From: an uncultured Erysipelotrichaceae bacterium
GTDB taxonomy: Bacteria > Bacillota_I > Bacilli_A > RF39 > UBA660
Assembly (NCBI GenBank): GCA_948442015.1
Contig: CAOJRP010000005.1
Location: forward strand, 9-64,008
Reading direction: 5' to 3'
Length of the DNA stretch: 64,000 bases
Shown here: one piece after another, positions 1 through 64,000 of the stretch
How the letters are laid out: the number at the start of each line of letters is the position of its first letter
Numbering within the stretch: position 1 is the first letter of the stretch
Notes under the pieces: generated by a model
The model's database searches: none
Told to the model about the DNA's origin: nothing
What the model saw: only the letters and a program-made list of their open reading frames with translations
Made by a program: the position numbers and the translations under genes

Positions 1-63
1 TTATTAGGCTTTGTGTTATGAATCTCCCCACTTTGGAAACACTATCGAGTACTGAAAGTCTAT

Positions 64-92
64 TTGACTTTCTAAATCTTATGTGTTATTAT
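64..92 (+). promoter_or_regulatory. Sigma-A-type promoter candidate for the repeat-RNA/toxin unit
   Basis: TTGACT (64-69), 17-nt spacer, TATTAT (87-92) with TG at 84-85. The 8-bp inverted repeat CTTATGTG/CACATAAG (78-85 / 98-105) brackets the -10. Confidence 0.4.
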
Positions 93-123
93 ACTAGCAC
101 ATAAGAAATTATGTAATTGGTTG

Positions 124-214
124 CATTGTGAAAAATTTTCGAGGAACATATTAGTCAACCATATACTTACATTTTGAATAGCGTTGTGAAGATTTTTCGA
201 GGAACATATTAGTC
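124..214 (+). repeat. Two 33-nt direct repeats (124-156, 182-214; 30/33 identical; 58-nt period). Candidate toxI-like antitoxin RNA repeats or operator sites.
   Basis: CATTGTGAAAAATTTTCGAGGAACATATTAGTC vs CGTTGTGAAGATTTTTCGAGGAACATATTAGTC, read directly. No ORF; located between the promoter and the terminator. Confidence 0.45.
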
Positions 215-222
215 TATTCGTT

Positions 223-256
223 AGAAACTCTATTATATAGGGTTTCTTTTTGTTTT
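223..256 (+). terminator. Intrinsic terminator between the repeats and the toxin gene
   Basis: 11-bp hairpin 223-233/237-247 (AGAAACTCTAT / ATAGGGTTTCT, one G-U pair) followed by TTTTGTTTT. The AGGAG RBS (261-265) and ATG 273 follow. Confidence 0.6.
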
Positions 257-272
257 AGATAGGAGTGAAATA

Positions 273-644
273 ATGATAAATGGTCAAATATATTATATAG
301 ACTTTAATGGAAATAAAGGTTCTGAAATTAATGACACTCATTTAGGCATTATATTTACAATACCAAAGATAAATAATATGGTATTTTGTATTCCATTAAC
401 TAGCCCTAAAGAAAAACACTTTAAAACTTTAAAAGACTTTAATAACAGAAATTATTTAGAATTAAAATATCAAAATTTAGTATATATCAATCAAACTGAC
501 TCAATAGCATTATTAAATCAAATGAGAAGTATTTCTATAAAAAGACTTTTAAAGCCATACAAAAATATTGTATTAAATGAAAAAAACATTCAATTACTAG
601 TAACTAAAACGACAAAATACATTAAAAATATATTGAAAAAATAA
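273..644 (+). CDS. PemK/MazF-fold, ToxN/AbiQ-like endoribonuclease toxin (123 aa)
   Basis: N-terminal GQIYYIDF..GSE..H.GIIF resembles the PemK motif. FCIPLTSPKEKH resembles the ToxN YLAPLTSPKKWH segment as I recall it. A C-terminal LLNQMRSISIKRL-type strand is present. RBS AGGAG sits 7 nt upstream. Confidence 0.55.
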   Translation: MINGQIYYIDFNGNKGSEINDTHLGIIFTIPKINNMVFCIPLTSPKEKHFKTLKDFNNRNYLELKYQNLVYINQTDSIALLNQMRSISIKRLLKPYKNIVLNEKNIQLLVTKTTKYIKNILKK

Positions 645-823
645 ATAAATACATAAATAATAAATTTTCTTACAAAGTAAAATTGACTACTATATAAGTA
701 ATAGTCATACGATTAAAGACCACAGTCATTTTCACATACGTCGACACGCTACAGTTAATAAAAGCTAAGTTTTATTACTAGATAATATAAATTTATTTTA
801 TGAAATACAAATATGAATTTAAA

Positions 824-1735
824 TTAATTTAAATATTTATCAACAACTATACTTTTATCTTTTGGATTTATTTTCACCTCAACACCAATAGGAATAATAC
901 TATTTCCATGAAGATGTCCAAAATCATTAGTTTTTACTATCTTAACATCCTCGTTTATTTTTCTTAACTCTGAAACAATACTATATTTATTATTTTCTAC
1001 AGATTGTAATTGATAGATATAGCCGAAAACTACTGCTTTATTTAAAAAGCCACATTGATTTAGTTGTTCTAACATCGTATTCCAAATAACTATATCAGCT
1101 CTATACTTTTCTAAAAATAATATAGCATTACTTAAATCAGGTAAATAAGGAGTTCCAATTAACTTTAACATACTACTTGCATTAGTTCCATATATTTTCC
1201 CACTAATTACCTCATTTCCAAAATTATAAAATTCTCTAATATCATAAGGAATAATAGTTTTATTTCCATTAAATAACTTATCAACAACTTCGTTTTTATC
1301 ATACTCAGTAACATCATTTTTACCAAACCAAAGATAATCTTGACAATGAAAAGTTACAAGATTGGTCATTTTATTAATAGCACACAATAAAACTGTAATG
1401 TCACTATATCCTAGAAAAATTTTGGGATTATTTTTTATATTTTCAAAATCAATATATGGTAATATTCCATTAGCCATCTCTCCACCTTTTAAAGTAAAAA
1501 TAGCTTTAACATCTTTATCACTAAACATATTGTTTAAATCTTCTGCTCTTTCTTTCGGAGTTCCTGCACAATAATTATCATCCGAAAATAAATATTTACC
1601 ATATTTAACTTTTAATCCTAAACTTTCAAAATATTTAGTAGCATTTTCTAAATATACTTTATCATCTGTTTTTAATGCCTTATCTGGAGCAATAACTCCA
1701 ATTGTATCCCCAACACTTAATTTACTTGCTAACAT
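824..1735 (-). CDS. LD-carboxypeptidase, peptidase S66 family (LdcA/MccF-like)
   Basis: GYSDIT nucleophile motif, C-terminal FGHLHGN His motif, about 300 aa as typical for S66. Confidence 0.75.
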   Translation of the reverse strand: MLASKLSVGDTIGVIAPDKALKTDDKVYLENATKYFESLGLKVKYGKYLFSDDNYCAGTPKERAEDLNNMFSDKDVKAIFTLKGGEMANGILPYIDFENIKNNPKIFLGYSDITVLLCAINKMTNLVTFHCQDYLWFGKNDVTEYDKNEVVDKLFNGNKTIIPYDIREFYNFGNEVISGKIYGTNASSMLKLIGTPYLPDLSNAILFLEKYRADIVIWNTMLEQLNQCGFLNKAVVFGYIYQLQSVENNKYSIVSELRKINEDVKIVKTNDFGHLHGNSIIPIGVEVKINPKDKSIVVDKYLN

Positions 1736-1833
1736 TTATTTCCTCCTTAAAAAGTTTCTAAAATTTTAAAATAAATTACTATTACTTTGTCACTATCTTT
1801 TAATTCATCATTTTTGTATACTTTTTTAATCTC

Positions 1834-2553
1834 TTAATAAGTTTTTATTTCTTCATGAGTAAACTCGACAAACATCTTAAAATTATCTTCTTTATCTGTT
1901 ATTAGAGCTTGATACTCTTTCTTTTTATATATCCTATTTTGATGATTTTCATACCAAGGTATTGCTCTAAAATTTCTTTCCTCACTTAGCATTTTACTTA
2001 AAGCAAAATCATTAAAACTATAAATCTTAGCATTTTCATATTTAGAATGAATTTTATTTCTATATCTATTCATTGGCGCACTTGGTGTTTCTAAATCTTT
2101 CATTCCAATAAATAATAAATACTTTTGAACTCGTCTTAAGTATTCTAATTCTTGCTTACTATAAAATTGTTCCTCATCTTTAGCTATACTAAAAGACTCT
2201 GGCGACCTATATAAAGCTCTTACTACTTCCTCAAAAGAATGAGCATGACTATGTCCTATTACTGCTTCTGTTATATACTTTCCATTTTTTCTCCAACCTC
2301 TAAAATGTTTATCTGTAAAAGAATAGTAAAATCCTGTAAAGGCAATTTCTCCTAAAGCCTCTGTAAGACTTGTATGTACTTCTAATTCATTTTGAGCTTT
2401 TTCACTATTAATAATTGATTTTCCATTATAAAAATAAACATATTCTAGTGTTTGTCTTTCTTCATCCCAAAACAAAGTTGGTAAGTTATTCTTCTTAAAC
2501 TTATCATACCTTTTAATAAATTCTTTACAATTAAATTTACTTTCTTTTGTCAT
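1834..2553 (-). CDS. Hypothetical protein (239 aa)
   Basis: Long intact ORF on the coding-dense strand; no motif recognised. Confidence 0.5.
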   Translation of the reverse strand: MTKESKFNCKEFIKRYDKFKKNNLPTLFWDEERQTLEYVYFYNGKSIINSEKAQNELEVHTSLTEALGEIAFTGFYYSFTDKHFRGWRKNGKYITEAVIGHSHAHSFEEVVRALYRSPESFSIAKDEEQFYSKQELEYLRRVQKYLLFIGMKDLETPSAPMNRYRNKIHSKYENAKIYSFNDFALSKMLSEERNFRAIPWYENHQNRIYKKKEYQALITDKEDNFKMFVEFTHEEIKTY

Positions 2554-2583
2554 AATTTTTCTTCCTTAAATATTTATATAAAT

Positions 2584-3210
2584 TTATTTCAAAATTAATT
2601 TTCTTACATAAGGCTCTTTATCTATTAAAGCATATTGCCCATTTTCATAATTTTGATTAGCAATAGCAACAATCCCATTTAACTTTTCTTCATCTAATAA
2701 TTGAGTATTAACTTTACAATAACGAATTTTTCCTTCACATATTGCTTGCTTAATTGTATAAGTTGCATTTTTAATTTTTACAATTGCTACTTTAGGATTT
2801 TTTAATTGTAACCTTTCATTATAATTAAGTGGACTTTCATAATATAAATGTTCTTTTCCTACTCTATCTGGATAGTCAATTGTTTCAACTTCACCATCTG
2901 TAATTAAATCAAACCCCATTATTCTACCAATATTTTTTCCATAAACAAGAGAATAAGAAGTATTTGGATTAAAACCATAAATGAATAATTTATTTATACT
3001 ATTTCTTCCTACTTTATATCTAATTACTAATTCTTTTGCCATCTGCCTGATTTTTAATTTTCCATCTTCACTTAATCCTTGTTCATATCTTGAAAAATCA
3101 TAATCTCTATCATAAGTTAAATTTAAAATATGACTATAAAATTGATCAAACCAGATATATCCACCAAAATATTTTTCGCGATATAATCCATCAGACAAAT
3201 TTACTTTCAT
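2584..3210 (-). CDS. Hypothetical protein (208 aa); possibly the 3' part of a frameshifted longer gene starting at 3433
   Basis: The reading frame is open upstream to 3342 without an ATG. A 38-codon ORF (3433..3317) with a strong GGAGG RBS ends in another frame inside that open stretch. Confidence 0.5.
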   Translation of the reverse strand: MKVNLSDGLYREKYFGGYIWFDQFYSHILNLTYDRDYDFSRYEQGLSEDGKLKIRQMAKELVIRYKVGRNSINKLFIYGFNPNTSYSLVYGKNIGRIMGFDLITDGEVETIDYPDRVGKEHLYYESPLNYNERLQLKNPKVAIVKIKNATYTIKQAICEGKIRYCKVNTQLLDEEKLNGIVAIANQNYENGQYALIDKEPYVRKLILK

Positions 3211-3552
3211 CTCATTAATTCCTCGAGATGAAGTTATGTCAAAAAATAACTCTTCTAATGCTTCATCTTTATAATAGCAATATAGCTTTTCTTGTAATTC
3301 ATCTTCATTTATTTTACTAATACCATTTTGACATAATAATGGTTAAAAGTACAGCTACAAAATCATGTTCTGTAAATGCTGGATTGACAAACCTTTCTAT
3401 ATACCTTTTATGTTCTTCATTAATTACTGACATTATGAAAACCTCCTCAATACATAAGTATTATAGCATTAATTTAAGCACATTAAAACTCTTACATTTT
3501 ATTTTTCCTCATCAAAAATACTTTTTCTATTATATTTTTCTGCATTAAGTTG

Positions 3553-3825
3553 TTATTTAAGAAACATACATTCTTCCAAGTTTATATCATACATATTAGC
3601 TAAACAAATAACATAATAAAGGACATCATATAATTCTTCTTCAATAGTTCCTTTAATTGTACCATTATCCTTTAGACGTTTATCTTTCCTAATAGCTTGT
3701 GCTAACTCACCAACCTCTTCTGTTAATTTATAAAAATATTTATCTATAGAATTATTTTTATGGTCAATTTCTTTTATTAACATTTGTAAATTTGATATAG
3801 TTATTTTTTCCATTTTATTAAACAC
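3553..3825 (-). CDS. MazG-like nucleoside-triphosphate pyrophosphohydrolase (small single-domain type)
   Basis: LTEEVGELAQAIRK ... EEELYDVLYYVICLAN, a typical EExxE/four-helix MazG pattern; 90 aa. Confidence 0.7.
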   Translation of the reverse strand: MFNKMEKITISNLQMLIKEIDHKNNSIDKYFYKLTEEVGELAQAIRKDKRLKDNGTIKGTIEEELYDVLYYVICLANMYDINLEECMFLK

Positions 3826-3846
3826 TCCTTTAAAATTATTACATTT

Positions 3847-4398
3847 TTACAATAATAAATCTTCTATCTCATTCCAATTATTTACTCGTATAATATTATT
3901 TTTTTTCAAATCCTCTTCTTTAATAGAATTATTACTCCAAGAATTAAATAATATTTTTAAATCGGCATTTTCTAATCCTGATAATCTATCATCTATACTT
4001 ATATCAAAGTGCATCAGTTTTTTATTTTGAGCAAATATATAATTATTTGGATTAATAAAAGGTAATTTTTCTTTCAAATAATTAAATTTATTTTTAAGAT
4101 TTTCAGCAGGATTAATAATATCTTTACCCCAAATATAAGAAGTTACAATATATATATCATATTTTTCATTTAATTTTTTTAAGGTTTCATAACAACCTTC
4201 TAATAAAGGAGCATTTTCATATAAATTTTTATACTCATAAATACTCTTAAATTCCTCTTCTCTTCCTTCTATAACCTTCTGCCTATATTTCACATTAATA
4301 GTATTAAAATCAAGTTTTTTATTTAAAAATTCTTCTAAAAAAAGCGTAAAACAACTATTTGTAATTACATTATCCATATCAATCATAAGAGTTTTCAT
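3847..4398 (-). CDS. HAD-superfamily 5'(3')-deoxyribonucleotidase-like protein
   Basis: N-terminal MIDMDNV (DxDxV HAD motif I as in NT5C/YorS-type nucleotidases); 183 aa. Confidence 0.6.
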   Translation of the reverse strand: MKTLMIDMDNVITNSCFTLFLEEFLNKKLDFNTINVKYRQKVIEGREEEFKSIYEYKNLYENAPLLEGCYETLKKLNEKYDIYIVTSYIWGKDIINPAENLKNKFNYLKEKLPFINPNNYIFAQNKKLMHFDISIDDRLSGLENADLKILFNSWSNNSIKEEDLKKNNIIRVNNWNEIEDLLL

Positions 4399-4577
4399 AT
4401 ATAAAGCCTCCTTAATAAAATTATAGCATTATTTATTGTTTTAATAGAAAAAATTTTTTAAAAAGTTCTTGATTTCAAAACATTTGTTTGTTATTATATA
4501 TTTATAAACAAATTTTAAACTATAAAAAATATTTAAAGAGCTTTAAAAAATTAACAAGTTTTATTAAGGGGGAAAAT

Positions 4578-5222
4578 ATGAAAGATAAAACTAAACTTTT
4601 AAGATTATTAGAAACACATAATAACAATATAAAAATATCAAATTATAATTTAAAGGATAAGTTTACTAACTTTGAAATATCAAAATTAGATGAAAGCTGT
4701 ACCTTACTGTATGAAATTCAAAATAATCCTAAAACTTTTAAAAGATATTCTCGTGGATCCATAATAAAAGTTAAATTCGGAGTTAATATAGGAAGTGAAT
4801 TCTCTGGAGATCATTATGCTATTGTTTTATCTAAAGGTTATAGTATGTACAATCCAATATTACATGTTATTCCTTTAACTTCTGATAATAGTCCACATAA
4901 TATAAATCTAGGAAATATATTGTATAATAAAAATAAAATAGATGAATTAAATGAATTATATAAAACTCAAAAAAATTTTAAAAATCTTAAAGAAATTAAA
5001 AATTGTATAAATTATTATTCTAAAAATAAAAACAGAAATTCTTTTGCTTGTATAAAACATATAAATACTATAAGCAAATTATCCATTATAAAACCAATAA
5101 ATAAATTTGATTATCTACACAAATTAAAATTAAGTAAAGAACAATTAAATATTATAGATAAAGCAATAATAAAAGAATATACAAATATAAATATTTTAAA
5201 AAACAAAATAATAAATCCTTGA
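4578..5222 (+). CDS. PemK/MazF-like domain protein with an approx. 85-aa N-terminal extension (orphan toxin candidate)
   Basis: GSIIKVKFGVNIGSEFSGDHYAIVLS ... VIPLTS ... INTISKLSIIKP is paralogous to the 273-644 product. The start was moved to ATG 4578 because of the AAGGGGG RBS. It ends in TGA. Confidence 0.5.
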   Translation: MKDKTKLLRLLETHNNNIKISNYNLKDKFTNFEISKLDESCTLLYEIQNNPKTFKRYSRGSIIKVKFGVNIGSEFSGDHYAIVLSKGYSMYNPILHVIPLTSDNSPHNINLGNILYNKNKIDELNELYKTQKNFKNLKEIKNCINYYSKNKNRNSFACIKHINTISKLSIIKPINKFDYLHKLKLSKEQLNIIDKAIIKEYTNINILKNKIINP

Positions 5223-5239
5223 CTAGAATATAATAATAG

Positions 5240-5324
5240 TGTAGAATGTTAAATACAAGAGCAGAAATGCTTTAATGGTATTATTAAAATTAATACCGTG
5301 ACAAGTGTCTTAGGACATTCTATA
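5240..5324 (+). ncRNA. Candidate structured RNA (three-way junction) in the 3' region of the PemK-like gene
   Basis: P1 TAGAATGT/ACATTCTA (5242-5249 / 5315-5322) encloses a GAAA-tetraloop hairpin (5258-5273) and a 7-bp hairpin GGTATTA/TAATACC (5277-5283 / 5291-5297). Confidence 0.3.
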
Positions 5325-5348
5325 ATCTAGCTAAATGCTAGATTTTTT
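5325..5348 (+). terminator. Intrinsic terminator
   Basis: ATCTAGC/GCTAGAT stem (5325-5331 / 5337-5343) followed by a T-run. Confidence 0.6.
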
Positions 5349-5391
5349 GTTGAATTATAACTCAAAAATATATAATTACATAATTTTAACA

Positions 5392-5919
5392 TTATTTATT
5401 TCGATTTATAAATGATTTAATCAATTGTCTATCAAGTTCATCAACATTTTCTATATAGGTATTGTACTCTCCTTCGATATATGCTTTATATTCTGTTGAA
5501 TACTCTCTACCCCTTAACCCTTCATATAGAATTACTTTTCCCAATATAAAACTATCGTCTAACTCTCTAAAAGGTATTGCATATTCTAAGAAAGGTATAT
5601 TAGGATGAATACTTTCAGGATATAAGCCAAAACCTCTATACATATTTAATAAATCATCAGGAATATCATAGAAGGCAATATAACTTCTATCATCCCAAAC
5701 CATTGAAGGTATTCCGTTTATATATTCTTTTGCTTCTTCATAAAAATGAAAAAAATGGATATAATCAAGGTCATTTTTATATTTATGAGTATTTATGCCA
5801 TGATTATATTCTTTTTTAGGAAAACTTATTATACCATTTTGATAATCTTGAAATTCATTTCTTGATTGACCATTTTTAGCATAAGTGTAAATATCTTCTA
5901 TAACTCTATAAATTATCAT
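5392..5919 (-). CDS. Hypothetical protein (175 aa)
   Basis: Intact ORF; no motif recognised. Confidence 0.5.
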   Translation of the reverse strand: MIIYRVIEDIYTYAKNGQSRNEFQDYQNGIISFPKKEYNHGINTHKYKNDLDYIHFFHFYEEAKEYINGIPSMVWDDRSYIAFYDIPDDLLNMYRGFGLYPESIHPNIPFLEYAIPFRELDDSFILGKVILYEGLRGREYSTEYKAYIEGEYNTYIENVDELDRQLIKSFINRNK

Positions 5920-5935
5920 TTTTTATCTCCTAAGT

Positions 5936-5967
5936 TTTAAAAATACTAATCTCAAAGACTAGTATTT
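5936..5967 (-). terminator. Possible terminator after tRNA-Ala (end of the rpoBC-tRNA unit)
   Basis: AAATACTA/TAGTATTT stem (5941-5948 / 5960-5967) running into TTTTT on the minus strand. Confidence 0.3.
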
Positions 5968-6009
5968 TCATATTTAAAGTTCGAATAAATCGAAACTACT
6001 TAACAAATT

Positions 6010-6086
6010 TGGTGGAGAATAAGGGACTCGAACCCTTGACCCCCTGCGTGCAAGGCAGGTGCTCTAGCCAACTGAGCTAATTCCCC
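6010..6086 (-). tRNA. tRNA-Ala (anticodon UGC), CCA encoded
   Basis: Reverse complement GGGGAATTAGCTCAGTTGGCTAGAGCACCTGCCTTGCACGCAGGGGGTCAAGGGTTCGAGTCCCTTATTCTCCACCA. It has a cloverleaf fold, the G3:U70 identity pair and anticodon loop CTTGCAC. Confidence 0.95.
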
Positions 6087-6158
6087 AGAAGAACAAGATA
6101 ATCATATCATAAAACCACTAGTTAATCAAGTACTTTTAAAATTATCTTGTTAATTTTT

Positions 6159-9100
6159 TTAGTTTTCTGTAAGAGTTTCTAAATTAGTCGCTTCAAGAAC
6201 TATTTCATCATTATCAATAAATTTCTCTTCTAAGAATTCTGATGGTTCATCATCCATAAATTCTTTTTGCAACTCAATTTCAATATCGCTATATTGTTTA
6301 GCACCTGTACCAGCAGGAATAAGTTTACCAATAATAACGTTTTCTTTTAACCCTCTTAAGTAATCTACTTTACCTTTAATAGAAGCATCTGTTAATACTC
6401 TTGTTGTTTCTTGGAATGATGCTGCTGATAAGAATGAATCTGTTTCTAATGATGATTTAGTAATACCTAACATAATTGGTCTTCCTGTTGCAGGAACGCC
6501 ACCTTTTAAGATAACTGGTTTATTAGCCTCCGTAAATGTACGAAGTGATACAGACAAACCTTCAACTAAATCAGTATCGCCACCATCAACAATCTTCATC
6601 TTATTAATCATACGACGAACAATAACTTCAATATGTTTATCCGAAATATCAACGCCTTGAGATTTATAAACTTTTTGAATTTCTTTTAAGATATATTGTT
6701 CAGCTGTAATTGGGTCAGTAACAGCAAGTAATTCTTTAGGACTTATAGAACCTTCAGTTAATTGTTCTCCTGCTACTACTTTATCGCCAACAGCAACTCT
6801 TAACTTCATATTGTAGTTAGTAACGTGTTCTCTTTCTTCCACATCATTTTTAATAACAATTTTATGTTTTCCATTAGCTTCTTCAATACTAGAAACTGTT
6901 CCAGCAACTTCCGCAATAGTTGCTTTAGCTTTTGGAATACGTGCTTCAAACAATTCTTCAACTCTTGGAAGACCTTGTGTGATATCGGCATCCCCACCAT
7001 GGGCAACACCACCAGAGTGGAATGTACGCATTGTAAGTTGGGTACCAGGTTCACCAATTGATTGAGCAGCCATAATACCTACTGCTTCACCAGTTTCAAC
7101 TAAGTTACCAGTAGCTAAGTTACGACCATAACATCTTTGACAAACTCCATTTTCAGCTTTACAAGTTAGAGCTGTTCTAATTTCCACTGATTTAATACCA
7201 GCTTTAATAATTTTGGCACATAAACTTTCGTTAATAAATTCATTTTTATCACAAATAACTTCTTTCGTTTCAGGATTAATTACTTTTGTAGCAGTATATC
7301 TTCCTAAAATTCTTTCCGCAAGTGGTTCAATCATCGCTCCACTTTTCTCATCAACGAAATCAGTTACAGCAACTCCACCAATGGCACCACAGTCTTCCTC
7401 ACGAACAATGATATCTTGAGATACATCAACAAGTCTTCTTGTTAAGTAACCAGAATCAGCAGTTCTTAGGGCAGTATCGGCAGAACCTTTACGAGCACCA
7501 TGTGTTGATAAGAAGAATTCAGACACATTTAAGCCTTCGATGAAACTTGATTTAATAGGGATTTCCACTGGTTCACCACTTGGTTTAGCCATACAACCAC
7601 GCATACCAGCAAGTTGCGTAAAGTTTCCAGCATTACCACGGGCACCAGAATTCATCATCATGAAGATAGGATTCTTATGATCACCTTCGGCAATATTCTT
7701 AAGTTCATCTTGAATATCGTCTTTAGCTTTATTCCATGTACTAATAACACTACTAAATCTTTCTTCTTCAGTGATTAATCCACGACTGAATTGTTTATTT
7801 ATTTTATCAACTTTCTCTTGTGATTCATTAATAATTTTATCTTTATCCTTACTTGTAACGATATCAGCAGCCGAAACAGTAATACCTGCTACTGTTGAAT
7901 ACTTAAATCCTAAGTCTTTTAAGTTATCAAGCATGATAGATGTCTCAGTTGTTTTATATCTTTTAAATACTTGGGCAATGATTTGTGATAATGTCTTCTT
8001 AACGAATGGTGCTACTAGTGGCATTTCACTAACAGCTTTCCTTAAATCTGTTCCTGGTTCTAAGAAGAATTTTGAAGGAGTAATACTTTCAATATTCTCT
8101 TTACTTCCCTCATTAATAAATGGGAATGAATCAGGTAAAATTTCATTAAAGATTATTTTACCAACAGTTGTTACAAGATATTTGTCTCTTTGTTCATCAG
8201 TAAATAATTTATATTTAAATGAACTTACTGGTACAACTATTCTTGTATGAAGAGTAATTTCTCTTCTTTCATAAGCCATTAAGGCTTCATTAGTATTTTT
8301 ATATGCTTTACCTTCGTTTTCTTCTCCCGCTTCTTCAATAGATAAGTAATAGTTTCCTAAAACCATATCTTGAGAAGGTGTAACGATTGGTTTTCCATCT
8401 TTTGGATTTAAGATATTATTAGCACCAAGCATTAAGATACGGGCTTCAGCTTTAGCTTCTTCAGAAAGTGGTACGTGAACAGCCATTTGGTCACCATCAA
8501 AGTCAGCATTAAATCCAGTACAAACAAGTGGATGTAGTCTGATTGCTTTACCACCAACTAATTTTGGTTCAAATGCTTGAATACCTAATCTATGTAGTGT
8601 TGGAGCACGATTTAACATAACTGGATGTTCAGTAATAACATCTTCAACGATATCCCATACTTGTTCGTCCCTAGCTTCAATTAATTTCTTAGCACCTTTA
8701 ATATTGTGAGCAAGTCCTCTTTCAACTAAGCCATGAATAACGTGTGGTTTAAATAACTCTAGAGCCATTTCTTTTGGAATACCACATTGATACATTTTTA
8801 AGTTTGGACCAACACAGATAACAGAACGACCAGAGTAGTCAACACGTTTACCTAATAAGTTTTGTCTAAATCTTCCTTGTTTACCTTTTAACATACTAGA
8901 TAAAGATTTTAAAGGACGATTACCAGCTGCTGTAATACTTCTACCACGACGGCCATTATCGAATAATGAGTCCACTGTTTCTTGAAGCATTCTTTTTTCA
9001 TTTTGAACAATGATTGTTGGTGCTCCAAGTTCTAGTAATTTCTTTAGACGATTATTACGGTTAATAATTCTACGATATAAATCATTTAAGTCACTTGTTG

Positions 9101-9848
9101 CAAATCTTCCACCATCTAATTGAATCATTGGACGAAGTTCTGGTGGAATTACTGGAAGGGCATCAAGAACCATCCATTCAGGACGATTGCCAGATTCTTG
9201 AAATGATACAAGACAATCAAGTCTCTTAACAAGACGAATTCTTTTTTGTCCAGTTGTATTTTCAAGTTCTTTTCTTACAGCTTCAACTTCTTTATCAATA
9301 TCAACTTGAGATAATAAATCTTTAATTGCTTCAGCACCCATACCTACTTTAAATGTATCCCCATATTTTTCATAGTAAGCACGATATTCTTTATCGGATA
9401 AAGTTTGTTTTCTTTCTAGTGGTACATCTTTAGGGTCGATAACAACATAACTTACGAAATATAGTACTTCTTCTAAGTCTCTTGGAGACATATCTAGAAC
9501 AAGACCCATTTTAGAAGGTACACCTTTAAAATACCAAATGTGAGAACAAGGAGAAGCAAGTTCAATATGTCCCATTCGTTCACGACGAACTTTAGAACTT
9601 GTAACTTCTACTCCACATCTATCACAAATAACATTTTTATATCTTAGTCTTTTATATTTCCCACAAGAACATTCGTAATCCTTTTGTGGTCCAAAGATTT
9701 TTTCACAGAATAATCCATCTCTTTCAGGCTTTAATGTACGATAGTTAATTGTTTCTGGTTTTTTAATTTCTCCATAAGACCAACTACGAATTTTCTCAGG
9801 GCTAGCGATTCCTATTCTTATACCTTTAAAGCTATTAACTTCCATCAT
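6159..9848 (-). CDS. rpoC: DNA-directed RNA polymerase subunit beta'
   Basis: 1229 aa; N-terminal zinc-binding cysteine cluster ([23 protein letters not shown]); catalytic [12 protein letters not shown] motif. Confidence 0.98.
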
Positions 9849-12800
9849 AGTAAATCACCTTCTTCTAAATCACTTTCGGGAAATTCTAAATCATCTAAGC
9901 TATCAGCTTCATCAATTTCCTCTTCTTCTTTTTCTTCCTGGACAGGAGTTTCAACTTCTCCTACTTCTTTAGTTAATTCTTCGATTGAGATTGTGTTTTC
10001 ATCTTCTTCATCTTTTTCCATATCAGATACTTCAACTAATTCATCTTCTTGATTTAATATTTGAATATCTAAACCTAAGGCTTGGAATTCTTTTAATAAT
10101 ACTCTAAAGCTTTCTGGAACTCCTGCTTGGTTAGGAACTTTACCTTTAACTAAAGATTCATAAACTTTAACACGACCGATAACATCATCAGATTTAGTTG
10201 TCATCATTTCTTGTAAGACATGACTAGCACCATATGCATATAATGCCCAAACTTCCATTTCTCCAAATCTTTGACCACCGAACTGTGCTTTACCTCCTAA
10301 AGGTTGTTGTGTTACTAATGAGTAAGGTCCTGTTGAACGAGCATGTAATTTATCATCAACCATGTGGTGTAACTTAATCATATACATAACACCAACAGCT
10401 ACTCTATTTTCAAATGGCTCACCAGTACGTCCATTGTATAGGATAGTTTTACCATCAGCATCCATTCCAGCTTCTTTCATCTCTTCTTGGATGTCTTCTA
10501 GAGTTGCTCCATCAAATACTGGTGTAGCATATTTACAACCAATTTTCTTACCAGCCATACCTAAGTGTAACTCTAGTATTTGACCGATGTTCATACGAGA
10601 AGGAACACCTTGTGGATTTAAAACAACATCAACTGGTGTACCATCTGGTAAATATGGCATGTCTTCTTCTGGTAAGATAAGGGAAATAACACCTTTGTTA
10701 CCATGTCGACCAGACATTTTGTCACCAACTTGGATTTTTCTCTTTTGTAAGATATAAACACGAATTACTTTTGAAACACCAGCAGGTAGTTCATCAGAGT
10801 TTTCTTTTGTATAAACTTTGATATCATGAACAATACCACCAGCACCATGTTCTACTCTTAAAGATGTATCTCTTACTTCACGAGTTTTTTCACCAAATAT
10901 AGCATGTAATAATTTTTCTTCACTTGTTAATTCTTGGACACCTTTTGGTGTAACTTTACCAACTAGGATATCGCCATCTTTAACTTCGGCACCAATTCTT
11001 ACAATACCATTAGCATCTAAGTTCTTTCTTGCTTCTTCGCCAACATTTGGAATATCTCTTGTAATTTCTTCTGGTCCTAGTTTTGTATCACGACAATCAA
11101 TATCATAGTGTTCAATATGAATTGATGTATAAACATCTTCTTTAACTAATCTTTCATTTAAAACGACAGCATCTTCATAGTTGTAACCATCACAAGTCAT
11201 GAATGCTACAACCATGTTTTTACCTAAAGCTAATTCTCCACCTTCCGTAGATGGTCCATCAGCTATAATCATTCCAGCATGAACTTTGTCACCAATATTT
11301 ACTATTGGATGATGATTGTAGTTAGCTGATTCATTACTTCTTTCGAAGTTATATAAGTAATATGTATCTTTTCCTTTTGCAGTTTTGACGATAATTTTTT
11401 TCGCATCGACAAACTCAACCACACCATCAGCTTTAGCTACAACTGTTGCACCTGAGTCCCTTGCTGCAATATGTTCAATACCTGTACCAACAATTGGAGA
11501 TTCACTTGTAAGTAGTGGAACTGCTTGTCTTTGCATGTTAGCACCCATCAAAGCACGTGTGGCATCATCATGTTCCAAGAAAGGTATACAACTTGTTGTA
11601 ATAGAAACAATTTGGTTAGGAGCAACATCGACATAATTAATCTTTTCTCTTGGAATCATTACCGTATCCCCATTGATACGAGCAATTACCTCTTCTTCAG
11701 CTATCTTATTATCTTTATCAAGTTTTAATGTTGCTTGAGAAATATAATAGTCTGCTTCTTCATCAGCTGTTAAGTAAACTATTTCATCTGTTAATTTAGC
11801 ATTAACAACTTTACGATAAGGAGTCATTATGAAACCATATTCATTAACTTTAGCATAAGATGCTAAGGATGTAATAAGTCCGATATTTTGACCTTCTGGT
11901 GACTCAATTGGACAGATTCTTCCATAGTGGGAAGCATTAACGTCACGAACGTCCATTCCGGCTCTTTCACGAGATAAACCACCAGGTCCTAAACTTGATA
12001 GACGACGTTTATCAGTTAATTCAGCAATCGGATTTATTTGGTCCATGAATTTAGATAATTGAGAACTACCAAAGAATTCTTTTAAAGCTGCTGTAACTGG
12101 GCGAATATTAATTAGAGTTTTAGGTGTAACTGTTTCAATATCTTGAGTAGTCATACGTTCTCTAATAACTCTTTCCATTCTTGACATACCAACTTTAAAT
12201 TGGGTTTCTACAAGTTCTCCTACTTGTCTTACTCTTCTGTTTCCTAAATGATCGATTTCATCATCGCTACCAATGCCAAAATGTAAATTTAAATAATAAG
12301 ATACAGAAGCATAAATATCAGATATCGTTAATCTTTTAATATCAATAGTTGGGTCATTACCAATAATTTTATGAATAAGTGTTTCGTCATCTTTATCATA
12401 TACCAAAACTTCTTGAACTTTATTATATTCATCTAATTCCTCATTGATAATTACTTCTTTGATATTGTAGCCATTTTCAAATAAAGGACGAATATTTTCT
12501 AAGATATCTTTAGTAATAACAGTTCCTTTTTCAACAACTACTTTTTTACCATCTTTAATGGATTCAGCTATTTTACAACCTAGCAAACGATTTAAAACAT
12601 TTAATTTTTTATTAAATTTATAACGTCCTACTTTTGCTAAATCATAACGGAATCTATCAAAGAATCTCGTAATAAGTTGATTTTTAGCACTATCAAGTGT
12701 TGCTGGTTCACCTGGACGAAGTTTTTCATAGATTTCAATTAAAGCTTCATCGGTATTCTTCGTACTATCTTTATCAAGGGTATTTTGAATATATTTATTA

Positions 12801-13438
12801 TCACCAAAAGTAGCAATAATATCTTCATTACTTGATAAACCTAAAGCTCTTAAGAATGTTGTTACTGCAACTTTTCTTGTTCTATCAATTCTTACAAATA
12901 TTACATCTCTTGCATCAAGTTCATATTCTAACCATGTACCACGATTAGGAATAACTTCTCCAGAAATGATATGTCTTCCATTTTTATCTATTTCTTTTTT
13001 AAAGTAAATAGATGGACTTCGAACTAATTGCGAAACAATTACTCTTTCGGCACCATTAATAATAAAAGTTCCATTTTCCGTCATTAATGGCAAATCGCCT
13101 AAGAATATTTCTTGTTCTTTAACTTCGCCAGTTTCATGCAAAAAGACACGAGCTTGAACTTTTAAAGGAGCAGCGTAGTTTACCATACGTTCTTTAGCTT
13201 CTTTAACAGTGTATCGTGGTTCATCAAAATAATAATCACCAAATTCTAGTGATATATTACCAGTGAAACTTTCAACAGGAAATAGTTCTTCGAAAACTTC
13301 TTTAATCCCTTCTTCTAAAAATCTTTGATATGATTTTTTTTGAATTTCTAATAAGTCTGTAAGTTCTAAGGTGTTATTGATTTTTGAGAAAGTTCTTCTT
13401 TCTCGATGGTCACCAAATTTCTTTATTTTGTATGCCAT
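9845..13438 (-). CDS. rpoB: DNA-directed RNA polymerase subunit beta
   Basis: 1197 aa; conserved [15 protein letters not shown] and [10 protein letters not shown] motifs; 4-nt ATGA overlap with rpoC; acidic C-terminal tail. Confidence 0.98.
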
Positions 13439-13534
13439 TTAGTTTCACCCCTACCGTAAATTTTTTTTAAGTGTTGCTGCAAGAAAAAACAAGACATCAC
13501 CAATTTATAATTTTAGAGCATTTATCTTTTCTTG

Positions 13535-14128
13535 TCAACGTTTTTTGGCTTTTATTATATAAAAACCTTTACTTTTTTCTATTATTTCACACATATAGAC
13601 ATTTTCTATGTGTTTAATAGTACTTTTAACCCCTTGATTCTTTCGCATCACAAACCACAGTTCTCCGTCATCGGATAAATAATATGCAGCTTGCATTAAT
13701 ATATTTAAAACTATTTCTTTTCCTGCTCTAATCGGCGGATTAGAAATAATGAGCGAATAAGATTCATTTATATTTTCATAACAATTACTTTCGATTACTT
13801 TATATTTAACTTTATTATCTTTCGCATTTTGGGATGCTAAATGCAAAGCTCTTTTATTAACATCAGTTAGAGTTACAGCGCTATTTAATATTTTGGCTAA
13901 TGTTATTCCCATAAAGCCGTAGCCACACCCAACATCTAAAATATTATTATATTCGTGAGTTTTATTTTTTATGATACTTTCTACAAGGAGTGAACTCCCA
14001 TAATCTATTTTGTCTTTCGAAAACACTCCATTATCACTTAGAAATGACAAAGTAAAATCTCCATACTTATACTTTATTGTACGGAGGCAACTTTTTAAGT
14101 TTTCATTGTTTGTAAAGTAATGTTCCAA
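13535..14128 (-). CDS. Class I SAM-dependent methyltransferase (RsmC / B. subtilis YbxB-like small-domain MTase)
   Basis: Motif I LDVGCGYG and motif IV ISNPPIRAG. Position directly upstream of rpoB as for ybxB in Bacillus. Confidence 0.75.
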   Translation of the reverse strand: MEHYFTNNENLKSCLRTIKYKYGDFTLSFLSDNGVFSKDKIDYGSSLLVESIIKNKTHEYNNILDVGCGYGFMGITLAKILNSAVTLTDVNKRALHLASQNAKDNKVKYKVIESNCYENINESYSLIISNPPIRAGKEIVLNILMQAAYYLSDDGELWFVMRKNQGVKSTIKHIENVYMCEIIEKSKGFYIIKAKKR

Positions 14129-14220
14129 AAAATCACCATTTCTAATTGACTATTTTTAAAGTGTGTAGTGTTATCATTATAAGACTTTCGTACTAGAAAA
14201 GTCAATCAAAATTTTTCAAT

Positions 14221-15303
14221 TTAATCTAAATCAACTTGATAATTATATCCTTTTTTCGTTAAAGCTAATTGAATTTCATTTTCTATCTCTTTTTCCTCTG
14301 GTATTCCAAAGTAATATTCTTCATTAGAGGCATAGATTGTTTCGTTTCCACTTACACTTTCGCACCAAGTGGCAGCAGTAACTAATTTCTTCTCTTTTTC
14401 TGGATCATTAGCTTTTATTGAACCCCAAACATAGTAAATTGCAAATTGTGATAAATTATTACGATTCGAAGTATTTTCCATTCTTTCTAAGTTAAAAACA
14501 TGATAGATAGTTCCTGCTTCTGGAGATGGATATGCTGGAAAACTAGGATTTTTGTCTATAAAATCTACAGGTACTCCTCCACCCATTATTCCAGCAAAAT
14601 TATTTTTTTCTTTAGCTTGCTTACTAGTTCTGTGGCCAGACTCTATATCTGAAATTGCTAAAGCTCTAGCTGGTGATTTTCCTAAAGCATAACTTGCTTT
14701 CCCTAAAAATTGATTAAATGTAAGCCCATTACGCATTATAATATTACCATTTTCATCATATTGAAGATGAACAATTTTTTCTGAAGTGACATATTCTTCT
14801 TTTTTCAAATTATATTTTTTCTCTGAATCTTTAGTACTATAGATATCTTTCCAAATAGCACAAGTAATAAACATTGCTGTATCTTCTGCATTAGTTGCTG
14901 TAAAACTTTTTCTTCCAATAGTAATAGTGAGTGGCTCACTAAAATCGTTAGTTAACTCCTTAGTTAACTCAAAAACTTTTTCACTATCTAAATTAAAGTA
15001 CAAACTATACTCTGCAATAGCTAGCTCATATTCTCTATACTTTGCTTTTTGTGTATAATCGGCAAATAAATTTTCAGCAATTTTTGGTTCTAAATTAGTC
15101 ATAGCAAGAGTTTCAACATCTTCATCAAAACTTTCAAAAAATGCTTCCATTCTTTTTGTATCTTGCTCCATTTGTTTTTTTTGTTCCTCTTCTTTATAAT
15201 TTACGATAATTATAAGACTTGATACAAAGGCAAACATTAATCTTAAAACTTGATTTAAGCTATGAAATGTTAATCTTTTTCTCGCTTTCTTATTCTTTCT
15301 CAT
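14221..15303 (-). CDS. Membrane-anchored protein with a GH73 glucosaminidase-like domain
   Basis: N-terminal TM segment. AISDIESGHRTSKQAKEKNNFAGI resembles the ESG..S..A...NN.FGI motif of mannosyl-glycoprotein endo-beta-N-acetylglucosaminidases. Confidence 0.55.
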   Translation of the reverse strand: MRKNKKARKRLTFHSLNQVLRLMFAFVSSLIIIVNYKEEEQKKQMEQDTKRMEAFFESFDEDVETLAMTNLEPKIAENLFADYTQKAKYREYELAIAEYSLYFNLDSEKVFELTKELTNDFSEPLTITIGRKSFTATNAEDTAMFITCAIWKDIYSTKDSEKKYNLKKEEYVTSEKIVHLQYDENGNIIMRNGLTFNQFLGKASYALGKSPARALAISDIESGHRTSKQAKEKNNFAGIMGGGVPVDFIDKNPSFPAYPSPEAGTIYHVFNLERMENTSNRNNLSQFAIYYVWGSIKANDPEKEKKLVTAATWCESVSGNETIYASNEEYYFGIPEEKEIENEIQLALTKKGYNYQVDLD

Positions 15304-15358
15304 AAAATAAAAACACCTCGTTTTTTCATAACAAGGTGTTATTCTATCAAATAATTAT

Positions 15359-16591
15359 TTATCTGTCAAATTCCTTCGCAAAATTACCATTTTCAAAAAT
15401 AATAACTTCTTTATCATCATGTGTTGTTCCAGTGATTTTTAAATCTTTTGTTCCAACCATAAAATCAACATGGTTATCAGAGTGGTTTAACCCTTTTTTA
15501 TATAATTCTTCTTTACTCATTTTAACACCATTTTTAAGACATTCTGGGAAAGAGTCTCCTAAAGCTAAATGGCAAGATGCATTCTCATCATATAAAGTTT
15601 CATAGAAAATTGTTTTTTCGTTAGATATTTCAGAATTGAAAGGAACTAAAGCTACTTCTCCTAAGTAATCTGAGTTTTTACAAGAACTAACTAAAGTCTT
15701 TAAAGTTTTTAGACCTTTCTTTGCTCCTACCTTCACAACTTTACCTTTTTCAAATGTCAAACTAAATTCATCTATTAAAACATCTTGATAACATAAAGGC
15801 TTGGAACTATAAACTATTCCTTCAGCAGTATCATACTTTGGCGAAGTAAAAACTTCTAAAGATGGAAAATTAACTAAGACATCTTTGCCGCTTGTTAGTT
15901 TTTCACTACCCGTTGCCCAAACATGTCCCTCTGGTAACTCGATAGTAAAATCTGTACCTAACTTATTTTGATAATGCAAAGATTTAAAATTACAATCATT
16001 AAGTTTTTTTGCAATTTTTTCATTTTTCTTAATTTTATTTAGAACTTCTTTTTCAGGATTATCTGTATTTATACTACAAATTCTAAATATAGCTTGCCAT
16101 AACTTCTTTAAAGGATCTAAAACATCAGGATAAACCTCTTTAGCCCAATCTTTAGTTGGCACTGCCGCAATACACCAAGCTAATTCTGACTTAGCCCGTA
16201 AATCATTGTAATCTTTTTTTGTTTTTAGGGCATACATCGCAATATCATTTAATTTCTTCTCATCAATATCTTTCATAAGATTAGGAGTTTGGGATGCAAG
16301 CATTAAAAAAGCAGCATTTTTTTTAGCATAAACATTCCATATATCCTTATTCCATAAAGATGATTTTTTTAAATCTTCAATATTTAAATATTTTAAAGAA
16401 TCGTGTTTAATTAAAGGATCATTTGCCTCTAAGTAGATATCTTTAACACCTAACTCATAAGCTACTTCTACTACTATCCTAACAAAGTCTCTTCTTTCAA
16501 TATCATAAGTTATAAATAAAGGTTGACATTCTTCTATTTTTAAACAAGTTTTTAATAACACTTCTGCATACTTTCTTTGTAATTTTTCCAT
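15359..16591 (-). CDS. Aminopeptidase, M29 family (PepS/AmpS-like)
   Basis: 410 aa; overall resemblance to thermophilic metalloprotease M29 (N-terminal KYAEVLLK..., GEVALVP segment). Confidence 0.7.
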   Translation of the reverse strand: MEKLQRKYAEVLLKTCLKIEECQPLFITYDIERRDFVRIVVEVAYELGVKDIYLEANDPLIKHDSLKYLNIEDLKKSSLWNKDIWNVYAKKNAAFLMLASQTPNLMKDIDEKKLNDIAMYALKTKKDYNDLRAKSELAWCIAAVPTKDWAKEVYPDVLDPLKKLWQAIFRICSINTDNPEKEVLNKIKKNEKIAKKLNDCNFKSLHYQNKLGTDFTIELPEGHVWATGSEKLTSGKDVLVNFPSLEVFTSPKYDTAEGIVYSSKPLCYQDVLIDEFSLTFEKGKVVKVGAKKGLKTLKTLVSSCKNSDYLGEVALVPFNSEISNEKTIFYETLYDENASCHLALGDSFPECLKNGVKMSKEELYKKGLNHSDNHVDFMVGTKDLKITGTTHDDKEVIIFENGNFAKEFDR

Positions 16592-16619
16592 AGTTTTATC
16601 CCTCTATTCTATATTATTA

Positions 16620-17132
16620 CTATAATTTACTATATTTATTCTTAATCTCTAAATAATTTTCTTTAAATTCATAAAACTTTCGAATATGTTTTTTAAGAAA
16701 CTTTTCTTTTTTAATTAGTTCTTCTATCTCATCAAAAGTAGCTAGTTTTACATCACTAACCTCTTCTTTTTGAAGTTTTAATTCCTCACTATTTATATCT
16801 AATTTCATATAATAGCAATCAACTATTTTATAATCATCAATCTCTGTATGATAAACATAGACTTTTTTATTATTTATATCAAAGCCTAATTCTTCTTTTA
16901 CTTCCGTAAGAAGTCCTTGATAACTATCTTCGCCAGTCTTAGGATGTCCTGCTGTAATAGACCACTTTCCTCCCTTTATCAAACTTCTTTTTTGAATTAA
17001 AAACCTACCATCAATATTCTCAATCATAATAAAGACGACTAACCAATATTCATCTTTTTTAGGTTTTATTCCTTTAATCGTTTTTCTTTCTAATTTATTT
17101 CTATTAATATCATATAAATCTCTTACTTCCAT
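16620..17132 (-). CDS. NUDIX hydrolase
   Basis: Nudix box GHPKTGEDSYQGLLTEVKEELG. Confidence 0.75.
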   Translation of the reverse strand: MEVRDLYDINRNKLERKTIKGIKPKKDEYWLVVFIMIENIDGRFLIQKRSLIKGGKWSITAGHPKTGEDSYQGLLTEVKEELGFDINNKKVYVYHTEIDDYKIVDCYYMKLDINSEELKLQKEEVSDVKLATFDEIEELIKKEKFLKKHIRKFYEFKENYLEIKNKYSKL

Positions 17133-17174
17133 AACTACCTCTAGAATAATTATAGCACCTTATTTATTATTAAC

Positions 17175-17687
17175 TCAACTATTATTAGCATCATTTGCAC
17201 CCTCTAGTTCAAGCAAATATTTTTTTCTTTCTAATCCTCCCGCATATCCTACTAAATTCCCATTAGTTCCTATTACTCTGTGGCAAGGAATAATAATCGA
17301 AAGAGGATTATGTTTTATAGCACCTCCAATAGCTTGTGCTGACATCTTTTTCAAGCCAAATTCATAGGCTATTTCAGTAGCTAAATCTTTATAAGTTGTT
17401 GTTTTTCCATAAGGTATTTCTAACAATTTTTTTAAAACCGCTATCTTAAAATCACTTCCTGTTAAATTAAAAGGAATTTCGCTAACTAAAGGAATTCCCT
17501 TATTAAAATACCTATCCAACCACTCCTTAGTTTGGGATAATATTTTTGTATTTTCTTCTTTTACTTCTCCTTTGAAAAATGGCGGACAATACTTTTGGTC
17601 TTCAAACCATAAACCAATTAATTGTTCATTTTTAGCTACTAACAAAATTTTGCCAATAGGTGAATCATAATGTGTCGTATAAATCAT
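17175..17687 (-). CDS. ogt: Methylated-DNA--protein-cysteine methyltransferase
   Basis: Active-site IPCHRVIG motif; 170 aa. Confidence 0.9.
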   Translation of the reverse strand: MIYTTHYDSPIGKILLVAKNEQLIGLWFEDQKYCPPFFKGEVKEENTKILSQTKEWLDRYFNKGIPLVSEIPFNLTGSDFKIAVLKKLLEIPYGKTTTYKDLATEIAYEFGLKKMSAQAIGGAIKHNPLSIIIPCHRVIGTNGNLVGYAGGLERKKYLLELEGANDANNS

Positions 17688-18283
17688 TCTATTTCTTCTC
17701 CTATTTCTTTAATCTTTATTTGAAGAATTACTGCTATAGAAACAGCTTGACTACTTGTCACTATAACTCCTTTTAATTCTTCCAAACCAATTTTAATTCC
17801 ACTTATATTACAAGTTCTTAAATCAATACCATTTAAACTAACTTTAAAAAATTCACACTCTTTTAAACTACAATCGTTAAAGCATAAACTTTTAATCTTT
17901 TCTAAATTCATAAAACTAGAACTTTCTAAATTACAATCATTAAAAGTCACATTATTAATTCTGCAATCAGCAAAATTACTATATTTCATTTGGCAATGAG
18001 AAAAAGTAGCTTTTTCAAAAGAAGCCTCAATGAAGTTAGTTCCAAGTAGTTTACAAGTATCATAAAAGTTACCTTTATTAATAAATTTTGGGAAAAAAGC
18101 ATTTGAAAAATCACAATTTAAAAACTGACAACTTTCAAAATAGACTTTTGACAAATCACAATAACTAAAATCAACATTTGTAAATTTACACTTTTTAAAA
18201 TTAACCTCTTCTATATTTTTAGAAAACAGGGTATTTTCAAACTCTTCTAACACATAGTCTTGATTATCCTCTAAAATACTCAC
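17684..18283 (-). CDS. Pentapeptide-repeat protein
   Basis: Tandem A(D/N)LxX-type pentapeptides (CDFSNAFF, CNLESSSF and others). The start was re-assigned to GTG 18283 behind a TAAGGAG RBS, removing a 61-nt overlap with the upstream gene. Confidence 0.75.
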   Translation of the reverse strand: MSILEDNQDYVLEEFENTLFSKNIEEVNFKKCKFTNVDFSYCDLSKVYFESCQFLNCDFSNAFFPKFINKGNFYDTCKLLGTNFIEASFEKATFSHCQMKYSNFADCRINNVTFNDCNLESSSFMNLEKIKSLCFNDCSLKECEFFKVSLNGIDLRTCNISGIKIGLEELKGVIVTSSQAVSIAVILQIKIKEIGEEIE

Positions 18284-18294
18284 TTTAAAACTCC

Positions 18295-19575
18295 TTATGA
18301 TATTAGATAAACTGTTCCTGGATTTATAGCATATTCTTTTGTATAGATAATCCAATCAGTTATTTCACTTACTTTAAACCAAACTTCATCTCCTACTTTA
18401 ATATCAGGAATATTATAAGGTTCTTGTGTTAATTTAGCTTTAAATTTATTACCTTTAATTTCTAATAACTCAAACCAAATATGCTCTAGGGAATCTGTAT
18501 TTTCTAAATCAGCAGTTTTCATACCAACTTTGATAATTATTTTATTATCTTTATTTTTAAATTGTTCTAAAACATAAGAAAATCTTTCAATAGCTAAGGC
18601 TTTCATTCGATTAGTTTCTTCGTTACTAATAAAAAAGATTGGGTTATCAAGCCATAACTTATCATAAATACTAACTTTACTTACACGTTTTGCCTTTTCA
18701 TCTTCTTCACTTTGATACAAAAAGATAACACTAGAATGTGTATTATGACTTTCTTTTCTATCTTTTAACCCACCTAATTTTAATTTCGGATAATAATTTA
18801 AGGCTTCAGTCCAAGAAAGAGCTGTTACTACTACTGGACTATTATCACTTAACACACCAATATAAGCACTATCTTCCCTTGGATTAAAATTTTCTCCAAT
18901 TTTATCAATAAGATAACTGGCAAAAGTAGAAATTAAAGCATAGTAGCTATTATAATTTTCTTTATTTGCTTCAAATACTTCTAGTTCTGTTAATCCACAA
19001 CGAGATAAGCCATGAGTGTGAAGCCATACCTCATCGTTTTTACCTAAAACAGCTTGCACAACAAATAAGTCATTGGCACTAGGAACAACATTGGTATTAA
19101 TTGTCATTTCCACCCATTTATAAGGAATTAATCTTTCTGCACTTTCATCTACTAAAGCTAGCATGTCAGGAATCATTGCTTCTGCTATTTTTAATTGTAG
19201 GTGATAAGATTTTTTTACATCACTTTTAAAATCCATAAAAATAGTTAATGCTCGATGAGTGTTTCGCAAATGCTCTATTTCTTCATCTTTAAAATAATAA
19301 TTATTTGTTAAATAACTCTCTTGTAAATTAAAACCTGTGGGATAAAAACCAATTTCATATTCATCACTTTCATAACTTACTTTTATATATCCTGGTTCTT
19401 TATCAGATAGTTCTCTTTGCTCTAATATTTTTACTCCTTTGATATCCGCTACTCTATCAAATAAACCCACTAACGGATTTCTTAATTCATTTTGAGGAAT
19501 AATCATCATATAAGACTTTTCTTCCCAATATCCTAAAGGGGCTTCTTCTAAATTTTTCTTTTTACTAAAAAACAT
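18295..19575 (-). CDS. Hypothetical protein with a DUF2314-like C-terminal domain
   Basis: C-terminal HIWFELLEIKGNKF.A.L...P.......GDEV.F....I.DW pattern. Confidence 0.45.
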   Translation of the reverse strand: MFFSKKKNLEEAPLGYWEEKSYMMIIPQNELRNPLVGLFDRVADIKGVKILEQRELSDKEPGYIKVSYESDEYEIGFYPTGFNLQESYLTNNYYFKDEEIEHLRNTHRALTIFMDFKSDVKKSYHLQLKIAEAMIPDMLALVDESAERLIPYKWVEMTINTNVVPSANDLFVVQAVLGKNDEVWLHTHGLSRCGLTELEVFEANKENYNSYYALISTFASYLIDKIGENFNPREDSAYIGVLSDNSPVVVTALSWTEALNYYPKLKLGGLKDRKESHNTHSSVIFLYQSEEDEKAKRVSKVSIYDKLWLDNPIFFISNEETNRMKALAIERFSYVLEQFKNKDNKIIIKVGMKTADLENTDSLEHIWFELLEIKGNKFKAKLTQEPYNIPDIKVGDEVWFKVSEITDWIIYTKEYAINPGTVYLIS

Positions 19576-19692
19576 ATTAATTCTCCATTTCTAATTAATT
19601 TTATTATAGCACAGACTTACTATAGTTTTTTTATTTTCTTCGTATTTTTCTAATTTATTCTTCAAAAAAAGACTATCATTTGATAACCTTAA

Positions 19693-20337
19693 TTACTTCT
19701 TTTTTAATTTTGAACCAAAAACATTATTTTGTTCTTCATAAACTTTCCCATCTTTCGTTTTAATTGTCTTATTTCCAAATACATCACTTTTCTTTTCAGC
19801 GATATTACTATAGTTATTATTTTGATACGTAGTTTTTCCTGTAAATGAGTTATATGTACCTTTCCCAACAATGGTATTGTTAGCATCTCTTATAACTTCA
19901 TCCCCAAATAAACCTTTCTCCGCTTTGGCGACAACTTCACCATGAGAGTTTTTATAAACTTTTTCACCCCAGATATTTTCTTCTACTTTTATGTCATCAT
20001 CATTTTTATTATCAAGGTCTATATAACTTATAGATGAATAGTTAGTGTTCATTTCTTTAATAAAGTCCGTTTCCTTTTTTAAAGTTTTTATTATTTCTTT
20101 TATAACAAAGAAAACAATAATTATTAGAGCAATTATACCTATAATATTGCACCATTTGGAAATTTTCATTGCTTCAATACCTTGTGGGCTACTTTCTCCG
20201 TATTGTTTAATCCTAGAATTAGATGTTTGATTTACCGCATACATTATCCCAAGAGGTATAAGGGAACACACTGCTCCGACAGCTATATTAATTATAATAT
20301 TTAAAATTGTATGCATAAAAGATTTTATTTTACTCAT
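19693..20337 (-). CDS. Membrane protein with repeated (F/W)G.K/E...G.V motifs
   Basis: Two N-terminal TM segments. The C-terminal half has repeated short motifs (WGEKVYKNSHGEVV, FGDEVIRDANNTIV, FGNKTIKTKDGKV, FGSK). Confidence 0.5.
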   Translation of the reverse strand: MSKIKSFMHTILNIIINIAVGAVCSLIPLGIMYAVNQTSNSRIKQYGESSPQGIEAMKISKWCNIIGIIALIIIVFFVIKEIIKTLKKETDFIKEMNTNYSSISYIDLDNKNDDDIKVEENIWGEKVYKNSHGEVVAKAEKGLFGDEVIRDANNTIVGKGTYNSFTGKTTYQNNNYSNIAEKKSDVFGNKTIKTKDGKVYEEQNNVFGSKLKKK

Positions 20338-20347
20338 AACTATTCAC

Positions 20348-20875
20348 CTATTTAATAGTACAAACATATTTATATTCTTCTAATTCTTCAGTATAACCTT
20401 TTGAATCAAATGTACCATTATCTTTTGTATATTTTTTTATATTATAAACTTCACTTAAATTTTCATCTTTTATATAAGTTTTTATATGAGTAATCATTTT
20501 AGTACTATCATCACAAGTTACTTTATCATTTTGATATCCTTCCCAAAGAGGATTTTCCATTGTTTTAGCATAATCACATTCTTTTTTATATTCATCATCA
20601 TTACTATAATTATTAACTTCTGTAATAATATGTTTCGTTGCAATACTATTTTCTATTGTAGTATCTTCTGTTTCAGTTTTTGTTTCATTTCCATAGGGAC
20701 TTATACAAGATATCATCCCATTACTTACATCTTTATTTATTTTAGTAGTCTGCTCTGTTTTAGTATTATCTTCAGTCTTTTTATTTTCATTTTCCGAATT
20801 GCCACAACCAGTTATTCCTAAAATCATCACCCCACATAACACTAATGCTAATATTTTTTTCTTCATAGTTTTCAC
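20348..20875 (-). CDS. Lipoprotein
   Basis: Signal peptide with lipobox LGITGCG. Confidence 0.65.
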   Translation of the reverse strand: MKTMKKKILALVLCGVMILGITGCGNSENENKKTEDNTKTEQTTKINKDVSNGMISCISPYGNETKTETEDTTIENSIATKHIITEVNNYSNDDEYKKECDYAKTMENPLWEGYQNDKVTCDDSTKMITHIKTYIKDENLSEVYNIKKYTKDNGTFDSKGYTEELEEYKYVCTIK

Positions 20876-20968
20876 TTTCTTTCTATGTTTTATTATATAT
20901 ATTTATTATACATTATGTCAATATTACAAAATTTTGTTAATTTAAATTTAAAGTGCAACACTTCAGCA

Positions 20969-20997
20969 TTGAAAAAGACATACGAATAATCTATAAT
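20969..20997 (+). promoter_or_regulatory. Near-consensus promoter
   Basis: TTGAAA (20969-20974), 17-nt spacer, TATAAT (20992-20997). Confidence 0.45.
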
Positions 20998-21028
20998 ATT
21001 TTTCTGCAAAAAAGAAAGGAAAATTCAT

Positions 21029-21103
21029 ATGTCTAAAGTAAATAATACTGTAAAATTAAAGAAAAAACAATATCATCATCTTACTAAAAAACAACGTCGT
21101 TAA
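21029..21103 (+). other. 24-codon ORF (MSKVNNTVKLKKKQYHHLTKKQRR); possible remnant of an IS30-type transposase N-terminus or a leader peptide
   Basis: AAAGGAAA RBS. YHHLTKKQR resembles the Y-K-H-L-T..ER start of IS30-family transposases. The stop codon lies inside the left arm of the palindrome. Confidence 0.25.
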
Positions 21104-21161
21104 TTTTCATTTGGAAGTCCGTTTTTTTTTACCAAAACGGACTTCCAAATGAAAATTAACG
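21098..21161. repeat. 64-bp perfect palindrome (28-bp arms, 8-nt loop)
   Basis: CGTTAATTTTCATTTGGAAGTCCGTTTT (21098-21125) and its exact reverse complement (21134-21161). Confidence 0.9.
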
Positions 21162-21187
21162 ATATAAAAATATGGGAAATTTTATGA

Positions 21188-21216
21188 TTGAACTTTATAT
21201 TAAAACATGTTATTAT
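21188..21216 (+). promoter_or_regulatory. Promoter candidate for a short convergent RNA
   Basis: TTGAAC (21188-21193), 17-nt spacer, TATTAT (21211-21216) preceded by TGT. Confidence 0.4.
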
Positions 21217-21223
21217 CTAATTA

Positions 21224-21286
21224 TAAAGACACGAGCGATTGCTTGGAGCCTTTGTGTTGGACTCCGATACAAAAGTATCGGTTTTT
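21224..21286 (+). ncRNA. Candidate ~60-nt sRNA ending at an intrinsic terminator, convergent with the small-peptide gene
   Basis: Hairpin CCGATAC/GTATCGG (21264-21270 / 21275-21281) plus TTTTT. An upstream imperfect hairpin GGAGCC/GGACTCC is present. No credible ORF. Confidence 0.3.
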
Positions 21287-21287
21287 C

Positions 21288-21368
21288 TTATTTACATAAC
21301 ATTAGGTATATTATAATAAACAATAATATTTTTATGATTACTAACAAACTTCTGTTCATTTTCTTCAT
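21288..21368 (-). CDS. 26-aa hydrophobic peptide (MKKMNRSLLVIIKILLFIIIYLMLCK); type I toxin-like
   Basis: Strong GGAGG RBS 8 nt upstream of ATG 21368. The peptide has a basic N-terminus and a single TM-length hydrophobic core. A promoter-like TTTACA-17-TATAGT lies at 21485-21513 (minus). Confidence 0.35.
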   Translation of the reverse strand: MKKMNRSLLVIIKILLFIIIYLMLCK

Positions 21369-21611
21369 AAAGAATACCTCCTTTAATCTTACATCCCTCC
21401 TAAAGTAATTGATAATCAACCAACCCCCTAAAAAGTAAATAAGAAAAAAGGCAAAATCGACATTCTGCTCATATCTTAGATTGTACTATAACATATAGGA
21501 AATTCCTTGTAAAATCACAATTTTCAGATTATTGTTTTGATATTTTGAGAGTAATCGAAAAATTGACAAATTCACATTTTCTTAATTTAGTGTCAAAAAA
21601 TGTAAACTTTT

Positions 21612-22448
21612 TTAATTTTGTTTAAAGTATCGCCTTTCCCACACTTTATAGCACTCTTCTTCATATGCTAATTCTTTCCAAGCCTCTGGCTCATTCTTCT
21701 TTGACTGTTCTAATTCATAATACATTTCCGCTGTTCCTTCACAATCTTTAATAATTCCTAAAAAATTTCTTAAAGCAAATAAAGTATTACCAAAATATTC
21801 GCTTTCTTTAGCTATCTCTTCATTAAAATATTTCTTATCCTTCTCATCAAAATTTTTCTTACTTTTAGTAAAAGTAATTTCCATATTAAAGTTTTTAACA
21901 AAAAAACTTTTCTTGTACATCCTTTTTAATAAAACATCAATTAAGTATGATTCTCCATTAATATCAACTTCCAAAAAAGGTCTATCCTCAGTTAATCTTA
22001 CACCTTTTCTAGTTGGTGAATCGTAAATAGCTGAAATATTAGTAAAATCTTCAAATACTGTACTAACTGCATGACATACATCATATAGACAAAAGTGTGT
22101 TATTCTAGGAGATTTTGCTAAAAACAAAGTAATTGGCATTCCTGAAGTTATTTTTACCTTTTTAGCTCTTAATTTTTCTTTTAACCATAAAGGAATCCCT
22201 GTAGCATTAGGACTTTCTTGATATTTAAAATAATCTTTACTTTTTCTAATACATAAATGGTCTAAATCTAAAGTCTCTTCATCTTTATTAATTAATCCTT
22301 TATAAACTAAAGCATCCATAATTGTGTTAGATATTACTTCTTTTTCTAATTCATCCATATCTGGATGTTTTTCAATATATTCTAAAATATGCCAACAGCG
22401 ATGAAATACTTCATAAACTAAAATATCATAATCGTATAAATTCTTCAT
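21612..22448 (-). CDS. Hypothetical protein (278 aa)
   Basis: Intact ORF; no motif recognised. Confidence 0.5.
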   Translation of the reverse strand: MKNLYDYDILVYEVFHRCWHILEYIEKHPDMDELEKEVISNTIMDALVYKGLINKDEETLDLDHLCIRKSKDYFKYQESPNATGIPLWLKEKLRAKKVKITSGMPITLFLAKSPRITHFCLYDVCHAVSTVFEDFTNISAIYDSPTRKGVRLTEDRPFLEVDINGESYLIDVLLKRMYKKSFFVKNFNMEITFTKSKKNFDEKDKKYFNEEIAKESEYFGNTLFALRNFLGIIKDCEGTAEMYYELEQSKKNEPEAWKELAYEEECYKVWERRYFKQN

Positions 22449-22499
22449 TATAATCCCCCTTTGAATAAAAAATAATATAACATAAAAAGAAGAAAATTA

Positions 22500-24734
22500 C
22501 TACTCACTTTCTTCTTTATTTTCTACTTTAACTAAAACCTCTCTTGGTTTTGAGCCATTTTGTGGTCCGATAATGCCTCTTTCTTCTAATAAATCAACAA
22601 TTCTCGCTGCTCTATTATATCCGAGTCTAAATCTTCTTTGTAATAGCGAAGCACTTATTTTTCCCGTTTGAACAGCAAACTCAACTATTTCATTATAAAG
22701 TGGATCATCAAACGATTCTTTATCGCCACTAACCGGATTATGATCGTTAGTAGCTGGTTCTAAAATCGAGTTATCGTATTCCGCACTTTGTTCTTTAGTA
22801 ACATATTCTATTACTCTTCTTATTTCATCATCAGAGATAAAACATCCTTGAATTCTAATTGGGGCATTTTCACCCATTGGAAGATATAACATATCTCCTT
22901 TTCCAAGTAGCTTTTCTGCTCCACCCATATCTAAAATTGTTCTTGAATCAATCTGCGTTGCTACTGCAAAGGCAATACGGGAAGGAATATTTGCTTTAAC
23001 AACTCCTGTAATAACATCTGTACTTGGTCTTTGAGTCGCAACAATTAAGTGAATACCCGCTGCTCTTGCCATCTGAGTAATTCGCATTATCGAATCTTCA
23101 ACTTCTTTAGCAGCAACAAGCATAAGATCAGCTAATTCATCAATTATCACAACAATATAAGACATTCTTGGAATTTTAACGTTACTGTTTTTATTTTTTT
23201 TATCTATTTTCTCATTATATCCAGCAATGTTTTTTACCCCTTCATCACTAAATACTTCGTAACGTCTTTCCATTTCTACAACTATTTTTTGTAAGGCCGT
23301 ATTAGCAAGTTTTGGGTCGGTAATAACAGGACACAATAAATGTGGAACTCCATTATAATTAGATAATTCGACTTTTTTAGGATCAACCATCATTAATTTG
23401 ACTTCATCAGGTCGATACTTAAGTAAAATAGTGGCAATAAAACTATTAATACATACTGATTTACCACTACCAGTAGACCCTGCAACAAGTAAGTGTGGCA
23501 TTTTAGCTATATCAGCAGTTTGAACACGTCCCATAATATCTTTTCCTAAGCTTGCAAGTATTTTAGCTCCTTCTTGACTTTTAGGAACGTTACCTACTAC
23601 TTCTTTAATTCTTACAGAGCTTATAACAGGGTTAGGAATCTCAACACCTATTGTGCTTTTCCCTGGTATTGGAGCTTGGATACGGACATCTTTAGCAGCT
23701 AATGCTAGAGCAATTTCTTTATTTATATTAACTATCCTACTAACTTTTGTTCCATTTGGAATTTGGACTTCGTATTGCGTAACAGCAGGACCAACATGAA
23801 TTTCCACAACTTTCCCACTTATTCCAAAATCAGCTAGTACTCGCTCTAAAATATTTTTCTTTTCTGCAACAAAAGTATTTGAATTAACTTTTTTAGGAGC
23901 TTCAGGATTATCAAGTAAATCTAGCGATGGTAACTTGTAACTATCATTACTTATATTTTCTTTAGGAATAATATCAGCATCAGTATTGTTTTCTTTAATA
24001 CCAGGCTCTTCAAGATGATTTTTTAATTCTTCAACACTCGTTATAATAACTTTATCTTCTTTATCATTATTAATTGTATAATCTTCTAATTCATCACTTT
24101 CTTCATCCTCATCATCATTTCGACTATTTTTAAGTTTAGCAAAGAATCCTTTAATTTTATCAAATATGTCAGCCATATTAACATCAAAAAATAAAATAAT
24201 TCCAAAAATACACATAACAACAAGTACAATAATGGTTCCAGTTACTCCAAATAAAGAACTAAAGCACATGGAAACAATCCCCCCAAGTATTCCCCCACCA
24301 ATAGCATAATCAGTTTGTCCTGTTGCCATCAATCCAGCAGATGAACTAATTGTGGCAATGCGCTTTTCATACATATCAAGAGTTGCTTTAATAATAGCAT
24401 TACCTTTATTAATAGTCATATAAGTATAATGTGATGCTGTAAGTAACACTATTACTATAATATAAAATCCTAATAACTTAGAAGTAAAAAAATTAGGTAA
24501 CTTTCTTTTAAACATCATTAATATTCCAATATAGATAACAAAAAACAAAATAATTGGCCACCATTCTCCAACTAAAAACATGGCAAATTTTTTAATAAAA
24601 CTACCAACAAGACCAAAGCCAAAGCCAATTATTCCAATTAAAACTAAGACTAAACCTGTAAGTTCAACACTATATTGAAAACCTTTTGGTTCACTATCTT
24701 TTGTTTTTTTCTTCTTCGCCATTGTACTCACCAT
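22500..24734 (-). CDS. ftsK: DNA translocase FtsK/SpoIIIE
   Basis: N-terminal TM segments, Walker A GSTGSGKSV, C-terminal gamma wHTH (LLQRRFRLGYNRAARIVDLLE). The true start may be ATG 24725. Confidence 0.95.
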   Translation of the reverse strand: MVSTMAKKKKTKDSEPKGFQYSVELTGLVLVLIGIIGFGFGLVGSFIKKFAMFLVGEWWPIILFFVIYIGILMMFKRKLPNFFTSKLLGFYIIVIVLLTASHYTYMTINKGNAIIKATLDMYEKRIATISSSAGLMATGQTDYAIGGGILGGIVSMCFSSLFGVTGTIIVLVVMCIFGIILFFDVNMADIFDKIKGFFAKLKNSRNDDEDEESDELEDYTINNDKEDKVIITSVEELKNHLEEPGIKENNTDADIIPKENISNDSYKLPSLDLLDNPEAPKKVNSNTFVAEKKNILERVLADFGISGKVVEIHVGPAVTQYEVQIPNGTKVSRIVNINKEIALALAAKDVRIQAPIPGKSTIGVEIPNPVISSVRIKEVVGNVPKSQEGAKILASLGKDIMGRVQTADIAKMPHLLVAGSTGSGKSVCINSFIATILLKYRPDEVKLMMVDPKKVELSNYNGVPHLLCPVITDPKLANTALQKIVVEMERRYEVFSDEGVKNIAGYNEKIDKKNKNSNVKIPRMSYIVVIIDELADLMLVAAKEVEDSIMRITQMARAAGIHLIVATQRPSTDVITGVVKANIPSRIAFAVATQIDSRTILDMGGAEKLLGKGDMLYLPMGENAPIRIQGCFISDDEIRRVIEYVTKEQSAEYDNSILEPATNDHNPVSGDKESFDDPLYNEIVEFAVQTGKISASLLQRRFRLGYNRAARIVDLLEERGIIGPQNGSKPREVLVKVENKEESE

Positions 24735-24817
24735 ACTTATTATAACATTAATATCATTGGCATTGCAAAGGACTTACACCAATTTTACAAAAATTTTTTT
24801 TAATTTGTCTTCACTAA

Positions 24818-25687
24818 CTAAACGATATTTATTAATTTTAAAAGCATTAAAAATAAAGAGAAAATAGTAGTACTTAAATTTCGTAAAACCGACAAATTTT
24901 CATTTTGCTTCGGCATTATTTCTTTAGAAGTTTTTGAAGTTTTTAATTCTACTACTTTCTCTTGGTTTGAGTTTAAATTACTTTTAATATTTTCTTCTTG
25001 TTTGACTTTTTTCTTTTTTGCAATCTTTTTGTCTTCTTTATTGAATATATGTTTTTTAGACTCTTCATTCTTTTCTTGTTCATTTATAGTAGAATAAGTA
25101 ATATCCTTATTTGTATTATCATTTTCATTATTTTCAACTTCTTGTAAAATATTTTTTTTGTCTTGATTATTATCTTTTGGCAGTTCATTAGTTAAATAAA
25201 TAAAACCGACAAGTAACGATGTTTCACTTCTATTTTTATTTGCTGGAACAACATTATTGTAATAAATACCATCACCATTATAAGGTATTTTTACTATCTC
25301 ATTTGTCTCTTGATTATGTTTTAAAGTTGTAATTCCACCCTCATTTATAAACATGCTATTCCCATTTACTCTTAACACATAAGCTACATGCCCATAAATA
25401 CTATTACTATTTTGCCATACAGCAATCGAATTAGCTCTTGCCTCACTTCCAACTTGAAAATTTGCCTTCTTAGCTCTTTCATACCAATTAACAGCATTTC
25501 CCCATCTTGGAAGTTCGATACCTAATTTCTCATAAACTTGTTGCCAGGCAAAATAAGTACAACTAACCGTCGTTACTTCATCAATTGTTTGCATTTTAGG
25601 ATATGGATTACTAGCTGCACTAACAGACTTTCCAAATATGAACAAACAAACTTCAAGACACAACAAAAATTTTCCAAACTTTTTCAT
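24818..25687 (-). CDS. Secreted CHAP-domain peptidoglycan hydrolase with a C-terminal TM anchor
   Basis: Signal peptide; CTYFAWQQ (Cys) ... GHVAYV (His) CHAP pattern; low-complexity linker; hydrophobic C-terminus. Confidence 0.75.
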   Translation of the reverse strand: MKKFGKFLLCLEVCLFIFGKSVSAASNPYPKMQTIDEVTTVSCTYFAWQQVYEKLGIELPRWGNAVNWYERAKKANFQVGSEARANSIAVWQNSNSIYGHVAYVLRVNGNSMFINEGGITTLKHNQETNEIVKIPYNGDGIYYNNVVPANKNRSETSLLVGFIYLTNELPKDNNQDKKNILQEVENNENDNTNKDITYSTINEQEKNEESKKHIFNKEDKKIAKKKKVKQEENIKSNLNSNQEKVVELKTSKTSKEIMPKQNENLSVLRNLSTTIFSLFLMLLKLINIV

Positions 25688-25801
25688 AAATCCCCCAACC
25701 TTTTATATCCTGTATCTCTTACCTTTTGTAATTTAATTATATCTAAAACAGTTTCATTTGTCAAACAAAAGTTTGCGAAAAATGATAAAAAATAAAGCAA
25801 T

Positions 25802-26827
25802 TTACTTTTTGCTATTATTTTTTCTCTTCAAAACAATAATTATAACTACTGCTAAGATAAGTATAATTACTAAAATGCTACTTATAATAACTATTTTCTT
25901 AGAAGAAATTTTATTTTCTTTCTCATCTTTCTCATCGTCTTGTTTTTCTTCCTGTTCTTCTATTTTTTCTTCAATAATTTTTTCTTTTCGATTTATATTT
26001 ATTTTATAATCTTTTTTAGCCCCATCTTCAGCTTCAACATTAATTGTAATCTCATTATCTCCAACTTCTAAATTATAACTAGGTTCTAGTAAAACTTTAG
26101 CTGTTTTATCTTCTACTTCTGCTGTTATTTCTATCTTATCTACTTCATTTTCCACACTGAGTTTATAATCTAGAACATCTTTTTTAAATTCAAAGTCTAT
26201 TCCTTTGATTATCAAACTACGCAAGTTATTATTTTTTGATTTTTCTTTTTTGACTTCTTCTTTAGTTTCTACTTTTGCATTTTCTTTTTTCGGAGTTTCT
26301 GTTTGTTTTTCTGTTTTCTTAACTGGTGTTTTAGGAGCATCATCTAAATAAATAAAACCAAGTAAAACCGAATCTTCATTTCTTACACCACTTGAAGGGG
26401 CAATATTACCATAAATAATTCCATTGCCATTATAAGGTACTTTCGTCGATTCTCCAGTTTCTTCATTATATGAAAAGTCATAAACACCACCTTCATTAAT
26501 TGTCATGGTATCTCCTTCAACAGAAACAACATAAGCTACGTGGCCAAATTTATTTCGACTCCAAATAGCTATGGAATTAGGTCGTGGCTCACTTCCAACT
26601 GAGTATCCTGCTTTTATAGCACTATTATACCAAGTACCAGCATTACCCCACCCAGGTAGCGAAACACCTGCATTTTCATAAGCTTGTTGCCAAGCAAAAT
26701 AAGTACAAGGAACAGTTGTAACACCATCTATCGTTTGGGTGTTTTTATAGGGATTTGCTTTTACATTACTTATCAAAAACATAAATGCAAATATAGCACA
26801 CACTATAAATCTATTTATTCGTTTCAT
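25802..26827 (-). CDS. Secreted CHAP-domain hydrolase paralogue with a cadherin-like beta-sandwich domain and a C-terminal TM anchor
   Basis: Same CHAP motifs (CTYFAWQQ, GHVAYV). The NNLRSLIIKG...YKLSV....I.I.A...D..A.V segment is typical of cadherin-like beta-sandwich repeats. Confidence 0.75.
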   Translation of the reverse strand: MKRINRFIVCAIFAFMFLISNVKANPYKNTQTIDGVTTVPCTYFAWQQAYENAGVSLPGWGNAGTWYNSAIKAGYSVGSEPRPNSIAIWSRNKFGHVAYVVSVEGDTMTINEGGVYDFSYNEETGESTKVPYNGNGIIYGNIAPSSGVRNEDSVLLGFIYLDDAPKTPVKKTEKQTETPKKENAKVETKEEVKKEKSKNNNLRSLIIKGIDFEFKKDVLDYKLSVENEVDKIEITAEVEDKTAKVLLEPSYNLEVGDNEITINVEAEDGAKKDYKININRKEKIIEEKIEEQEEKQDDEKDEKENKISSKKIVIISSILVIILILAVVIIIVLKRKNNSKK

Positions 26828-27168
26828 TTTCTTTTTTCATCTCCCAACTTTTAAAATAAACACAATTTAAACTATTATTAAATCTTATTTCATAGATTCC
26901 ATCAAAAATATCATTATTTTGTTCCAAATACCAATGAGCGATAACTGTGTATCCATCAATAGCCAATATATTAAAATCTATTTTCTTGATATCTTCCTTT
27001 TTGATATGTTGCCACTCTTCGATTATCTCCTCAAATTTAGTATAAGGTTTCATAAATGGTGTTTCTTAATAATAAGTAGCATCTATAAATAAAGAAGTAG
27101 CATTAATCTTTATTAAACCAATAATCTTTTAATTTACTTAACCAATCTTCGACATATTCTCTACTCAT
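26811..27168 (-). pseudogene. NTF2-like (SnoaL/DUF4440-type) gene disrupted by a frameshift and an in-frame TAA
   Basis: ATG 27168 behind an AAGGAG RBS gives MSREYVEDWLSKLKDYWFNKD*. A shifted frame continues INATSLFIDATYY-TAA(27068-27066)-ETPFMKPYTKFEE..., i.e. the listed 80-aa ORF. Confidence 0.45.
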
Positions 27169-27182
27169 AATCTATTTCTCCT

Positions 27183-28160
27183 TTATCCTATATACTCAAA
27201 ATATTCTAAGTCTGTATCTCTAAATCCTTTAGGAGTTGGAAAATAACTTCTTGTGTATTCACCATGTTTAAAAAGAATTGCTGGAATATCTTTAGCACTT
27301 GATATATCTTGCCCATCTGTTGCTATTCCAACACTAAAAGTACAATTTTCTTTCTTCCCACTACTTTCTTCATAAAGACAAGTATAATCACTATTTAAAG
27401 TATAATAAACCGCTCCTGAATTATCGGGATAATTCCATTTATATTTACCAAATTTAACATTATACTCACCTACTTTAAAAGTAGTCTCTGTATTAGTTCC
27501 ATTTTCTTTTTCTTTTCTTTTTTTATCAATTGATTCTTTTACCATAGAAACTTGTTCTTCTCCTACTAATTCTTCGGTCGTCGTAACACTATCATACATT
27601 GTTTTAAAGCATTCTAAAGTAACTTCTGTAGGTTTAGTTATATAGGCATAGGCTTGAGTAAACGAATAATTTCTTCTAATTTCTTCAACACTAATCGGTT
27701 TTATTTTTTCGGCTCCAATATCTTTATTAATTAAATCAATGCAACTATAAAAAGTATTATCTGAAGAATTATTAGGACTACCACTAAATAAAAACCAAGT
27801 AAATTTATAATCAAAATCCATTAAAAAATGGGCAAGGAGATTGACACCTTTGATAAATCCAGGATTAACTACTTCATCATTATCATTAACGTAAATTACT
27901 GTTGCATAATTTTCATCATTTTCTTGATACCCAAAAAGCATTTCAATAGTTCCATTACTATCTACATCAGCAAATCTTGTATATATTTCGGTATTATTCT
28001 TTTCTTGAAATTCTTTAGCAAAATTATAATAAAGTTCAGCAATATCTACATTCTTAGCCTTCTTTTCCTCTTTTTCTTCTACTTCTTCCTCACTTTTGCC
28101 ACAACCTAAAATAGTTATAGCTACCATCATTAGACATATTAGTTTTAAAAATTTTTTCAT
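27183..28160 (-). CDS. Lipoprotein (unknown function)
   Basis: MKKFLKLICLMMVAITILGCG lipobox; start moved to ATG 28160 behind a GAAGGA RBS. Confidence 0.6.
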   Translation of the reverse strand: MKKFLKLICLMMVAITILGCGKSEEEVEEKEEKKAKNVDIAELYYNFAKEFQEKNNTEIYTRFADVDSNGTIEMLFGYQENDENYATVIYVNDNDEVVNPGFIKGVNLLAHFLMDFDYKFTWFLFSGSPNNSSDNTFYSCIDLINKDIGAEKIKPISVEEIRRNYSFTQAYAYITKPTEVTLECFKTMYDSVTTTEELVGEEQVSMVKESIDKKRKEKENGTNTETTFKVGEYNVKFGKYKWNYPDNSGAVYYTLNSDYTCLYEESSGKKENCTFSVGIATDGQDISSAKDIPAILFKHGEYTRSYFPTPKGFRDTDLEYFEYIG

Positions 28161-28179
28161 CTTTATTTTCCTTCTTTCT

Positions 28180-28749
28180 TTATTTTTCAAAACTCATAAG
28201 TTTTTCAATTTCTCTTTTTTGCTTTTCAAAAGTATTTTTAGTTACAGGTATACGACCATGCATATTTGTTTTCAAAAAATAATTTAATCTATCAAATGCT
28301 TGTAATGTTTCTTCTGTACCAGAACCACTTCCTCCTGCACATGCTATACACACTATTCTTTTACCTCTTAATTTAGAATTTTCATTGAAAGAGTCACACC
28401 TTTTTAATCTATCAAAAAAAGTTTTAGCGCTTTCGCTCATTTCATAAAAATACACTGGAGTAATAAATATATAGGCATCATAATTAGACATTTCTTCATA
28501 TATATCATTAAAATCGTCATTTAAAACACATTTATTGGTATCTAAACATTTTCCCCAACCTCTCTTACCACAAGCCATACATTTTCTAATATCTTTTCTA
28601 TTTATACAAATATGAACATTTTCATATCCAAAAGAATGTAAAGTATCTTGACAAAGTTTTACACAAGAGAAAGTAAGTCCAATCTTATTAGGAATAAAAC
28701 TATCTTCATTTACTATATTAGAACTAAAACTTAAAATTAATACTTTCAT
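28180..28749 (-). CDS. Flavodoxin-fold NADPH-dependent FMN reductase / iron-sulfur flavoprotein-like
   Basis: MKVLILSFS start; Cys cluster CMACGKRGWGKC; YIFITPVYFYEMSE FMN-reductase-type segment. Confidence 0.55.
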   Translation of the reverse strand: MKVLILSFSSNIVNEDSFIPNKIGLTFSCVKLCQDTLHSFGYENVHICINRKDIRKCMACGKRGWGKCLDTNKCVLNDDFNDIYEEMSNYDAYIFITPVYFYEMSESAKTFFDRLKRCDSFNENSKLRGKRIVCIACAGGSGSGTEETLQAFDRLNYFLKTNMHGRIPVTKNTFEKQKREIEKLMSFEK

Positions 28750-28770
28750 TGCTTTCCTTCCTTCTTTATT

Positions 28771-29895
28771 TTAACTAACCTTAATCTTTTTTTCTTCCAA
28801 ACGATTATTTACAAGATTTTTTATTACAGCATATAAAATAGATGCTATTGGAAGCCCTAAAAGCATTCCTACAATACCAAATAAATTACCACCAATTATA
28901 GCAGCAAATAATGTCCACATTGGTGATAATTCAACTGATGCACCTACTACATGTGGATAAATAAAATTTCCTTCTATTTGTTGAATTATTAAAAATACTA
29001 TGATAAAGCATAGAGCTTGTAAAGGATTAGAAATTGCTATTAAAACAACACCGACTCCTGCTGCTATAAATGCTCCAAATATTGGTATTAAAGCTGTTAT
29101 TGTTGTTAAAACCGCTATTATAAGGGCATAAGGAAAACGACATAACGTACAAACTATAAACATAATAAATCCTAATATTACCGCTTCACTACATTGCCCT
29201 AAAATAAATTTATTAAAAGTTCTATTTGCAAGACTTCCTATTTCAATAACCTTTTTAGCTTTACTTTCATCTAATATACTATACACAATTTTTTTACTAA
29301 TTCTAATTAAATATTCTTTCTGAGATAACATATAGATGGCAAAGATAATCCCTGTAAAAAAAGTAATAAAGCCAGATACTAAGCTACTAATAAAGCCCAT
29401 TGCACCATTTACTAAATAAGTTAAAATATTAGATATTATATTCTCCCAATTAGTTGCTTCATTAAAACTATTAGCAAGCTCTTGTTGAATGTCTGGATAT
29501 TTATCTAATAAATCTAAAACAAATACTTTGGTATTTTCTACTAATAAGGGAACATTATCTATTAAATTTTTAATATTATCTACTAAAAGTGGAACAATTA
29601 ATAATGCTATAAAAGATAATACTAATATTAATGCCATTAAAGATAAAGTTATAGAGATTGTTCTTACTAGTCCATCTTTGTTCCTTATTTTCTTTTTTAA
29701 TAGTTTTTCAATTTTAGACATTGGAATATTTAAAATAAAAGCAATAACTCCTCCTATTATGAAAGGCATCATAACATTAAGAATAATTTTTAAAATATTA
29801 CCTATTATTTTAAAATTATTTATTACCCAAAAAGAAAATACAGTTACTAAAATTACAATAATTATATTTTTCATATTTAAATCTTTACTTTTCAT
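28771..29895 (-). CDS. AI-2E family transporter (PerM/YtvI-like permease)
   Basis: Polytopic; conserved LIPIFGAFIA...IIQQIEGNFIYPHVVG...LSPMWTLFA..GG.LFGIVGMLLG.P segment. Confidence 0.75.
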   Translation of the reverse strand: MKSKDLNMKNIIIVILVTVFSFWVINNFKIIGNILKIILNVMMPFIIGGVIAFILNIPMSKIEKLLKKKIRNKDGLVRTISITLSLMALILVLSFIALLIVPLLVDNIKNLIDNVPLLVENTKVFVLDLLDKYPDIQQELANSFNEATNWENIISNILTYLVNGAMGFISSLVSGFITFFTGIIFAIYMLSQKEYLIRISKKIVYSILDESKAKKVIEIGSLANRTFNKFILGQCSEAVILGFIMFIVCTLCRFPYALIIAVLTTITALIPIFGAFIAAGVGVVLIAISNPLQALCFIIVFLIIQQIEGNFIYPHVVGASVELSPMWTLFAAIIGGNLFGIVGMLLGLPIASILYAVIKNLVNNRLEEKKIKVS

Positions 29896-29975
29896 TTTTA
29901 AATTCCTCTTTCATATCTTTATTTTATCAAAAAAAGAACAGAGTTTAAATCATTATCTGTTCTATTATATTAGTT

Positions 29976-30188
29976 TTATATTTTATATAGTCTATTTCTC
30001 TTATCTCTAAAATAATAACAAATATAGATTAAGATTATACTTAACACTATTACTATTACCATTATCGCTGTCTTAAATCCTGTATATGGATTCTCTATTA
30101 TGATTGTATTTGTGATTGTAAAACCACTCTCTTGATTTCCTTCTATCTTAACTAAATAATTATCTAATTTCTCTTCTTCTATTTCCAC
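29976..30188 (-). other. Short ORF carrying a sortase-type sorting-signal look-alike (NPYTG + TM + basic tail). Likely a 3' remnant of a surface-protein gene.
   Basis: ...ENPYTGFKTAIMVIVIVLSIILIYICYYFRDKRNR. The frame is closed by TAA at 30212-30210 and the only start is GTG. Confidence 0.3.
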
Positions 30189-30229
30189 TTCATCTTTAAC
30201 ATCTATTAATTACCCAAATTCAAGTAATC

Positions 30230-31255
30230 TTATTTAGATTTTTTATCTATTAATACAAATAAAGTAATTAATAAACCACTAATAATAACAAATAGATAAA
30301 AACTTATTCCTCTTGATAAAAGCATTGCACTACTTAAAATATTTGCTGGAAAAAACATTTTAAACATTATCATAAATCCCCCTTCTGAAACACCCATAGA
30401 GCCAGGTAATGGGAGCGATGAAACAGATATATATAATACAGCTTCCATGAAGATAAAAGTTAAATAACTTACTTTATTTAAGCCAAAGGATAAATATACT
30501 AAATAAGGAATACTATGATACAAAACAAGTTGAAAAGTAGTAGTAAGAATTATTTTATAAATGACTAATTTATTACTCTTTAAATAGATTGCACACTTAT
30601 GATATTCTTCTATTTGGCTACTAAACTTATTTTTAAATTCATTAATCTTTTTATATTTAAACAACTTTAATATTTGACAAATAATTTTTAATAATTTATA
30701 AGCAAATACACGTGAAAAAAGCATTACTAGCAAAAATAATAAAATAATAATATTAATAATTAGCCCTAAAAATATTAAATATTTTACATTACCAATATTA
30801 TTCATTAATAAATCATAATTATAAATAAATCCTACAATAGCTATTGTGATAGATACTAATTGAAAACTTGATAATTCCACTAATAAAGCAAGGGCAGAAT
30901 GAGCTACTGGTAATTTATCTTTCGTCATAAAATAAAGTTGTGTTGGATCTCCTCCACTTGCTCCTGGTGTTATTGAACTAAAGAAAAAACCAACTAGCGC
31001 ATACTTAAAAGATTGTATAATACTTATTTTATAACCACAATTTTTTAATACTCTTCTAATATTTATGCCTTCACATAATATAAAGATAAACATAAAAATA
31101 ACAGCAAGAATAATATATAGCAAATTAACATTTTTGATAGTACTAATAATACTTTTTATATCATTGTCTTTAAAGATCATGTAAAAAGTTAAAATAACTA
31201 TTATAATAAAGAAAATAGCATTAAAAATATTTTTTACTAAACGTTTATTTTTCAT
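30230..31255 (-). CDS. Flippase-like membrane protein (lysyl-PG synthase TM-domain / UPF0104 family; HexF-like)
   Basis: Polytopic; ITPGASGGDPTQLYFM motif typical of the MprF-flippase-like family. Confidence 0.65.
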   Translation of the reverse strand: MKNKRLVKNIFNAIFFIIIVILTFYMIFKDNDIKSIISTIKNVNLLYIILAVIFMFIFILCEGINIRRVLKNCGYKISIIQSFKYALVGFFFSSITPGASGGDPTQLYFMTKDKLPVAHSALALLVELSSFQLVSITIAIVGFIYNYDLLMNNIGNVKYLIFLGLIINIIILLFLLVMLFSRVFAYKLLKIICQILKLFKYKKINEFKNKFSSQIEEYHKCAIYLKSNKLVIYKIILTTTFQLVLYHSIPYLVYLSFGLNKVSYLTFIFMEAVLYISVSSLPLPGSMGVSEGGFMIMFKMFFPANILSSAMLLSRGISFYLFVIISGLLITLFVLIDKKSK

Positions 31256-31934
31256 TATACTTATCCACTGTTTGAAAAACAAATCCTTTTCCTAATAATA
31301 TTGGTATTGCTTTATCTAATGCTTCAATAGTTATTAAAGGAGCATTATTTTTTCCTCTTCCATCATGTAAGCAAACAATATCTCCCCCTTTAATACGCTG
31401 TAATAATTTAACTTCTATATCAAAAGCAGTCGTATCTTTTTTCCAATCTTCCGCCATGACATGCCATAAAATTAACTTAAAATGATACTTTCTTATATTA
31501 AACAAACTTGCTAAATTTAAATCTCCCCATGGTGGACGAAAATATTTTATATTAAGGCCTAAATCTTTCATAATTTTTAAACTATTTTTAAAATCTTTAT
31601 TTGTTTTAAAAATATCCATCAAATAAGCGTTTTCATGTTTTAACGAATGTAAGCCGATTATATGACCATCTTTTTCTATTCTTTTTATAATATCTTTATT
31701 TTCTAAAGCAAAGGAAGCAACACAAAAAAAGCTAGCTTTTATATTATATTTCTTTAAAACATCTAATAATTTATTTGTATATTTACTACTTGGACCATCA
31801 TCAAAAGTTAAATAAATTATCTTATCATTCTCTTTTCTTTTTATTTTATACATTACTTTAAACCATAATGATGGAATAAGAGCATAAATCAAATATATTA
31901 AAATAATTACTAATAAAACTAAAAAATATTGCAT
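31245..31934 (-). CDS. Polysaccharide deacetylase (CE4 NodB domain; HexD-like)
   Basis: N-terminal TM, LTFDDGP motif, HSLKHE His pair. Confidence 0.8.
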   Translation of the reverse strand: MQYFLVLLVIILIYLIYALIPSLWFKVMYKIKRKENDKIIYLTFDDGPSSKYTNKLLDVLKKYNIKASFFCVASFALENKDIIKRIEKDGHIIGLHSLKHENAYLMDIFKTNKDFKNSLKIMKDLGLNIKYFRPPWGDLNLASLFNIRKYHFKLILWHVMAEDWKKDTTAFDIEVKLLQRIKGGDIVCLHDGRGKNNAPLITIEALDKAIPILLGKGFVFQTVDKYNEK

Positions 31935-32992
31935 TACAAGACCCTTTCTTTTTTTAAAGATGCATATGAAGTATTTTCTAAATCCATCTTTATTTTTTTC
32001 ATATTATTTATCATTTCTAACCTTTGCTCTTTATTTTCAATTAATCTTAAAATATCACTTGTAAGAGAATTATTTTTATCCCAAACTACTTTTCCAATAT
32101 TATTATTTTCTATAAATAAAGCATTGCCCATTTCTTGTTTTAAAAAAGGTTTAATTATAAATAAGGGAGTTTCTTCTTCAATCGCTTCAAACATGGTTAC
32201 TCCTCCAGCTTTAGTTACAATTAATGAAGCTTCTTTCATGTATTTATAAACTTCATCAGTAAAGCCTATGACATTTATATTTTTATATTTTTTAGAAATC
32301 TTAGCATACAATTTTTGGTTATTACCCACAATTACATTTATTGTAAAACTTTTATTACTATCTAAAGCATTTAAAAAATCATCTATCGTAGGAATAAGTC
32401 CTAAACCTCCACCCATTATTAAAATATTCTTTTTTGTTTTTAAATCCTTTTTACAATTAAATTTCCTTTTAACAGGTATTCCAGATACAATAATTTTTTC
32501 TTTAGAAATACCCATATTTATTAAATTACCTTTTGTTTTTTCACTTGCTACAAAGTATAAATTAGTTTCATTACTAACCCATTCTTTGCAAACATCAATG
32601 TCAGTTATACAAGTATTTAAGATAATTTTAGATTTTTTTAATGTCTTGTAAGCGGAGATATATTGCGAGCAGATGGGAAATACAGAAATACACATATCAA
32701 CATTATTGTCATTTAATAATTTATCTATTTTTCTTACAATAAAACTTTTTAATGGTGCTTTACTATTTTTAGAAGCTATTTTATTTAAAAAATTATATAA
32801 GGTACAACATTTATTAACTAAGAAATTAAAGATTCCATAAATTATCTTGCTAGTTTTAGGAAATAAATATTCTATAAAGTCGATTACTTCGACATTGTAA
32901 TCAGAGTTTTCTAATAATATTTTTTCTTTTATAGAATAAGCAGCACTAGTATGACCATAACCAAATTTAGCAGTAAGTATTAAAATTTTCAT
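31934..32992 (-). CDS. GT28 MGDG-synthase/UgtP-family glycosyltransferase (HexS-like)
   Basis: MKILILTAKFGYGHTSAA start; C-terminal LIVTKAGGVTMFEA nucleotide-sugar-binding segment. Confidence 0.75.
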   Translation of the reverse strand: MKILILTAKFGYGHTSAAYSIKEKILLENSDYNVEVIDFIEYLFPKTSKIIYGIFNFLVNKCCTLYNFLNKIASKNSKAPLKSFIVRKIDKLLNDNNVDMCISVFPICSQYISAYKTLKKSKIILNTCITDIDVCKEWVSNETNLYFVASEKTKGNLINMGISKEKIIVSGIPVKRKFNCKKDLKTKKNILIMGGGLGLIPTIDDFLNALDSNKSFTINVIVGNNQKLYAKISKKYKNINVIGFTDEVYKYMKEASLIVTKAGGVTMFEAIEEETPLFIIKPFLKQEMGNALFIENNNIGKVVWDKNNSLTSDILRLIENKEQRLEMINNMKKIKMDLENTSYASLKKERVL

Positions 32993-33191
32993 AACATCAC
33001 CTCAACAACAATTTACTACGAACTCGAGTTGCATTCTATAGAATTTAACTTACATCTTGTATATTTTAAGTAGCATTTCCAAAAATTTATTTAAATAAGC
33101 TCTTATTTAAGATTTTATTATCGCAAAGTGACAAGTAACTTACAAAAATAAATTATTTAGAATTTTCTATTATTATTTTAAAATATAGATA

Positions 33192-33231
33192 TTAAGAATT
33201 TAGTTAAGAAAATATTAAGATTTTGTTAAGA
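33192..33231. promoter_or_regulatory. Four helically phased TTAAGA hexamers upstream of the glycolipid operon; candidate response-regulator binding array
   Basis: TTAAGA at 33192, 33204, 33215 and 33226 (spacing 12/11/11 nt), 200-240 nt upstream of ATG 32992. Confidence 0.3.
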
Positions 33232-33316
33232 TCTATTGATACTAATTACTTTATTATTTCAAACAAAAAAAAACTAAGTAATAGTTTTTCAATAATTCTT
33301 AATTTTTAAAGTATAT

Positions 33317-34142
33317 TTAGTTTATTTCTAATATTTCTTTTATTTTCGAAATATCCAACTGGGCTATACTAGCTATATCTTCTAGACTGATTTTTTTAGT
33401 ATACATAGCTTTAACATAGCATTTTTTCTTGCTCAATTCCTTGTTTAAGACCTCGTTCAAGACCTCTATCAAAAGCTCTTTCTTCCCAGACATATTGTAA
33501 CTCTTCTCTTGCAGCTAACTCTCGATCATAATTAAACTTTAAATCATCATCGTTATTTGAAAGAGAAGTAGCATCACTTACATATTCTTTCACTATGTCC
33601 ATCATTAATGAATCTAATTTTTCATTATCTTCTTCAATTTGAGCATAGATGAATTTCTCTATCTCATCTAACCCTTCGATACCTAGATTATAGCATTTTT
33701 TTCGTAAATTGGGAATATAGATATTAATTATAATTATCGCATCAGTTAACACTGTACCATCTCTATCTTTTAAATAATAAACATAATAAGTGTCATCTTT
33801 ACCAACAAATGCGAAATTATTAAAATTAATTAAGATACTTTGACGATACTTATGATAACTCTTACTATCTTTAACTAAAGCATTAAATTGTTTATTGATA
33901 TAGTCCATGTTACGATGAAGGACATCAATACTAGAATTGTTATTCATCTCAATAGTAACTAAAGTATCATCAAAATTACAAACAAAGTCACATTTTCCTG
34001 AAACAATCTTTTCTTTATTTTTAGGAACATCATTACTAATTATTTGCATATCTTTAAGCAATTTGTTATTATCTAATAGTTTAGATAAGATAAAAGAAAC
34101 ATACTTTTTACCATTAGGATAATTAAACATTGTGTGAAACAT
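33317..34142 (-). pseudogene. Rpn-family (PD-(D/E)XK) recombination-promoting nuclease / putative transposase, frameshifted in an A6 run near the 3' end
   Basis: The N-terminal nuclease-like region and the ERGLERGLKQGIEQEK repeat tail are typical of the Rpn/YhgA family. After A6 (33422-33427) the C-terminal segment YVKAMYTKKISLEDIASIAQLDISKIKEILEIN* continues in another frame. Confidence 0.6.
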
Positions 34143-34378
34143 GACAGCATTAACAACTTTTAAAGAAGGAAATTCTTTTCTTTTGGGTATTATTTACCCC
34201 CCCATTTCTTTGTATATTAAAAGAACATCAATCCTGTCCTTTCACTATATATATTCTAGCTTTTTTCTCTATTTTCTCTTTTTTTCGTTAAATTTCTTTA
34301 ATTTTTTACTAATCTTTTCAATAATTAGATTAATGCATACAAAAAGCCACTATTGCAATGACTTAAAGTTATAATTTT

Positions 34379-36163
34379 TTATAATCCACCACCTGTTCCA
34401 AAGGAATCTAACTCATCTTGTGTACAAATAACATTCATTCGCATTCTTCTGCTACCACAGACAAATAACGCTTCTCCTTGATTAAAGTATTTAATACTGT
34501 CCATTTCACTTTCATTTAAGTCAATTAACAAAGCTAAATCATCTACTGCTTGTTTTTTAAGACCCATTATTAAATAATATGAGGCATTATCAAATATGGC
34601 TTTCCCATGCATTATTAAGTTAGGTGCCGCAAAGTCCGTTGGCTGCTGAGTAATAATTATCGTTCCAGCATTATACTTACGACTTCTTCTTTGAATTTGA
34701 GCTAGGAACTCCGCACCTAATTCATTTCTCGTCGATAATAAAACATGGGCTTCATCAACAGATAATACTGATGTTTTTTCTCTATCTAAGCATAATCCCC
34801 AAGCATATTTTAGGATATTAAAGAACAAAGCATTACGGATATTTTCATCAGAGTTCATTAACTCTTTAATATTAAAGACAATTATATCACTATCAATATT
34901 TAAAGTCGTATGTCCTGTAAAATAGTATCTTAATTCTTTAATTAAAGGTCTTACACGTAGTTCAAGTCGCTCCATTACATCTCTCTCTTGCGTCTTATCA
35001 GGCATTGATAAAAGACGTCCTTTAATCGTGGCATAAACATCATCAAATGTTGGATAATCCTCTGATGTAAACTTTGAAAAATCGGTATCAAAATCGATTT
35101 TAAATCTCTTATAAGTATCTTGCAAAACATCACTAAACATCGTTAAGACATCATCTTCAATGGAAGGAGTATAATACTTCATAAATGCTTTAACTGATTG
35201 GAGCGTTCTTGTTAAAATGGTGTACCCAAGACCAGATTCAGCATCTTCTTCATCACTATCTAAAACAACTTCTAAAGGATTTATCATCCCAAACTGGCCA
35301 CCTTTTCCTAAATCTAGGAAACTACCATTTAGAGCACGGCATAAGTCTTCCAACTCACCTTCTGGATCGATACAAACAACTTTATAACCATTTCTAATAT
35401 GTCCTCTAATTAATAGTTTGGCAGCTGTTGATTTACCACTTCCTGACGTACCTAAGATAATCATGTTGGCATTATTACGATTATGTTCTTTCTTAATTTT
35501 AAAGAAGAATTGATTAAATAGGACAACACCACCCGAGAAATCAACACCAAGAAGTGATGCATTTTCAGGATCCTTAATACTATCAAAAACAAAGGGATAC
35601 ATTGCTGCAATTGTAACACTTGGAATTGGCGTTCCAATTCTTGATTCAATATCTTGTTTTGGAAAAATTGGAATAATTGATTTAAGAACTTTTTCTTGTT
35701 CAAACATAAGTGGCACAGCACGCATTCCCAAGGCATCGATGAAACTACGTACTTGCATCTTCTTTAGTTCTAGTTCTTCTTTATTGTCAGCCGTAATCAT
35801 AATATGCATTTGAAAATCATAGATTCTTGCTTGCGTACTTGCAAGCATTGAAATAAATTGTTCTAATGACTCATAATCTTGTCTAATTCGTTCTTGAATC
35901 GTTTTATCATTTTCCGATTGATAACGCATTTTTAAATCGGCTATCTCTTTATTAAGCATTCTTTGTAAAGTGGAAAACTCAATTGGGATATGTTTCGCAA
36001 CAATCTTTATTCCAGATAAATTAGTAATATTTGATAAATAACCATTAGCAATGTATTTAGGGTAACTAATAACTGTAAGAATTGTAGCATACTTACCACT
36101 AATTACAAATTCTGTTGGTTTAAATTGGATTCCCTTAGGGGCTAATTCACTTTTTATGTTCAT
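34379..36163 (-). CDS. VirB4/TraE-type conjugative T4SS ATPase, C-terminal 594-aa part (linker plus ATPase domain)
   Basis: Walker A ILGTSGSGKST, Walker B VLSVDEAHVLL, IIITQQPTDF. The overall order matches Firmicute VirB4 (CD1110-like family). Confidence 0.85.
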   Translation of the reverse strand: MNIKSELAPKGIQFKPTEFVISGKYATILTVISYPKYIANGYLSNITNLSGIKIVAKHIPIEFSTLQRMLNKEIADLKMRYQSENDKTIQERIRQDYESLEQFISMLASTQARIYDFQMHIMITADNKEELELKKMQVRSFIDALGMRAVPLMFEQEKVLKSIIPIFPKQDIESRIGTPIPSVTIAAMYPFVFDSIKDPENASLLGVDFSGGVVLFNQFFFKIKKEHNRNNANMIILGTSGSGKSTAAKLLIRGHIRNGYKVVCIDPEGELEDLCRALNGSFLDLGKGGQFGMINPLEVVLDSDEEDAESGLGYTILTRTLQSVKAFMKYYTPSIEDDVLTMFSDVLQDTYKRFKIDFDTDFSKFTSEDYPTFDDVYATIKGRLLSMPDKTQERDVMERLELRVRPLIKELRYYFTGHTTLNIDSDIIVFNIKELMNSDENIRNALFFNILKYAWGLCLDREKTSVLSVDEAHVLLSTRNELGAEFLAQIQRRSRKYNAGTIIITQQPTDFAAPNLIMHGKAIFDNASYYLIMGLKKQAVDDLALLIDLNESEMDSIKYFNQGEALFVCGSRRMRMNVICTQDELDSFGTGGGL

Positions 36164-36735
36164 AAAGGCATCACCGTCCCAAAATTAGTTGTTGTTCCCC
36201 CATTTAAGAAATTATCTAAAATCATTCTGATATCAGAATTAGATACTTGAGTAGCATTAATTCCACAATTAGCTAAAGCTGCTATTAAGTTATGAATTCT
36301 TTTTTGAATAATTTCCATTTTCTTTTCTTTAAAAAGAATAAAGTATTCGGTATCAACAACGTTATATTCAGCACCCATAAACATATTGGCTTTATCGATA
36401 TCTTGGACAATTATCTTTCTTATTGCGCCATTAGGAGTTTTCGAATATTGAAGTTGTAAGTTAGCTAAATAAACATTAATATCAACTGGCCTATCAGCAA
36501 CTACTAACCAAAATTCGTAATCAATCATATTGTAAAAGTTTCTTAAATTGAAGATAACATTTTCTTGTGTACCTTGATCCATAATGAAAATATTTTTAGG
36601 TTCAACTTTAACACCTGTTACATAGTAACCATTATCTAATTGCACCATTCCATTCATGATTGATTTAATTGGAACCCAATCTTCTGTATACTTACTATCA
36701 TAAGTAACTGCTTTTTTACTTTCTGTCTTCGCCAC
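36160..36735 (-). CDS. VirB4 N-terminal domain encoded as a separate 191-aa protein
   Basis: WVPIKSIMNGMVQLDNGYYVTGVKVEPKNIF......E..I..F..F matches the N-terminal pattern of full-length Firmicute VirB4. The 4-nt ATGA overlap with the ATPase ORF is read directly. 191+594 aa approximates the usual ~780-830 aa. Confidence 0.5.
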   Translation of the reverse strand: MAKTESKKAVTYDSKYTEDWVPIKSIMNGMVQLDNGYYVTGVKVEPKNIFIMDQGTQENVIFNLRNFYNMIDYEFWLVVADRPVDINVYLANLQLQYSKTPNGAIRKIIVQDIDKANMFMGAEYNVVDTEYFILFKEKKMEIIQKRIHNLIAALANCGINATQVSNSDIRMILDNFLNGGTTTNFGTVMPL

Positions 36736-37036
36736 TTGTTACACACCAACCTCTCCAATAGTATTTTTTTCTTCCTGTGTAGAACTTCCAAATATTACTT
36801 AATAATGTCATGACATTGTGATAATTAGGTACTGGCATTACAAGAAATCCTGTTATTATTGCTGGGCTTAATATTAATAACATTTCGGCTATTTTATTTG
36901 TTTTTAAGAAAAATAATCCTACTCCTGTAAATAAAATACCTATTCCAAACACAGCCAAATCAAAACCTGTAAAGTACCCAAATATTAATTGGGACTTCTT
37001 CGAGTTGGCTGGTATTAAGTATCTATTCTCTTCCAT
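36716..37036 (-). CDS. PrgI/VirB3-like small membrane protein
   Basis: 106 aa; LIFGYFTGFDLAVFGIGILFTGVGLFF plus a second TM; position immediately upstream of VirB4. Confidence 0.55.
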   Translation of the reverse strand: MEENRYLIPANSKKSQLIFGYFTGFDLAVFGIGILFTGVGLFFLKTNKIAEMLLILSPAIITGFLVMPVPNYHNVMTLLSNIWKFYTGRKKYYWRGWCVTSGEDRK

Positions 37037-37053
37037 TATAACTCCTCCTTATT

Positions 37054-39708
37054 CTATTTTTTCTTGTCTTTACTACTATCTTCTTTCTTCTTGATATCTC
37101 TTAATGTTGCTGTCATAGCATTTAGTAATTGTTCAAATCCACCATCAATGTCTTTCGTAAGCATTTCCTTAGTATTTTTATTTTCATCGAGATCATTCTC
37201 AACTTTACCTGTTTTTATATCTCCTTTTTTAGCTCTTAATCGATCAAACATTGAAGAGTCTCTCTTTTCATTTAAGTAATCTTTGGCACTATATAAAGCT
37301 TCCAACTCTTTAGCAATACCACCTTTAAAACCTTCTCCAGCTTCTTTTAGTTCTTTTTCTTTATCAGCAATATAAGTATCTAAATACCTATTTAAGACAC
37401 TACTATTACTCTTTAATAAGTCTTCTCTGTCATCTAATGCCTCTGTTACTTTACCAATACGACCATTTTGTTTATCTTGATCTAATAAATCTTGAAGATT
37501 TGTAATATAACCATTTTCATCAAACTTTAATTCACTATCTTTAAATTTAACAGCATAATCTTTTTTACCAGTCATATGGAATTTTAGTTGCGAATCAGTA
37601 ACAGCTTTTTTAGCATCTTCAAATTCTCTTTTAGCTTTGGTAGCTTCCTCATCAACTTTTTGTTGCTCTATATTTTTAGCTGATGCATAAGCAGCTTTCG
37701 CTTGGTCAACATTATCTTGATAAGCTTTTTCATTTTCAGCACTATATTGGTTTTCTAAATTATTTTTTTTATTTGTTGCTTGAATCATTGCTTGTTCATC
37801 AGTTATCCCAGGATTAGATCTTTTAATCGCTACTGCCTCACTATTAATATCGAAACCACCTAATTTTTCTGCTTTTTCTTGTTGAAATGCTTGTAAATTC
37901 TTTTCAGCATTATCAATGTTTTGTTGTAATCTCACACCATTAAATGTTTTACCAAATGTTTCATTAAAATTCTTTTGTGTTTCTTCTGCATTACTCATTT
38001 TATCTTTATAGTATTGGAGTGTTCGATAACCAGTTCCATCATTATACACATAACCTGCCATATTAGTACCTTTTTCCATATCTGATGAAATTTCATCTTT
38101 GGCAGCTTTTCCTTTACTATTAATTTTATCAACAACATCTCTTTTTTGCTGTAAGGCTTCGGAAGTTTGTCCTGTCATAAATCTTACAGCAGAATCTTTA
38201 GCATCACTTAGATGTCCAACACCAACAGCAACGGCATTTCTCATACCTTCTGTTCCAATATTATGTTCTTTCATAGCTCCTGACAATTTATCTGCGCCAG
38301 CTTGATGTTCTTGAGCATAAGTTTCACGTTCATCTCTTTTAGATATTGCCGACGCAATTCCTTTAGATGAGGCTTGAGCCATATCAGAGAAAGTCTTAGC
38401 TGATCTTGCATTATATCCTGCTCGAAGTCCAGCCGATATTGCTCCAGCCCCAGTTGAACCAATACCACCAACTACTGATCCACCAATAGCTTTGGTTTTC
38501 CCCCAAACTCCACTAGCTCCTCCAAAATTACTACGACCTCTTTGGATAGCATTATAGCCATTTCGCATTGCTGTTGTTAATCCAGCACCAGCTGCAGCTG
38601 CTGCCACAAAACCTCCACCTTCTTGCATTCTCTTAGCAAGAGAAAGTCCCATATTACCAGATTTAATACCAAAGATATCTCCAATCATTTTAGGTGCTTG
38701 TCTTGCAAATGCAATAACCCCCATAATTAATAAAGCAGTAGCTAAAGCTTCAATAGGACCATTTAACTCAGTTGTACTTTGAGCAACTGTTTTAATAACC
38801 TCAGGTATTTTTCCTACTAAAACGGCAATTAAATAAACGACAAAAACCCTTATAAACACTTCAAAGAATACAGCAAGAGTTGTTTTGAGCCATTTATTAA
38901 ATATATCATTTTTCTTTGGAAGTATTCGCATGACAATTGGTAAAGGAGCAATTATTTGTAAAGCCGCTAATTTGACTGATCTTATTCCCAGATCAAAAAC
39001 GAAACATAATAAGACGTAAACACAAAATCCACCTGCAATAGTTGACACTATAAAAAAGTACTTCAACTGATCCTTAGCAACTGGTTCAGAGAATTTGGCA
39101 ATATGAAAGAAAGATAGCTGTTTATCAACTATTAATTCCATTGCTTCTTTTACTGTATGACCATCTTCATCCGTAATTTCTCCTACAGTTTGTTCTTCAC
39201 CCTCTTTAGGAGTATAATCTTCATTAGGATATAAAAACGCTAAAAAAACTTGGGTTGCAATGTTTCGACCACCCTTTACAATCGAATCATTATTATCACT
39301 GGTACTATCAGTTCCTACAACTATTCTTCCAATCAAATCATTATCTAGAATGACTCCTTGTAATTGATATAAAATATTAAAAGCAGTTGGCAAAAAAACG
39401 GTCATTAGTAAAGAAGTTATAATATTAGTTATAATCTTTCTTGGAGCCATATCCCCTTTGTTCATTTCTTCAGGATTAACAATTACTTTAAGAAGAGAAT
39501 AAACAATAAAGAACATCATTAAAACGCCAATCAAAATATAAACACGCTTCAAAATATCTCCAAATAATTTTTGATCAAAAATTTGAGCTTTAGCTAATAC
39601 TAAAAAAACTTGATAACAAACGTCAATTAAATAATAAACAATAGCATCAATTGTCAAAAAAATATTAAAAAAGAAATTTTGTATTGCATTAACAATATCT
39701 TCTATCAT
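37054..39708 (-). CDS. VirB6-like polytopic channel protein (TcpH/ConG/PrgH-type) with a Gly/Ala-rich region and a long coiled-coil C-terminal half
   Basis: Multiple TM segments over the first ~340 aa; GGGFVAAAAAGAGLTTA region; K/E/Q/A-rich C-terminal ~440 aa; gene order VirB6-VirB3-VirB4. Confidence 0.6.
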   Translation of the reverse strand: MIEDIVNAIQNFFFNIFLTIDAIVYYLIDVCYQVFLVLAKAQIFDQKLFGDILKRVYILIGVLMMFFIVYSLLKVIVNPEEMNKGDMAPRKIITNIITSLLMTVFLPTAFNILYQLQGVILDNDLIGRIVVGTDSTSDNNDSIVKGGRNIATQVFLAFLYPNEDYTPKEGEEQTVGEITDEDGHTVKEAMELIVDKQLSFFHIAKFSEPVAKDQLKYFFIVSTIAGGFCVYVLLCFVFDLGIRSVKLAALQIIAPLPIVMRILPKKNDIFNKWLKTTLAVFFEVFIRVFVVYLIAVLVGKIPEVIKTVAQSTTELNGPIEALATALLIMGVIAFARQAPKMIGDIFGIKSGNMGLSLAKRMQEGGGFVAAAAAGAGLTTAMRNGYNAIQRGRSNFGGASGVWGKTKAIGGSVVGGIGSTGAGAISAGLRAGYNARSAKTFSDMAQASSKGIASAISKRDERETYAQEHQAGADKLSGAMKEHNIGTEGMRNAVAVGVGHLSDAKDSAVRFMTGQTSEALQQKRDVVDKINSKGKAAKDEISSDMEKGTNMAGYVYNDGTGYRTLQYYKDKMSNAEETQKNFNETFGKTFNGVRLQQNIDNAEKNLQAFQQEKAEKLGGFDINSEAVAIKRSNPGITDEQAMIQATNKKNNLENQYSAENEKAYQDNVDQAKAAYASAKNIEQQKVDEEATKAKREFEDAKKAVTDSQLKFHMTGKKDYAVKFKDSELKFDENGYITNLQDLLDQDKQNGRIGKVTEALDDREDLLKSNSSVLNRYLDTYIADKEKELKEAGEGFKGGIAKELEALYSAKDYLNEKRDSSMFDRLRAKKGDIKTGKVENDLDENKNTKEMLTKDIDGGFEQLLNAMTATLRDIKKKEDSSKDKKK

Positions 39709-39725
39709 TAGCTATCACTTCCTTT

Positions 39726-40166
39726 TTATTGTATACCACAGGTACTATACATTCCCGTTAATTCAAAGAAAAAATTACACAAAACTGGGATGACAAAAAC
39801 AATTAAACCAACAATACCTCTTATAAAAGTATTTTTAACTGCTTTTGTTAATCGATCTTTATCTTGAGAGGTAACAGCTCCCATAAAGTCAAGCAGGGAA
39901 AATACCAAAACTAAAACTGGGGCCCCAATTTTTAATATATCAAATATTTCTTGTAATAAATAGGCAACAGATTCTTCATCATTTTTATCGCCCAAAACTC
40001 CTTCACAAGTAGCAGGAACTTCTGATTTTTCTTCTTCTCCTTCAACTAAAATTTTTCGAACAGAAAAAGAATTTTCTCCACTTGAAAGAGGTTTAGCACT
40101 AACTACACCAAAGAAGGCAAAAAAAACAAAAATTAATAAACCTGTATATGTCAAATATTTAATCAT
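39726..40166 (-). CDS. VirB2/TrbC/Maff2-like small two-TM pilin-like protein with a signal peptide
   Basis: Signal peptide ...GVVSA/KP, then two hydrophobic helices separated by GAVTSQDKDRLTKAVKNTF. Paralogous to the 40242-40607 product. Confidence 0.4.
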   Translation of the reverse strand: MIKYLTYTGLLIFVFFAFFGVVSAKPLSSGENSFSVRKILVEGEEEKSEVPATCEGVLGDKNDEESVAYLLQEIFDILKIGAPVLVLVFSLLDFMGAVTSQDKDRLTKAVKNTFIRGIVGLIVFVIPVLCNFFFELTGMYSTCGIQ

Positions 40167-40241
40167 TTTTTACACCTCATATAAGAAAATTATACCATAA
40201 AAAAAACAATATTCAAAGAAATATCGTTTTTAAGTAAGACT

Positions 40242-40607
40242 TTATTTTACCTTACCTTCATTTTTGCCACTAGTATTACATTTACTAGGACTACTTATAC
40301 ACTCTGCACAAACATTGTAATCATTTTTCACTTCTGTAAATGAATCAACTATAGTGAATATAAATGCAATAAGAGTAGGGATTAAAAAGACTACAACTGC
40401 AGCAATTGCACGAAACATTAATTGTTTCAATGCTTTCTTAATTTCATCGTCTTTAGCACCTACAACAGCTTTTCCTAAATCTAGCATACCAAATATCATT
40501 AAAAGAATTGGAATAACGATTTTAAAAACAAATAATATTCTTCCTACTAATTGCCATACTTCAGCAGTATCTGTACAGAAATGAATAGTTTCATCTAATA
40601 ATAACAT
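40242..40607 (-). CDS. VirB2/TrbC/Maff2-like small two-TM pilin-like protein
   Basis: Two helices separated by LGKAVVGAKDDEIKKALKQLMF; Cys-containing C-terminal tail (CAECISSPSKC). Confidence 0.4.
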   Translation of the reverse strand: MLLLDETIHFCTDTAEVWQLVGRILFVFKIVIPILLMIFGMLDLGKAVVGAKDDEIKKALKQLMFRAIAAVVVFLIPTLIAFIFTIVDSFTEVKNDYNVCAECISSPSKCNTSGKNEGKVK

Positions 40608-40633
40608 AAATTACATCTCCTTCAACTACAAAC

Positions 40634-40662
40634 ATTTTAATATAATTTCCTATAATTGTCAA
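40634..40662 (-). promoter_or_regulatory. Promoter candidate for the T4SS module
   Basis: On the minus strand TTGACA (40662-40657), 17-nt spacer, TAAAAT (40639-40634). GGAG RBS before ATG 40607. Confidence 0.45.
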
Positions 40663-40700
40663 ACAATAACGCCAAATAAATGTCAAATTAATAAAATTTA

Positions 40701-41290
40701 TTAAATAACATACTCATAAATTTTCGAATAAGCATCAAATATTTGACCATTAAAATATATTTCATTTGACTTTCTTTTTTCTTCTAATTTATCAAAAGAT
40801 TCCAATAAATATTTTATTTTTGAATCATGTTCTAAAACCAAATTATTAATGTATTTTTGCTCTATTAAATTGGAAGATATATACTTTCTCATTGCTACAA
40901 AAGCATCCATTATTTGAATGCTAGTTTTAATAGCAACTTCTGTTTTTAATATAGTAGCTAACATTGCAACGCCCTGTTCTGTAAATATTCGAGGATTTTT
41001 ATATCTACCTCCTCGAGTTTCTATTTTTTGGTCACATTTTGTGACCAAAAAACATTTTACTCCATCCTCACTTAAAGTTCAAGACACATCTATAGAAAAT
41101 TTTTCTTTATTTCTTGAAACTACTTGATTAATTTCTTTTGTACCATTTTTACATCCGAAAAGTTTTGCTAAATCACTATCTAATATATTTTCTTTCCTCT
41201 CACGTCATAAATTAAACTTTTAATTTCTTCAACTGATATTTCTTTTATACATTGTTCTATGTAGTCAAGCGTTTTTAATACTTTTTTCAA
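40701..41290 (-). pseudogene. ORF6N-domain (KilA-N-like, phage/ICE-associated DNA-binding) gene with one frameshift and one in-frame TGA
   Basis: Three pieces: ...IKSLIYDVRGKKIY* (frame 1); ..ENILDSDLAKLFGCKNGTKEINQVVSRNKEKFSIDVS-TGA(41081-41079)-TLSEDG.. (frame 2); and the listed 115-aa ORF (FTEQGVAMLATIL..IQIMDAFV). Confidence 0.6.
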
Positions 41291-41311
41291 AATTAAAAAC
41301 TCATAAAAGAG

Positions 41312-42367
41312 TTATTCTTTGACAATTCCAAACAAACGCATTCCTGAATTATCTTTAACAGGTTTTTGTCTATCAAAGCCCATTTTATTCAATAATTCAT
41401 CTAACACACGATGTTTATCTTTTTTATCATCAATATTAGGGATATTAAAGAAAACAATACATTTAGATTCATACTCAAAATCTTTGATATCAGAGTCTCC
41501 TAAAACACTACGATTAAGGATCAATTTCTTTAATCTAATTCTTGCTAAGATATTTCTATCTTTTCGAACCATTTTATTAAGTTTTATCGTTGTTGGTTCA
41601 ATTAAATAAAGCATCTCACTACAATCAGCAGTTTCTTCATCATCGTTAACATCAACTAAAATTACATCATAACTATTACTAGGATTTTTAATAATACTTT
41701 CTAATTCTCCCACATCAATACTTCTTAAATCAGGATCATTAAAATACATAAAGTCATTTTTACCAAGTTCTAAAGCTAGCACCTTGTAATTAGCTTCTAA
41801 TTGTCTTTTTAACATATAAATAAGAGTTGTTGCTCCAGCATGACTAGTTAAATTTTTAAAGCCAATTACTCTAGTACTTCTTCCATATCCTGTCATACTT
41901 GTGCTTGTATCATCAATTAAATGATTTTTATAATTTTCTTTGTCTTTTGATTTTCTTGGTGATTCAGATTCATTTGTATCAAAGTCATCTAAAAGATGAT
42001 ACTGAGCAACATCTTTATAAATATTAGGATTTTTAATTAAATAAGGAATTGAATCAATATTTCTTGTAAAGTTATAAATACCCATAGAAACTAATTGAGA
42101 TAAATATTTAGGAGAATTAACAGTATCACTATCATCAAGTAGTAAGATAACTTTATTCATATCAAAACCAAAAGATAGTTGTTGAATAACGTTAATATCT
42201 CGATATCCTTTAATTGCCGTAATATCTAAAATCATTTTATTAAAGAAAAAATTTGTAAACTGACTAATTAAATCATCTACTTCAAATTCTCCATTAATAC
42301 TCTTAATTAAATCAATATCTAAGTTAGATAACATTGCTGCATATTTATTTGATACAATTACATTCAT
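41312..42367 (-). CDS. TadZ/CpaE-like protein: receiver-like N-domain plus ParA/MinD-like domain with a degenerate P-loop
   Basis: RVIGFKNLTSHAGATTLIYML occupies the position of the KGGVGKTT Walker A. YDVILVDVND is a Walker-B-like strand. It lies in a Tad gene context. Confidence 0.45.
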   Translation of the reverse strand: MNVIVSNKYAAMLSNLDIDLIKSINGEFEVDDLISQFTNFFFNKMILDITAIKGYRDINVIQQLSFGFDMNKVILLLDDSDTVNSPKYLSQLVSMGIYNFTRNIDSIPYLIKNPNIYKDVAQYHLLDDFDTNESESPRKSKDKENYKNHLIDDTSTSMTGYGRSTRVIGFKNLTSHAGATTLIYMLKRQLEANYKVLALELGKNDFMYFNDPDLRSIDVGELESIIKNPSNSYDVILVDVNDDEETADCSEMLYLIEPTTIKLNKMVRKDRNILARIRLKKLILNRSVLGDSDIKDFEYESKCIVFFNIPNIDDKKDKHRVLDELLNKMGFDRQKPVKDNSGMRLFGIVKE

Positions 42368-42380
42368 ATTAAAATTCCTT

Positions 42381-42887
<507 letters not shown>

Positions 42888-42891
42888 ATTA

Positions 42892-43350
42892 TTACCTCGC
42901 TATTGCTACTCTTCTTGTTGTTCCATAAATAGTTGAATTAAAAAATTGTCTAAATATGGGAATATCTAGTTCATAAAATACTTGAACTTTATAATATCTC
43001 GAAGTTAAAACATCTTTATATGTACTACTATCAATTGTTTTAATACAAAATACTGGTTTATTAGTTGTAATACCTTTACTTGATAAATTATAGCCATCAA
43101 AGCCATCATCACAAACTCCATCAGCTCTATGACCTACTGACGCTAAATAATCTTGGATTTCAGCTATAGCACCTGTATCAGTTCCATGAGCATCCCAAAT
43201 ACCTTTTTTATTTTCAATAATGTTAATTATCTCATCTCGTACTTTAAAAGCCCTTGAATAATTTATTGATAAACATAAATACGATGCAAACAAAGCTAGA
43301 AATAAAATAACTATTAAAAATAACCAAGTTCCACCAATCGCTTCTTTCAA
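42892..43350 (-). CDS. Pseudopilin/TadE-like exported protein 1 (152 aa)
   Basis: Leader MKEAIG plus a hydrophobic segment, then SINYSRAFKVRDEIINIIE; two Cys. Confidence 0.45.
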   Translation of the reverse strand: MKEAIGGTWLFLIVILFLALFASYLCLSINYSRAFKVRDEIINIIENKKGIWDAHGTDTGAIAEIQDYLASVGHRADGVCDDGFDGYNLSSKGITTNKPVFCIKTIDSSTYKDVLTSRYYKVQVFYELDIPIFRQFFNSTIYGTTRRVAIAR

Positions 43351-43360
43351 TTTAATTCAC

Positions 43361-43582
43361 CTAACCTTTAAATGGACAAGAAAGAGTTACTCCTTCATAT
43401 GTACATGATACCATGCCATCACTATTCGGATCTTTTCCACAAATAGCTTCACTACATTTAGTATTTTTAACATGATTTCCTCTTATACTTGGCCATAGCA
43501 CACTAAAGAAAAAAGCCGCTAGGACACCTACGGCCACAACAACAACTACTGCTGCGTTTAATTCCCCACTTGCTTCTTTCAT
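43361..43582 (-). CDS. Small pilin-like protein 2 (73 aa)
   Basis: MKEASG-ELNAAVVVVVAVGVLAAFFFSVLWPSI followed by a 4-Cys head; GAGG RBS. Confidence 0.5.
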   Translation of the reverse strand: MKEASGELNAAVVVVVAVGVLAAFFFSVLWPSIRGNHVKNTKCSEAICGKDPNSDGMVSCTYEGVTLSCPFKG

Positions 43583-43600
43583 TTTATTACCTCAATCTAA

Positions 43601-43846
43601 TTAATCTTTATCAGCTCTATTAGCACATGTGATAGATGAATATGAACCTGCATCAGCATCGTAATATTGACAAGGACAAGTTTTATCTCCATCATTACAT
43701 TGACAAATGGCGTCAGCACACTTAGTTCCTTGTTGAATACTTGATTGAATTGAAGGCCATACTACAGCGTAGAAAAATGCTGCTACAGCGGCGATTGCTA
43801 CAACTGTGATAACTGTCATATTTAATTCTCCTGTTGCTTCTTTCAT
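43601..43846 (-). CDS. Small pilin-like protein 1 (81 aa from ATG 43846)
   Basis: MKEATG-ELNMTVITVVAIAAVAAFFYAVVWPSI followed by a 6-Cys head. GAGGAGG RBS 7 nt upstream of ATG 43846; the listed ORF start at 43879 lies inside the promoter. Confidence 0.5.
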   Translation of the reverse strand: MKEATGELNMTVITVVAIAAVAAFFYAVVWPSIQSSIQQGTKCADAICQCNDGDKTCPCQYYDADAGSYSSITCANRADKD

Positions 43847-43870
43847 TAATATTCCTCCTCTATTATTAGT

Positions 43871-43899
43871 ATTATACAATTTATTTTTTTCATAAGCAA
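43871..43899 (-). promoter_or_regulatory. Strong promoter candidate for the pilin genes
   Basis: Minus strand TTGCTT (43899-43894), 17-nt spacer, TATAAT (43876-43871). Confidence 0.5.
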
Positions 43900-44064
43900 T
43901 ATTTTTTACATAAACAAATGTCTACTAAATGTAATATTTAATAATATTTTTAACTTATAGTAAAGATTGCATATATAAAGCTTTTTTTATCTTTAGTATA
44001 AATAGTAATCAGTTGTACTAAATAGTCCTATATTTTAGCTATTGAATTAAAAATTTAAAAAAAT

Positions 44065-44162
44065 TTTACACGAAATCAAGATTTTTATATATCATGTTTG
44101 CACGAAGTCAAAGTTTTTGTATAGTGATTTTTGCACGTTTTCAACATTCTTGTAGTAAAATT
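44065..44162. repeat. Three degenerate direct repeats of 32-33 nt (starts 44065, 44097, 44130) in the tadC-pilin intergenic region
   Basis: TTTACACGAAATCAAGATTTTTATAT / TTTGCACGAAGTCAAAGTTTTTGTAT / TTTGCACGTTTTCAACATTCTTGTAG. On the coding strand each unit carries a TTGAYW hexamer. Confidence 0.6.
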
Positions 44163-44198
44163 AGTATAAAAAAAATTAACTATTTAAAGTTAACATTT

Positions 44199-44981
44199 CT
44201 ACATCATCATTAGAACAGCAATAATTAAGAAAACCATTAAACCAAGACCTGTTGCTACTAACATACTCATGGTTTTACTTTCCATTTTCTCTAATCTTTC
44301 TTTATATCTTGTATCTCTTGCTTTTTGTTGTAGATTAGAAATTGTTTTCGAGAAAGTTAATAATTGTTCTTGCTTTCGCTCTTGTCTTCCTAAACTTAAA
44401 CGATATAAAAGTCGCATCATTCTCATGCTATCACGAACTGGGTACGTTTGAGCAAATTCCATATAGGGATTGATTGATGAATCTCCTGCATTAATTTCAT
44501 TAATCATTGTAATAAGTCCATCTTTAAATATTGGGGGAGCAGTACTAACACTCTTACCTATTGCTACTGGAACAGTATAGTGTTGAATTAAAATTTCTAA
44601 TCCTTTTAAATAGTGTGGCAATAAAGAATCAATTTTATGTAAGTTGGCTTTATAATATTTTTTTAAATTAGAATATTCCATTTTAAACATAGCAAATCCT
44701 AGAGCAAAACAAGCTATTACTTTAACATAAGATAAATTAGTTAGAAAGAAAAAGAAGGCGACTAAAACAATAATCATACCATTTCTTATTCTTTTAGCAA
44801 ATAAAACATCAGGGTCAACACCTTCCCCATACTTAGCGCGAACTAAGAAGTCATAATCCTCTTCTTTCATTTTTTCAAAATATTTGATATTATCAGTAAT
44901 AAATTTATTAACATTAACTATTTTGCTATAAGATAAAATTCCTAAGAAAATAAGTCCTAAAAACAATATTTCAAAATACAT
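44199..44981 (-). CDS. TadC-like inner-membrane platform protein (T2SS-F domain)
   Basis: N-terminal TM, central TM pair, C-terminal TM; paralogous layout to the TadB-like gene. Start placed at ATG 44981 (TAAGATG junction, GGGGG RBS). Confidence 0.5.
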   Translation of the reverse strand: MYFEILFLGLIFLGILSYSKIVNVNKFITDNIKYFEKMKEEDYDFLVRAKYGEGVDPDVLFAKRIRNGMIIVLVAFFFFLTNLSYVKVIACFALGFAMFKMEYSNLKKYYKANLHKIDSLLPHYLKGLEILIQHYTVPVAIGKSVSTAPPIFKDGLITMINEINAGDSSINPYMEFAQTYPVRDSMRMMRLLYRLSLGRQERKQEQLLTFSKTISNLQQKARDTRYKERLEKMESKTMSMLVATGLGLMVFLIIAVLMMM

Positions 44982-44982
44982 C

Positions 44983-45876
44983 TTATTCAACCCCCACATC
45001 TTCGTTATAGTATTTTTCGCCATTTATTAAGAAGTAGCAGTTAATTATAACTATAGCATGCAAAACGAACTTTACGTACCATAATTCTAACATATCTAAA
45101 TAAGTATCTTTTGTAAGTAACATTTGCATAACCATAACTAAGAAAAATAATACGACACCAAACGTAATGAATTTTGTATGAAATGTATTTCTATCCATTC
45201 TATCGCGATAAACACCTTCAACTAAGGCATCGATATCTAGTGACATTAACTCTAAAGCTTCTCCTGAATCTCTTGCACCTTCATTCGTAATTTGCAAGAA
45301 TAATTGATGCATATTTTTTACCATATAGTAAGGATATTTCTCATTAAAGTAATTAATTGATTCTTCGATTGTACCATTATCATAGGACATTTGAATCATT
45401 ACTTTTAAATCACTTAAAACAGGGTCTTCTAAGATACCTGAATCTCTTACACCTTCTAATGATTTAACAAAACTTTGGGTTGTATTAAATTCCATTATTA
45501 CATTACTTGTATATACTTGAATTTGTTCAAAAACATACTCTGAGAAAAGTCTTTGACTTCTTAAATAAGCAAGATAAGGAACGAACATGACAGCAATGCT
45601 TACATATAAAACAGTTATTGGAATACTATAAAAATACATATAAGAGATAACTCCTGCTGCTCCACCAATAATACCAACTTGAGCAGCAAATTGTTTTGGA
45701 GTATATTCCACTCCTAATTCTTTTGTCTTTTCTCTTACTTCTTTATAACTATAGGGAGCAAACTTATTATAAGCATTACTCACAGAATCAATAAAAAATT
45801 TATAGACATTATCACCAGTATTCATTCGATATGCCATAACAAATATAGCAATAATTAATAAAAATATTAATTCCAT
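44983..45876 (-). CDS. TadB-like inner-membrane platform protein (T2SS-F domain)
   Basis: Same TM topology; cytoplasmic helical domain between TMs; follows the ATPase gene. Confidence 0.5.
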   Translation of the reverse strand: MELIFLLIIAIFVMAYRMNTGDNVYKFFIDSVSNAYNKFAPYSYKEVREKTKELGVEYTPKQFAAQVGIIGGAAGVISYMYFYSIPITVLYVSIAVMFVPYLAYLRSQRLFSEYVFEQIQVYTSNVIMEFNTTQSFVKSLEGVRDSGILEDPVLSDLKVMIQMSYDNGTIEESINYFNEKYPYYMVKNMHQLFLQITNEGARDSGEALELMSLDIDALVEGVYRDRMDRNTFHTKFITFGVVLFFLVMVMQMLLTKDTYLDMLELWYVKFVLHAIVIINCYFLINGEKYYNEDVGVE

Positions 45877-45895
45877 TTTTGTTTCTCCCTTTCTA

Positions 45896-47338
45896 TTATA
45901 ATGTATCGCTTACATTACTTGTAATTGTGTTATCAAAAGTCCTTGGTATTTCTATTTGTGGTGTTTGTACTTCTCTCTGTACTTGTGGTTGTTCTACACT
46001 TTGTAATTGTTCTTGTGAATTTATGGGTTGTTCACTCGGTGCCGAAATAATTTTTGTATAAGTAATTCCATCATTATTGGTTGGTACACTATTTTCTTGC
46101 TCCACTATAGTAGATGGAGTTGGTACTTCAATATTAGGAACTAAATTATCCCCTATATTTTGAGTTTCCTTTACAGCTTGTTCTTCATTCATTTTAAATG
46201 GGTCTTCAACATTTAGATTAAGTGTTTTATCACTTGTTTCAGAAGTTGTATCAGTCCCCTCTCCACTGTTTCCTAATCCGAAAGTATCTTCTGGTAAAAA
46301 GACATTACCGATACTTAAGTAATTAAGTAATACCTGCGTTGGATTATGTAGAGTAACTTTCCCATCTAAGCTCTTTTGATATAAGACATTAGTCATCGGT
46401 TTATTATCTTCATCAACATAGAATTCACATACTTCAATAATCTCTCTTTGAAATCTATTTAAAGCTTTCGAAAAATATCCTTTAACATAGATTCCAATTT
46501 GAACATATCTATGAATTGAACCTAAGAATTGTTCAATATCTTGACTAGATTCAAGTAGTGAATACATACGCATTGGTATACTACTTGCTTTATCAGCATG
46601 GATAGTGGATAAAATATGGTGTCCTGAAGATATAGAGTTACGAACAGCTAAAACAGCTTCTCCACTACGAACTTCGGATAGTAGTATCCAAATGGGATTC
46701 TGTCTCATACATGTAACTAGTACATCTGTGTAACTTGCAATATTATTTGTTTTCATTGCTACAATATCACGGTGAGGGAAAATTCTATCTAAGTGCAGTT
46801 CTAGAGTATCTTCAATTGTAATTATTTTTTCATTTTCTTTAATATTACTAGCTAAGTATTTAACAAGTTCTGTTTTACCTGAACCAGTTTCTCCAGCAAC
46901 AATTATATTACAATGTCCTTCAATACATTTCATTAAAAAATCATGTAATTGAACTGTAATATATTGTTCATCAATAAGTTTTTCTTTATTTAATCGAATT
47001 TTAGCTGGTGTCTTACGAATAAGGCAAGCAATACCATTAGTAGCAATTGAATCATGAACAAAGTTCATACGTAATTCAGCAGATTCAGCATCCAAAAAAG
47101 GATGGGCCATATTAAATGTTTTTCCCATAACATTAGAACATTGAAATGCTAATTTTTCCATAAATGGATTATTTATTTCTGGTCTTTCAACTTGATAAAC
47201 ACCTTTAGATAAAGTTTTTAGCCATACTTGACCACCATTACTATATGATATATCGGTAATGTCGTCTTGTTCTAAAAATTCTGTTAAAGGTCCAAAATCC
47301 ATTTGGGAAAAAATATTGTTATTACTAGCCATATCCAT
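45896..47338 (-). CDS. TadA/CpaF-type secretion ATPase (GspE/VirB11 superfamily) with a ~115-aa low-complexity C-terminal extension
   Basis: Walker A GETGSGKTE, Asp box IITIEDTLEL, Walker B WILLSEVRSGEA, His box GHHILSTIHA. The tail is rich in Q/P/E/T/S/N. Confidence 0.75.
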   Translation of the reverse strand: MDMASNNNIFSQMDFGPLTEFLEQDDITDISYSNGGQVWLKTLSKGVYQVERPEINNPFMEKLAFQCSNVMGKTFNMAHPFLDAESAELRMNFVHDSIATNGIACLIRKTPAKIRLNKEKLIDEQYITVQLHDFLMKCIEGHCNIIVAGETGSGKTELVKYLASNIKENEKIITIEDTLELHLDRIFPHRDIVAMKTNNIASYTDVLVTCMRQNPIWILLSEVRSGEAVLAVRNSISSGHHILSTIHADKASSIPMRMYSLLESSQDIEQFLGSIHRYVQIGIYVKGYFSKALNRFQREIIEVCEFYVDEDNKPMTNVLYQKSLDGKVTLHNPTQVLLNYLSIGNVFLPEDTFGLGNSGEGTDTTSETSDKTLNLNVEDPFKMNEEQAVKETQNIGDNLVPNIEVPTPSTIVEQENSVPTNNDGITYTKIISAPSEQPINSQEQLQSVEQPQVQREVQTPQIEIPRTFDNTITSNVSDTL

Positions 47339-47366
47339 ATTTTTTCACCCTCTTTTAATTCTTATT

Positions 47367-48146
47367 TTATTCTTGATCTTGTAAAATAACTGTTTGATTT
47401 AAGATAAATGCTTGCAATTCTTCACTACTAACTTGTGTTTCGCCTGGGTTAGCAGAGTAATTTCTATTTCTTGGAATCGGTTCGATATCTATTCCACTTA
47501 AATTATCAGCTTTTTTAAGAAGTAAGAATAAATCTTCTGGAACAGCAAATAAAAGCTCTGCTGGTTCTTTAGCTTCTGTCGTTTCAAAAACGTGATTTCC
47601 ATTGGCATCTTTAACATCTAATACTCGAATACTTTCAATTAATTTACCATAAATAAGTAATCGGTCTTCACTTTGAGCAGTGAGGTATAAATCGATTGAA
47701 TTATCAGGAAATATAGAATTACCATAAGTCATATGATTATCAACTGCTAAACTAAATATGGTATAGCCATCAGGAATGTCTGCAAAAGATGAATCTGGCA
47801 TTTCCGCTTTAGTCTTCAATACTTCTTGATAAAACAAACTATTTTTAGGTATTGTTGTCGCGTAACTAACATATTTTCCAATAATATCATTAGAATTTCG
47901 AACTAAATTATTACTATTACTTACTAAACTAGAAGGAACTTCAGTATACCCAATCATTGTTTCATCAATTAAAGTTCTTGATTGTATCTCCACTTTCGCA
48001 TAAGGAACAGAAACTGGATTAGTTGATTGTTTTACTCGCCAGTCATAACCTATGTATAAGACAACTACTCCAAGGAGTACCCCAAGAATAGTTACTGTGT
48101 TTTTATTTCCTAAAAATTTTTTAAAAGGAGTTAAAATATTACCCAT
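47367..48146 (-). CDS. CpaB/RcpC-like pilus assembly protein (SAF plus beta-clip domains)
   Basis: N-terminal TM. VPYAKVEIQSRTLIDETMIGYTEVP....L..N.....DIIGKY....I....... is a SAF-like pattern, followed by IPDGYTIFSLAVD....GNSIFPDNSIDLYLT. Confidence 0.55.
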   Translation of the reverse strand: MGNILTPFKKFLGNKNTVTILGVLLGVVVLYIGYDWRVKQSTNPVSVPYAKVEIQSRTLIDETMIGYTEVPSSLVSNSNNLVRNSNDIIGKYVSYATTIPKNSLFYQEVLKTKAEMPDSSFADIPDGYTIFSLAVDNHMTYGNSIFPDNSIDLYLTAQSEDRLLIYGKLIESIRVLDVKDANGNHVFETTEAKEPAELLFAVPEDLFLLLKKADNLSGIDIEPIPRNRNYSANPGETQVSSEELQAFILNQTVILQDQE

Positions 48147-48162
48147 TTTTATTCCTTCCCTT

Positions 48163-48612
48163 CTAATCCCATGTACATTTTATATTTTCTTCAATGCCAG
48201 TACCTTCAATACTTTCAACAATAGCTGTCATTCTAGTTGTTGTAGCAACATCAGTATTTTGATTTGCTATGAAGAAACTACCTCCAGATGATTTTATCTC
48301 AACTGTTACTTTTGGAGGCATTTCATATAATTCATAGAAATTAACTTCATAAGTTGAATTTAAACTTGCTGTTTCAGCAAACCTTTTCATAAAGTTAGCA
48401 ACAAATTTTTCTTTATTAATCTTAATCGCTCCATCGTGGTTACGATAATATGCTTTATCGACAGATTCATATAAAGAGGCTTCTGTTACTTCTTTAATTT
48501 CGTAGTAGTCTTGAGTATTAAATGTTGTTGAACTTTGTGTAAACATCATAACAACAAAGATAAATACTCCAAGGATTATTATCCAATAACCCCAATAAGC
48601 TGTTTTCATCAT
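48163..48612 (-). CDS. N-terminally anchored small exported protein (149 aa)
   Basis: Single N-terminal TM (YWGYWIIILGVFIFVVMMF); no recognised motif; translationally close-packed within the pilus operon. Confidence 0.45.
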   Translation of the reverse strand: MMKTAYWGYWIIILGVFIFVVMMFTQSSTTFNTQDYYEIKEVTEASLYESVDKAYYRNHDGAIKINKEKFVANFMKRFAETASLNSTYEVNFYELYEMPPKVTVEIKSSGGSFFIANQNTDVATTTRMTAIVESIEGTGIEENIKCTWD

Positions 48613-48633
48613 AATTTAAACAACTCCCTTCAT

Positions 48634-51600
48634 TTAACTTCGAAGATTATTGACAGTCACACCATCAATATCTTTCAAAGTATCTAACCAAGGATTTGTA
48701 CAAACTGCATCGTTTTCACAAGTAAGTTCAAATCCGCCATAATTGATTGAAGAAGCTTGACTCTTTAGTTCTACAATTCCTTTTGGACTAATCGTAAATG
48801 AGTATTCTGGAGGCTTGGCATACGCTCCATCTCCTAATTCTTCTATTTCAGCTCGAGCTTGTTGTCCTTCTTCGGTTTTCGACCAGTTACTTCCTAATTC
48901 TCTATTTTTATTCAAACTATTTAAAGAAACATTACTAACAAAGAATGACACGTCACCTGTTACATCAATATAACCACTATCATTACCATATCCTGAGCAA
49001 CGATAACCATCAGGACATTCTAGTAAGGAAATAATTTCTGTTTTAATCTTTGAAGCGCAAGGATTTTTGTTAACTACTTTATAAGTACACATATAAGTTT
49101 GGTCAAATTCACCACTTAATAAACCATTAGAATTAACATTCTTATAACCTTTTAATGCAGCAAAGACACTACCTCTTCCACTATGAGCTTTGTCATTTCC
49201 ACCAATTAAACGACCTAATGCTTGATTATCTGGACTGCCATTATATTGTCCAACATCGACAAATCGTAATTGATAATTATAATCTCCTGGTTGCGTATTC
49301 TCACTTAATGGTAAAACTTTTCCATCTCCACCTTTAGCTTCCCCTGTTACTAATGATGTCTTTTCATCAAGTTGTGTTTTTAATTCTTCAGATGAATTAT
49401 ATATAGCTGCCCCAGAGTCATGAACTGTATACCATCTTCCTCTTATTTCATAAGAATATTCGGCATGTTTTTCGAGTAAAATTGAGGAGCTATAATACAT
49501 TTTTTTGTGATCATCACGACAACTTGATACAAAGCCTCCAGAGTTATCATTATCATTTAAAGTACAAGTAAAGATATTATTTGTGTTTCCTTGTTGATAT
49601 GCACTTCCTCCACTATTTCCACTCATCTTTGAATAATCATCACGTTTAGATTCTTGATCACGATATGTAGTTTCACCAGCAGATACTCCTGGAGTACCAC
49701 CACCAATTATTTGGAATTTATTATTACCCTGTAATTGATTCATATAATCGTGCTCTTGATATGTATAGCTTATTTCTGGTTCATATTTAAAGTTATTTTC
49801 CCAAGTATTACATTCTGTTATATCATCAATCATTTCTTGTCTTTGGGCAATAAGTTGATTATATCTATTTTTGGCACTATCTCGTTTACTTACCCAAGCA
49901 TCATAACCATAATCTTGTTTTGCTTCGACTACTTCAGCAGAACAATCACTCTTACAATTATCCCCATCATTTTTAACTTCTATATAACCACAAGTAGTTT
50001 CATTTTTACATTTTGGTTCAGTATAACCTTCTTCAAATTCAACATTCTTTTCACTATTTCTTAATTTACCATTAGCATCATAACTTTTTTCTGGAGTAAA
50101 TTTAACTATTCGGAATTTCACTTTTCCATTTAAAGTTCTTTTATCACCTAAAGTAGCAGAACGTTCAACACGAGAAACTACACTTCCACATTCTGAAACA
50201 TCTCCACCACCACAACTATAATTTTTTGTTTCTGATGTTTTAGTAGATTGCTTATCAAACCAGTAAACATAAGCAGCAGCTTCTGAGTATTCATTAAGTG
50301 CTTTAACAATATCATTATCAATTTTTTCTAAATCTCTTTGGAAATATCCTTCTCCACCCGCATAATTAGTTGTTATTTCGTTTTCACTTGTCTTTGTACT
50401 ACCATTACCAGCAACACAAGTTCTAGAACCTTTTACTCTTAGAGAATGCTCTCCTACGCTACCAGCAAGAATCATATAAGTACCTGCTTTATGTTCTCCT
50501 AAATCACCAGGCATTTGGAATTCCCAATCCTCTTTACAAGAAACCGTACAATATCTATTTTTTATAATATTATATGTATTTTCAGCAGGATCTTTTTCAT
50601 CAATAATACAATCCTTATAATTCATTTGACCTGTTTTTTGGCTAATACCTTCATGAATTTCATATACATCACCATCTGCTCCACAAACTAAATTCCATTT
50701 AGCTTGAACGCAAACATCATCTTTAGTTGGACACCATCTTGGATCTGCATCAGGTTCATCACAACATTTAGCTTTATACATTTCTTCATTAAATGCAGGA
50801 TTCCCTGGTGTAAGCATTGGATCAGTTCCACAAGCTCCACAAGTAACATCAGCAATATCAGCCACAACAATGCTTAATTCTTGTTGTTGATCATTTTTTA
50901 AGAAAGAGACAAATCTTTGTGAAGAACCAGAATTATTTACTGATTTTAATAATATAACGTTATGATAATCATCTTTGCTTAAAGCTCGTACTCTTATTCC
51001 AACTTCACCTTTAGCTTTTGCAAAAGCATCTGAACTTCCTTTAACCCAAATTTCATACTCTGTACCATTTGGTATTCTTGATCCAGGAGATACTACTCCA
51101 TTATTAATGCGCAATTCACAAGTTAAACCAGTTGGACAAATAGGTTCAAGATAATTATATTCACCATTATATTTGTCTAACCCAGCTATACTGCCTTGAA
51201 TTATCTTAATTAATGATCCTCCTTCAGTTTTACAATCAGACTTTTCCATTTGTGACCATTTAACACCAACTTCTTCTAAACCACTACATTCTGATCCTGA
51301 GCAAGTGTCTGCAACAGCCTTAGCATCTAAATAAATACTCTTAGCAGTACCTACTATATCGCCAAAATTAAGATTAGTCACAATAGTTGATGCAGGCTTA
51401 CACATTGAACTTCCTACTTCACACTCCCAAGAATTAGCAAGTTGCCAAAATGCTGCTGATTTACCATTACTTGATGATGATCCGTCAATCATTTGTTGAT
51501 AAGCTCTTATTGCTATAACAATTCCTGCCCTTATATTAGTATTATCTAATTGATTCCCATATTTTTTATAAATATAATAAATAAATGCTTCTTGTTTAAT

Positions 51601-52914
51601 AGAACTATCTCCAGCAGCTGATGGAAATACATTTATTCCATCAAAGGGATTAATATAATTATCAAACTCATAAGGATTATATGCTGAGTGATATGCTTTA
51701 TCAGGATCATAACAGAAAGAATAATATTCATTTTTATTATTACACATTTCTGTTGCTGAATATAAATTAACTGGTCCTGTATGAGTATCACCACCATAAG
51801 TATAAGAATACTTTCTGTAATTGTCATGAGTCAAATTAACTTGATAATAACGGCAATCGCCACTTTCTAAAGCTTCTGCCCAATTAATATTATTCATCGC
51901 ATTACTTGGAGCAGATGGGCCAGTCACTGGCGTACTACCAGGATTTTTTGGAGTTGACTCTATAGGTGTAGCCCCTGATCCAGTTTTAGAGCATGTATTT
52001 TCATAAATAGCGTAAAAACTAACATTTCGTCCATCCGAAGACCAAGTTCCTGTTTTTAATTCTGTTTGTCCTAATCTACAATAATTATCAGAACTAGTAG
52101 CTTGTGACCAACCTAAAAATTTACCATATTTAGAGCTATCTGTTGGTCTAGGTAAAGAATATCCTTTTTTAGCCTCATATTTACAAGTTTTTCCTCTTGA
52201 TCCGCCAGAGCAATTTGAAAAGGCACTAAGTCCAATATTGCTTCCATCTAAATTAAGAAAACTAATAGAGCCCATTGAAACATTATTAGTTGCTTGAGTT
52301 ACATTAACAGGAAAAGTCCATTTAATTGTAGAACCATCATTAAATCTTTGCGTTAAATATACATTAGTACTACCAACAGATTGAGCTACTACAGTACAAT
52401 TACCAGATGTACAAGCAATACTTGCAATGTTAGAATTATCACTGACTGATGAGCCATTAACTATTGTAGATTCAGATATAGAACTACCAAGATTTTCTAA
52501 TTCTATTTTTTTTGCAGTTCCACCTATTTGTAAATTTATTGTTTCCCCAATTTTCTGACCACTTATAGTTACTTCACCATCATCATTTTTATTTTCAACA
52601 ACTCTGTATTTATATTCTGAATAACCACCGTCTACTGCTCCTGTCCATAAAGAATAATGATGCGCTCTTACAGTAATTACTGTCCCAATTGGGGCATTTT
52701 TATATATGTCTACAAGCAAGTAATCTTTATAAAATTGACAATTAGCATAATTTTTCCCAGGTACTGAACAAGTCAAAATTGCTCTTCCAGTTTTTTCTTC
52801 TATTAGTTCTCCTTGCAATACTTCTTTAGCACTAACACTACTACTAACTATAAAGAAACTAACTAAAAAGACTAAAATTGATAGTAAATATTTTTTATTA
52901 ATACTTTTTCCCAT
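48634..52914 (-). CDS. Giant secreted Cys-rich surface protein (1426 aa); candidate adhesin or pilus-associated protein
   Basis: Signal peptide ...SSSVSA/KE. A Big_2-like segment (SNIASIACTSGNCTVVAQSVGSTNVYL) and a Listeria-Bacteroides-repeat-like segment (KYGKFLGWSQ...VSFYAIYE) are present. Dozens of Cys occur throughout. Confidence 0.6.
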   Translation of the reverse strand: MGKSINKKYLLSILVFLVSFFIVSSSVSAKEVLQGELIEEKTGRAILTCSVPGKNYANCQFYKDYLLVDIYKNAPIGTVITVRAHHYSLWTGAVDGGYSEYKYRVVENKNDDGEVTISGQKIGETINLQIGGTAKKIELENLGSSISESTIVNGSSVSDNSNIASIACTSGNCTVVAQSVGSTNVYLTQRFNDGSTIKWTFPVNVTQATNNVSMGSISFLNLDGSNIGLSAFSNCSGGSRGKTCKYEAKKGYSLPRPTDSSKYGKFLGWSQATSSDNYCRLGQTELKTGTWSSDGRNVSFYAIYENTCSKTGSGATPIESTPKNPGSTPVTGPSAPSNAMNNINWAEALESGDCRYYQVNLTHDNYRKYSYTYGGDTHTGPVNLYSATEMCNNKNEYYSFCYDPDKAYHSAYNPYEFDNYINPFDGINVFPSAAGDSSIKQEAFIYYIYKKYGNQLDNTNIRAGIVIAIRAYQQMIDGSSSSNGKSAAFWQLANSWECEVGSSMCKPASTIVTNLNFGDIVGTAKSIYLDAKAVADTCSGSECSGLEEVGVKWSQMEKSDCKTEGGSLIKIIQGSIAGLDKYNGEYNYLEPICPTGLTCELRINNGVVSPGSRIPNGTEYEIWVKGSSDAFAKAKGEVGIRVRALSKDDYHNVILLKSVNNSGSSQRFVSFLKNDQQQELSIVVADIADVTCGACGTDPMLTPGNPAFNEEMYKAKCCDEPDADPRWCPTKDDVCVQAKWNLVCGADGDVYEIHEGISQKTGQMNYKDCIIDEKDPAENTYNIIKNRYCTVSCKEDWEFQMPGDLGEHKAGTYMILAGSVGEHSLRVKGSRTCVAGNGSTKTSENEITTNYAGGEGYFQRDLEKIDNDIVKALNEYSEAAAYVYWFDKQSTKTSETKNYSCGGGDVSECGSVVSRVERSATLGDKRTLNGKVKFRIVKFTPEKSYDANGKLRNSEKNVEFEEGYTEPKCKNETTCGYIEVKNDGDNCKSDCSAEVVEAKQDYGYDAWVSKRDSAKNRYNQLIAQRQEMIDDITECNTWENNFKYEPEISYTYQEHDYMNQLQGNNKFQIIGGGTPGVSAGETTYRDQESKRDDYSKMSGNSGGSAYQQGNTNNIFTCTLNDNDNSGGFVSSCRDDHKKMYYSSSILLEKHAEYSYEIRGRWYTVHDSGAAIYNSSEELKTQLDEKTSLVTGEAKGGDGKVLPLSENTQPGDYNYQLRFVDVGQYNGSPDNQALGRLIGGNDKAHSGRGSVFAALKGYKNVNSNGLLSGEFDQTYMCTYKVVNKNPCASKIKTEIISLLECPDGYRCSGYGNDSGYIDVTGDVSFFVSNVSLNSLNKNRELGSNWSKTEEGQQARAEIEELGDGAYAKPPEYSFTISPKGIVELKSQASSINYGGFELTCENDAVCTNPWLDTLKDIDGVTVNNLRS

Positions 52915-53636
52915 TATATAACACTCTTCTTTCTTCTTTTAGTAATTACTATAACGATAATTACTCCAACTAATATAATTACTAAGATTATTGCTATATA
53001 CCAATATTTACTAACCAACTCTTTTGCTTCTTCAATGATATTATCTTCCTCTTTATTCTCTTTTTCTTCCTCTTCCAAATATTTTTCAAATGCTTTAGTA
53101 AATTCTTCATTTGTTAATGTTGATATATCAAAATTAACATATTTACTACAGTATTTAAAATCTGGATGAGTACTACATGATGCGACATCAGAGTATTCAT
53201 TAAACATCGGTGTATTTAAAGTTAATGTCTTTAATGTTTCTCCATAGCAATCTTTAGATGCTGATTTAATTGTAAATTCATATCTTTTTATTTCAGTAGC
53301 ATTATCATCTTTCATTTGTAGCTCATTGTCATCATTTCGTTGTTCTGAAGTTAAAGAGAAATTTTTAAACGTATCATTTAAACTCTTAACATCAACTATT
53401 ATTTCATCAGGAACATTATGCAGTGATATTAATAGATAACGATCAAGACAAGTTTCTAAACATTCTTCTCCATCATCTTCATTTTCAATGGGTTCATAAT
53501 CGACTTTAAGTTCACTAACTCTTTGTTTTTCTTCGTACAAAGTTGTTGCTGGACAAGTAGATGCCGCACTTGCTGTAGTTACAAAAATTCCTAGTAAAAC
53601 GCTAGTAAATAAAACATATTTTATATTTTTCATCAT
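52914..53636 (-). CDS. Type I membrane-anchored exported protein (240 aa)
   Basis: Signal peptide ...TTASA/AS; Cys-containing ectodomain; C-terminal TM plus KRRKK stop-transfer. The TAATG junction with the giant gene overlaps by 1 nt. Confidence 0.5.
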   Translation of the reverse strand: MMKNIKYVLFTSVLLGIFVTTASAASTCPATTLYEEKQRVSELKVDYEPIENEDDGEECLETCLDRYLLISLHNVPDEIIVDVKSLNDTFKNFSLTSEQRNDDNELQMKDDNATEIKRYEFTIKSASKDCYGETLKTLTLNTPMFNEYSDVASCSTHPDFKYCSKYVNFDISTLTNEEFTKAFEKYLEEEEKENKEEDNIIEEAKELVSKYWYIAIILVIILVGVIIVIVITKRRKKSVI

Positions 53637-53664
53637 AAAAACACCAACCTATTTTCTACTTAAT

Positions 53665-53693
53665 ATTGTAACATGGGGTATGTAAATTAACAA
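53665..53693 (-). promoter_or_regulatory. Promoter candidate for the pilus-assembly/adhesin operon
   Basis: Minus strand TTGTTA (53693-53688), 17-nt spacer, TACAAT (53670-53665) preceded by TGT. Confidence 0.35.
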
Positions 53694-53799
53694 GTAAAAT
53701 TTATCGGTTTTTAAGAAAAAATTATTGACAACTAAAATTATTCTATAAAAGAAAAAAGAAACTTCTTTTTTTAGTTTCTACGTTTTTCAAAAAATATTT

Positions 53800-54005
53800 C
53801 TAATTTATTCCTAAAATATCTTTAACTTCTTCAATAGACATATTAGCACAATCAGAAATAAATTCTACTGTTGATACTTTGGAAAACATATTTTTAATAA
53901 AATCAAAGGCATTTTCTTTTTTTCCTTTTCAAGAGTTTCAGCAATTTTTTCCCTTTTCTCGGACTCATAAATGGCTTTCTCATATTCTTCCCTTTTATCA
54001 TACCA
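53800..54005 (-). pseudogene. 3' remnant (~68 codons, frameshifted in an A7 run) of a second Rpn-family gene
   Basis: WYDKREEYEKAIYESEKREKIAETLEKEKK / (shift at 53917-53923) / ENAFDFIKNMFSKVSTVEFISDCANMSIEEVKDILGIN*. The tail aligns with the 33317-33420 tail (..K.M..K....E.I.......I...K.IL.IN*). Confidence 0.45.
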
Positions 54006-54272
54006 TAAATCTCTTGTTCTTTATAAATATAAATTGACTGCACTTATATTACTTTTAATTATTCCTCTTTCCATATTATTAAACACTATACCAAAGTGTT
54101 TTAAAAACGATATCTAAAGTTAAATCAAAAGATAAATTTCATTATTTTCCCTCCTTTCACTCATATAATTACATTGTGAAAGATGAATTTCTTTTATAAA
54201 ATTTCTTTAATTTTTTATTAAATTCTTGCAAAATTTTAATATTGCAAGCAAAAAAAGCATTTTTGAATATGG

Positions 54273-55100
54273 TTATTTATATAATATTCTTAATTCTGTT
54301 TTTCTACCTTTTACTCTTTCTATAATGCTTAAAATCATCTTTCTATTAATTTCAAAAAGTCTTAAATATTCTTCTTTATCAAATTTTGATAGTTCAATCT
54401 TTTTTTCACTTTCTACTCTTTCAAATATTTTTAAAATATTAACTTTTTCAATAATCCATAATTTACTTAATAAATAATCTATATATTTTTCATTTTCTAA
54501 TAGAAAACTTTCCAAAAAATTTGTATTACTTTGAAAACTATCTTTATTAATTCCTAAGCCATACCTACCTATTGTAATAGTGACTTTATCTAACATAAAT
54601 TCATTATCATAAAGTGGAGCAAAATGAACTTCCTTACTTATTTTATTTACTACAACAGCTAAATTTTTATAATTTCTATCACTATTACCTATTAAAACAT
54701 CAAATAAAAAAATTTCTTTTAATTCTTCCATTAGAATTTGATAATCATGAGGAAATTTTTCCATTAATAAGATTTCTATACTTTCAAAATCGTTAAAAAA
54801 ATGATAAGAATTATTAGTTAATTCTTTTAGAGTGAACATATCTTCTAAATAGGGATTATAAACTGATTTGCTTAAAATATAAGTACAAGTTTTATATATA
54901 CCAACAAATGTCTCTGCAACATTTATCTTATAATCTTTAGCTAACATTTCCACAATCATTTCATTAAAAAGACAAGCATCAGTTGATAATTTACAAAAAA
55001 TACATTCATTATTATATATAAATTTTCGAGGTACAATTCCTAGCCTATTCATTTTTTTCAAAAGAACGTACCCATTATTATCTTTTTTTAATTTTTTCAT
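54273..55100 (-). CDS. HipA-C-like kinase-domain protein (short; no HipA N-domain)
   Basis: LIGNSDRNYKNLAVVV...FAPLYDNE resembles the GN.DRH.KN....... .P.YD catalytic/activation motif of HipA-family kinases. Confidence 0.4.
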   Translation of the reverse strand: MKKLKKDNNGYVLLKKMNRLGIVPRKFIYNNECIFCKLSTDACLFNEMIVEMLAKDYKINVAETFVGIYKTCTYILSKSVYNPYLEDMFTLKELTNNSYHFFNDFESIEILLMEKFPHDYQILMEELKEIFLFDVLIGNSDRNYKNLAVVVNKISKEVHFAPLYDNEFMLDKVTITIGRYGLGINKDSFQSNTNFLESFLLENEKYIDYLLSKLWIIEKVNILKIFERVESEKKIELSKFDKEEYLRLFEINRKMILSIIERVKGRKTELRILYK

Positions 55101-55117
55101 CTAATCTTTCCTTTTCT

Positions 55118-56257
55118 GTGTTACAATACGTTTATGAGGTGATTACTATAAAAACCATAGGTATTATAGCAGAATATAACCCTTTCCACAATGGGCATTT
55201 AAAACATCTAAAAGAAATTAAAAAATTAGAAAAAGATTCTTTAATAATCTTAGTATTAAATGGCTACTTTTTACAAAGAGGAGAAATAAGTATCTTAACA
55301 AAAGAAGATAAAACTAAATTAGCTTTAGATAATGGCATTGATTTAGTAGTCGAGTTACCTTTTATATATGGAACGCAAAGTGCTGATATCTTTGCTTTAA
55401 ACGCTATTAAAATATTAGACTCTTTAAATGTGCAAGAAATTATCTTTGGTAGCGAATCTAATAACATTAATCTTCTAGATAAAATAGCAAGTATCGAGTT
55501 ATATGATGAAGATTATCAATTACTCTTAAAAAAATATTTAAATAATGGGGATAACTACCCTACTGCATTAGCAAAAGCTCTAAATGTCAAAGAAGATTTT
55601 AATCACCCTAATGACTTATTAGGTATTTCTTATATTAAAGCTATTAAAACAATTAATTCTAAAATTATCGCAAAAACAATTCAAAGAACTAACGATTATC
55701 ATGACTTAGAAAGTGATGAAAAAATAGTAAGTGCCTCAAATATTCGAGAAAAAATAAAAAATAAAAAAGATATTACCAAATATTTACCTCCATATATTAT
55801 TCCTTATCTTAAAACACCTAAAAGTTATTTTGAACTTCTTAAATATAAAATATTAACGGAAAAAGATTTAAGTATTTATTTGACTGTCGATGAAGGTATT
55901 GAAAATCGACTAAAAAAAGCAATTCTAGAAAGCAATTCATTAGAAGAACTAATAGAAAAAGTAAAAACTAAAAGATATACTTACAACAAAATTAATCGCA
56001 TGTTTATTCATATTTTAATTGGTCTTACGAAAGAAGATAATTTTAATACAGAACTATCTTATATCAAAGTTTTAGGCTTTAATGATAGAGGTAAGAAATA
56101 TTTAAATAAAATTAAAAAAGATTCAAAAATACCTATTACAGTTAATCGAGAATCTTTAATTTATGAATATGAGGTAAAAGCAGCAAGAATCTATGACTTA
56201 CTAACTAATCAAAATACTAATAATTTTGAAATAAAAAATAAACCTATTAAAAAATGA
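55118..56257 (+). CDS. tmcAL: tRNA(Met) cytidine acetate ligase (YlbM/UPF0348 nucleotidyltransferase)
   Basis: GIIAEYNPFHNGH motif near the N-terminus; ~380 aa; exact start uncertain. Confidence 0.8.
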   Translation: MLQYVYEVITIKTIGIIAEYNPFHNGHLKHLKEIKKLEKDSLIILVLNGYFLQRGEISILTKEDKTKLALDNGIDLVVELPFIYGTQSADIFALNAIKILDSLNVQEIIFGSESNNINLLDKIASIELYDEDYQLLLKKYLNNGDNYPTALAKALNVKEDFNHPNDLLGISYIKAIKTINSKIIAKTIQRTNDYHDLESDEKIVSASNIREKIKNKKDITKYLPPYIIPYLKTPKSYFELLKYKILTEKDLSIYLTVDEGIENRLKKAILESNSLEELIEKVKTKRYTYNKINRMFIHILIGLTKEDNFNTELSYIKVLGFNDRGKKYLNKIKKDSKIPITVNRESLIYEYEVKAARIYDLLTNQNTNNFEIKNKPIKK

Positions 56258-56297
56258 TGATATATGTTAAAATTTAAATACAAAGGGAGATTTGAAA

Positions 56298-57320
56298 ATG
56301 AATACAAATAATAATGAAGTAAAAGAAATAAATACTAATCATTTAATTGCTTTATGTGAAATTTTTGATGATTACAAAGAATTTTATAGAGATTTAGAAG
56401 AGTTAATTAAATCTAAAACTAATAAAAATTTAGTTCGAAAAGTTTATGATTATATTACGAAGAAAACTAGCTTTTTTAGGAATAAAAAATATGATGCTTT
56501 TATTGCAAAGCACAAAAATACTATTGATATAATGATAGAGTATTTTTCCTTATCTAATCTAACCGTTTTAAGTTATGATATAAAAGGAGAAAGAAAAGGA
56601 ACTTTAGCAGTAGACTACTTTTTTAAATATTTAAAACAACATCAAGAGGATATTGAAACAATAAAGCAAGTTGCCTTAAAAATAAAAGAACTTGGAATAG
56701 ACAGAATTACTTTTGGAAAAGATTTGGACTTTACTAAATATTATCATCTTTTAAATACTGCGTACGATTGTGAATTCGCATTTTTAACCGATTTAGAAAT
56801 TATTCCTTCATATTCTAATGGTGCTATTAAATATAAAACTAATTCTTCGCCTTATCTTATGTATTTAAAATTAGATCATTTTTATGGTTCTGAAGACAAA
56901 ATAAGTAAATATCGAAGAAAAATAGAATTAAATAGTTTAATATTTAATCCTAATTTATTACCTAATGAAATAACAGTAGAGGCAACTATTGGAGTAATTA
57001 AAGCCCTAGCCGAAGAACAAAAAGAAGTAAGTAAGGATATAGAAGATTCTGTTGATATAAGTATCGCTACCGATGATTTAAAAAAAGAGTTTGTTTCTTT
57101 AAAGAAAAGTTATGAAGAAATTGCTAAATTAAAAGATAATCAAGAACTTAAAGATATACTTTTAGAAATGCAAAACGTTATTGCTAAATTACAACTTTTT
57201 GAAGAAAATTTTGAACAATCAGTAATTGATACTCACCCAAGTTTAAATAAAGATATAATGAAAAAAGAAAAAACAGCTGAAGAAGATAGAAGATATAATT
57301 CTAGCATTGATCGTTGCTAA
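56298..57320 (+). CDS. Hypothetical protein (340 aa)
   Basis: Intact ORF; start placed at ATG 56298 behind a GGGAG RBS. Confidence 0.5.
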   Translation: MNTNNNEVKEINTNHLIALCEIFDDYKEFYRDLEELIKSKTNKNLVRKVYDYITKKTSFFRNKKYDAFIAKHKNTIDIMIEYFSLSNLTVLSYDIKGERKGTLAVDYFFKYLKQHQEDIETIKQVALKIKELGIDRITFGKDLDFTKYYHLLNTAYDCEFAFLTDLEIIPSYSNGAIKYKTNSSPYLMYLKLDHFYGSEDKISKYRRKIELNSLIFNPNLLPNEITVEATIGVIKALAEEQKEVSKDIEDSVDISIATDDLKKEFVSLKKSYEEIAKLKDNQELKDILLEMQNVIAKLQLFEENFEQSVIDTHPSLNKDIMKKEKTAEEDRRYNSSIDRC

Positions 57321-57342
57321 CAAAAATAAACCTCATAAAGGT

Positions 57343-58161
57343 TTATTTTTGACATTTAGGACAGAAATAAGTACTTCTTCCTCCTACTTTTACTCTTTTA
57401 ATTATTGAGTGGCAAATAGAACATTCTTCATTTTCTCTTTTATGAACTTTTAAATAATTTTGATTAGTCCCCTCTACTCCTAAACTCGATGTATAACTTC
57501 TAATTGTTGTTCCACCATTTTCGATAGCTTGCTCAATAATCACTTTCGAACTATCGACAATATTTTGGCACTCTTTTAGTGTTATATCACTACCTTTTTT
57601 TAATGGATTAATCCTAGATGCAAAGAGCACTTCATCAGCATAGATATTACCTAACCCTGAAATAATCGTCTGATCAAGTAATAATGTTTTCATTGGCAGT
57701 TTACTTTTCTTAAAACTTTCATATAAGTATTCTTTTGACAATTTCTCATCAATAGGTTCAATACCTTGTTTTTTTATGCCTTCATAATTATCTAATTCCT
57801 CTTTTTTAAGTAAACACATTTTACCAAACTTTCTTGTATCATGATATCTTAAATCAGTACCATCAACAAAAGAAAATATAATATGTTCATGTTTTAAAAT
57901 TTCATCGTTACTATCCTTAACAAAATATTTTCCTTCCATTCGTAAGTGACTAGTTAAATAGTAGTCTCCTAAATCAAATATTAGCCATTTACCTCTTCTT
58001 AGAATATCTTTAAACTCTAAACCAACTAATTTTTCTCTAAATTCTTTTGGGTCACTCTCTAACATTTTCTCATAAAGGACATTAATGTTTTTTATTTTTT
58101 TGTTTAGAATTTGTTTTTTTAGTACTCTTCTTACTGTTTCTACTTCGGCTATTTCGGGCAT
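57343..58161 (-). CDS. mutM: Formamidopyrimidine-DNA glycosylase
   Basis: N-terminal MPEIAEVE (catalytic Pro2, Glu3); C-terminal zinc finger CSICHS...CPKCQ. Confidence 0.92.
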   Translation of the reverse strand: MPEIAEVETVRRVLKKQILNKKIKNINVLYEKMLESDPKEFREKLVGLEFKDILRRGKWLIFDLGDYYLTSHLRMEGKYFVKDSNDEILKHEHIIFSFVDGTDLRYHDTRKFGKMCLLKKEELDNYEGIKKQGIEPIDEKLSKEYLYESFKKSKLPMKTLLLDQTIISGLGNIYADEVLFASRINPLKKGSDITLKECQNIVDSSKVIIEQAIENGGTTIRSYTSSLGVEGTNQNYLKVHKRENEECSICHSIIKRVKVGGRSTYFCPKCQK

Positions 58162-58978
58162 TTTTCTTCACTTCTTTCTTTATTTTTATTGGACTCTTAT
58201 AAATACTTATAAGTTCAATATTTTTAAATTTTTTAAATATTTTACTAGCTATTTCTAAAATTCTAGAGTATGCATCAACTAAAGTAATTTCTTTTTGTAA
58301 AGAAATATCTAAAGTAAGTTTATAACTATTGCCATAACTAGTTAAAAGGCATTTATTAGTACTTACAATAATCTTTTCTTTACTTAAAAGTTCCTTAATA
58401 ACTTTCTCATTAACTTCTTCTTTTTCTTTAAAATTAATAACTATAAATCTAATTCCTTTTAAAATTAAATAAATAGCAATTAAACACCCTACAAAAACAT
58501 CAGCATATTTTAAGATACTTAAATATTTATTAAACAAAGTTATAATGATTGATATAAGAACTAGAACAGGAATTACTAACATACTTATATAATCACGTTC
58601 TATTAAAAGCATTTCTTTATTACTATTATTAAAATTAAGAGCATATTTATAAGCATTAACTAAATTCATTGTCAAATAACATAAAATAATAATAACTATA
58701 CTCCAAAACTTTGGAATTACAAGTGTTGTTGTAAAAATATTTAAAATTATTATAAAACCAAGTAAAGTAGCAATAGCTCCAACTAAAGTGTTGTAGATAT
58801 TATCTGTTTTTTTACTCTTATCTTTTTGATAATTAATACTAATATTTTTTAAACTACTAGATAGACTATACATAGCATCACTAAATAAAGCTACAGAATT
58901 AGTTAACAATGCTCCTAAATATTTAACTATCCCTAATATTAAATTAATTAATATATTATTAAACAATAATTTTTTCAT
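58082..58978 (-). CDS. Cation-diffusion-facilitator-like membrane protein (divergent)
   Basis: LGALLTNSVALFSDAMYSLSS resembles CDF TM2 (S.AL.ADA.HSL.D). It has six hydrophobic segments plus a cytoplasmic domain. The K/S/N-rich tail overlaps mutM by 80 nt. Confidence 0.5.
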   Translation of the reverse strand: MKKLLFNNILINLILGIVKYLGALLTNSVALFSDAMYSLSSSLKNISINYQKDKSKKTDNIYNTLVGAIATLLGFIIILNIFTTTLVIPKFWSIVIIILCYLTMNLVNAYKYALNFNNSNKEMLLIERDYISMLVIPVLVLISIIITLFNKYLSILKYADVFVGCLIAIYLILKGIRFIVINFKEKEEVNEKVIKELLSKEKIIVSTNKCLLTSYGNSYKLTLDISLQKEITLVDAYSRILEIASKIFKKFKNIELISIYKSPIKIKKEVKKNARNSRSRNSKKSTKKTNSKQKNKKH

Positions 58979-58985
58979 AAATCAC

Positions 58986-61550
58986 CTACTTTGCCTCGTA
59001 CCAATCAGTTCCATAATCAGAACTTACACTAATTGGAACATCTAATTTTATCGCATTTTCCATCTCATTTTTGACTATTTTTTCCACAAGAGATTTTTCT
59101 TCTTCCTTGACATCAAAAATTAATTCATCATGGACTTGTAAAAGCATCTTACTTTTTATACCTTGATTTTTAAACTCTTGATAAATATTTACCATTGCTT
59201 TTTTTATTATATCAGCACTAGTTCCTTGAATTGGAGTATTAAGAGCAATTCGCTCTCCTCCTTGTCTTATCATATAATTTTTATTAAATAACTCAGGTAT
59301 CGCTCTTTTTCGATTAAACAAAGTCCTAACAAAACCTTTTTGGTAAGCTTCTTCTTTAATATTATCCATATAATCTTTAACACCAGGATATAGTTCATAA
59401 TATTTATTAATAAACTGCATTGCTTCCCCTGGGCTTATATCTAAATTTTCCCCCAAACCAAAACCAGATATACCATAAACTATCCCAAATATAACAGCTT
59501 TTGCTGTACGACGTTCATATTTAGTAACTTCACTTATATCTTTATCGTGAATATCGGCAGCTACTTTGGAGTGGATATCAAGACCATTTATAAAAGCATC
59601 TTGTAACTCTTTTGAACCACTTATATGAGCAAGGATACGAAGCTCAATTTGAGAATAATCAGCACTATACAATAAATCATTACATGGTAAGAAAGCTTTT
59701 CTAATTTTTCTTCCTTCTTCATCTCTTGCAGGAATATTTTGCATATTAGGTTCAATACTAGAAAGTCTTCCCGTTCTTGTTAAATTTTGTTTGTAAATCG
59801 TATGAATTTTCTCATCTTCTTCAATAAATGTACTTAGTCCTTCTAAATAAGTACTATTCATTTTAGTTAAATTACGATATTCTAATATTTTCTCAATAAT
59901 CGGATGAACTCCCACAAGCTTATGAAGTATTTTAACATCTGTTTTATATCCACGACTATTTCTTTTTCCATGAGGTAGTGCTAATCTATCAAATAATACT
60001 TCTCCTAGTTGTAGTGGACTACTAATATTAAATTTGCAACCAGCAAGTTCATATATTTCTTTAGTTAAAAGATTAATCTTTTCCAAAATATCTTGATGTT
60101 TTGTTTCTAAAATCTCTTTATCACACTTAATTCCTGTAAACTCCATATCAGCTAAAACTGTAATTAAAGGCATTTCAATTTCCTTAAATAATTCTTCCAT
60201 CTTTTCTTTTTGAAGTTCATCTATAAATCTTTCTTTTGTATCATAAATATAACGAGCTTTTAGACAAACATCAGTAGGTGTAAATCCTTGTTTTAAAGAA
60301 TTATCATAAAAAGGGACACCAACACCATTTTGATTCATCAGATAAGCTATATCATCTTTGACGTTATACTCAAGTAGATAAGCAGCTATCATTAAATCAT
60401 ATTCTACTTGTTCTAGCTCTAAGCCCATTTTCTTTAAAAGATACCATTCTTTTTTATAATCAAAAGTTGCAATATTTTTATCTTTTAAAAGAGGAATTAC
60501 TGCTGATATTAAATCTTTTTCAATGAAATAATTTTTATCACCACTAGATAGAGCCATTCCAAAAATAGAAGCATTATGATAATTAAGACTACTACACTCA
60601 ATATAAAAAGCGACATCTTTATCTAAAACTATCGTCCTAACATCGTTAACTTTGGTAAATTCAATATTTGCTTTCTTAGCTTTTGTTTTTCCTTTTTCCA
60701 TATTTTTTAAGAAAGAATAAAACTCTAATTCATTATAAATATCTATTAACTCTGATTTTTGACCAGTATATTTTAGTTCTTCTAAACTGATATCAAGTGG
60801 CACTTCATTATATATAGTTGCTAATTCATAACTTATATAAGCGTTTTCTTTGTCTAGAATTAATTTTTCTTGTAATTTTCCTTTTATTTCATCAATATGT
60901 TCATAAATATTATTAATTGTTCCATATTGTTGTAGTAAATTTAGAGCTGTTTTATCTCCTACTCCTTTTACTCCTGGAATATTGTCTGATGAATCCCCTG
61001 CTAAAGCTTTATAATCAATAATACTTATTGGATCGATTCCCCAATCTTCTTTAAAAGTTTTTGTGTTATAACGAATATATCCTTTTTGTTTTAATAATTT
61101 TACATCTACTTGTTCATTAATTAATTGTAATAAATCTTTATCACTACTTACTATTGTTGCTTCAAAGTCTAAATGGTCATAAGCCATTTTAGCTAAAGTT
61201 CCAATAATATCATCTGCTTCATATGGCTCAAGTTCTAAATATTTAATACCCATAGCATTAAGAATTTCTCTTGCAATTGGCATTTGTTGTAATAATTCAT
61301 CTGGTGTTTCACTTCTTCCTTCTTTATAACTTGCATATTTTTGTTTACGAAAGTTAGTACCAACATCAAAAGCAACTGCTATGTAAGAAGGTTTTTCCTC
61401 TTCAATAATTTTATTCATCATACTAACAAAGCCATATAAGGCATTTGTAGGAGTTCCTTTACTATTTTTCATGATATTACCATGATATGCTGTTGCATAA
61501 TAACTTCTAAACATTAAATTATTTCCATCTACTAAAATGATTTTATTCAT
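58986..61550 (-). CDS. polA: DNA polymerase I
   Basis: 5' nuclease N-domain (ILVDGNNLMFRSYYA); pol motifs A DYSQIELRILAH, B RRTAKAVIFGIVYG, C LQVHDELIF. Start at ATG 61550 behind a GGTGG RBS. Confidence 0.95.
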   Translation of the reverse strand: MNKIILVDGNNLMFRSYYATAYHGNIMKNSKGTPTNALYGFVSMMNKIIEEEKPSYIAVAFDVGTNFRKQKYASYKEGRSETPDELLQQMPIAREILNAMGIKYLELEPYEADDIIGTLAKMAYDHLDFEATIVSSDKDLLQLINEQVDVKLLKQKGYIRYNTKTFKEDWGIDPISIIDYKALAGDSSDNIPGVKGVGDKTALNLLQQYGTINNIYEHIDEIKGKLQEKLILDKENAYISYELATIYNEVPLDISLEELKYTGQKSELIDIYNELEFYSFLKNMEKGKTKAKKANIEFTKVNDVRTIVLDKDVAFYIECSSLNYHNASIFGMALSSGDKNYFIEKDLISAVIPLLKDKNIATFDYKKEWYLLKKMGLELEQVEYDLMIAAYLLEYNVKDDIAYLMNQNGVGVPFYDNSLKQGFTPTDVCLKARYIYDTKERFIDELQKEKMEELFKEIEMPLITVLADMEFTGIKCDKEILETKHQDILEKINLLTKEIYELAGCKFNISSPLQLGEVLFDRLALPHGKRNSRGYKTDVKILHKLVGVHPIIEKILEYRNLTKMNSTYLEGLSTFIEEDEKIHTIYKQNLTRTGRLSSIEPNMQNIPARDEEGRKIRKAFLPCNDLLYSADYSQIELRILAHISGSKELQDAFINGLDIHSKVAADIHDKDISEVTKYERRTAKAVIFGIVYGISGFGLGENLDISPGEAMQFINKYYELYPGVKDYMDNIKEEAYQKGFVRTLFNRKRAIPELFNKNYMIRQGGERIALNTPIQGTSADIIKKAMVNIYQEFKNQGIKSKMLLQVHDELIFDVKEEEKSLVEKIVKNEMENAIKLDVPISVSSDYGTDWYEAK

Positions 61551-61671
61551 TACTACCACCTATTTAATTTTAACATAAACTTTTTTTAAAGTCACATAAA
61601 TACCACTATGATTAGAGACTTTTTCAAACATCAACTTATTTTTAATTACTTTCAACATAAAAAGACAAAGC

Positions 61672-62013
61672 TTATTTTTCTTCTTTGTCTTCTCTTTTAC
61701 TACTTAAAAAAGTAACTTTTTCAGCAACTACTTCAAGTTTTTGGTGAGTTTTATTTTCATTATCTTCATAACTTCTTACTTGCAATCTGCCTTTAACTCC
61801 CACAACATCACCTTTATGGCAATATTCATTAGTATTAGCAGCTATCGCATCCCAAAGAACGCAGTTAATAAAATCTGTCTCATAAAGACCACTAGAATTT
61901 TTAAAAGTTCTTTGAACAGCAAGAGTTATTGTGGAAACTTTTTTTCCACTTTCGGTAGTAATAACTTCTGGATCTTTCGTTAATCTACCAACTAAAACGA
62001 CTTGATTTAACAT
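61672..62013 (-). CDS. ssb: Single-stranded DNA-binding protein, short form lacking the acidic C-terminal tip (SsbB-like)
   Basis: OB-fold start MLNQVVLVGRLTKDPE; 113 aa; ends ...SSKREDKEEK with no D-D-(I/L)-P-F-type tail. Confidence 0.8.
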   Translation of the reverse strand: MLNQVVLVGRLTKDPEVITTESGKKVSTITLAVQRTFKNSSGLYETDFINCVLWDAIAANTNEYCHKGDVVGVKGRLQVRSYEDNENKTHQKLEVVAEKVTFLSSKREDKEEK

Positions 62014-62186
62014 GCATAACCTCCCTTCAAAAAAGACTATAGCAAAAGTTTAATTATTGTACAAATCACGATTTTTGGATTATTAAAGGTTTAAAAAAAC
62101 AATTTTAAAGAAACTGTTTCCCAATTCCTTCAATATTGCAACAAAAAAAATACAAAAATCCAATTATTGTAGTTTTTGCATTTTTT

Positions 62187-63488
62187 TCAACTTTTTAACA
62201 ATTTATTAAGTTCTACTGCATATTCCATAGGTAATTCCTTTTTAAAATCATTTATAAACCCCATAATTAGTGCTTCTTTGGCAGCATTTTCACTTAAACC
62301 TTTACTTTGTAAATAAAATAACTTTTCTGCACTTATTTTTGAAACACTTGCTTCATGTTCCAATTTAGACGATGAGTTTTCTACAATATTTTTAGGAATT
62401 GTATCACTTCTAGAAAATTCATCTAATAAAATTGTATCACATTTAATACTTGCTACGCTGTTTATTGCACTTTTAGTAATTTTTGTTGTCCCCCTATAAT
62501 TAGCTATACCACCATTACCTGCAATTGATTTTGAAACTATATTACTTTTGGTATTTTTCCCTAAATGGATCATCTTAGCACCAGCATCAAGTATTTGTTC
62601 CTCTTTTGCATAAGCAATAGAAATGGAGTTACCACAAGCACCATCACCTTTTAAAATACATGAAGGATACTTCATCGTCACTTTACTTCCAATGTTACCA
62701 TCAATCCATTCCATTAAACCGTTATCTAAGACTAATGCTCTTTTGGTAACTAAATTCATAACATCTTTACTCCAATTTTGAATTGTAGAATATCGACATT
62801 TAGCATTTTCTTTAACATAAATTTCCACAACACCAGCATGAAGAGAAGTAGTTGAATAACTCTTTGCTGTACACCCTTCAATATATGATAGTTCTGAGTT
62901 TTCAGATACAATAATAATTGTTCTTTCAAATTGCCCTAAAGATTCGGAATCAATTCGAAAATAACTTTGTAATGGCCGATCAACCTTAACATTAGGTGGA
63001 ATATAAATGAAAGAGCCCCCACTCCATAAAGCCGTATTTAAAGCTGTATACTTATTTTCATTATACTTTACTAAATTATTAAAATATTCTTTAAATAATT
63101 CTGGATATTTCTTTAAAGCATCATCAGTTGAAGTAAAAATAATATTATCTCCTAAACTTTGATTATGATAAAAGACTTCACTTTCGATTTGGTTTGTCAC
63201 TCCTCCTAAGTATTTCTTTTCAGCAGCAATAACACCTAATTTTTCAAAAGTATTTTTAACAGAACATGAAACTTTATTCCAATCATCAGTAAGATTAGTT
63301 CCTTCTTCTTTTTTATAGTAATTAATATTATCGAAATCAATCTCTATTTTAGGACCAAAATCAGGTTCAGGAAGTTTTTTAAACTCTTCATAAGCTTTAA
63401 GCCTTATTTCCATCATCCAAGGTGGTTCTTCCTTACTCTTTGATAAATTAATAATAAATTGTTCATCTAGTTTTTTCTTCATTTTCAA
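62187..63488 (-). CDS. sufB: Fe-S cluster assembly protein SufB
   Basis: GQFERTIIIVSENSELSYIEGCTA signature. Confidence 0.85.
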   Translation of the reverse strand: MKMKKKLDEQFIINLSKSKEEPPWMMEIRLKAYEEFKKLPEPDFGPKIEIDFDNINYYKKEEGTNLTDDWNKVSCSVKNTFEKLGVIAAEKKYLGGVTNQIESEVFYHNQSLGDNIIFTSTDDALKKYPELFKEYFNNLVKYNENKYTALNTALWSGGSFIYIPPNVKVDRPLQSYFRIDSESLGQFERTIIIVSENSELSYIEGCTAKSYSTTSLHAGVVEIYVKENAKCRYSTIQNWSKDVMNLVTKRALVLDNGLMEWIDGNIGSKVTMKYPSCILKGDGACGNSISIAYAKEEQILDAGAKMIHLGKNTKSNIVSKSIAGNGGIANYRGTTKITKSAINSVASIKCDTILLDEFSRSDTIPKNIVENSSSKLEHEASVSKISAEKLFYLQSKGLSENAAKEALIMGFINDFKKELPMEYAVELNKLLKS

Positions 63489-63573
63489 TCACATTCATAT
63501 TATACACCATTATTTTTTATTTGAAAATGTCCTTTATTTTTGATATCATTATTGTAAGAATAGGAGTATGCTT

Positions 63574-64000
63574 ATGAGTTATTTAAATGATGCGATTATT
63601 AAACAAATATTAGAATCTAATTCTAACTTTAATTCTATAACTTATCAAGATAATACTTTAGAGTTGGAAGGACAAATAATCGATTTAAATAATTTTAGTT
63701 TAGTCGAAATATTTAGTTCTTATAGTGAACTAAAAGAAGATTGTCAAAAAGAGGCAATGACTGCTCAAGATTTATTTGAAATAATAAAACTTAATGTAAC
63801 AATAAAAAGTATTAATATTCCTAATGAAAATAATAACCTCTTAAGCATTTTTGATTATCAAAGAATTTTAGAAAGTGAAGAGCTATCACAAATTGATGAA
63901 GATGCACTAAATACTTTTTATGATTTTATCGAAGAATTATATCGTTATCGCTCCTATCTTTGTGAAGATAGTTTAAATTATTTAAAGGCATACGAAAACT
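63574..64000 (+). CDS. Hypothetical protein, 3'-truncated by the window edge
   Basis: ATG 63574 behind a GGAG RBS; frame open to the end of the window (MSYLNDAIIKQILESN...). Confidence 0.45.
   Translation, partial: MSYLNDAIIKQILESNSNFNSITYQDNTLELEGQIIDLNNFSLVEIFSSYSELKEDCQKEAMTAQDLFEIIKLNVTIKSINIPNENNNLLSIFDYQRILESEELSQIDEDALNTFYDFIEELYRYRSYLCEDSLNYLKAYEN

Follow-up and report, generated by a model that had tools for sequence, protein, structure and literature searches.

A probable new type III-like toxin-antitoxin family: a two-domain RNA ahead of a MazF-fold toxin gene in an uncultured Erysipelotrichaceae bacterium

The stretch of DNA analyzed here (64 kb, hereafter the window) carries near its left end a compact locus in which a promoter at 64-92 is followed by two repeats, an intrinsic terminator, a ribosome binding site and an ORF of 123 amino acids. 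The initial annotation had read this arrangement as a type III-like toxin-antitoxin unit. Every computationally testable prediction of that reading held, and the function proposed for the locus is itself a prediction. The features are the following:

54-72, + strand: palindrome HP1, GAAAGTC-TATTT-GACTTTC, with the -35 hexamer inside its 3' arm
64-92, + strand: candidate sigma-70-type promoter P1, TTGACT at 64-69, 17-nt spacer, TATTAT at 87-92
77-106, + strand: palindrome HP2, centered on the -10 box, arms TCTTATGTGTTATTA / TACTAGCACATAAGA
99-114, + strand: 5' GNRA hairpin ACAUAA-GAAA-UUAUGU, where the RNA is predicted to begin
116-163, + strand: RNA domain D1 (covariance model built from other loci, 59 bits, E 4e-14)
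118-124 with 154-161, + strand: closing helix of D1
127-129 with 146-148, + strand: inner helix of D1
133-140, + strand: apical hairpin of D1
162-175, + strand: A/U-rich linker between D1 and D2, UUACAUUUU in the window
174-221, + strand: RNA domain D2 (covariance model, 58 bits, E 9e-14)
176-182 with 212-219, + strand: closing helix of D2
185-187 with 204-206, + strand: inner helix of D2
191-198, + strand: apical hairpin of D2
223-256, + strand: intrinsic terminator, 11-bp stem at 223-247 with a loop of 3, then the T-run TTTTTGTTTT
261-265, + strand: ribosome binding site AGGAG, 7 nt upstream of the ATG at 273, read from the sequence
273-644, + strand: toxin gene, 123 aa, predicted endoribonuclease of MazF fold, PLTSPK catalytic loop of ToxN type

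P1 has a score of 10/12 with a TG extension before the -10 box, and this TTGACT-17-TATTAT element, already proposed in the initial annotation, is the top promoter-like site in window positions 1-1000. By inspection, a -35 box TTGA(C/T)T and a -10 box TGnTAnnAT about 17 nt apart are found in most related loci. The promoter assignment is plausible, and transcription from P1 would start near 99. Most relatives also present an extra TATAAT box upstream; the window is devoid of such a box, which counts against the type III-like reading. Both hexamers of P1 sit within conserved palindromes. HP1 folds at -8.5 kcal/mol (z = -3.5) and its arms co-vary between loci, for example GAAAATCA/TGATTTTC; HP2, with arms of 15 nt and 87% complementarity, folds at -13.8 kcal/mol (z = -6.2), and six standard pair types occur across loci at one of its pairs. 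Comparing strands, the HP1 fold is the more stable on the + strand RNA in 27 loci and on the - strand RNA in 12, and the + strand fold of HP2 is preferred in 27 loci versus 11. HP2 might serve as an operator or form an RNA hairpin, and palindromes placed on the -35 and -10 boxes suggest an additional control layer, unseen in known type III systems. Both the MFE and the centroid folds of 99-256 contain the 5' GNRA hairpin. Its loop in relatives is GAAA, GUGA, GUAA or GCAA, and in one locus (L013) both sides of the stem are altered; the hairpin is shared by no more than about half of the loci, and 54% of its cells are paired. An extended closing helix (111-116 with 168-173) that would compete with this hairpin was considered and rejected, as it is 15% paired across loci.

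The repeats had been described as two 33-nt direct repeats identical at 30 positions, separated by divergent spacers. They are present within one base of that description (123-156 and 181-214, 34 nt each, 31/34 identical, with a period of 58 nt), but they are not loose direct repeats. Each forms the conserved core of a stem-loop domain of about 48 nt, composed of a closing helix, a 3-bp inner helix and an apical hairpin. The flanks do differ between the two repeats, because they are the closing-helix halves specific to each domain together with a linker of 13-18 nt. Also, the presence of only two repeats, regarded at first as a deviation, turned out to be the normal count for the family, and TenpIN operons with two repeats have been described. 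The covariance model recognized D1 and D2 and gave no further match in the whole 64-kb window. The conserved loops of D1 are GCAUUGUGAA and GAGGAACAUAUUAG. The apical stem of D1 is weakened in the window by G133A and T135A relative to the related locus L001, a point against the type III-like reading, and for D2 all three helices were recovered by the MFE fold of 174-221 and are 97-100% paired when aligned by MAFFT only. Comparison of 31 distinct linkers showed a constant CAU(C/U) core, which we would guess to be a processing site or a protein contact.

When 105 distinct domain copies were aligned on the covariance model, 96.7% of the cells at domain pairs are paired and compensatory changes on both sides affect 11 of the 13 pairs, counts which overstate the number of independent events since the sequences are related to one another. 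Not one of 500 shuffles matched this pairing, slid controls were 25-40% paired, and the same helices were 96-100% paired on a structure-blind MAFFT alignment. One non-Watson-Crick pair covaries strictly: it is A.G in 91 cases and C.U in 11, with no case of A.U or C.G. The domain RNA is a selected structure. Single domains fold weakly (about -6 kcal/mol, z near 0) and the whole 99-256 region gives z = -0.4, two observations that weigh against our main reading; as thermodynamic folding cannot single out the domains, the structural case rests on covariation. A kink-turn in the GA-rich internal loop was tried as a model and discarded, owing to an extra nucleotide and to a G at the 2b position in one third of the copies.

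These data bear on whether the repeats act as DNA, either as operator or iteron sites controlling the promoter or as recombination sites of a mobile cassette. The direct repeats are indeed close to the promoter, palindromes cover the -35 and -10 boxes, and some loci of the family hold a single domain and look like the product of recombination between two repeats. However, compensatory changes maintain three nested helices with G.U tolerated, which is a signature of single-stranded RNA and not of a duplex bound by protein; the repeats are placed between the promoter and the terminator, and in a distant subfamily a third domain lies in the 3' UTR, ahead of the final terminator. A role as DNA sites therefore appears extremely improbable.

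The terminator, an 11-bp hairpin with a T-run as first annotated, is the sole terminator-like site in window positions 1-1000, where shuffles expect 0.1. It folds at -10.7 kcal/mol (z = -4.5), and both sides have changed at 7 of 10 stem pairs. The upstream box ATAGAGTT was considered as an antiterminator pairing with the 5' arm of the terminator, and this idea was abandoned: the box would precede the start point of transcripts from its own TATAAT, and its likeness to the 5' arm is missing in distant loci.

An RNA placed as a leader that ends in a terminator right before the ribosome binding site might act purely in cis. The toxin or another factor would then bind it and set termination at 223-256 or translation, with no inhibition of the enzyme, and the activity of the toxin would be controlled elsewhere or the protein would be a benign RNase. 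Comparable toxin-associated motifs, pemK (RF02913) and abiF (RF03085), are classed in Rfam as cis-regulatory, and the RNA RCd22 cuts abiF transcription 17-fold, so that cis control and neutralization can coexist. A purely cis-acting leader is nevertheless unlikely, given that no conserved alternative antiterminator pairing exists, the sole long-range pairing proposed for the window being the rejected helix 111-116/168-173. It would also leave unexplained the 3' UTR copy and the orphan units that have a promoter and terminator of their own but lack a toxin, and among 57 loci there is no other conserved antitoxin candidate.

The protein encoded at 273-644 is related both to MazF/PemK, on Pfam, PDB and Foldseek comparisons, and to ToxN, on its catalytic loop. 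It exceeds the Pfam cut-off for PemK_toxin (PF02452, 35 bits for a threshold of 23.1), as anticipated from its PemK-like N-terminus, while ToxN_toxin (PF13958) gives 18.5 bits, below the cut-off of 25, and the PADLOC AbiQ profile 17.6 bits (E 8.6e-4). With an AlphaFold model of pLDDT 94, Foldseek placed MazF on top (TM 0.72, E 7.5e-6), the MazF proteins of S. aureus, M. tuberculosis and B. subtilis all scoring about 0.72. CptN (4RMO) came 39th (TM 0.59/0.49), after 38 MazF-family chains, and TenpN was absent from the top 50; neither sequence nor close structural similarity places the toxin with CptN or TenpN, and a PDB sequence search at E <= 10 returned none of ToxN, CptN and TenpN. The suggested likeness to the PLTSPK..H segment of ToxN/AbiQ was recovered by hhalign, which aligned P41-L-T-S-P-K46-E-K-H49 of the toxin with P50-L-T52-S53-P-K55-K-W-H of ToxN (the reference sequence being 100% identical to the pECA1039 copy), so that PLTSPK falls on ToxN residues 50-55. 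The ToxN catalytic residues are Thr52-Ser53-x-Lys55 (PMC8860590), and the corresponding Thr-Ser-x-Lys follows Pro-Leu in the toxin, in a PLTSPK loop identical to that of ToxN whose residues are invariant or nearly so among 72 family members; no toxin residue aligned to ToxN Lys33.

The toxin shares with MazEF/PemIK (Kid-Kis) toxins the PemK_toxin Pfam family, the conserved GSE motif and the equivalent of MazF T52. H23 and T43 occupy the positions of MazF R29 and T52, and whereas R29 is a catalytic Arg in MazF, an invariant His replaces it across the whole family. We found 200 homologues. The family is set well apart from ordinary MazFs, with only 22 representatives among 1.84 billion reaching E <= 1e-10 before a gap. 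As first described, the ORF is preceded by a ribosome binding site, and relatives present a GGAGG-like one at the equivalent position.

Unlike MazEF/PemIK systems, which have a MazE/PemI-type gene, the locus possesses no adjacent antitoxin gene. In the window, a single + strand ORF of at least 25 aa (18-104) is located 5' of the toxin; it overlaps the promoter, and window 1-46, which contains the first third of this ORF, is unrelated in L001, a locus with 93% identity. The absence of a protein antitoxin between promoter and toxin was borne out, and no conserved protein partner was seen in 57 loci, among them L001 with 2.1 kb of upstream sequence. In these loci, no neighboring ORF of at least 40 aa is conserved beside the toxin, and the only ORFs that recur run antisense to it or, in 5 loci, read through the repeats. 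A peptide encoded across the repeats was consequently dismissed, this ORF occurring in those 5 loci only and being absent from the window.

One member of the family is labeled by NCBI 'type II toxin-antitoxin system PemK/MazF family toxin', and the toxin passes the PemK threshold. Both observations would suit an ordinary type II MazF-like toxin, the antitoxin of which would be a tiny overlooked ORF or an unlinked gene, the RNA having an unrelated role. We consider this highly improbable, since an ORF of at least 40 aa conserved beside the toxin was found in none of the 57 loci, nor is there one in the window, and the module travels as a unit, including in prophages, always with its RNA.

The toxin is encoded at 56 genome loci and on 2 viral contigs. 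Wherever the upstream sequence sufficed, in 53 genome loci, the order was RNA domain(s), terminator, toxin, and a hairpin with a T-rich tail separates RNA and toxin in each of these 53, so that the layout predicted for related genomes was indeed found there. Also as predicted, orthologous loci keep the repeats down to a protein identity of about 48%. All 116 covariance-model matches in 354 kb are on the toxin strand and adjoin the toxin gene. The module occupies varied contexts, including prophages, and the RNA is always present; it occurs twice in one circular genome, and on the two viral contigs it stands directly after tail fibre, holin and endolysin genes, the variant found behind holin and endolysin having three RNA domains. 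The phage GenBank collection contained no protein match, and the plasmid collection yielded only distant, longer PemK proteins devoid of the RNA; an Rfam scan of three plasmid loci with long PemK genes gave no match. Also, Rfam contains no description of the family, returning tRNAs and noise only (window 1-900 at E <= 10, whole window at gathering scores, ten relatives at E <= 5), and none of the papers searched gives one.

Orphan units with a promoter, domain(s) and a terminator but no toxin also exist, and in one locus the same 5' part and D1 are joined to a different RNase gene, PBECR3. Judging from their placement in sequence, in the 3' UTR copy and the orphan units, the RNA domains may function outside the 5' leader. 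The orphan copies, the strictly conserved CAU(C/U) of the linker and the PBECR3 locus sharing the 5' part and D1 would all be compatible with a role as substrate, sensor or decoy, for example that of a stable RNA which the toxin or a phage factor cleaves to trigger or tune a response, or with a small RNA having its targets elsewhere. Such a role is very unlikely: the cell would have to tolerate an intact, conserved MazF/ToxN-type RNase lacking an inhibitor, and the strict co-occurrence of RNA and toxin, together with a terminator that sets their ratio, fits neutralization better.

In the known type III systems ToxIN/AbiQ, CptIN and TenpIN, the toxins are endoribonucleases with a MazF/Kid/CcdB-like fold (Blower et al., 2012, PMC3401426; PMC5086642). 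In accordance with the type III definition (Blower et al., 2012), the locus has a terminator before the toxin gene and repeats between promoter and terminator, although not perfectly tandem ones. Type III toxins have about 155-170 aa, whereas the 123-aa MazF-fold protein of the window is nearer to MazF in sequence and fold, which confirms the impression of a shorter, more MazF-like toxin. ToxI and CptI are made of identical head-to-tail pseudoknot repeats, whereas the RNA units of the window are hairpins, each with its own closing helix, joined by a linker; this difference speaks against the type III-like reading.

The closest functional precedent is RCd22/AbiF from the phi027 prophage of Clostridioides difficile, the RNA of which belongs to the abiF motif RF03085. 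[quoted passage not shown] Like the window locus, it comprises a promoter, two conserved hairpin motifs, a Rho-independent terminator, a ribosome binding site and a toxin gene, with no promoter in between, and like some copies of our module it is prophage-borne. Its motifs measure about 33-35 nt and are separated by a short single-stranded spacer. However, its toxin is an Abi_2/AbiD/F protein and ours has a MazF fold, and the RNA motifs are unrelated, window 1-900 being free of RF03085 matches at E <= 10. The pemK RNA motif RF02913 stems from the Weinberg et al. 2017 screen. This structured motif, found bioinformatically, is named for its association with pemK and is classed in Rfam as cis-regulatory. 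In Firmicutes the motif lies upstream of pemK genes. Its covariance model matched neither window 1-900 at E <= 10 nor ten relatives at E <= 5. Neither RF02913 nor RF03085 gave a match in the whole window at the gathering score, and RF03085 was likewise absent from the ten relatives at E <= 5.

Taken together, we judge it likely that the locus is a type III-like toxin-antitoxin module, possibly also acting in abortive infection, in which a two-domain RNA keeps an RNase toxin in check. From the MazF fold, the ToxN loop and the absent protein partner we infer an endoribonuclease neutralized by RNA. The module would most likely be a small selfish or defence element whose antitoxin is a folded RNA and not a protein, and it probably represents a new family of type III-like systems. 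We propose that a non-coding RNA of about 150 nt is made from a constitutive promoter and contains two stem-loop domains of about 48 nt that share purine-rich internal loops. The terminator would stop most transcripts, occasional read-through giving the toxin mRNA, and because read-through would be rare the RNA would be in excess over the toxin. The latter would be a MazF-fold endoribonuclease, presumably a homodimer, carrying the ToxN Thr-Ser-x-Lys catalytic loop. The RNA domains would bind it directly and block its active sites, the simplest stoichiometry being one two-domain RNA per toxin dimer. The toxin may or may not cut the RNA at the CAUC linker; there is no shared cleavage motif around each RNA unit, so that toxin-mediated processing is unsupported. 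When RNA synthesis is halted or the RNA is degraded, for example upon phage infection or loss of the element, free toxin would cleave cellular or phage RNA.

To our knowledge, type III systems are described as three families (ToxIN, CptIN and TenpIN), and all their toxins are distant from MazF. The module appears to belong to an undescribed family linking classical MazF toxins to RNA-controlled ToxN toxins. A broader hypothesis, tentative and rather doubtful, is that it bridges type II MazF and type III ToxN in evolution, with a MazF-sized dimer, a ToxN active site and an unprocessed two-hairpin RNA, forming a modular scaffold within a wider class of hairpin antitoxins; toxin-less 'immunity' sRNAs, the 3' UTR copy and the one PBECR3 fusion may reflect this modularity. 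If so, a wider unrecognized class of hairpin-type RNA antitoxins would exist in gut Bacilli and their phages. If the type III-like reading is true, the module would be a fourth type III family, combining a MazF-fold toxin with the catalytic loop of ToxN, and one could then test how RNase toxins controlled by proteins and those controlled by RNA are linked in evolution. A hairpin domain of about 48 nt and a protein of 123 aa would constitute a compact and well-defined RNA-protein inhibitor pair. Also, many 'orphan type II PemK/MazF toxins' of annotation pipelines would be mislabeled. Finally, its position right after prophage lysis genes and its presence in uncultured gut Bacilli make the module a candidate anti-phage or prophage-maintenance system, in a section of the gut microbiome that has received little study.

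All the elements listed by the initial annotation were recovered within positions 1-900 of the window. The repeats proved to be 34 nt long, and 0.1 terminator-like sites would be expected from shuffled sequences, versus the one found. The elements were as follows:

64-69 and 87-92 (+), promoter, TTGACT and TG-extended TATTAT with a 17-nt spacer, the top sigma-70-type match of the region
123-156 and 181-214, two direct repeats of 34 nt each, 31/34 identical, period 58 nt
223-247, stem of the terminator, 11 bp followed by a T-run, the sole terminator-like site of the region
7 nt upstream of ATG 273 (+), ribosome-binding site AGGAG
273-644 (+), toxin ORF, 123 aa

As had been proposed, no plus-strand ORF for a protein antitoxin was found between the promoter and the toxin, nor in the 180 nt downstream of it. 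The window leaves no room for a separate toxin promoter, so that toxin expression would have to rely on read-through of the terminator. The module is chromosomal and lies in a variable stretch beside an LD-carboxypeptidase gene, with a tRNA gene and rpoC about 5.5 kb away. A hairpin without T-run (GACUACUAU-AUAA-GUAAUAGUC, 685-706) occurs about 40 nt past the toxin stop and has counterparts in four related loci (L018, L023, L035, L040); it may stabilise the 3' end or mark where the module ends on the right.

Inspection of the flanks showed that the repeats are each embedded, as the core, in a larger stem-loop domain (about 48 nt), which has the following parts:

Closing helix P1, 7 pairs, the outer five unlike between domain 1 and domain 2
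5' loop strand, GCAUUGUGAA
Inner helix P2, 3 bp, UGU with ACA
Apical hairpin P3, variable
3' loop strand, GAGGAACAUAUUAG

The linker between the domains is A/U-rich, 13-18 nt long, and carries an invariant CAU(C/U). The divergent 25-nt spacers described initially are indeed divergent; they are not mere spacers, as two closing-helix halves and the linker account for them. A covariance model made from 18 copies gave 116 matches in 354 kb, all on the toxin strand and beside a toxin gene; within the 64-kb window it matched 116-163 and 174-221 only. In the model-based alignment of 105 distinct copies, standard pairs filled 96.7% of cells, 11/13 pairs had changed on both sides, and 244 cells were compensatory. 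None of 500 shuffles reached these values, and slid controls were 25-40% paired. Since this alignment had been fitted to the model, the count was repeated on a MAFFT alignment of the entire leader (37 loci) made without regard to structure; there P1 and P2 of both domains and P3 of domain 2 were 96-100% paired, and the terminator 88% paired with 7/10 pairs covarying.

A non-Watson-Crick pair that extends the apical helix also covaried strictly, being A.G 91 times and C.U 11 times, never A.U or C.G nor any other mixed combination (columns 17 and 40 of the domain alignment A5; A132/G141 in domain 1 and A190/G199 in domain 2 of the window). It is flanked by invariant G, A and G, and sheared pairs could form there; a kink-turn was considered for this loop and was not a clean fit. 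Seven unpaired positions of the domain are invariant or near-invariant. On their own the domains are thermodynamically weak in folding energy, and two substitutions weaken the apical stem of domain 1 in the window. Weak isolated folding is common in RNAs stabilised through tertiary contacts or by protein. The RNA matched nothing in Rfam 15, pemK (RF02913) and abiF (RF03085) included. The evidence for the structure of this RNA, and for its link to the toxin, is very strong.

The toxin was compared by profile and by structure, as the initial annotation had suggested. Its description as PemK/ToxN-like stood for Pfam PemK_toxin, which the protein passed (35 bits, cut-off 23.1), and for the identical PLTSPK motif, and not for ToxN_toxin, where it scored below threshold (18.5 bits, cut-off 25). 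PADLOC AbiQ was matched weakly, and the NCBIfam MazF equivalog cut-offs were far from reached. Against the PDB, the toxin-family profile retrieved MazF, PemK and EndoA chains alone, weakly (E 0.04-0.4), and no ToxN, CptN or TenpN chain at E <= 10. A confident AlphaFold model from 72 homologues (pLDDT 94) had as top Foldseek matches the MazF proteins of S. aureus, M. tuberculosis and B. subtilis (TM ~0.72); CptN (4RMO) ranked only 39th (TM 0.59). Aligned with E. coli MazF, the invariant H23 of the toxin falls at R29 and T43 at T52, which we take to be catalytic positions of MazF. The nearly invariant P41-L-T-S-P-K46-x-K48-H49 has the same residues as P50-L-T52-S53-P-K55 of ToxN (hhalign; reference sequence a 100% match to pECA1039), whose catalytic Thr52, Ser53 and Lys55 are positioned by Ala49, Pro50 and Leu51 (PMC8860590). 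Sequence families, predicted structure and active-site alignment together point to a putative RNase of MazF size and fold with a ToxN-type catalytic loop. This is a small, isolated family: a word search gave 200 clusters, and only 22 of 1.84 billion representatives reached E <= 1e-10, followed by a gap in scores.

A second, longer PemK-like gene lies at 4579-5222 (+) (214 aa from ATG 4579; listed ORF 4488-5222), with ribosome-binding site AAGGGGG and 25.9 bits to Pfam PemK_toxin. Its product has an N-terminal extension of about 60 aa and the motifs GSE...H and IPLTS, and the RNA model had no match near it. On plasmids of Firmicutes and Fusobacterium, similar long PemK proteins are encoded beside rep genes.

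In 185,579 species genomes scanned, 56 toxin loci were found, nearly all in uncultured gut Bacilli or 'Tenericutes' MAGs, with sources including rabbit, roe deer, chicken, mouse and human. The search of related genomes bore out the repeat-terminator-toxin layout: nearly every locus carries the two repeats, about 135 and 75 nt before the toxin start and at a period of 57-63 nt, and a hairpin with a T-rich tail separates the last upstream domain from the toxin start in 53/53 loci. In 57 loci, all ORFs of at least 40 aa within a region reaching 1.8 kb upstream and 2.2 kb downstream of the toxin start were compared all against all, and no conserved neighbour was found; the sole recurring ORFs were antisense to the toxin or, in 5 loci, read through the repeats. 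Among these loci is L001, whose toxin shares 93% identity with that of the window and whose upstream sequence extends for 2.1 kb; therefore a protein antitoxin encoded upstream of position 1, which the initial annotation had considered, was not found.

Each of the two promoter hexamers is enclosed by a conserved palindrome, the first over the -35 and the second over the -10:

54-72 and 77-106 in the window, with equivalent sites in L001-L055, HP1- and HP2-type palindromes

The arms co-vary from locus to locus. The plus-strand RNA folds more strongly than the minus strand (27 vs 12 and 27 vs 11 loci; Wilcoxon p = 0.003 and 0.0005, the loci not being independent). Just upstream of the palindromes, most relatives conserve a CATATAATAGAGTTAG box with a perfect TATAAT, which forms the left boundary of the conserved module (1957-1972 in L001, the same place in most loci) and may be a second promoter. 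The window lacks this box at the equivalent 31-46, because its positions 1-46 are unrelated to L001, the two diverging exactly there. The palindromes may be operators or, given the upstream TATAAT box and the strand bias, hairpins of transcripts begun upstream, which may include both.

The architecture also varies. A distant subfamily (L041-L055, 47-52% identity) has a third RNA domain 15-45 nt past the toxin stop, then a small palindrome and a final terminator. In single-domain loci the closing helix is a hybrid, its 5' half being that of domain 1 and its 3' half that of domain 2, and the two halves are no longer able to pair; from their sequences, these loci look like deletions through inter-repeat recombination. 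An RNA-first pattern search of metagenomes gave 14 contigs with full model matches, five with the toxin; the remaining ones carry orphan units, with promoter, one or two domains and terminator, and lack a toxin gene in the sequence available.

L041-L043, L045-L048, L050-L055; L063 4421-4468, L064 4416-4463: third domain in the toxin 3' UTR
L028 137-187; L029 2330-2379; L046 2876-2923; L085 783-831 (-): single-domain loci
L084 2072-2176 (-): orphan unit with promoter, both domains and terminator, then a tRNA gene on the opposite strand
L068 7483-7568 (-); L074 3444-3491 (-): orphan units
L071 2839-2886 (-); L077 1095-1142 (+); L067 119-166 (-): orphan single-domain units with terminator

The RNA could be read as a purely cis-acting leader of the toxin gene. 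The occurrence of the domain in a 3' UTR and in independent transcription units speaks against this. In one locus (L082, 709-756 (-)), the same leader, with the -10 palindrome, a GNRA hairpin and domain 1, continues into some 250 nt of unrelated sequence, possibly structured, with a terminator, and then into a gene of the different RNase family PBECR3 (about 300 nt downstream, (-) strand; Pfam 59 bits). This single instance hints at modular reuse of the leader with another RNase toxin.

Many copies of the module directly adjoin tRNA genes, and two copies apiece occur in a circular genome of 1.2 Mb and in a single MAG (tRNA and two-copy loci: L006-L009, L008, L016, L022, L033, L035, L038 and L039, downstream of the toxin; L054 with L055; L023 with L024), which suggests that it is mobile. 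On two IMG/VR viral contigs (L063, 1993-4468; L064, 2311-4463), the three-domain form immediately follows tail-fibre, holin and endolysin genes, the usual home of prophage accessory or defence genes.

The family has the repeats, terminator and toxin of type III loci, and its toxin falls outside the ToxIN, CptIN and TenpIN toxin families, the only type III families in reviews and a 2025 survey; our literature searches found neither a fourth family nor a paper describing this toxin-RNA family. Formally it is a PemK/MazF protein, but without the MazE or PemI partner of MazEF and PemIK; one member is annotated by NCBI as a type II toxin. Among experimentally characterised systems, RCd22/AbiF of the Clostridioides difficile prophage phi027 comes closest. 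It has two hairpin motifs (33 and 35 nt) with 19 nt between them, followed by terminator and toxin, and its RNA neutralises homodimeric AbiF in cis and in trans and is uncut between the motifs (bioRxiv 10.1101/2025.04.15.648962). The simplest model by analogy would pair each toxin dimer with a single, unprocessed RNA; cleavage at the conserved CAUC linker is possible.

A type III-like toxin-antitoxin module is thus the best-supported reading. Sequence argues strongly for this function, and we infer toxicity, binding, stoichiometry and biological role. An abundant two-hairpin RNA would bind and block a dimeric MazF-fold RNase, and the toxin would be made through terminator read-through, which would set the RNA:toxin ratio by the same logic as in type III systems.

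What the first reader, a model, noticed from the sequence alone, without database searches (positions are those of the whole stretch)
34379..53693. Candidate new composite apparatus: a Tad/Flp-like pilus module fused in one co-oriented block with a relaxase-less monoderm T4SS core
**Seen in the sequence**
Twenty intact minus-strand genes plus one ORF6N pseudogene, in three promoter-led blocks.
- (i) 53636-44199: anchor protein, 1426-aa Cys-rich surface protein, small anchored protein, CpaB-like, TadA/CpaF ATPase, TadB-like, TadC-like.
- (ii) 43846-41312: two tiny pilins, two pseudopilins, TadZ-like.
- (iii) 40607-34379: two VirB2-like proteins, VirB6-like, PrgI/VirB3-like, VirB4 N-domain, VirB4 ATPase.

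**Established knowledge**
- Blocks (i) and (ii) are the parts list of a Tad (type IVc) pilus.
- Block (iii) is the minimal membrane core of Firmicute/MPF-FATA conjugative T4SSs.
- Monoderm T4SSs are generally thought to use surface adhesins rather than pili.
- Complete conjugative systems also need a relaxase, a VirD4/TcpA coupling ATPase, a VirB8/TcpC-like protein and a cell-wall hydrolase. None of these is in the island or anywhere else in the window, and there is no integrase.

**Inference**
- The block may be a single functional unit in which a Tad fibre supplies contact or retraction and a VirB4/VirB6 channel supplies translocation. This would be analogous to the thin type IV pilus of IncI plasmids, or to relaxase-independent DNA-import T4SSs such as ComB or the archaeal Ced system.
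- The alternative is two unrelated modules that landed in one hotspot: a decayed ICE remnant next to a chromosomal Tad locus. The ORF6N pseudogene between them fits that view.
Basis: partly seen in the sequence, partly recalled or inferred. Interest (0 to 1): 0.85.

Follow-up and report, generated by a model that had tools for sequence, protein, structure and literature searches.

The report
Chromosomal pLS20-type secretion machine with Tad-like module
This 19-kb gene block is one conserved chromosomal machine of uncultured gut Bacilli, related to the mating apparatus of Gram-positive plasmids such as pLS20. Its pilus-like half belongs to that machine and did not arrive by chance, and this genome has lost three genes that relatives keep at the downstream end of the operon.

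Summary
HMM, profile-profile or fold evidence supports these calls:
- split VirB4
- T2SSE ATPase
- CpaB-like protein
- one T2SSF-like platform protein
- TadZ-like fold
- DUF5411

The VirB6, PrgI and VirB2 calls are weak. The TadB-like protein and the "pilins" match no known family.

At least 515 species-level genomes of uncultured Bacilli (Coprovivens-like) carry this VirB4 at 75-98% identity, on chromosomal contigs of up to 1 Mb. The Tad-like genes sit directly upstream in 27 of 58 informative loci, including the deepest branches. Nearly all TadA-centred loci continue into the T4SS genes.

Most relatives continue after VirB4 with a cell-wall hydrolase, a ~255-aa protein and a VirD4 coupling protein. 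The window lacks these three. Its core genes are still under strong purifying selection (dN/dS 0-0.07).

The same gene order occurs in the conjugative plasmids pLS20, pZB18 and a Paraclostridium plasmid, where the ATPase is called VirB11 and its neighbours "unknown". No relaxase or integrase lies near the chromosomal loci.

Verdict: one functional unit, not a hotspot accident or a decayed ICE. It is a chromosomal variant of a known T4SS class rather than a new composite apparatus.

The parts
52914..53636 (-). 240-aa protein with an N-terminal signal peptide, a Cys-containing ectodomain and a C-terminal TM anchor. It is the first gene of the block.
   Evidence: Sequence. No significant Pfam hit. 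A weak homologue (21-30% identity) sits in the same position, upstream of the giant protein, in relatives.
48634..52914 (-). 1426-aa secreted Cys-rich (44 Cys) surface protein. I infer it is the contact adhesin.
   Evidence: No Pfam or PDB sequence match. 44 Cys. Fast-evolving homologues of up to 2085 aa occupy the same position in relatives. That slot holds the thioester adhesin in pLS20 and a SpaA-like protein in pZB18.
48163..48612 (-). DUF5411 protein with an N-terminal TM (start MKxxYWGYW). It is the homologue of pLS20 gene 36.
   Evidence: PF17424, 162.8 bits. hhalign against plasmid p36 homologues: 91.4% probability, E 9e-7. pLS20 p36 itself hits DUF5411 at E 1.4e-5. DUF5411 was reported next to CpaF/PilC genes in Clostridia (PMC9523054).
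47367..48146 (-). CpaB/RcpC-like protein.
   Evidence: RcpC 23.8 bits, below the 28.8 cut-off. TIGR03177 E 1.3e-6. hhalign against real CpaB: 94.7% probability, E 6.4e-8 over 156 columns.
45896..47338 (-). T2SSE-family hexameric ATPase of the clade NCBI names 'CpaF/VirB11 family' on Gram-positive plasmids, with a low-complexity C-terminal tail.
   Evidence: T2SSE 92.3 bits. Best PDB matches: CpaF 2e-18, FlaI 1e-15, VirB11 1.5e-15. NCBIfam VirB11, TadA and TrbB all score far below cut-off. The closest plasmid proteins are pLS20 gene 37 and its relatives in Enterococcus, Paraclostridium, pXO2 and Listeria plasmids (E 1e-22 to 1e-45). True CpaF and VirB11 reach only 1e-11 to 1e-13.
44983..45876 (-). 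TadB-like polytopic membrane protein (297 aa). Its family is unresolved.
   Evidence: No Pfam, NCBIfam or PDB match. The AF2 model has pLDDT 69 and no Foldseek hit. The family is narrow: 306 clusters in 1.84 billion. Weak co-linear similarity to TadC-like: 31% probability, E 5e-4 with the tool, but only 1% and E 0.053 with my larger local alignments. Weak similarity to pLS20 p38: E 0.004-0.015.
44199..45023 (-). TadC-like platform protein with a T2SSF-like domain. It is the homologue of pLS20 gene 39.
   Evidence: hhalign against bona fide TadB/TadC: 80.4% probability, E 1.3e-5 over 140 columns, and 76% in a local run. Against plasmid p39: 95.2% probability, E 2.9e-8. HMM hits to p39 homologues: E 3e-8, 2e-4 and 6e-3.
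43847..44198 (-). 352-bp intergenic region upstream of the pilin genes, with a promoter-like TGTATAAT and two exact TTCGTG[CT]AAA repeats. This is also a recurrent synteny breakpoint in relatives.
   Evidence: Sequence. The repeats at 44065-44074 and 44097-44106 are the only exact copies in the window. Relatives break synteny between TadC and the pilins: L059, L097, L100.
43361..43846 (-). Two small pilin-like proteins (81 and 73 aa). Each has an invariant MKEA[TS]GELN N-terminus, one hydrophobic helix and a Cys-rich tail.
   Evidence: Sequences and conservation across about 50 orthologues. No Pfam hit. No similarity to Flp. The N-terminal motif is shared with the pseudopilin-like proteins (72% probability over 28 columns).
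42414..43350 (-). Two pseudopilin-like proteins (152 and 157 aa, N-terminus M[KR]E[AS]xGxxW followed by a TM). They are homologues of pLS20 gene 40.
   Evidence: hhalign against plasmid p40: 71.6% probability, E 3.5e-5. tblastn to pZB18 p40: E 0.001. No similarity to TadE.
41312..42367 (-). TadZ-like two-domain protein: a REC-like N-domain and a ParA/MinD-like C-domain with a degenerate P-loop (HAGATT).
   Evidence: No sequence-level match. AF2 model pLDDT 75. Foldseek hits ParA, MinD, HypB and RcsB-REC, and the two-domain E. rectale TadZ 3fkq (E 4.9e-3, probability 0.97).
40701..41048 (-). Truncated ORF6N-domain remnant inside a 704-bp gap. It is a lineage-specific insertion.
   Evidence: Only the last 25 residues of PF10543 match. 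The TadZ-VirB2 gap is about 65-100 bp in most relatives. An intact 342-aa homologue sits elsewhere in L012.
39726..40607 (-). Two VirB2-like membrane proteins (121 and 146 aa).
   Evidence: PF18895 T4SS_pilin at 21.9 and 22.8 bits, below the 26.6 cut-off. The family is expanded to up to 5 paralogues, some 350-590 aa long, in relatives.
37054..39708 (-). Extended VirB6-like channel protein (884 aa): a polytopic N-half and a charged coiled C-half.
   Evidence: TrbL E 0.009. NCBIfam MMCAP2_0566 family conjugal transfer protein, E 3e-13. Conserved position in all 80 loci.
36716..37036 (-). PrgI/VirB3-like two-TM protein.
   Evidence: PrgI 21.5 bits, below the 27 cut-off. The family HMM hits the pZB18 DUF5592 protein at E 0.004. 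hhalign against plasmid p50: 30% probability.
36160..36735 (-). N-terminal domain of VirB4, encoded as a separate ORF that overlaps the ATPase ORF by 4 nt.
   Evidence: Matches positions 97-276 of NF045975. The orthologue is pre-annotated PF26593 TraC-like. The split is conserved in every relative. The plasmids have a 192-205-aa ORF before their VirB4 ORF, but homology of that ORF to this domain was not shown.
34379..36163 (-). VirB4 ATPase domain protein (594 aa).
   Evidence: P-loop_TraG and AAA_10 above cut-offs. NF045975 E 4.8e-106. 75-98% identical in at least 515 species-level genomes. dN/dS 0.016.
33411..34142 (-). PDDEXK_2 (Rpn-like) nuclease/transposase-family gene at the point where relatives carry hydrolase, a ~255-aa protein and VirD4. 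It marks the truncation.
   Evidence: PF12784 E 4e-10. The gene is fragmented into three ORFs in the closest relative, L001. No homologue of the hydrolase, p257 or VirD4 exists in the window.

Best explanation
**What it is**
The block 34379-53636 is a single, ancient, chromosomally fixed cell-surface machine of an uncultured low-GC Bacilli lineage (Coprovivens-like; by my own knowledge GTDB order RF39). It is a relative of the mating-pair-formation apparatus of pLS20/pZB18/pXO2-class Gram-positive conjugative plasmids.

**How it is built**
That class natively combines three parts:
- a large surface adhesin
- a Tad-like sub-machine: a DUF5411 protein, a CpaF/VirB11-family ATPase, two platform-type membrane proteins and small pilin-like proteins
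- a VirB2/VirB6/VirB3/VirB4 channel

The chromosomal version adds CpaB-like and TadZ-like parts.

**How it probably works (inferred)**
The adhesin and a short Tad-type fibre or piston, driven by the T2SSE ATPase, make and hold contact with another cell. The VirB4-powered VirB6 channel moves the substrate, DNA or protein, across the envelope.

**What differs in this genome**
In most relatives the operon continues with a cell-wall hydrolase, a ~255-aa protein and a VirD4 coupling protein. In this genome and its closest relative that downstream end of the operon is gone and a PDDEXK_2 gene sits in its place. An ORF6N remnant has also been inserted between the two halves. What remains is still under strong selection. 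It therefore either works without a locally encoded coupling protein or uses one encoded elsewhere.

**Status of the steps**
- Shown: gene content, synteny, homology to the plasmid operons, selection.
- Inferred: fibre formation, the substrate, the direction of transport.

The confidence given applies to the 'one conserved chromosomal unit related to the pLS20-class apparatus' reading, not to the inferred mechanism.
For: **Chromosomal setting**
- rpoB/rpoC, polA, fpg, sufB and ftsK flank the block.

**Lineage-wide conservation**
- At least 515 species-level genomes carry VirB4 at 75-98% identity, on contigs up to 1 Mb.
- The VirB2-VirB6-PrgI-B4N-VirB4 core is present in every locus with enough flank.

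**Linkage of the two halves**
- Tad-like genes lie directly upstream in 27 of 58 loci with at least 8 kb of flank, including the deepest VirB4 branches.
- Nearly all TadA-centred metagenomic loci with enough downstream sequence run into the T4SS genes.
- L081/L082 show the full operon, T2SSE to VirD4, with 67 bp between TadZ and VirB2.

**Downstream genes in relatives**
- 41 of 48 loci have VirD4 and 35 of 48 have the hydrolase.
- The VirD4 of L081 scores above the NCBIfam CD1115-family cut-off, 293.8 against 250. This is the same family as pLS20 p48.

**Homology to the plasmid operons, gene by gene and in the same order**
- ATPase: E 1e-28 to 1e-45.
- TadC-like / p39: 95% probability.
- DUF5411 / p36: 91%.
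- Pseudopilin-like / p40: 72%.
- VirB4: E 1e-27 to 1e-32.

**Tad-like nature**
- T2SSE ATPase.
- T2SSF-like TadC.
- CpaB-like, 94.7%.
- TadZ-like fold.

**Selection (window against L001)**
- dN/dS for VirB4 is 0.016, TadC 0.016, TadB 0.03, PrgI 0 and TadZ 0.065.
- Neighbouring lipid genes score 0.18-0.27.

**No mobility genes**
- 148 flanking proteins of relatives give housekeeping families only, with no relaxase or integrase among families hit by two or more proteins.
Against: - The TadB-like protein, the pilins and the pseudopilins match no TFF family. There is no Flp G/XXXXEY motif and no similarity to TadE.
- No prepilin peptidase is present in the window.
- In about half of the informative VirB4 loci the Tad-like genes are not within 10 kb. 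I could not test whether they lie elsewhere in those genomes.
- VirB6, PrgI and VirB2 score below family cut-offs.
- VirB4 and VirB6 score best against Mycoplasma-ICE models, not pLS20 models. The relationship to the plasmid class is therefore one of shared architecture and several homologous parts, not close kinship.
- Whether this genome has VirD4, a hydrolase or a relaxase elsewhere is unknown.
- No expression or functional data exist.
Confidence: 0.75

Rival explanations
1. The ATPase is simply a VirB11-type T4SS motor. The 'platform', 'pilin' and 'pseudopilin' proteins are T4SS-specific membrane accessories. No type-IV-filament-like fibre is made, and the Tad resemblance is superficial.
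For: - NCBIfam ranks VirB11 first, at E 1.7e-31.
- The pLS20 literature names gene 37 'putative VirB11' and its neighbours 'unknown' (PMC8557374).
- The TadB-like protein has no T2SSF signal and no fold match.
- The pilins do not resemble Flp and the pseudopilins do not resemble TadE.
- No prepilin peptidase was found in the window.
Against: - VirB11 systems have no CpaB, TadZ or T2SSF partners. Here CpaB-like (94.7%), T2SSF-like TadC (76-80%) and a TadZ-like fold are all present next to the ATPase.
- CpaF is the best PDB match.
- Five protein families share a conserved short charged leader, MKE[AS]xxG, followed by a hydrophobic helix. This is the general layout of class III signal peptides.
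Confidence: 0.2
2. The locus is part of an active integrative conjugative element. Its relaxase, integrase and, in this genome, VirD4 lie outside the sequence seen here.
For: - All homologous systems with known function are conjugative: pLS20, pZB18-type plasmids and Mycoplasma ICE.
- Relatives keep a VirD4 T4CP.
- PDDEXK_2 and ORF6N genes hint at mobile DNA nearby.
Against: - The flanks are housekeeping genes and differ between genomes: FemAB, RuvA, RmuC, tRNA synthetase, rpoBC.
- No relaxase or integrase family recurs among 148 flanking proteins.
- The locus is present in at least 515 species-level genomes with very high VirB4 conservation.
- dS of the locus genes is of the same order as that of neighbouring genes.
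Confidence: 0.1
3. Two unrelated modules, a chromosomal Tad locus and a decayed ICE remnant, landed side by side in a hotspot.
For: - An ORF6N pseudogene and a 704-bp gap separate the halves in this window.
- Hydrolase, VirB8-like and VirD4 genes are missing here.
- In some relatives the two halves are separated.
Against: - Adjacency is widespread and ancestral on the VirB4 tree.
- The same combination and order exist in independent plasmid families.
- dN/dS is 0-0.07 for core T4SS genes, so there is no decay.
- The ORF6N insertion is specific to this sub-lineage.
- Synteny breaks fall inside the 'Tad' half, between TadC and the pilins, and not between Tad and T4SS.
Confidence: 0.03

Closest known systems
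Conjugation (MPF) operon of the pLS20 family of Bacillus plasmids, genes 34-54. Also E. faecium pZB18 (pHTbeta-like by my recollection; the record names it only pZB18) and a Paraclostridium bifermentans plasmid.
   Same: The gene order matches: surface adhesin, DUF5411 protein (p36), CpaF/VirB11-family ATPase (p37), two ~250-aa membrane proteins (p38/p39), a 120-aa pseudopilin-like protein (p40), tiny TM proteins or VirB2, an extended VirB6, a PrgI-like protein, and a 192-205-aa ORF followed by a ~630-650-aa VirB4 ORF. Homology is shown for the ATPase, p39, p36, p40, VirB4 and, in relatives, VirD4 of the CD1115 family.
   Different: The locus is chromosomal and fixed across a lineage, not on a plasmid. 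There is no relaxase, oriT or replication module. It has extra CpaB-like and TadZ-like genes, and its pilins are larger and Cys-rich. VirD4 sits after VirB4 in relatives, not before VirB6, and is absent from this window. VirB4 and VirB6 are closer in sequence to the Mycoplasma-ICE models. Homology of the plasmid 192-aa ORF (p51) to the VirB4 N-domain ORF was not detected.
Tad (type IVc) / Flp pilus systems, for example C. crescentus Cpa and the Carboxydocella plasmid Tad locus.
   Same: It has a T2SSE ATPase whose best solved relative is CpaF, a pair of ~270-300-aa platform-type proteins of which one is detectably T2SSF-like, a CpaB-like protein, a TadZ-like fold, and several small proteins with a short leader and a hydrophobic helix.
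   Different: There is no Flp motif, no TadE/TadF similarity and no prepilin peptidase in 64 kb. The ATPase scores far below the TadA and CpaF model cut-offs. The module is embedded in a T4SS operon.
Mycoplasma ICE T4SS (Mbov_0397-family VirB4/TraE; MMCAP2_0566-family protein).
   Same: These are the best-scoring curated models for VirB4 (355 bits for the ATPase ORF and 53 bits for the N-domain ORF) and for VirB6. From my own knowledge, the host clade is related (Bacilli/Mollicutes) and these ICEs lack a canonical relaxase.
   Different: Scores are below the equivalog cut-offs (590 and 90). VirB4 is split into two ORFs here. From my own knowledge, Mycoplasma ICEs carry no T2SSE/Tad-like module and are mobile through a DDE transposase. 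That point was not tested here.
Chromosomal relaxase-less MPF-FATA-like T4SS of Patescibacteria, which works alongside T4P.
   Same: Both are lineage-wide chromosomal T4SSs in reduced-genome monoderms, without a relaxase and with multiplied VirB2-like genes. Both co-occur with a type-IV-filament system (PMC12857230; PMC12102498; VirB2 paralogue expansions).
   Different: I did not test homology to the Patescibacteria clade. Here the filament-like genes lie in the same operon as the T4SS. Essentiality and lifestyle are unknown for these Bacilli.
T4P + T4SS combinations in Gram-negatives: the IncI R64 thin pilus and the PAPI-1 island.
   Same: The functional logic is the same: a type-IV-filament pilus helps or is required for transfer through a VirB4/VirD4 system (PMC12857230).
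   Different: Those systems use type IVb pili in diderms, the two gene clusters are separate or of different ancestry, and a relaxase is present.

Membership tests
Tad / type IV filament (TFF) superfamily | T2SSE-family assembly ATPase | tested here: met
   PF00437 at 92.3 bits against a 24.9 cut-off. Best PDB match is CpaF, E 2e-18.
Tad / type IV filament (TFF) superfamily | ATPase belongs specifically to the TadA/CpaF clade | tested here: inconclusive
   NCBIfam TadA-family model scores 99 bits against a 373 cut-off, and VirB11 scores 109 bits against 250. True CpaF and true VirB11 on plasmids are equally distant, at 1e-11 to 1e-13.
Tad / type IV filament (TFF) superfamily | T2SSF (GspF/PilC/TadB-TadC) inner-membrane platform protein | tested here: met
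   The TadC-like profile against bona fide TadB/TadC gives 80.4% probability, E 1.3e-5 over 140 columns, and 76% in a local run. This holds only at the profile-profile level; Pfam T2SSF is not reached. The second protein, TadB-like, is not met: 0.2-0.4% probability and no fold hit.
Tad / type IV filament (TFF) superfamily | Prepilin with class III signal peptide (Flp G/XXXXEY motif for Tad) | tested here: not met
   No similarity to Flp and no Pfam hit. A different conserved leader, MKEA[TS]G-ELN, is present. Whether it is processed is unknown.
Tad / type IV filament (TFF) superfamily | Prepilin peptidase (TadV/CpaA, peptidase A24) | tested here: not met
   None among the ORFs of 70 aa or more in the 64-kb window that were scanned against Pfam. 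The rest of the genome cannot be searched with these tools.
Tad / type IV filament (TFF) superfamily | Tad-specific accessories CpaB/RcpC and TadZ | tested here: met
   CpaB-like: 94.7% probability, E 6e-8. TadZ-like: supported by fold only. Foldseek hits 3fkq at E 4.9e-3 and probability 0.97, plus ParA/MinD and REC folds. There is no sequence-level match.
pLS20/pZB18-class Gram-positive conjugative T4SS | VirB4 ATPase preceded by a separate ~190-aa ORF | tested here: inconclusive
   VirB4 homology to the plasmid proteins is met, at E 1e-27 to 1e-32, and the ORF layout is the same. Homology of the upstream ORF (B4N against p51) was not detected: hhalign 0.4%, no HMM hit to p51.
pLS20/pZB18-class Gram-positive conjugative T4SS | CpaF/VirB11-family ATPase with p36, p39 and p40 homologues in the same order | tested here: met
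   ATPase E 1e-28 to 1e-45. p39 95%, p36 91%, p40 72%. HMM top hits are the positional equivalents in all three plasmids.
pLS20/pZB18-class Gram-positive conjugative T4SS | VirD4 coupling protein, VirB8-like protein and cell-wall hydrolase in the operon | tested here: not met
   Absent from the window. Hydrolase and VirD4 are present in most relatives. The ~255-aa protein of relatives could not be shown to be VirB8-like.
pLS20/pZB18-class Gram-positive conjugative T4SS | Relaxase/oriT and carriage on a mobile replicon | tested here: not met
   No relaxase or integrase in the window. None recurs in the flanks of relatives. The flanks are housekeeping genes.
Mycoplasma ICE T4SS (NF045975 / NF045848) | Score at or above the NCBIfam curated cut-off | tested here: not met
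   VirB4 scores 355.5 against 590. VirB6 scores 49.6 against 90. These are the best-scoring models but the proteins are not members.
Integrative conjugative element | Integrase or transposase at a boundary, attachment repeats or a tRNA target, and patchy distribution | tested here: not met
   The only tRNA is at 6010-6086, far away. There is no integrase. The locus occurs in at least 515 species-level genomes.

The most novel reading that the evidence does not exclude
A whole class of Gram-positive type IV secretion systems contains a cryptic Tad-derived type-IV-filament module. The class spans the pLS20, pZB18 and pXO2 plasmids and this chromosomal version. The module would build a retractile fibre or piston for cell contact. 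If so, monoderm 'conjugative pili' exist but are made by a Tad-like machine and not by VirB2. In gut Coprovivens/RF39-type Bacilli with reduced genomes the hybrid machine has been domesticated into a near-universal, relaxase-free chromosomal organelle. Like the T4SS and T4P of Patescibacteria, it may serve to obtain DNA or other goods from neighbouring cells.
Probability: 0.3. Interest if true: 0.85.

Novelty: new variant of a known kind. Interest (0 to 1): 0.62.

Why it matters
**For T4SS biology**
- Gram-positive T4SSs are said to lack pili and, mostly, a VirB11.
- This analysis links the 'unknown' genes 36-40 of the well-studied plasmid pLS20 to Tad-type parts: a T2SSF-like platform protein, a DUF5411 protein and pseudopilin-like proteins.
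- That gives a directly testable hypothesis in a tractable organism.

**For gut microbiology**
- One of the most conserved loci of a large uncultured Bacilli lineage is a relaxase-free secretion or contact machine. From my own knowledge this lineage is prevalent in the gut and has reduced genomes.
- This parallels the essential T4SS of Patescibacteria.
- It points to a cell-contact-dependent way of life, or a DNA-exchange system, that nobody has described for this group. No paper in the searched library links RF39 to VirB4 or to type IV secretion.

Tried and rejected
- Megablast of the 19-kb block against plasmids found no match.
- Profile searches of TadZ-, TadB- and TadC-like alignments against PDB sequences found nothing meaningful.
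- Pfam scans of 62 orthologues at E<=1 gave T2SSF in only 2 members, at E 0.07.
- NCBIfam gave nothing for the TadZ-, TadB- and TadC-like proteins.
- The AF2 model of TadB-like (pLDDT 69) had a best Foldseek E of 0.36 against the PDB.
- An exhaustive profile search with TadB-like against 1.84 billion cluster representatives found a narrow family of 306 clusters. Its distant full-length members carry no T2SSF domain.
- hhalign of TadZ-like against CpaE/TadZ sequences, pseudopilin-like against TadE, pilins against Flp, B4N against pLS20 p51, and p257 against pLS20 VirB8 were all negative.
- The promoter and terminator scan was at chance level.
- Rfam found only one tRNA.
- Searches for VirD4, hydrolase and p257 homologues in the window by tblastn and HMM found only P-loop-level noise to FtsK.
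- I considered whether FtsK plus the two CHAP proteins at 22.5-26.8 kb are the relocated coupling protein and hydrolase. I rejected this because FtsK has the full alpha/gamma chromosomal architecture and neither is homologous to the relatives' genes.
- The extra 10 kb of the source contig beyond the window, seen through a sister contig, holds only housekeeping genes.

Full report
**Observation**

The window is low-GC (about 27%) chromosomal DNA. Genes for rpoB/rpoC, polA, fpg, sufB, ssb and a full-length ftsK surround the block.

I count 18 intact genes plus a truncated ORF6N remnant, not 20. Genes within each sub-block overlap or lie at most 75 bp apart. Two larger gaps exist: 352 bp between TadC-like and the first pilin, and 704 bp between TadZ-like and the first VirB2-like gene. 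The second gap holds the ORF6N remnant.

A consensus promoter scan is at chance level, 116 sites against 113 expected, so 'three promoter-led blocks' cannot be tested this way. The best-scoring site in the region does lie just upstream of the first VirB2-like gene.

**Identity of the parts: well supported**

- VirB4 is encoded as two ORFs. The 594-aa ATPase passes the Pfam cut-offs for P-loop_TraG and AAA_10. It matches positions 294-891 of the NCBIfam Mycoplasma-ICE VirB4 model at E 4.8e-106. The 191-aa ORF matches positions 97-276 of the same model.
- The T2SSE ATPase scores 92.3 bits and DUF5411 scores 162.8 bits.
- The CpaB-like protein is below the Pfam cut-off. It aligns to real CpaB at 94.7% hhalign probability, E 6e-8.
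- The TadC-like protein has no Pfam, NCBIfam or PDB sequence hit. Its family profile aligns to a profile of bona fide TadB/TadC proteins over the T2SSF domain at 76-80% probability, E about 1e-5.
- The TadZ-like protein has no sequence-level match. Its AF2 model (pLDDT 75) is a REC-like domain plus a ParA/MinD-like domain. Foldseek retrieves ParA, MinD, HypB and the two-domain TadZ of Eubacterium rectale (3fkq, E 4.9e-3, probability 0.97).

**Identity of the parts: weak or unsupported**

- VirB6-like, PrgI-like and the two VirB2-like proteins score below their family cut-offs.
- The TadB-like protein remains unassigned. It has no HMM hit and no fold hit, and its family is narrow, with 306 clusters in 1.84 billion. 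It shows only weak, co-linear similarity to TadC-like (31% probability, but 1% with larger local alignments) and to pLS20 p38.
- The 'pilins' and 'pseudopilins' match neither Flp nor TadE. They do share a striking, almost invariant N-terminus: MKEATGELN for the pilins, M[KR]EAIGGTW for the pseudopilins and MKESYWGYW for DUF5411. A hydrophobic helix follows in each case.
- No prepilin peptidase, relaxase, integrase or VirD4 is present in the window.

**Comparative genomics: distribution**

The VirB4 protein has more than 7000 close homologues. The top 120 are all at least 83% identical. They come from MAGs named Candidatus Coprovivens, Bacilli or Tenericutes, on contigs up to 1 Mb.

The best 80 are 75-98% identical.

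**Comparative genomics: linkage**

- The VirB2-VirB6-PrgI-B4N-VirB4 core is present in every locus with enough flank.
- The Tad-like genes lie directly upstream in 27 of 58 loci that have at least 8 kb of upstream sequence.
- On a VirB4 neighbour-joining tree the Tad-adjacent loci include the deepest branches and many separate clades. Adjacency therefore looks ancestral, with several later separations.
- The reciprocal test started from the ATPase in metagenome contigs. Nearly every locus with enough downstream sequence runs through pilins, pseudopilins and TadZ into VirB2, VirB6, PrgI and VirB4.
- Where synteny breaks, it breaks between TadC and the pilins (L059, L097, L100) or after the first VirB2 gene (L115). 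It does not break at the supposed Tad/T4SS junction.
- A very common relative (L081/L082) shows the complete operon with 67 bp between TadZ and VirB2 and no ORF6N gene.

**What the window lacks**

In 41 of 48 loci with enough downstream sequence, VirB4 is followed by three genes:
- a large cell-wall hydrolase (M23 plus lysozyme, or SpoIID-type)
- a ~255-aa protein
- a VirD4 coupling protein that passes the NCBIfam CD1115-family cut-off

The window and its 98%-identical relative L001 instead have a PDDEXK_2 gene, already fragmented in L001, followed by lipid-synthesis genes. No homologue of the three missing genes exists in the 64 kb.

The remaining genes are not decaying. Between the window and L001, dN/dS is 0.016 for VirB4, 0.03 for its N-domain ORF, 0 for PrgI, 0.016-0.03 for TadC/TadB, 0.065 for TadZ and 0.02-0.06 for pilin 1 and the pseudopilins. 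The flanking lipid genes score 0.18-0.27.

**No mobility genes**

Flanks differ among genomes and are housekeeping genes such as FemAB, RuvA, RmuC, BacA and a tRNA synthetase. Among 148 unassigned proteins in and around the loci, the recurrent Pfam families are VTT, FemAB, RmuC, Rce1-like, thioredoxin and PDDEXK_2. No relaxase or integrase family recurs. Families hit by only one protein were not listed, so a rare relaxase cannot be excluded.

**The closest known system**

A tblastn search of the ATPase against 72,556 plasmids changed the picture.

- The best matches, at E 1e-22 to 1e-45, are 'CpaF/VirB11 family' ATPases of Firmicute conjugative plasmids. These include pLS20 and the natto plasmids, E. 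faecium pZB18, a Paraclostridium plasmid, and pXO2, pXO1 and Listeria plasmids.
- Genuine CpaF (Ralstonia, Sinorhizobium) and genuine VirB11 (Rhizobium) reach only 1e-11 to 1e-13.

The annotated operons of pLS20, the Paraclostridium plasmid and pZB18 have the same architecture as the window. In order, they encode:
- a large surface adhesin (thioester or SpaA-type)
- small TM proteins including a DUF5411 protein (p36)
- the ATPase (p37)
- two membrane proteins of about 268 and 243 aa (p38, p39)
- a 120-aa TM protein (p40)
- tiny TM proteins, plus an annotated VirB2 in pZB18
- VirD4, an extended VirB6, a DUF5592/PrgI-like protein, a 192-205-aa ORF and a ~630-650-aa VirB4
- a VirB8-like protein and a hydrolase

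Family HMMs from the chromosomal loci pick the positional equivalents as top hits in all three plasmids. Profile-profile scores are 95.2% for TadC-like against p39, 91.4% for DUF5411 against p36 and 71.6% for pseudopilin-like against p40. The 192-aa plasmid ORF (p51) could not be shown to be homologous to the VirB4 N-domain ORF.

The pLS20-family paper lists gene 37 as 'putative VirB11' and genes 36 and 38-47 as 'unknown'. It states that these plasmids encode no pilus components (PMC8557374). A 2025 T4SS review does not mention pLS20 or Tad in this context.

The 'Tad-like module joined to a monoderm T4SS' is therefore not unique to this window. It is a built-in, so far unrecognised feature of a known plasmid T4SS class. 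The chromosomal version is more Tad-like, because it adds CpaB-like and TadZ-like genes.

**Mechanism**

Shown:
- one conserved operon-like unit
- homology to a bona fide conjugation apparatus
- several type-IV-filament-type parts
- purifying selection
- absence of mobility genes nearby

Inferred:
- The giant Cys-rich protein is the contact adhesin, by positional analogy with the pLS20 adhesin.
- The T2SSE ATPase with the TadB/TadC-like platform assembles the small MKEATG/ELN proteins into a short fibre or piston, guided by the TadZ-like and CpaB-like proteins.
- VirB4 and VirB6, with the PrgI-like and VirB2-like proteins, form the translocation channel.

In relatives a VirD4 would feed substrates to this channel. 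In this genome the machine either works without a coupling protein, as some T4SSs that take up DNA, export proteins or make adhesive pili do (review), or uses one encoded elsewhere. The substrate and the direction of transport are unknown.

**Comparison and novelty**

The locus fails the membership tests for a canonical Tad system: no Flp motif, no TadE and no peptidase. It also fails the tests for a conjugative element: no relaxase, no mobile replicon and, in this window, no T4CP, hydrolase or VirB8-like gene.

It works like, and is partly homologous to, the pLS20-class MPF. Its VirB4 and VirB6 score best, though below cut-off, against Mycoplasma-ICE models.

Its closest analogue by lifestyle is the chromosomal, relaxase-less T4SS of Patescibacteria, which also has multiplied VirB2-like genes and depends on T4P. 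VirB2-like paralogue expansions also occur in relatives here.

No paper in the searched library connects RF39-type Bacilli with VirB4 or type IV secretion. I rate the finding a new variant of a known kind. Its 'single unit' reading is right, its 'new composite' claim is overstated, and its hotspot/decay alternative is wrong.

Noticed in passing
window 44065-44074 and 44097-44106 (minus strand), within the 352-bp TadC-pilin gap: Two exact copies of TTCGTG[CT]AAA lie 32 bp apart. A third, near copy (AACGTGCAAA) lies about 20 bp upstream, and a TGTATAAT extended -10-like element precedes the pilin gene. These are the only exact copies in the 64 kb, so they may be an operator for pilin expression.
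   Followed up: partly
window 22500-26827 (minus strand): A full-length FtsK (4TM, alpha, motor and gamma domains) is followed by two CHAP-domain proteins, one of which also has a cadherin-like domain and a C-terminal TM. CHAP2-like proteins also sit just upstream of the pilin/T4SS genes in a deep-branching clade of relatives (L057, L068, L076, L080).
   Followed up: partly
L085, L086, L089, L090, L093, L095, L112, L114: about 300-1900, divergent from the anch240 gene: In many relatives a divergently transcribed gene pair lies immediately upstream of the locus. One gene encodes a ~230-aa Rce1/CPBP-like intramembrane protease and the other a ~150-aa membrane-anchored protein (possibly thioredoxin-like, which I did not verify). 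pZB18 also has a CPBP protease in its transfer region. These are candidates for a pilin-processing protease and a disulfide helper. The pair is absent from the window.
   Followed up: partly
L006, L015, L017, L011, L012 (upstream of VirB6): One clade lacks both the adjacent Tad-like genes and the downstream VirD4. It has 4-5 tandem VirB2-like paralogues, several of them 280-590 aa long. This resembles the VirB2-like pilin clusters described for Patescibacteria.
   Followed up: no
window 33411-34142 and L001 11981-12957: The PDDEXK_2 (Rpn-like) gene at the truncation point is intact in the window (243 aa) but split into three ORFs in the 98%-related genome. This suggests recent decay of the element that may have caused the loss of hydrolase, the ~255-aa gene and VirD4.
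   Followed up: partly
window 273-644, 4488-5222 and 54273-55100: Toxin-type genes flank the region: two PemK/MazF-like toxins, and a HipA_C-like kinase directly upstream of the block.
   Followed up: no
L124 (pLS20) 13191-13334; L125 23196-23339 and 23456-23599; L126 15011-15163: The plasmids encode conserved 47-50-aa peptides that start MLDQN[AT]DR and continue with a hydrophobic helix (pLS20 gene 41 type). They have the size and layout expected of a Flp-like major pilin, but the pLS20 paper lists them as 'unknown'.
   Followed up: no
window 45896-46260 (C-terminal ~120 residues of the ATPase): The ATPase carries a low-complexity Ser/Thr/Pro/Gln-rich C-terminal tail. Its length varies widely among orthologues, which are 367-609 aa long.
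   Followed up: no
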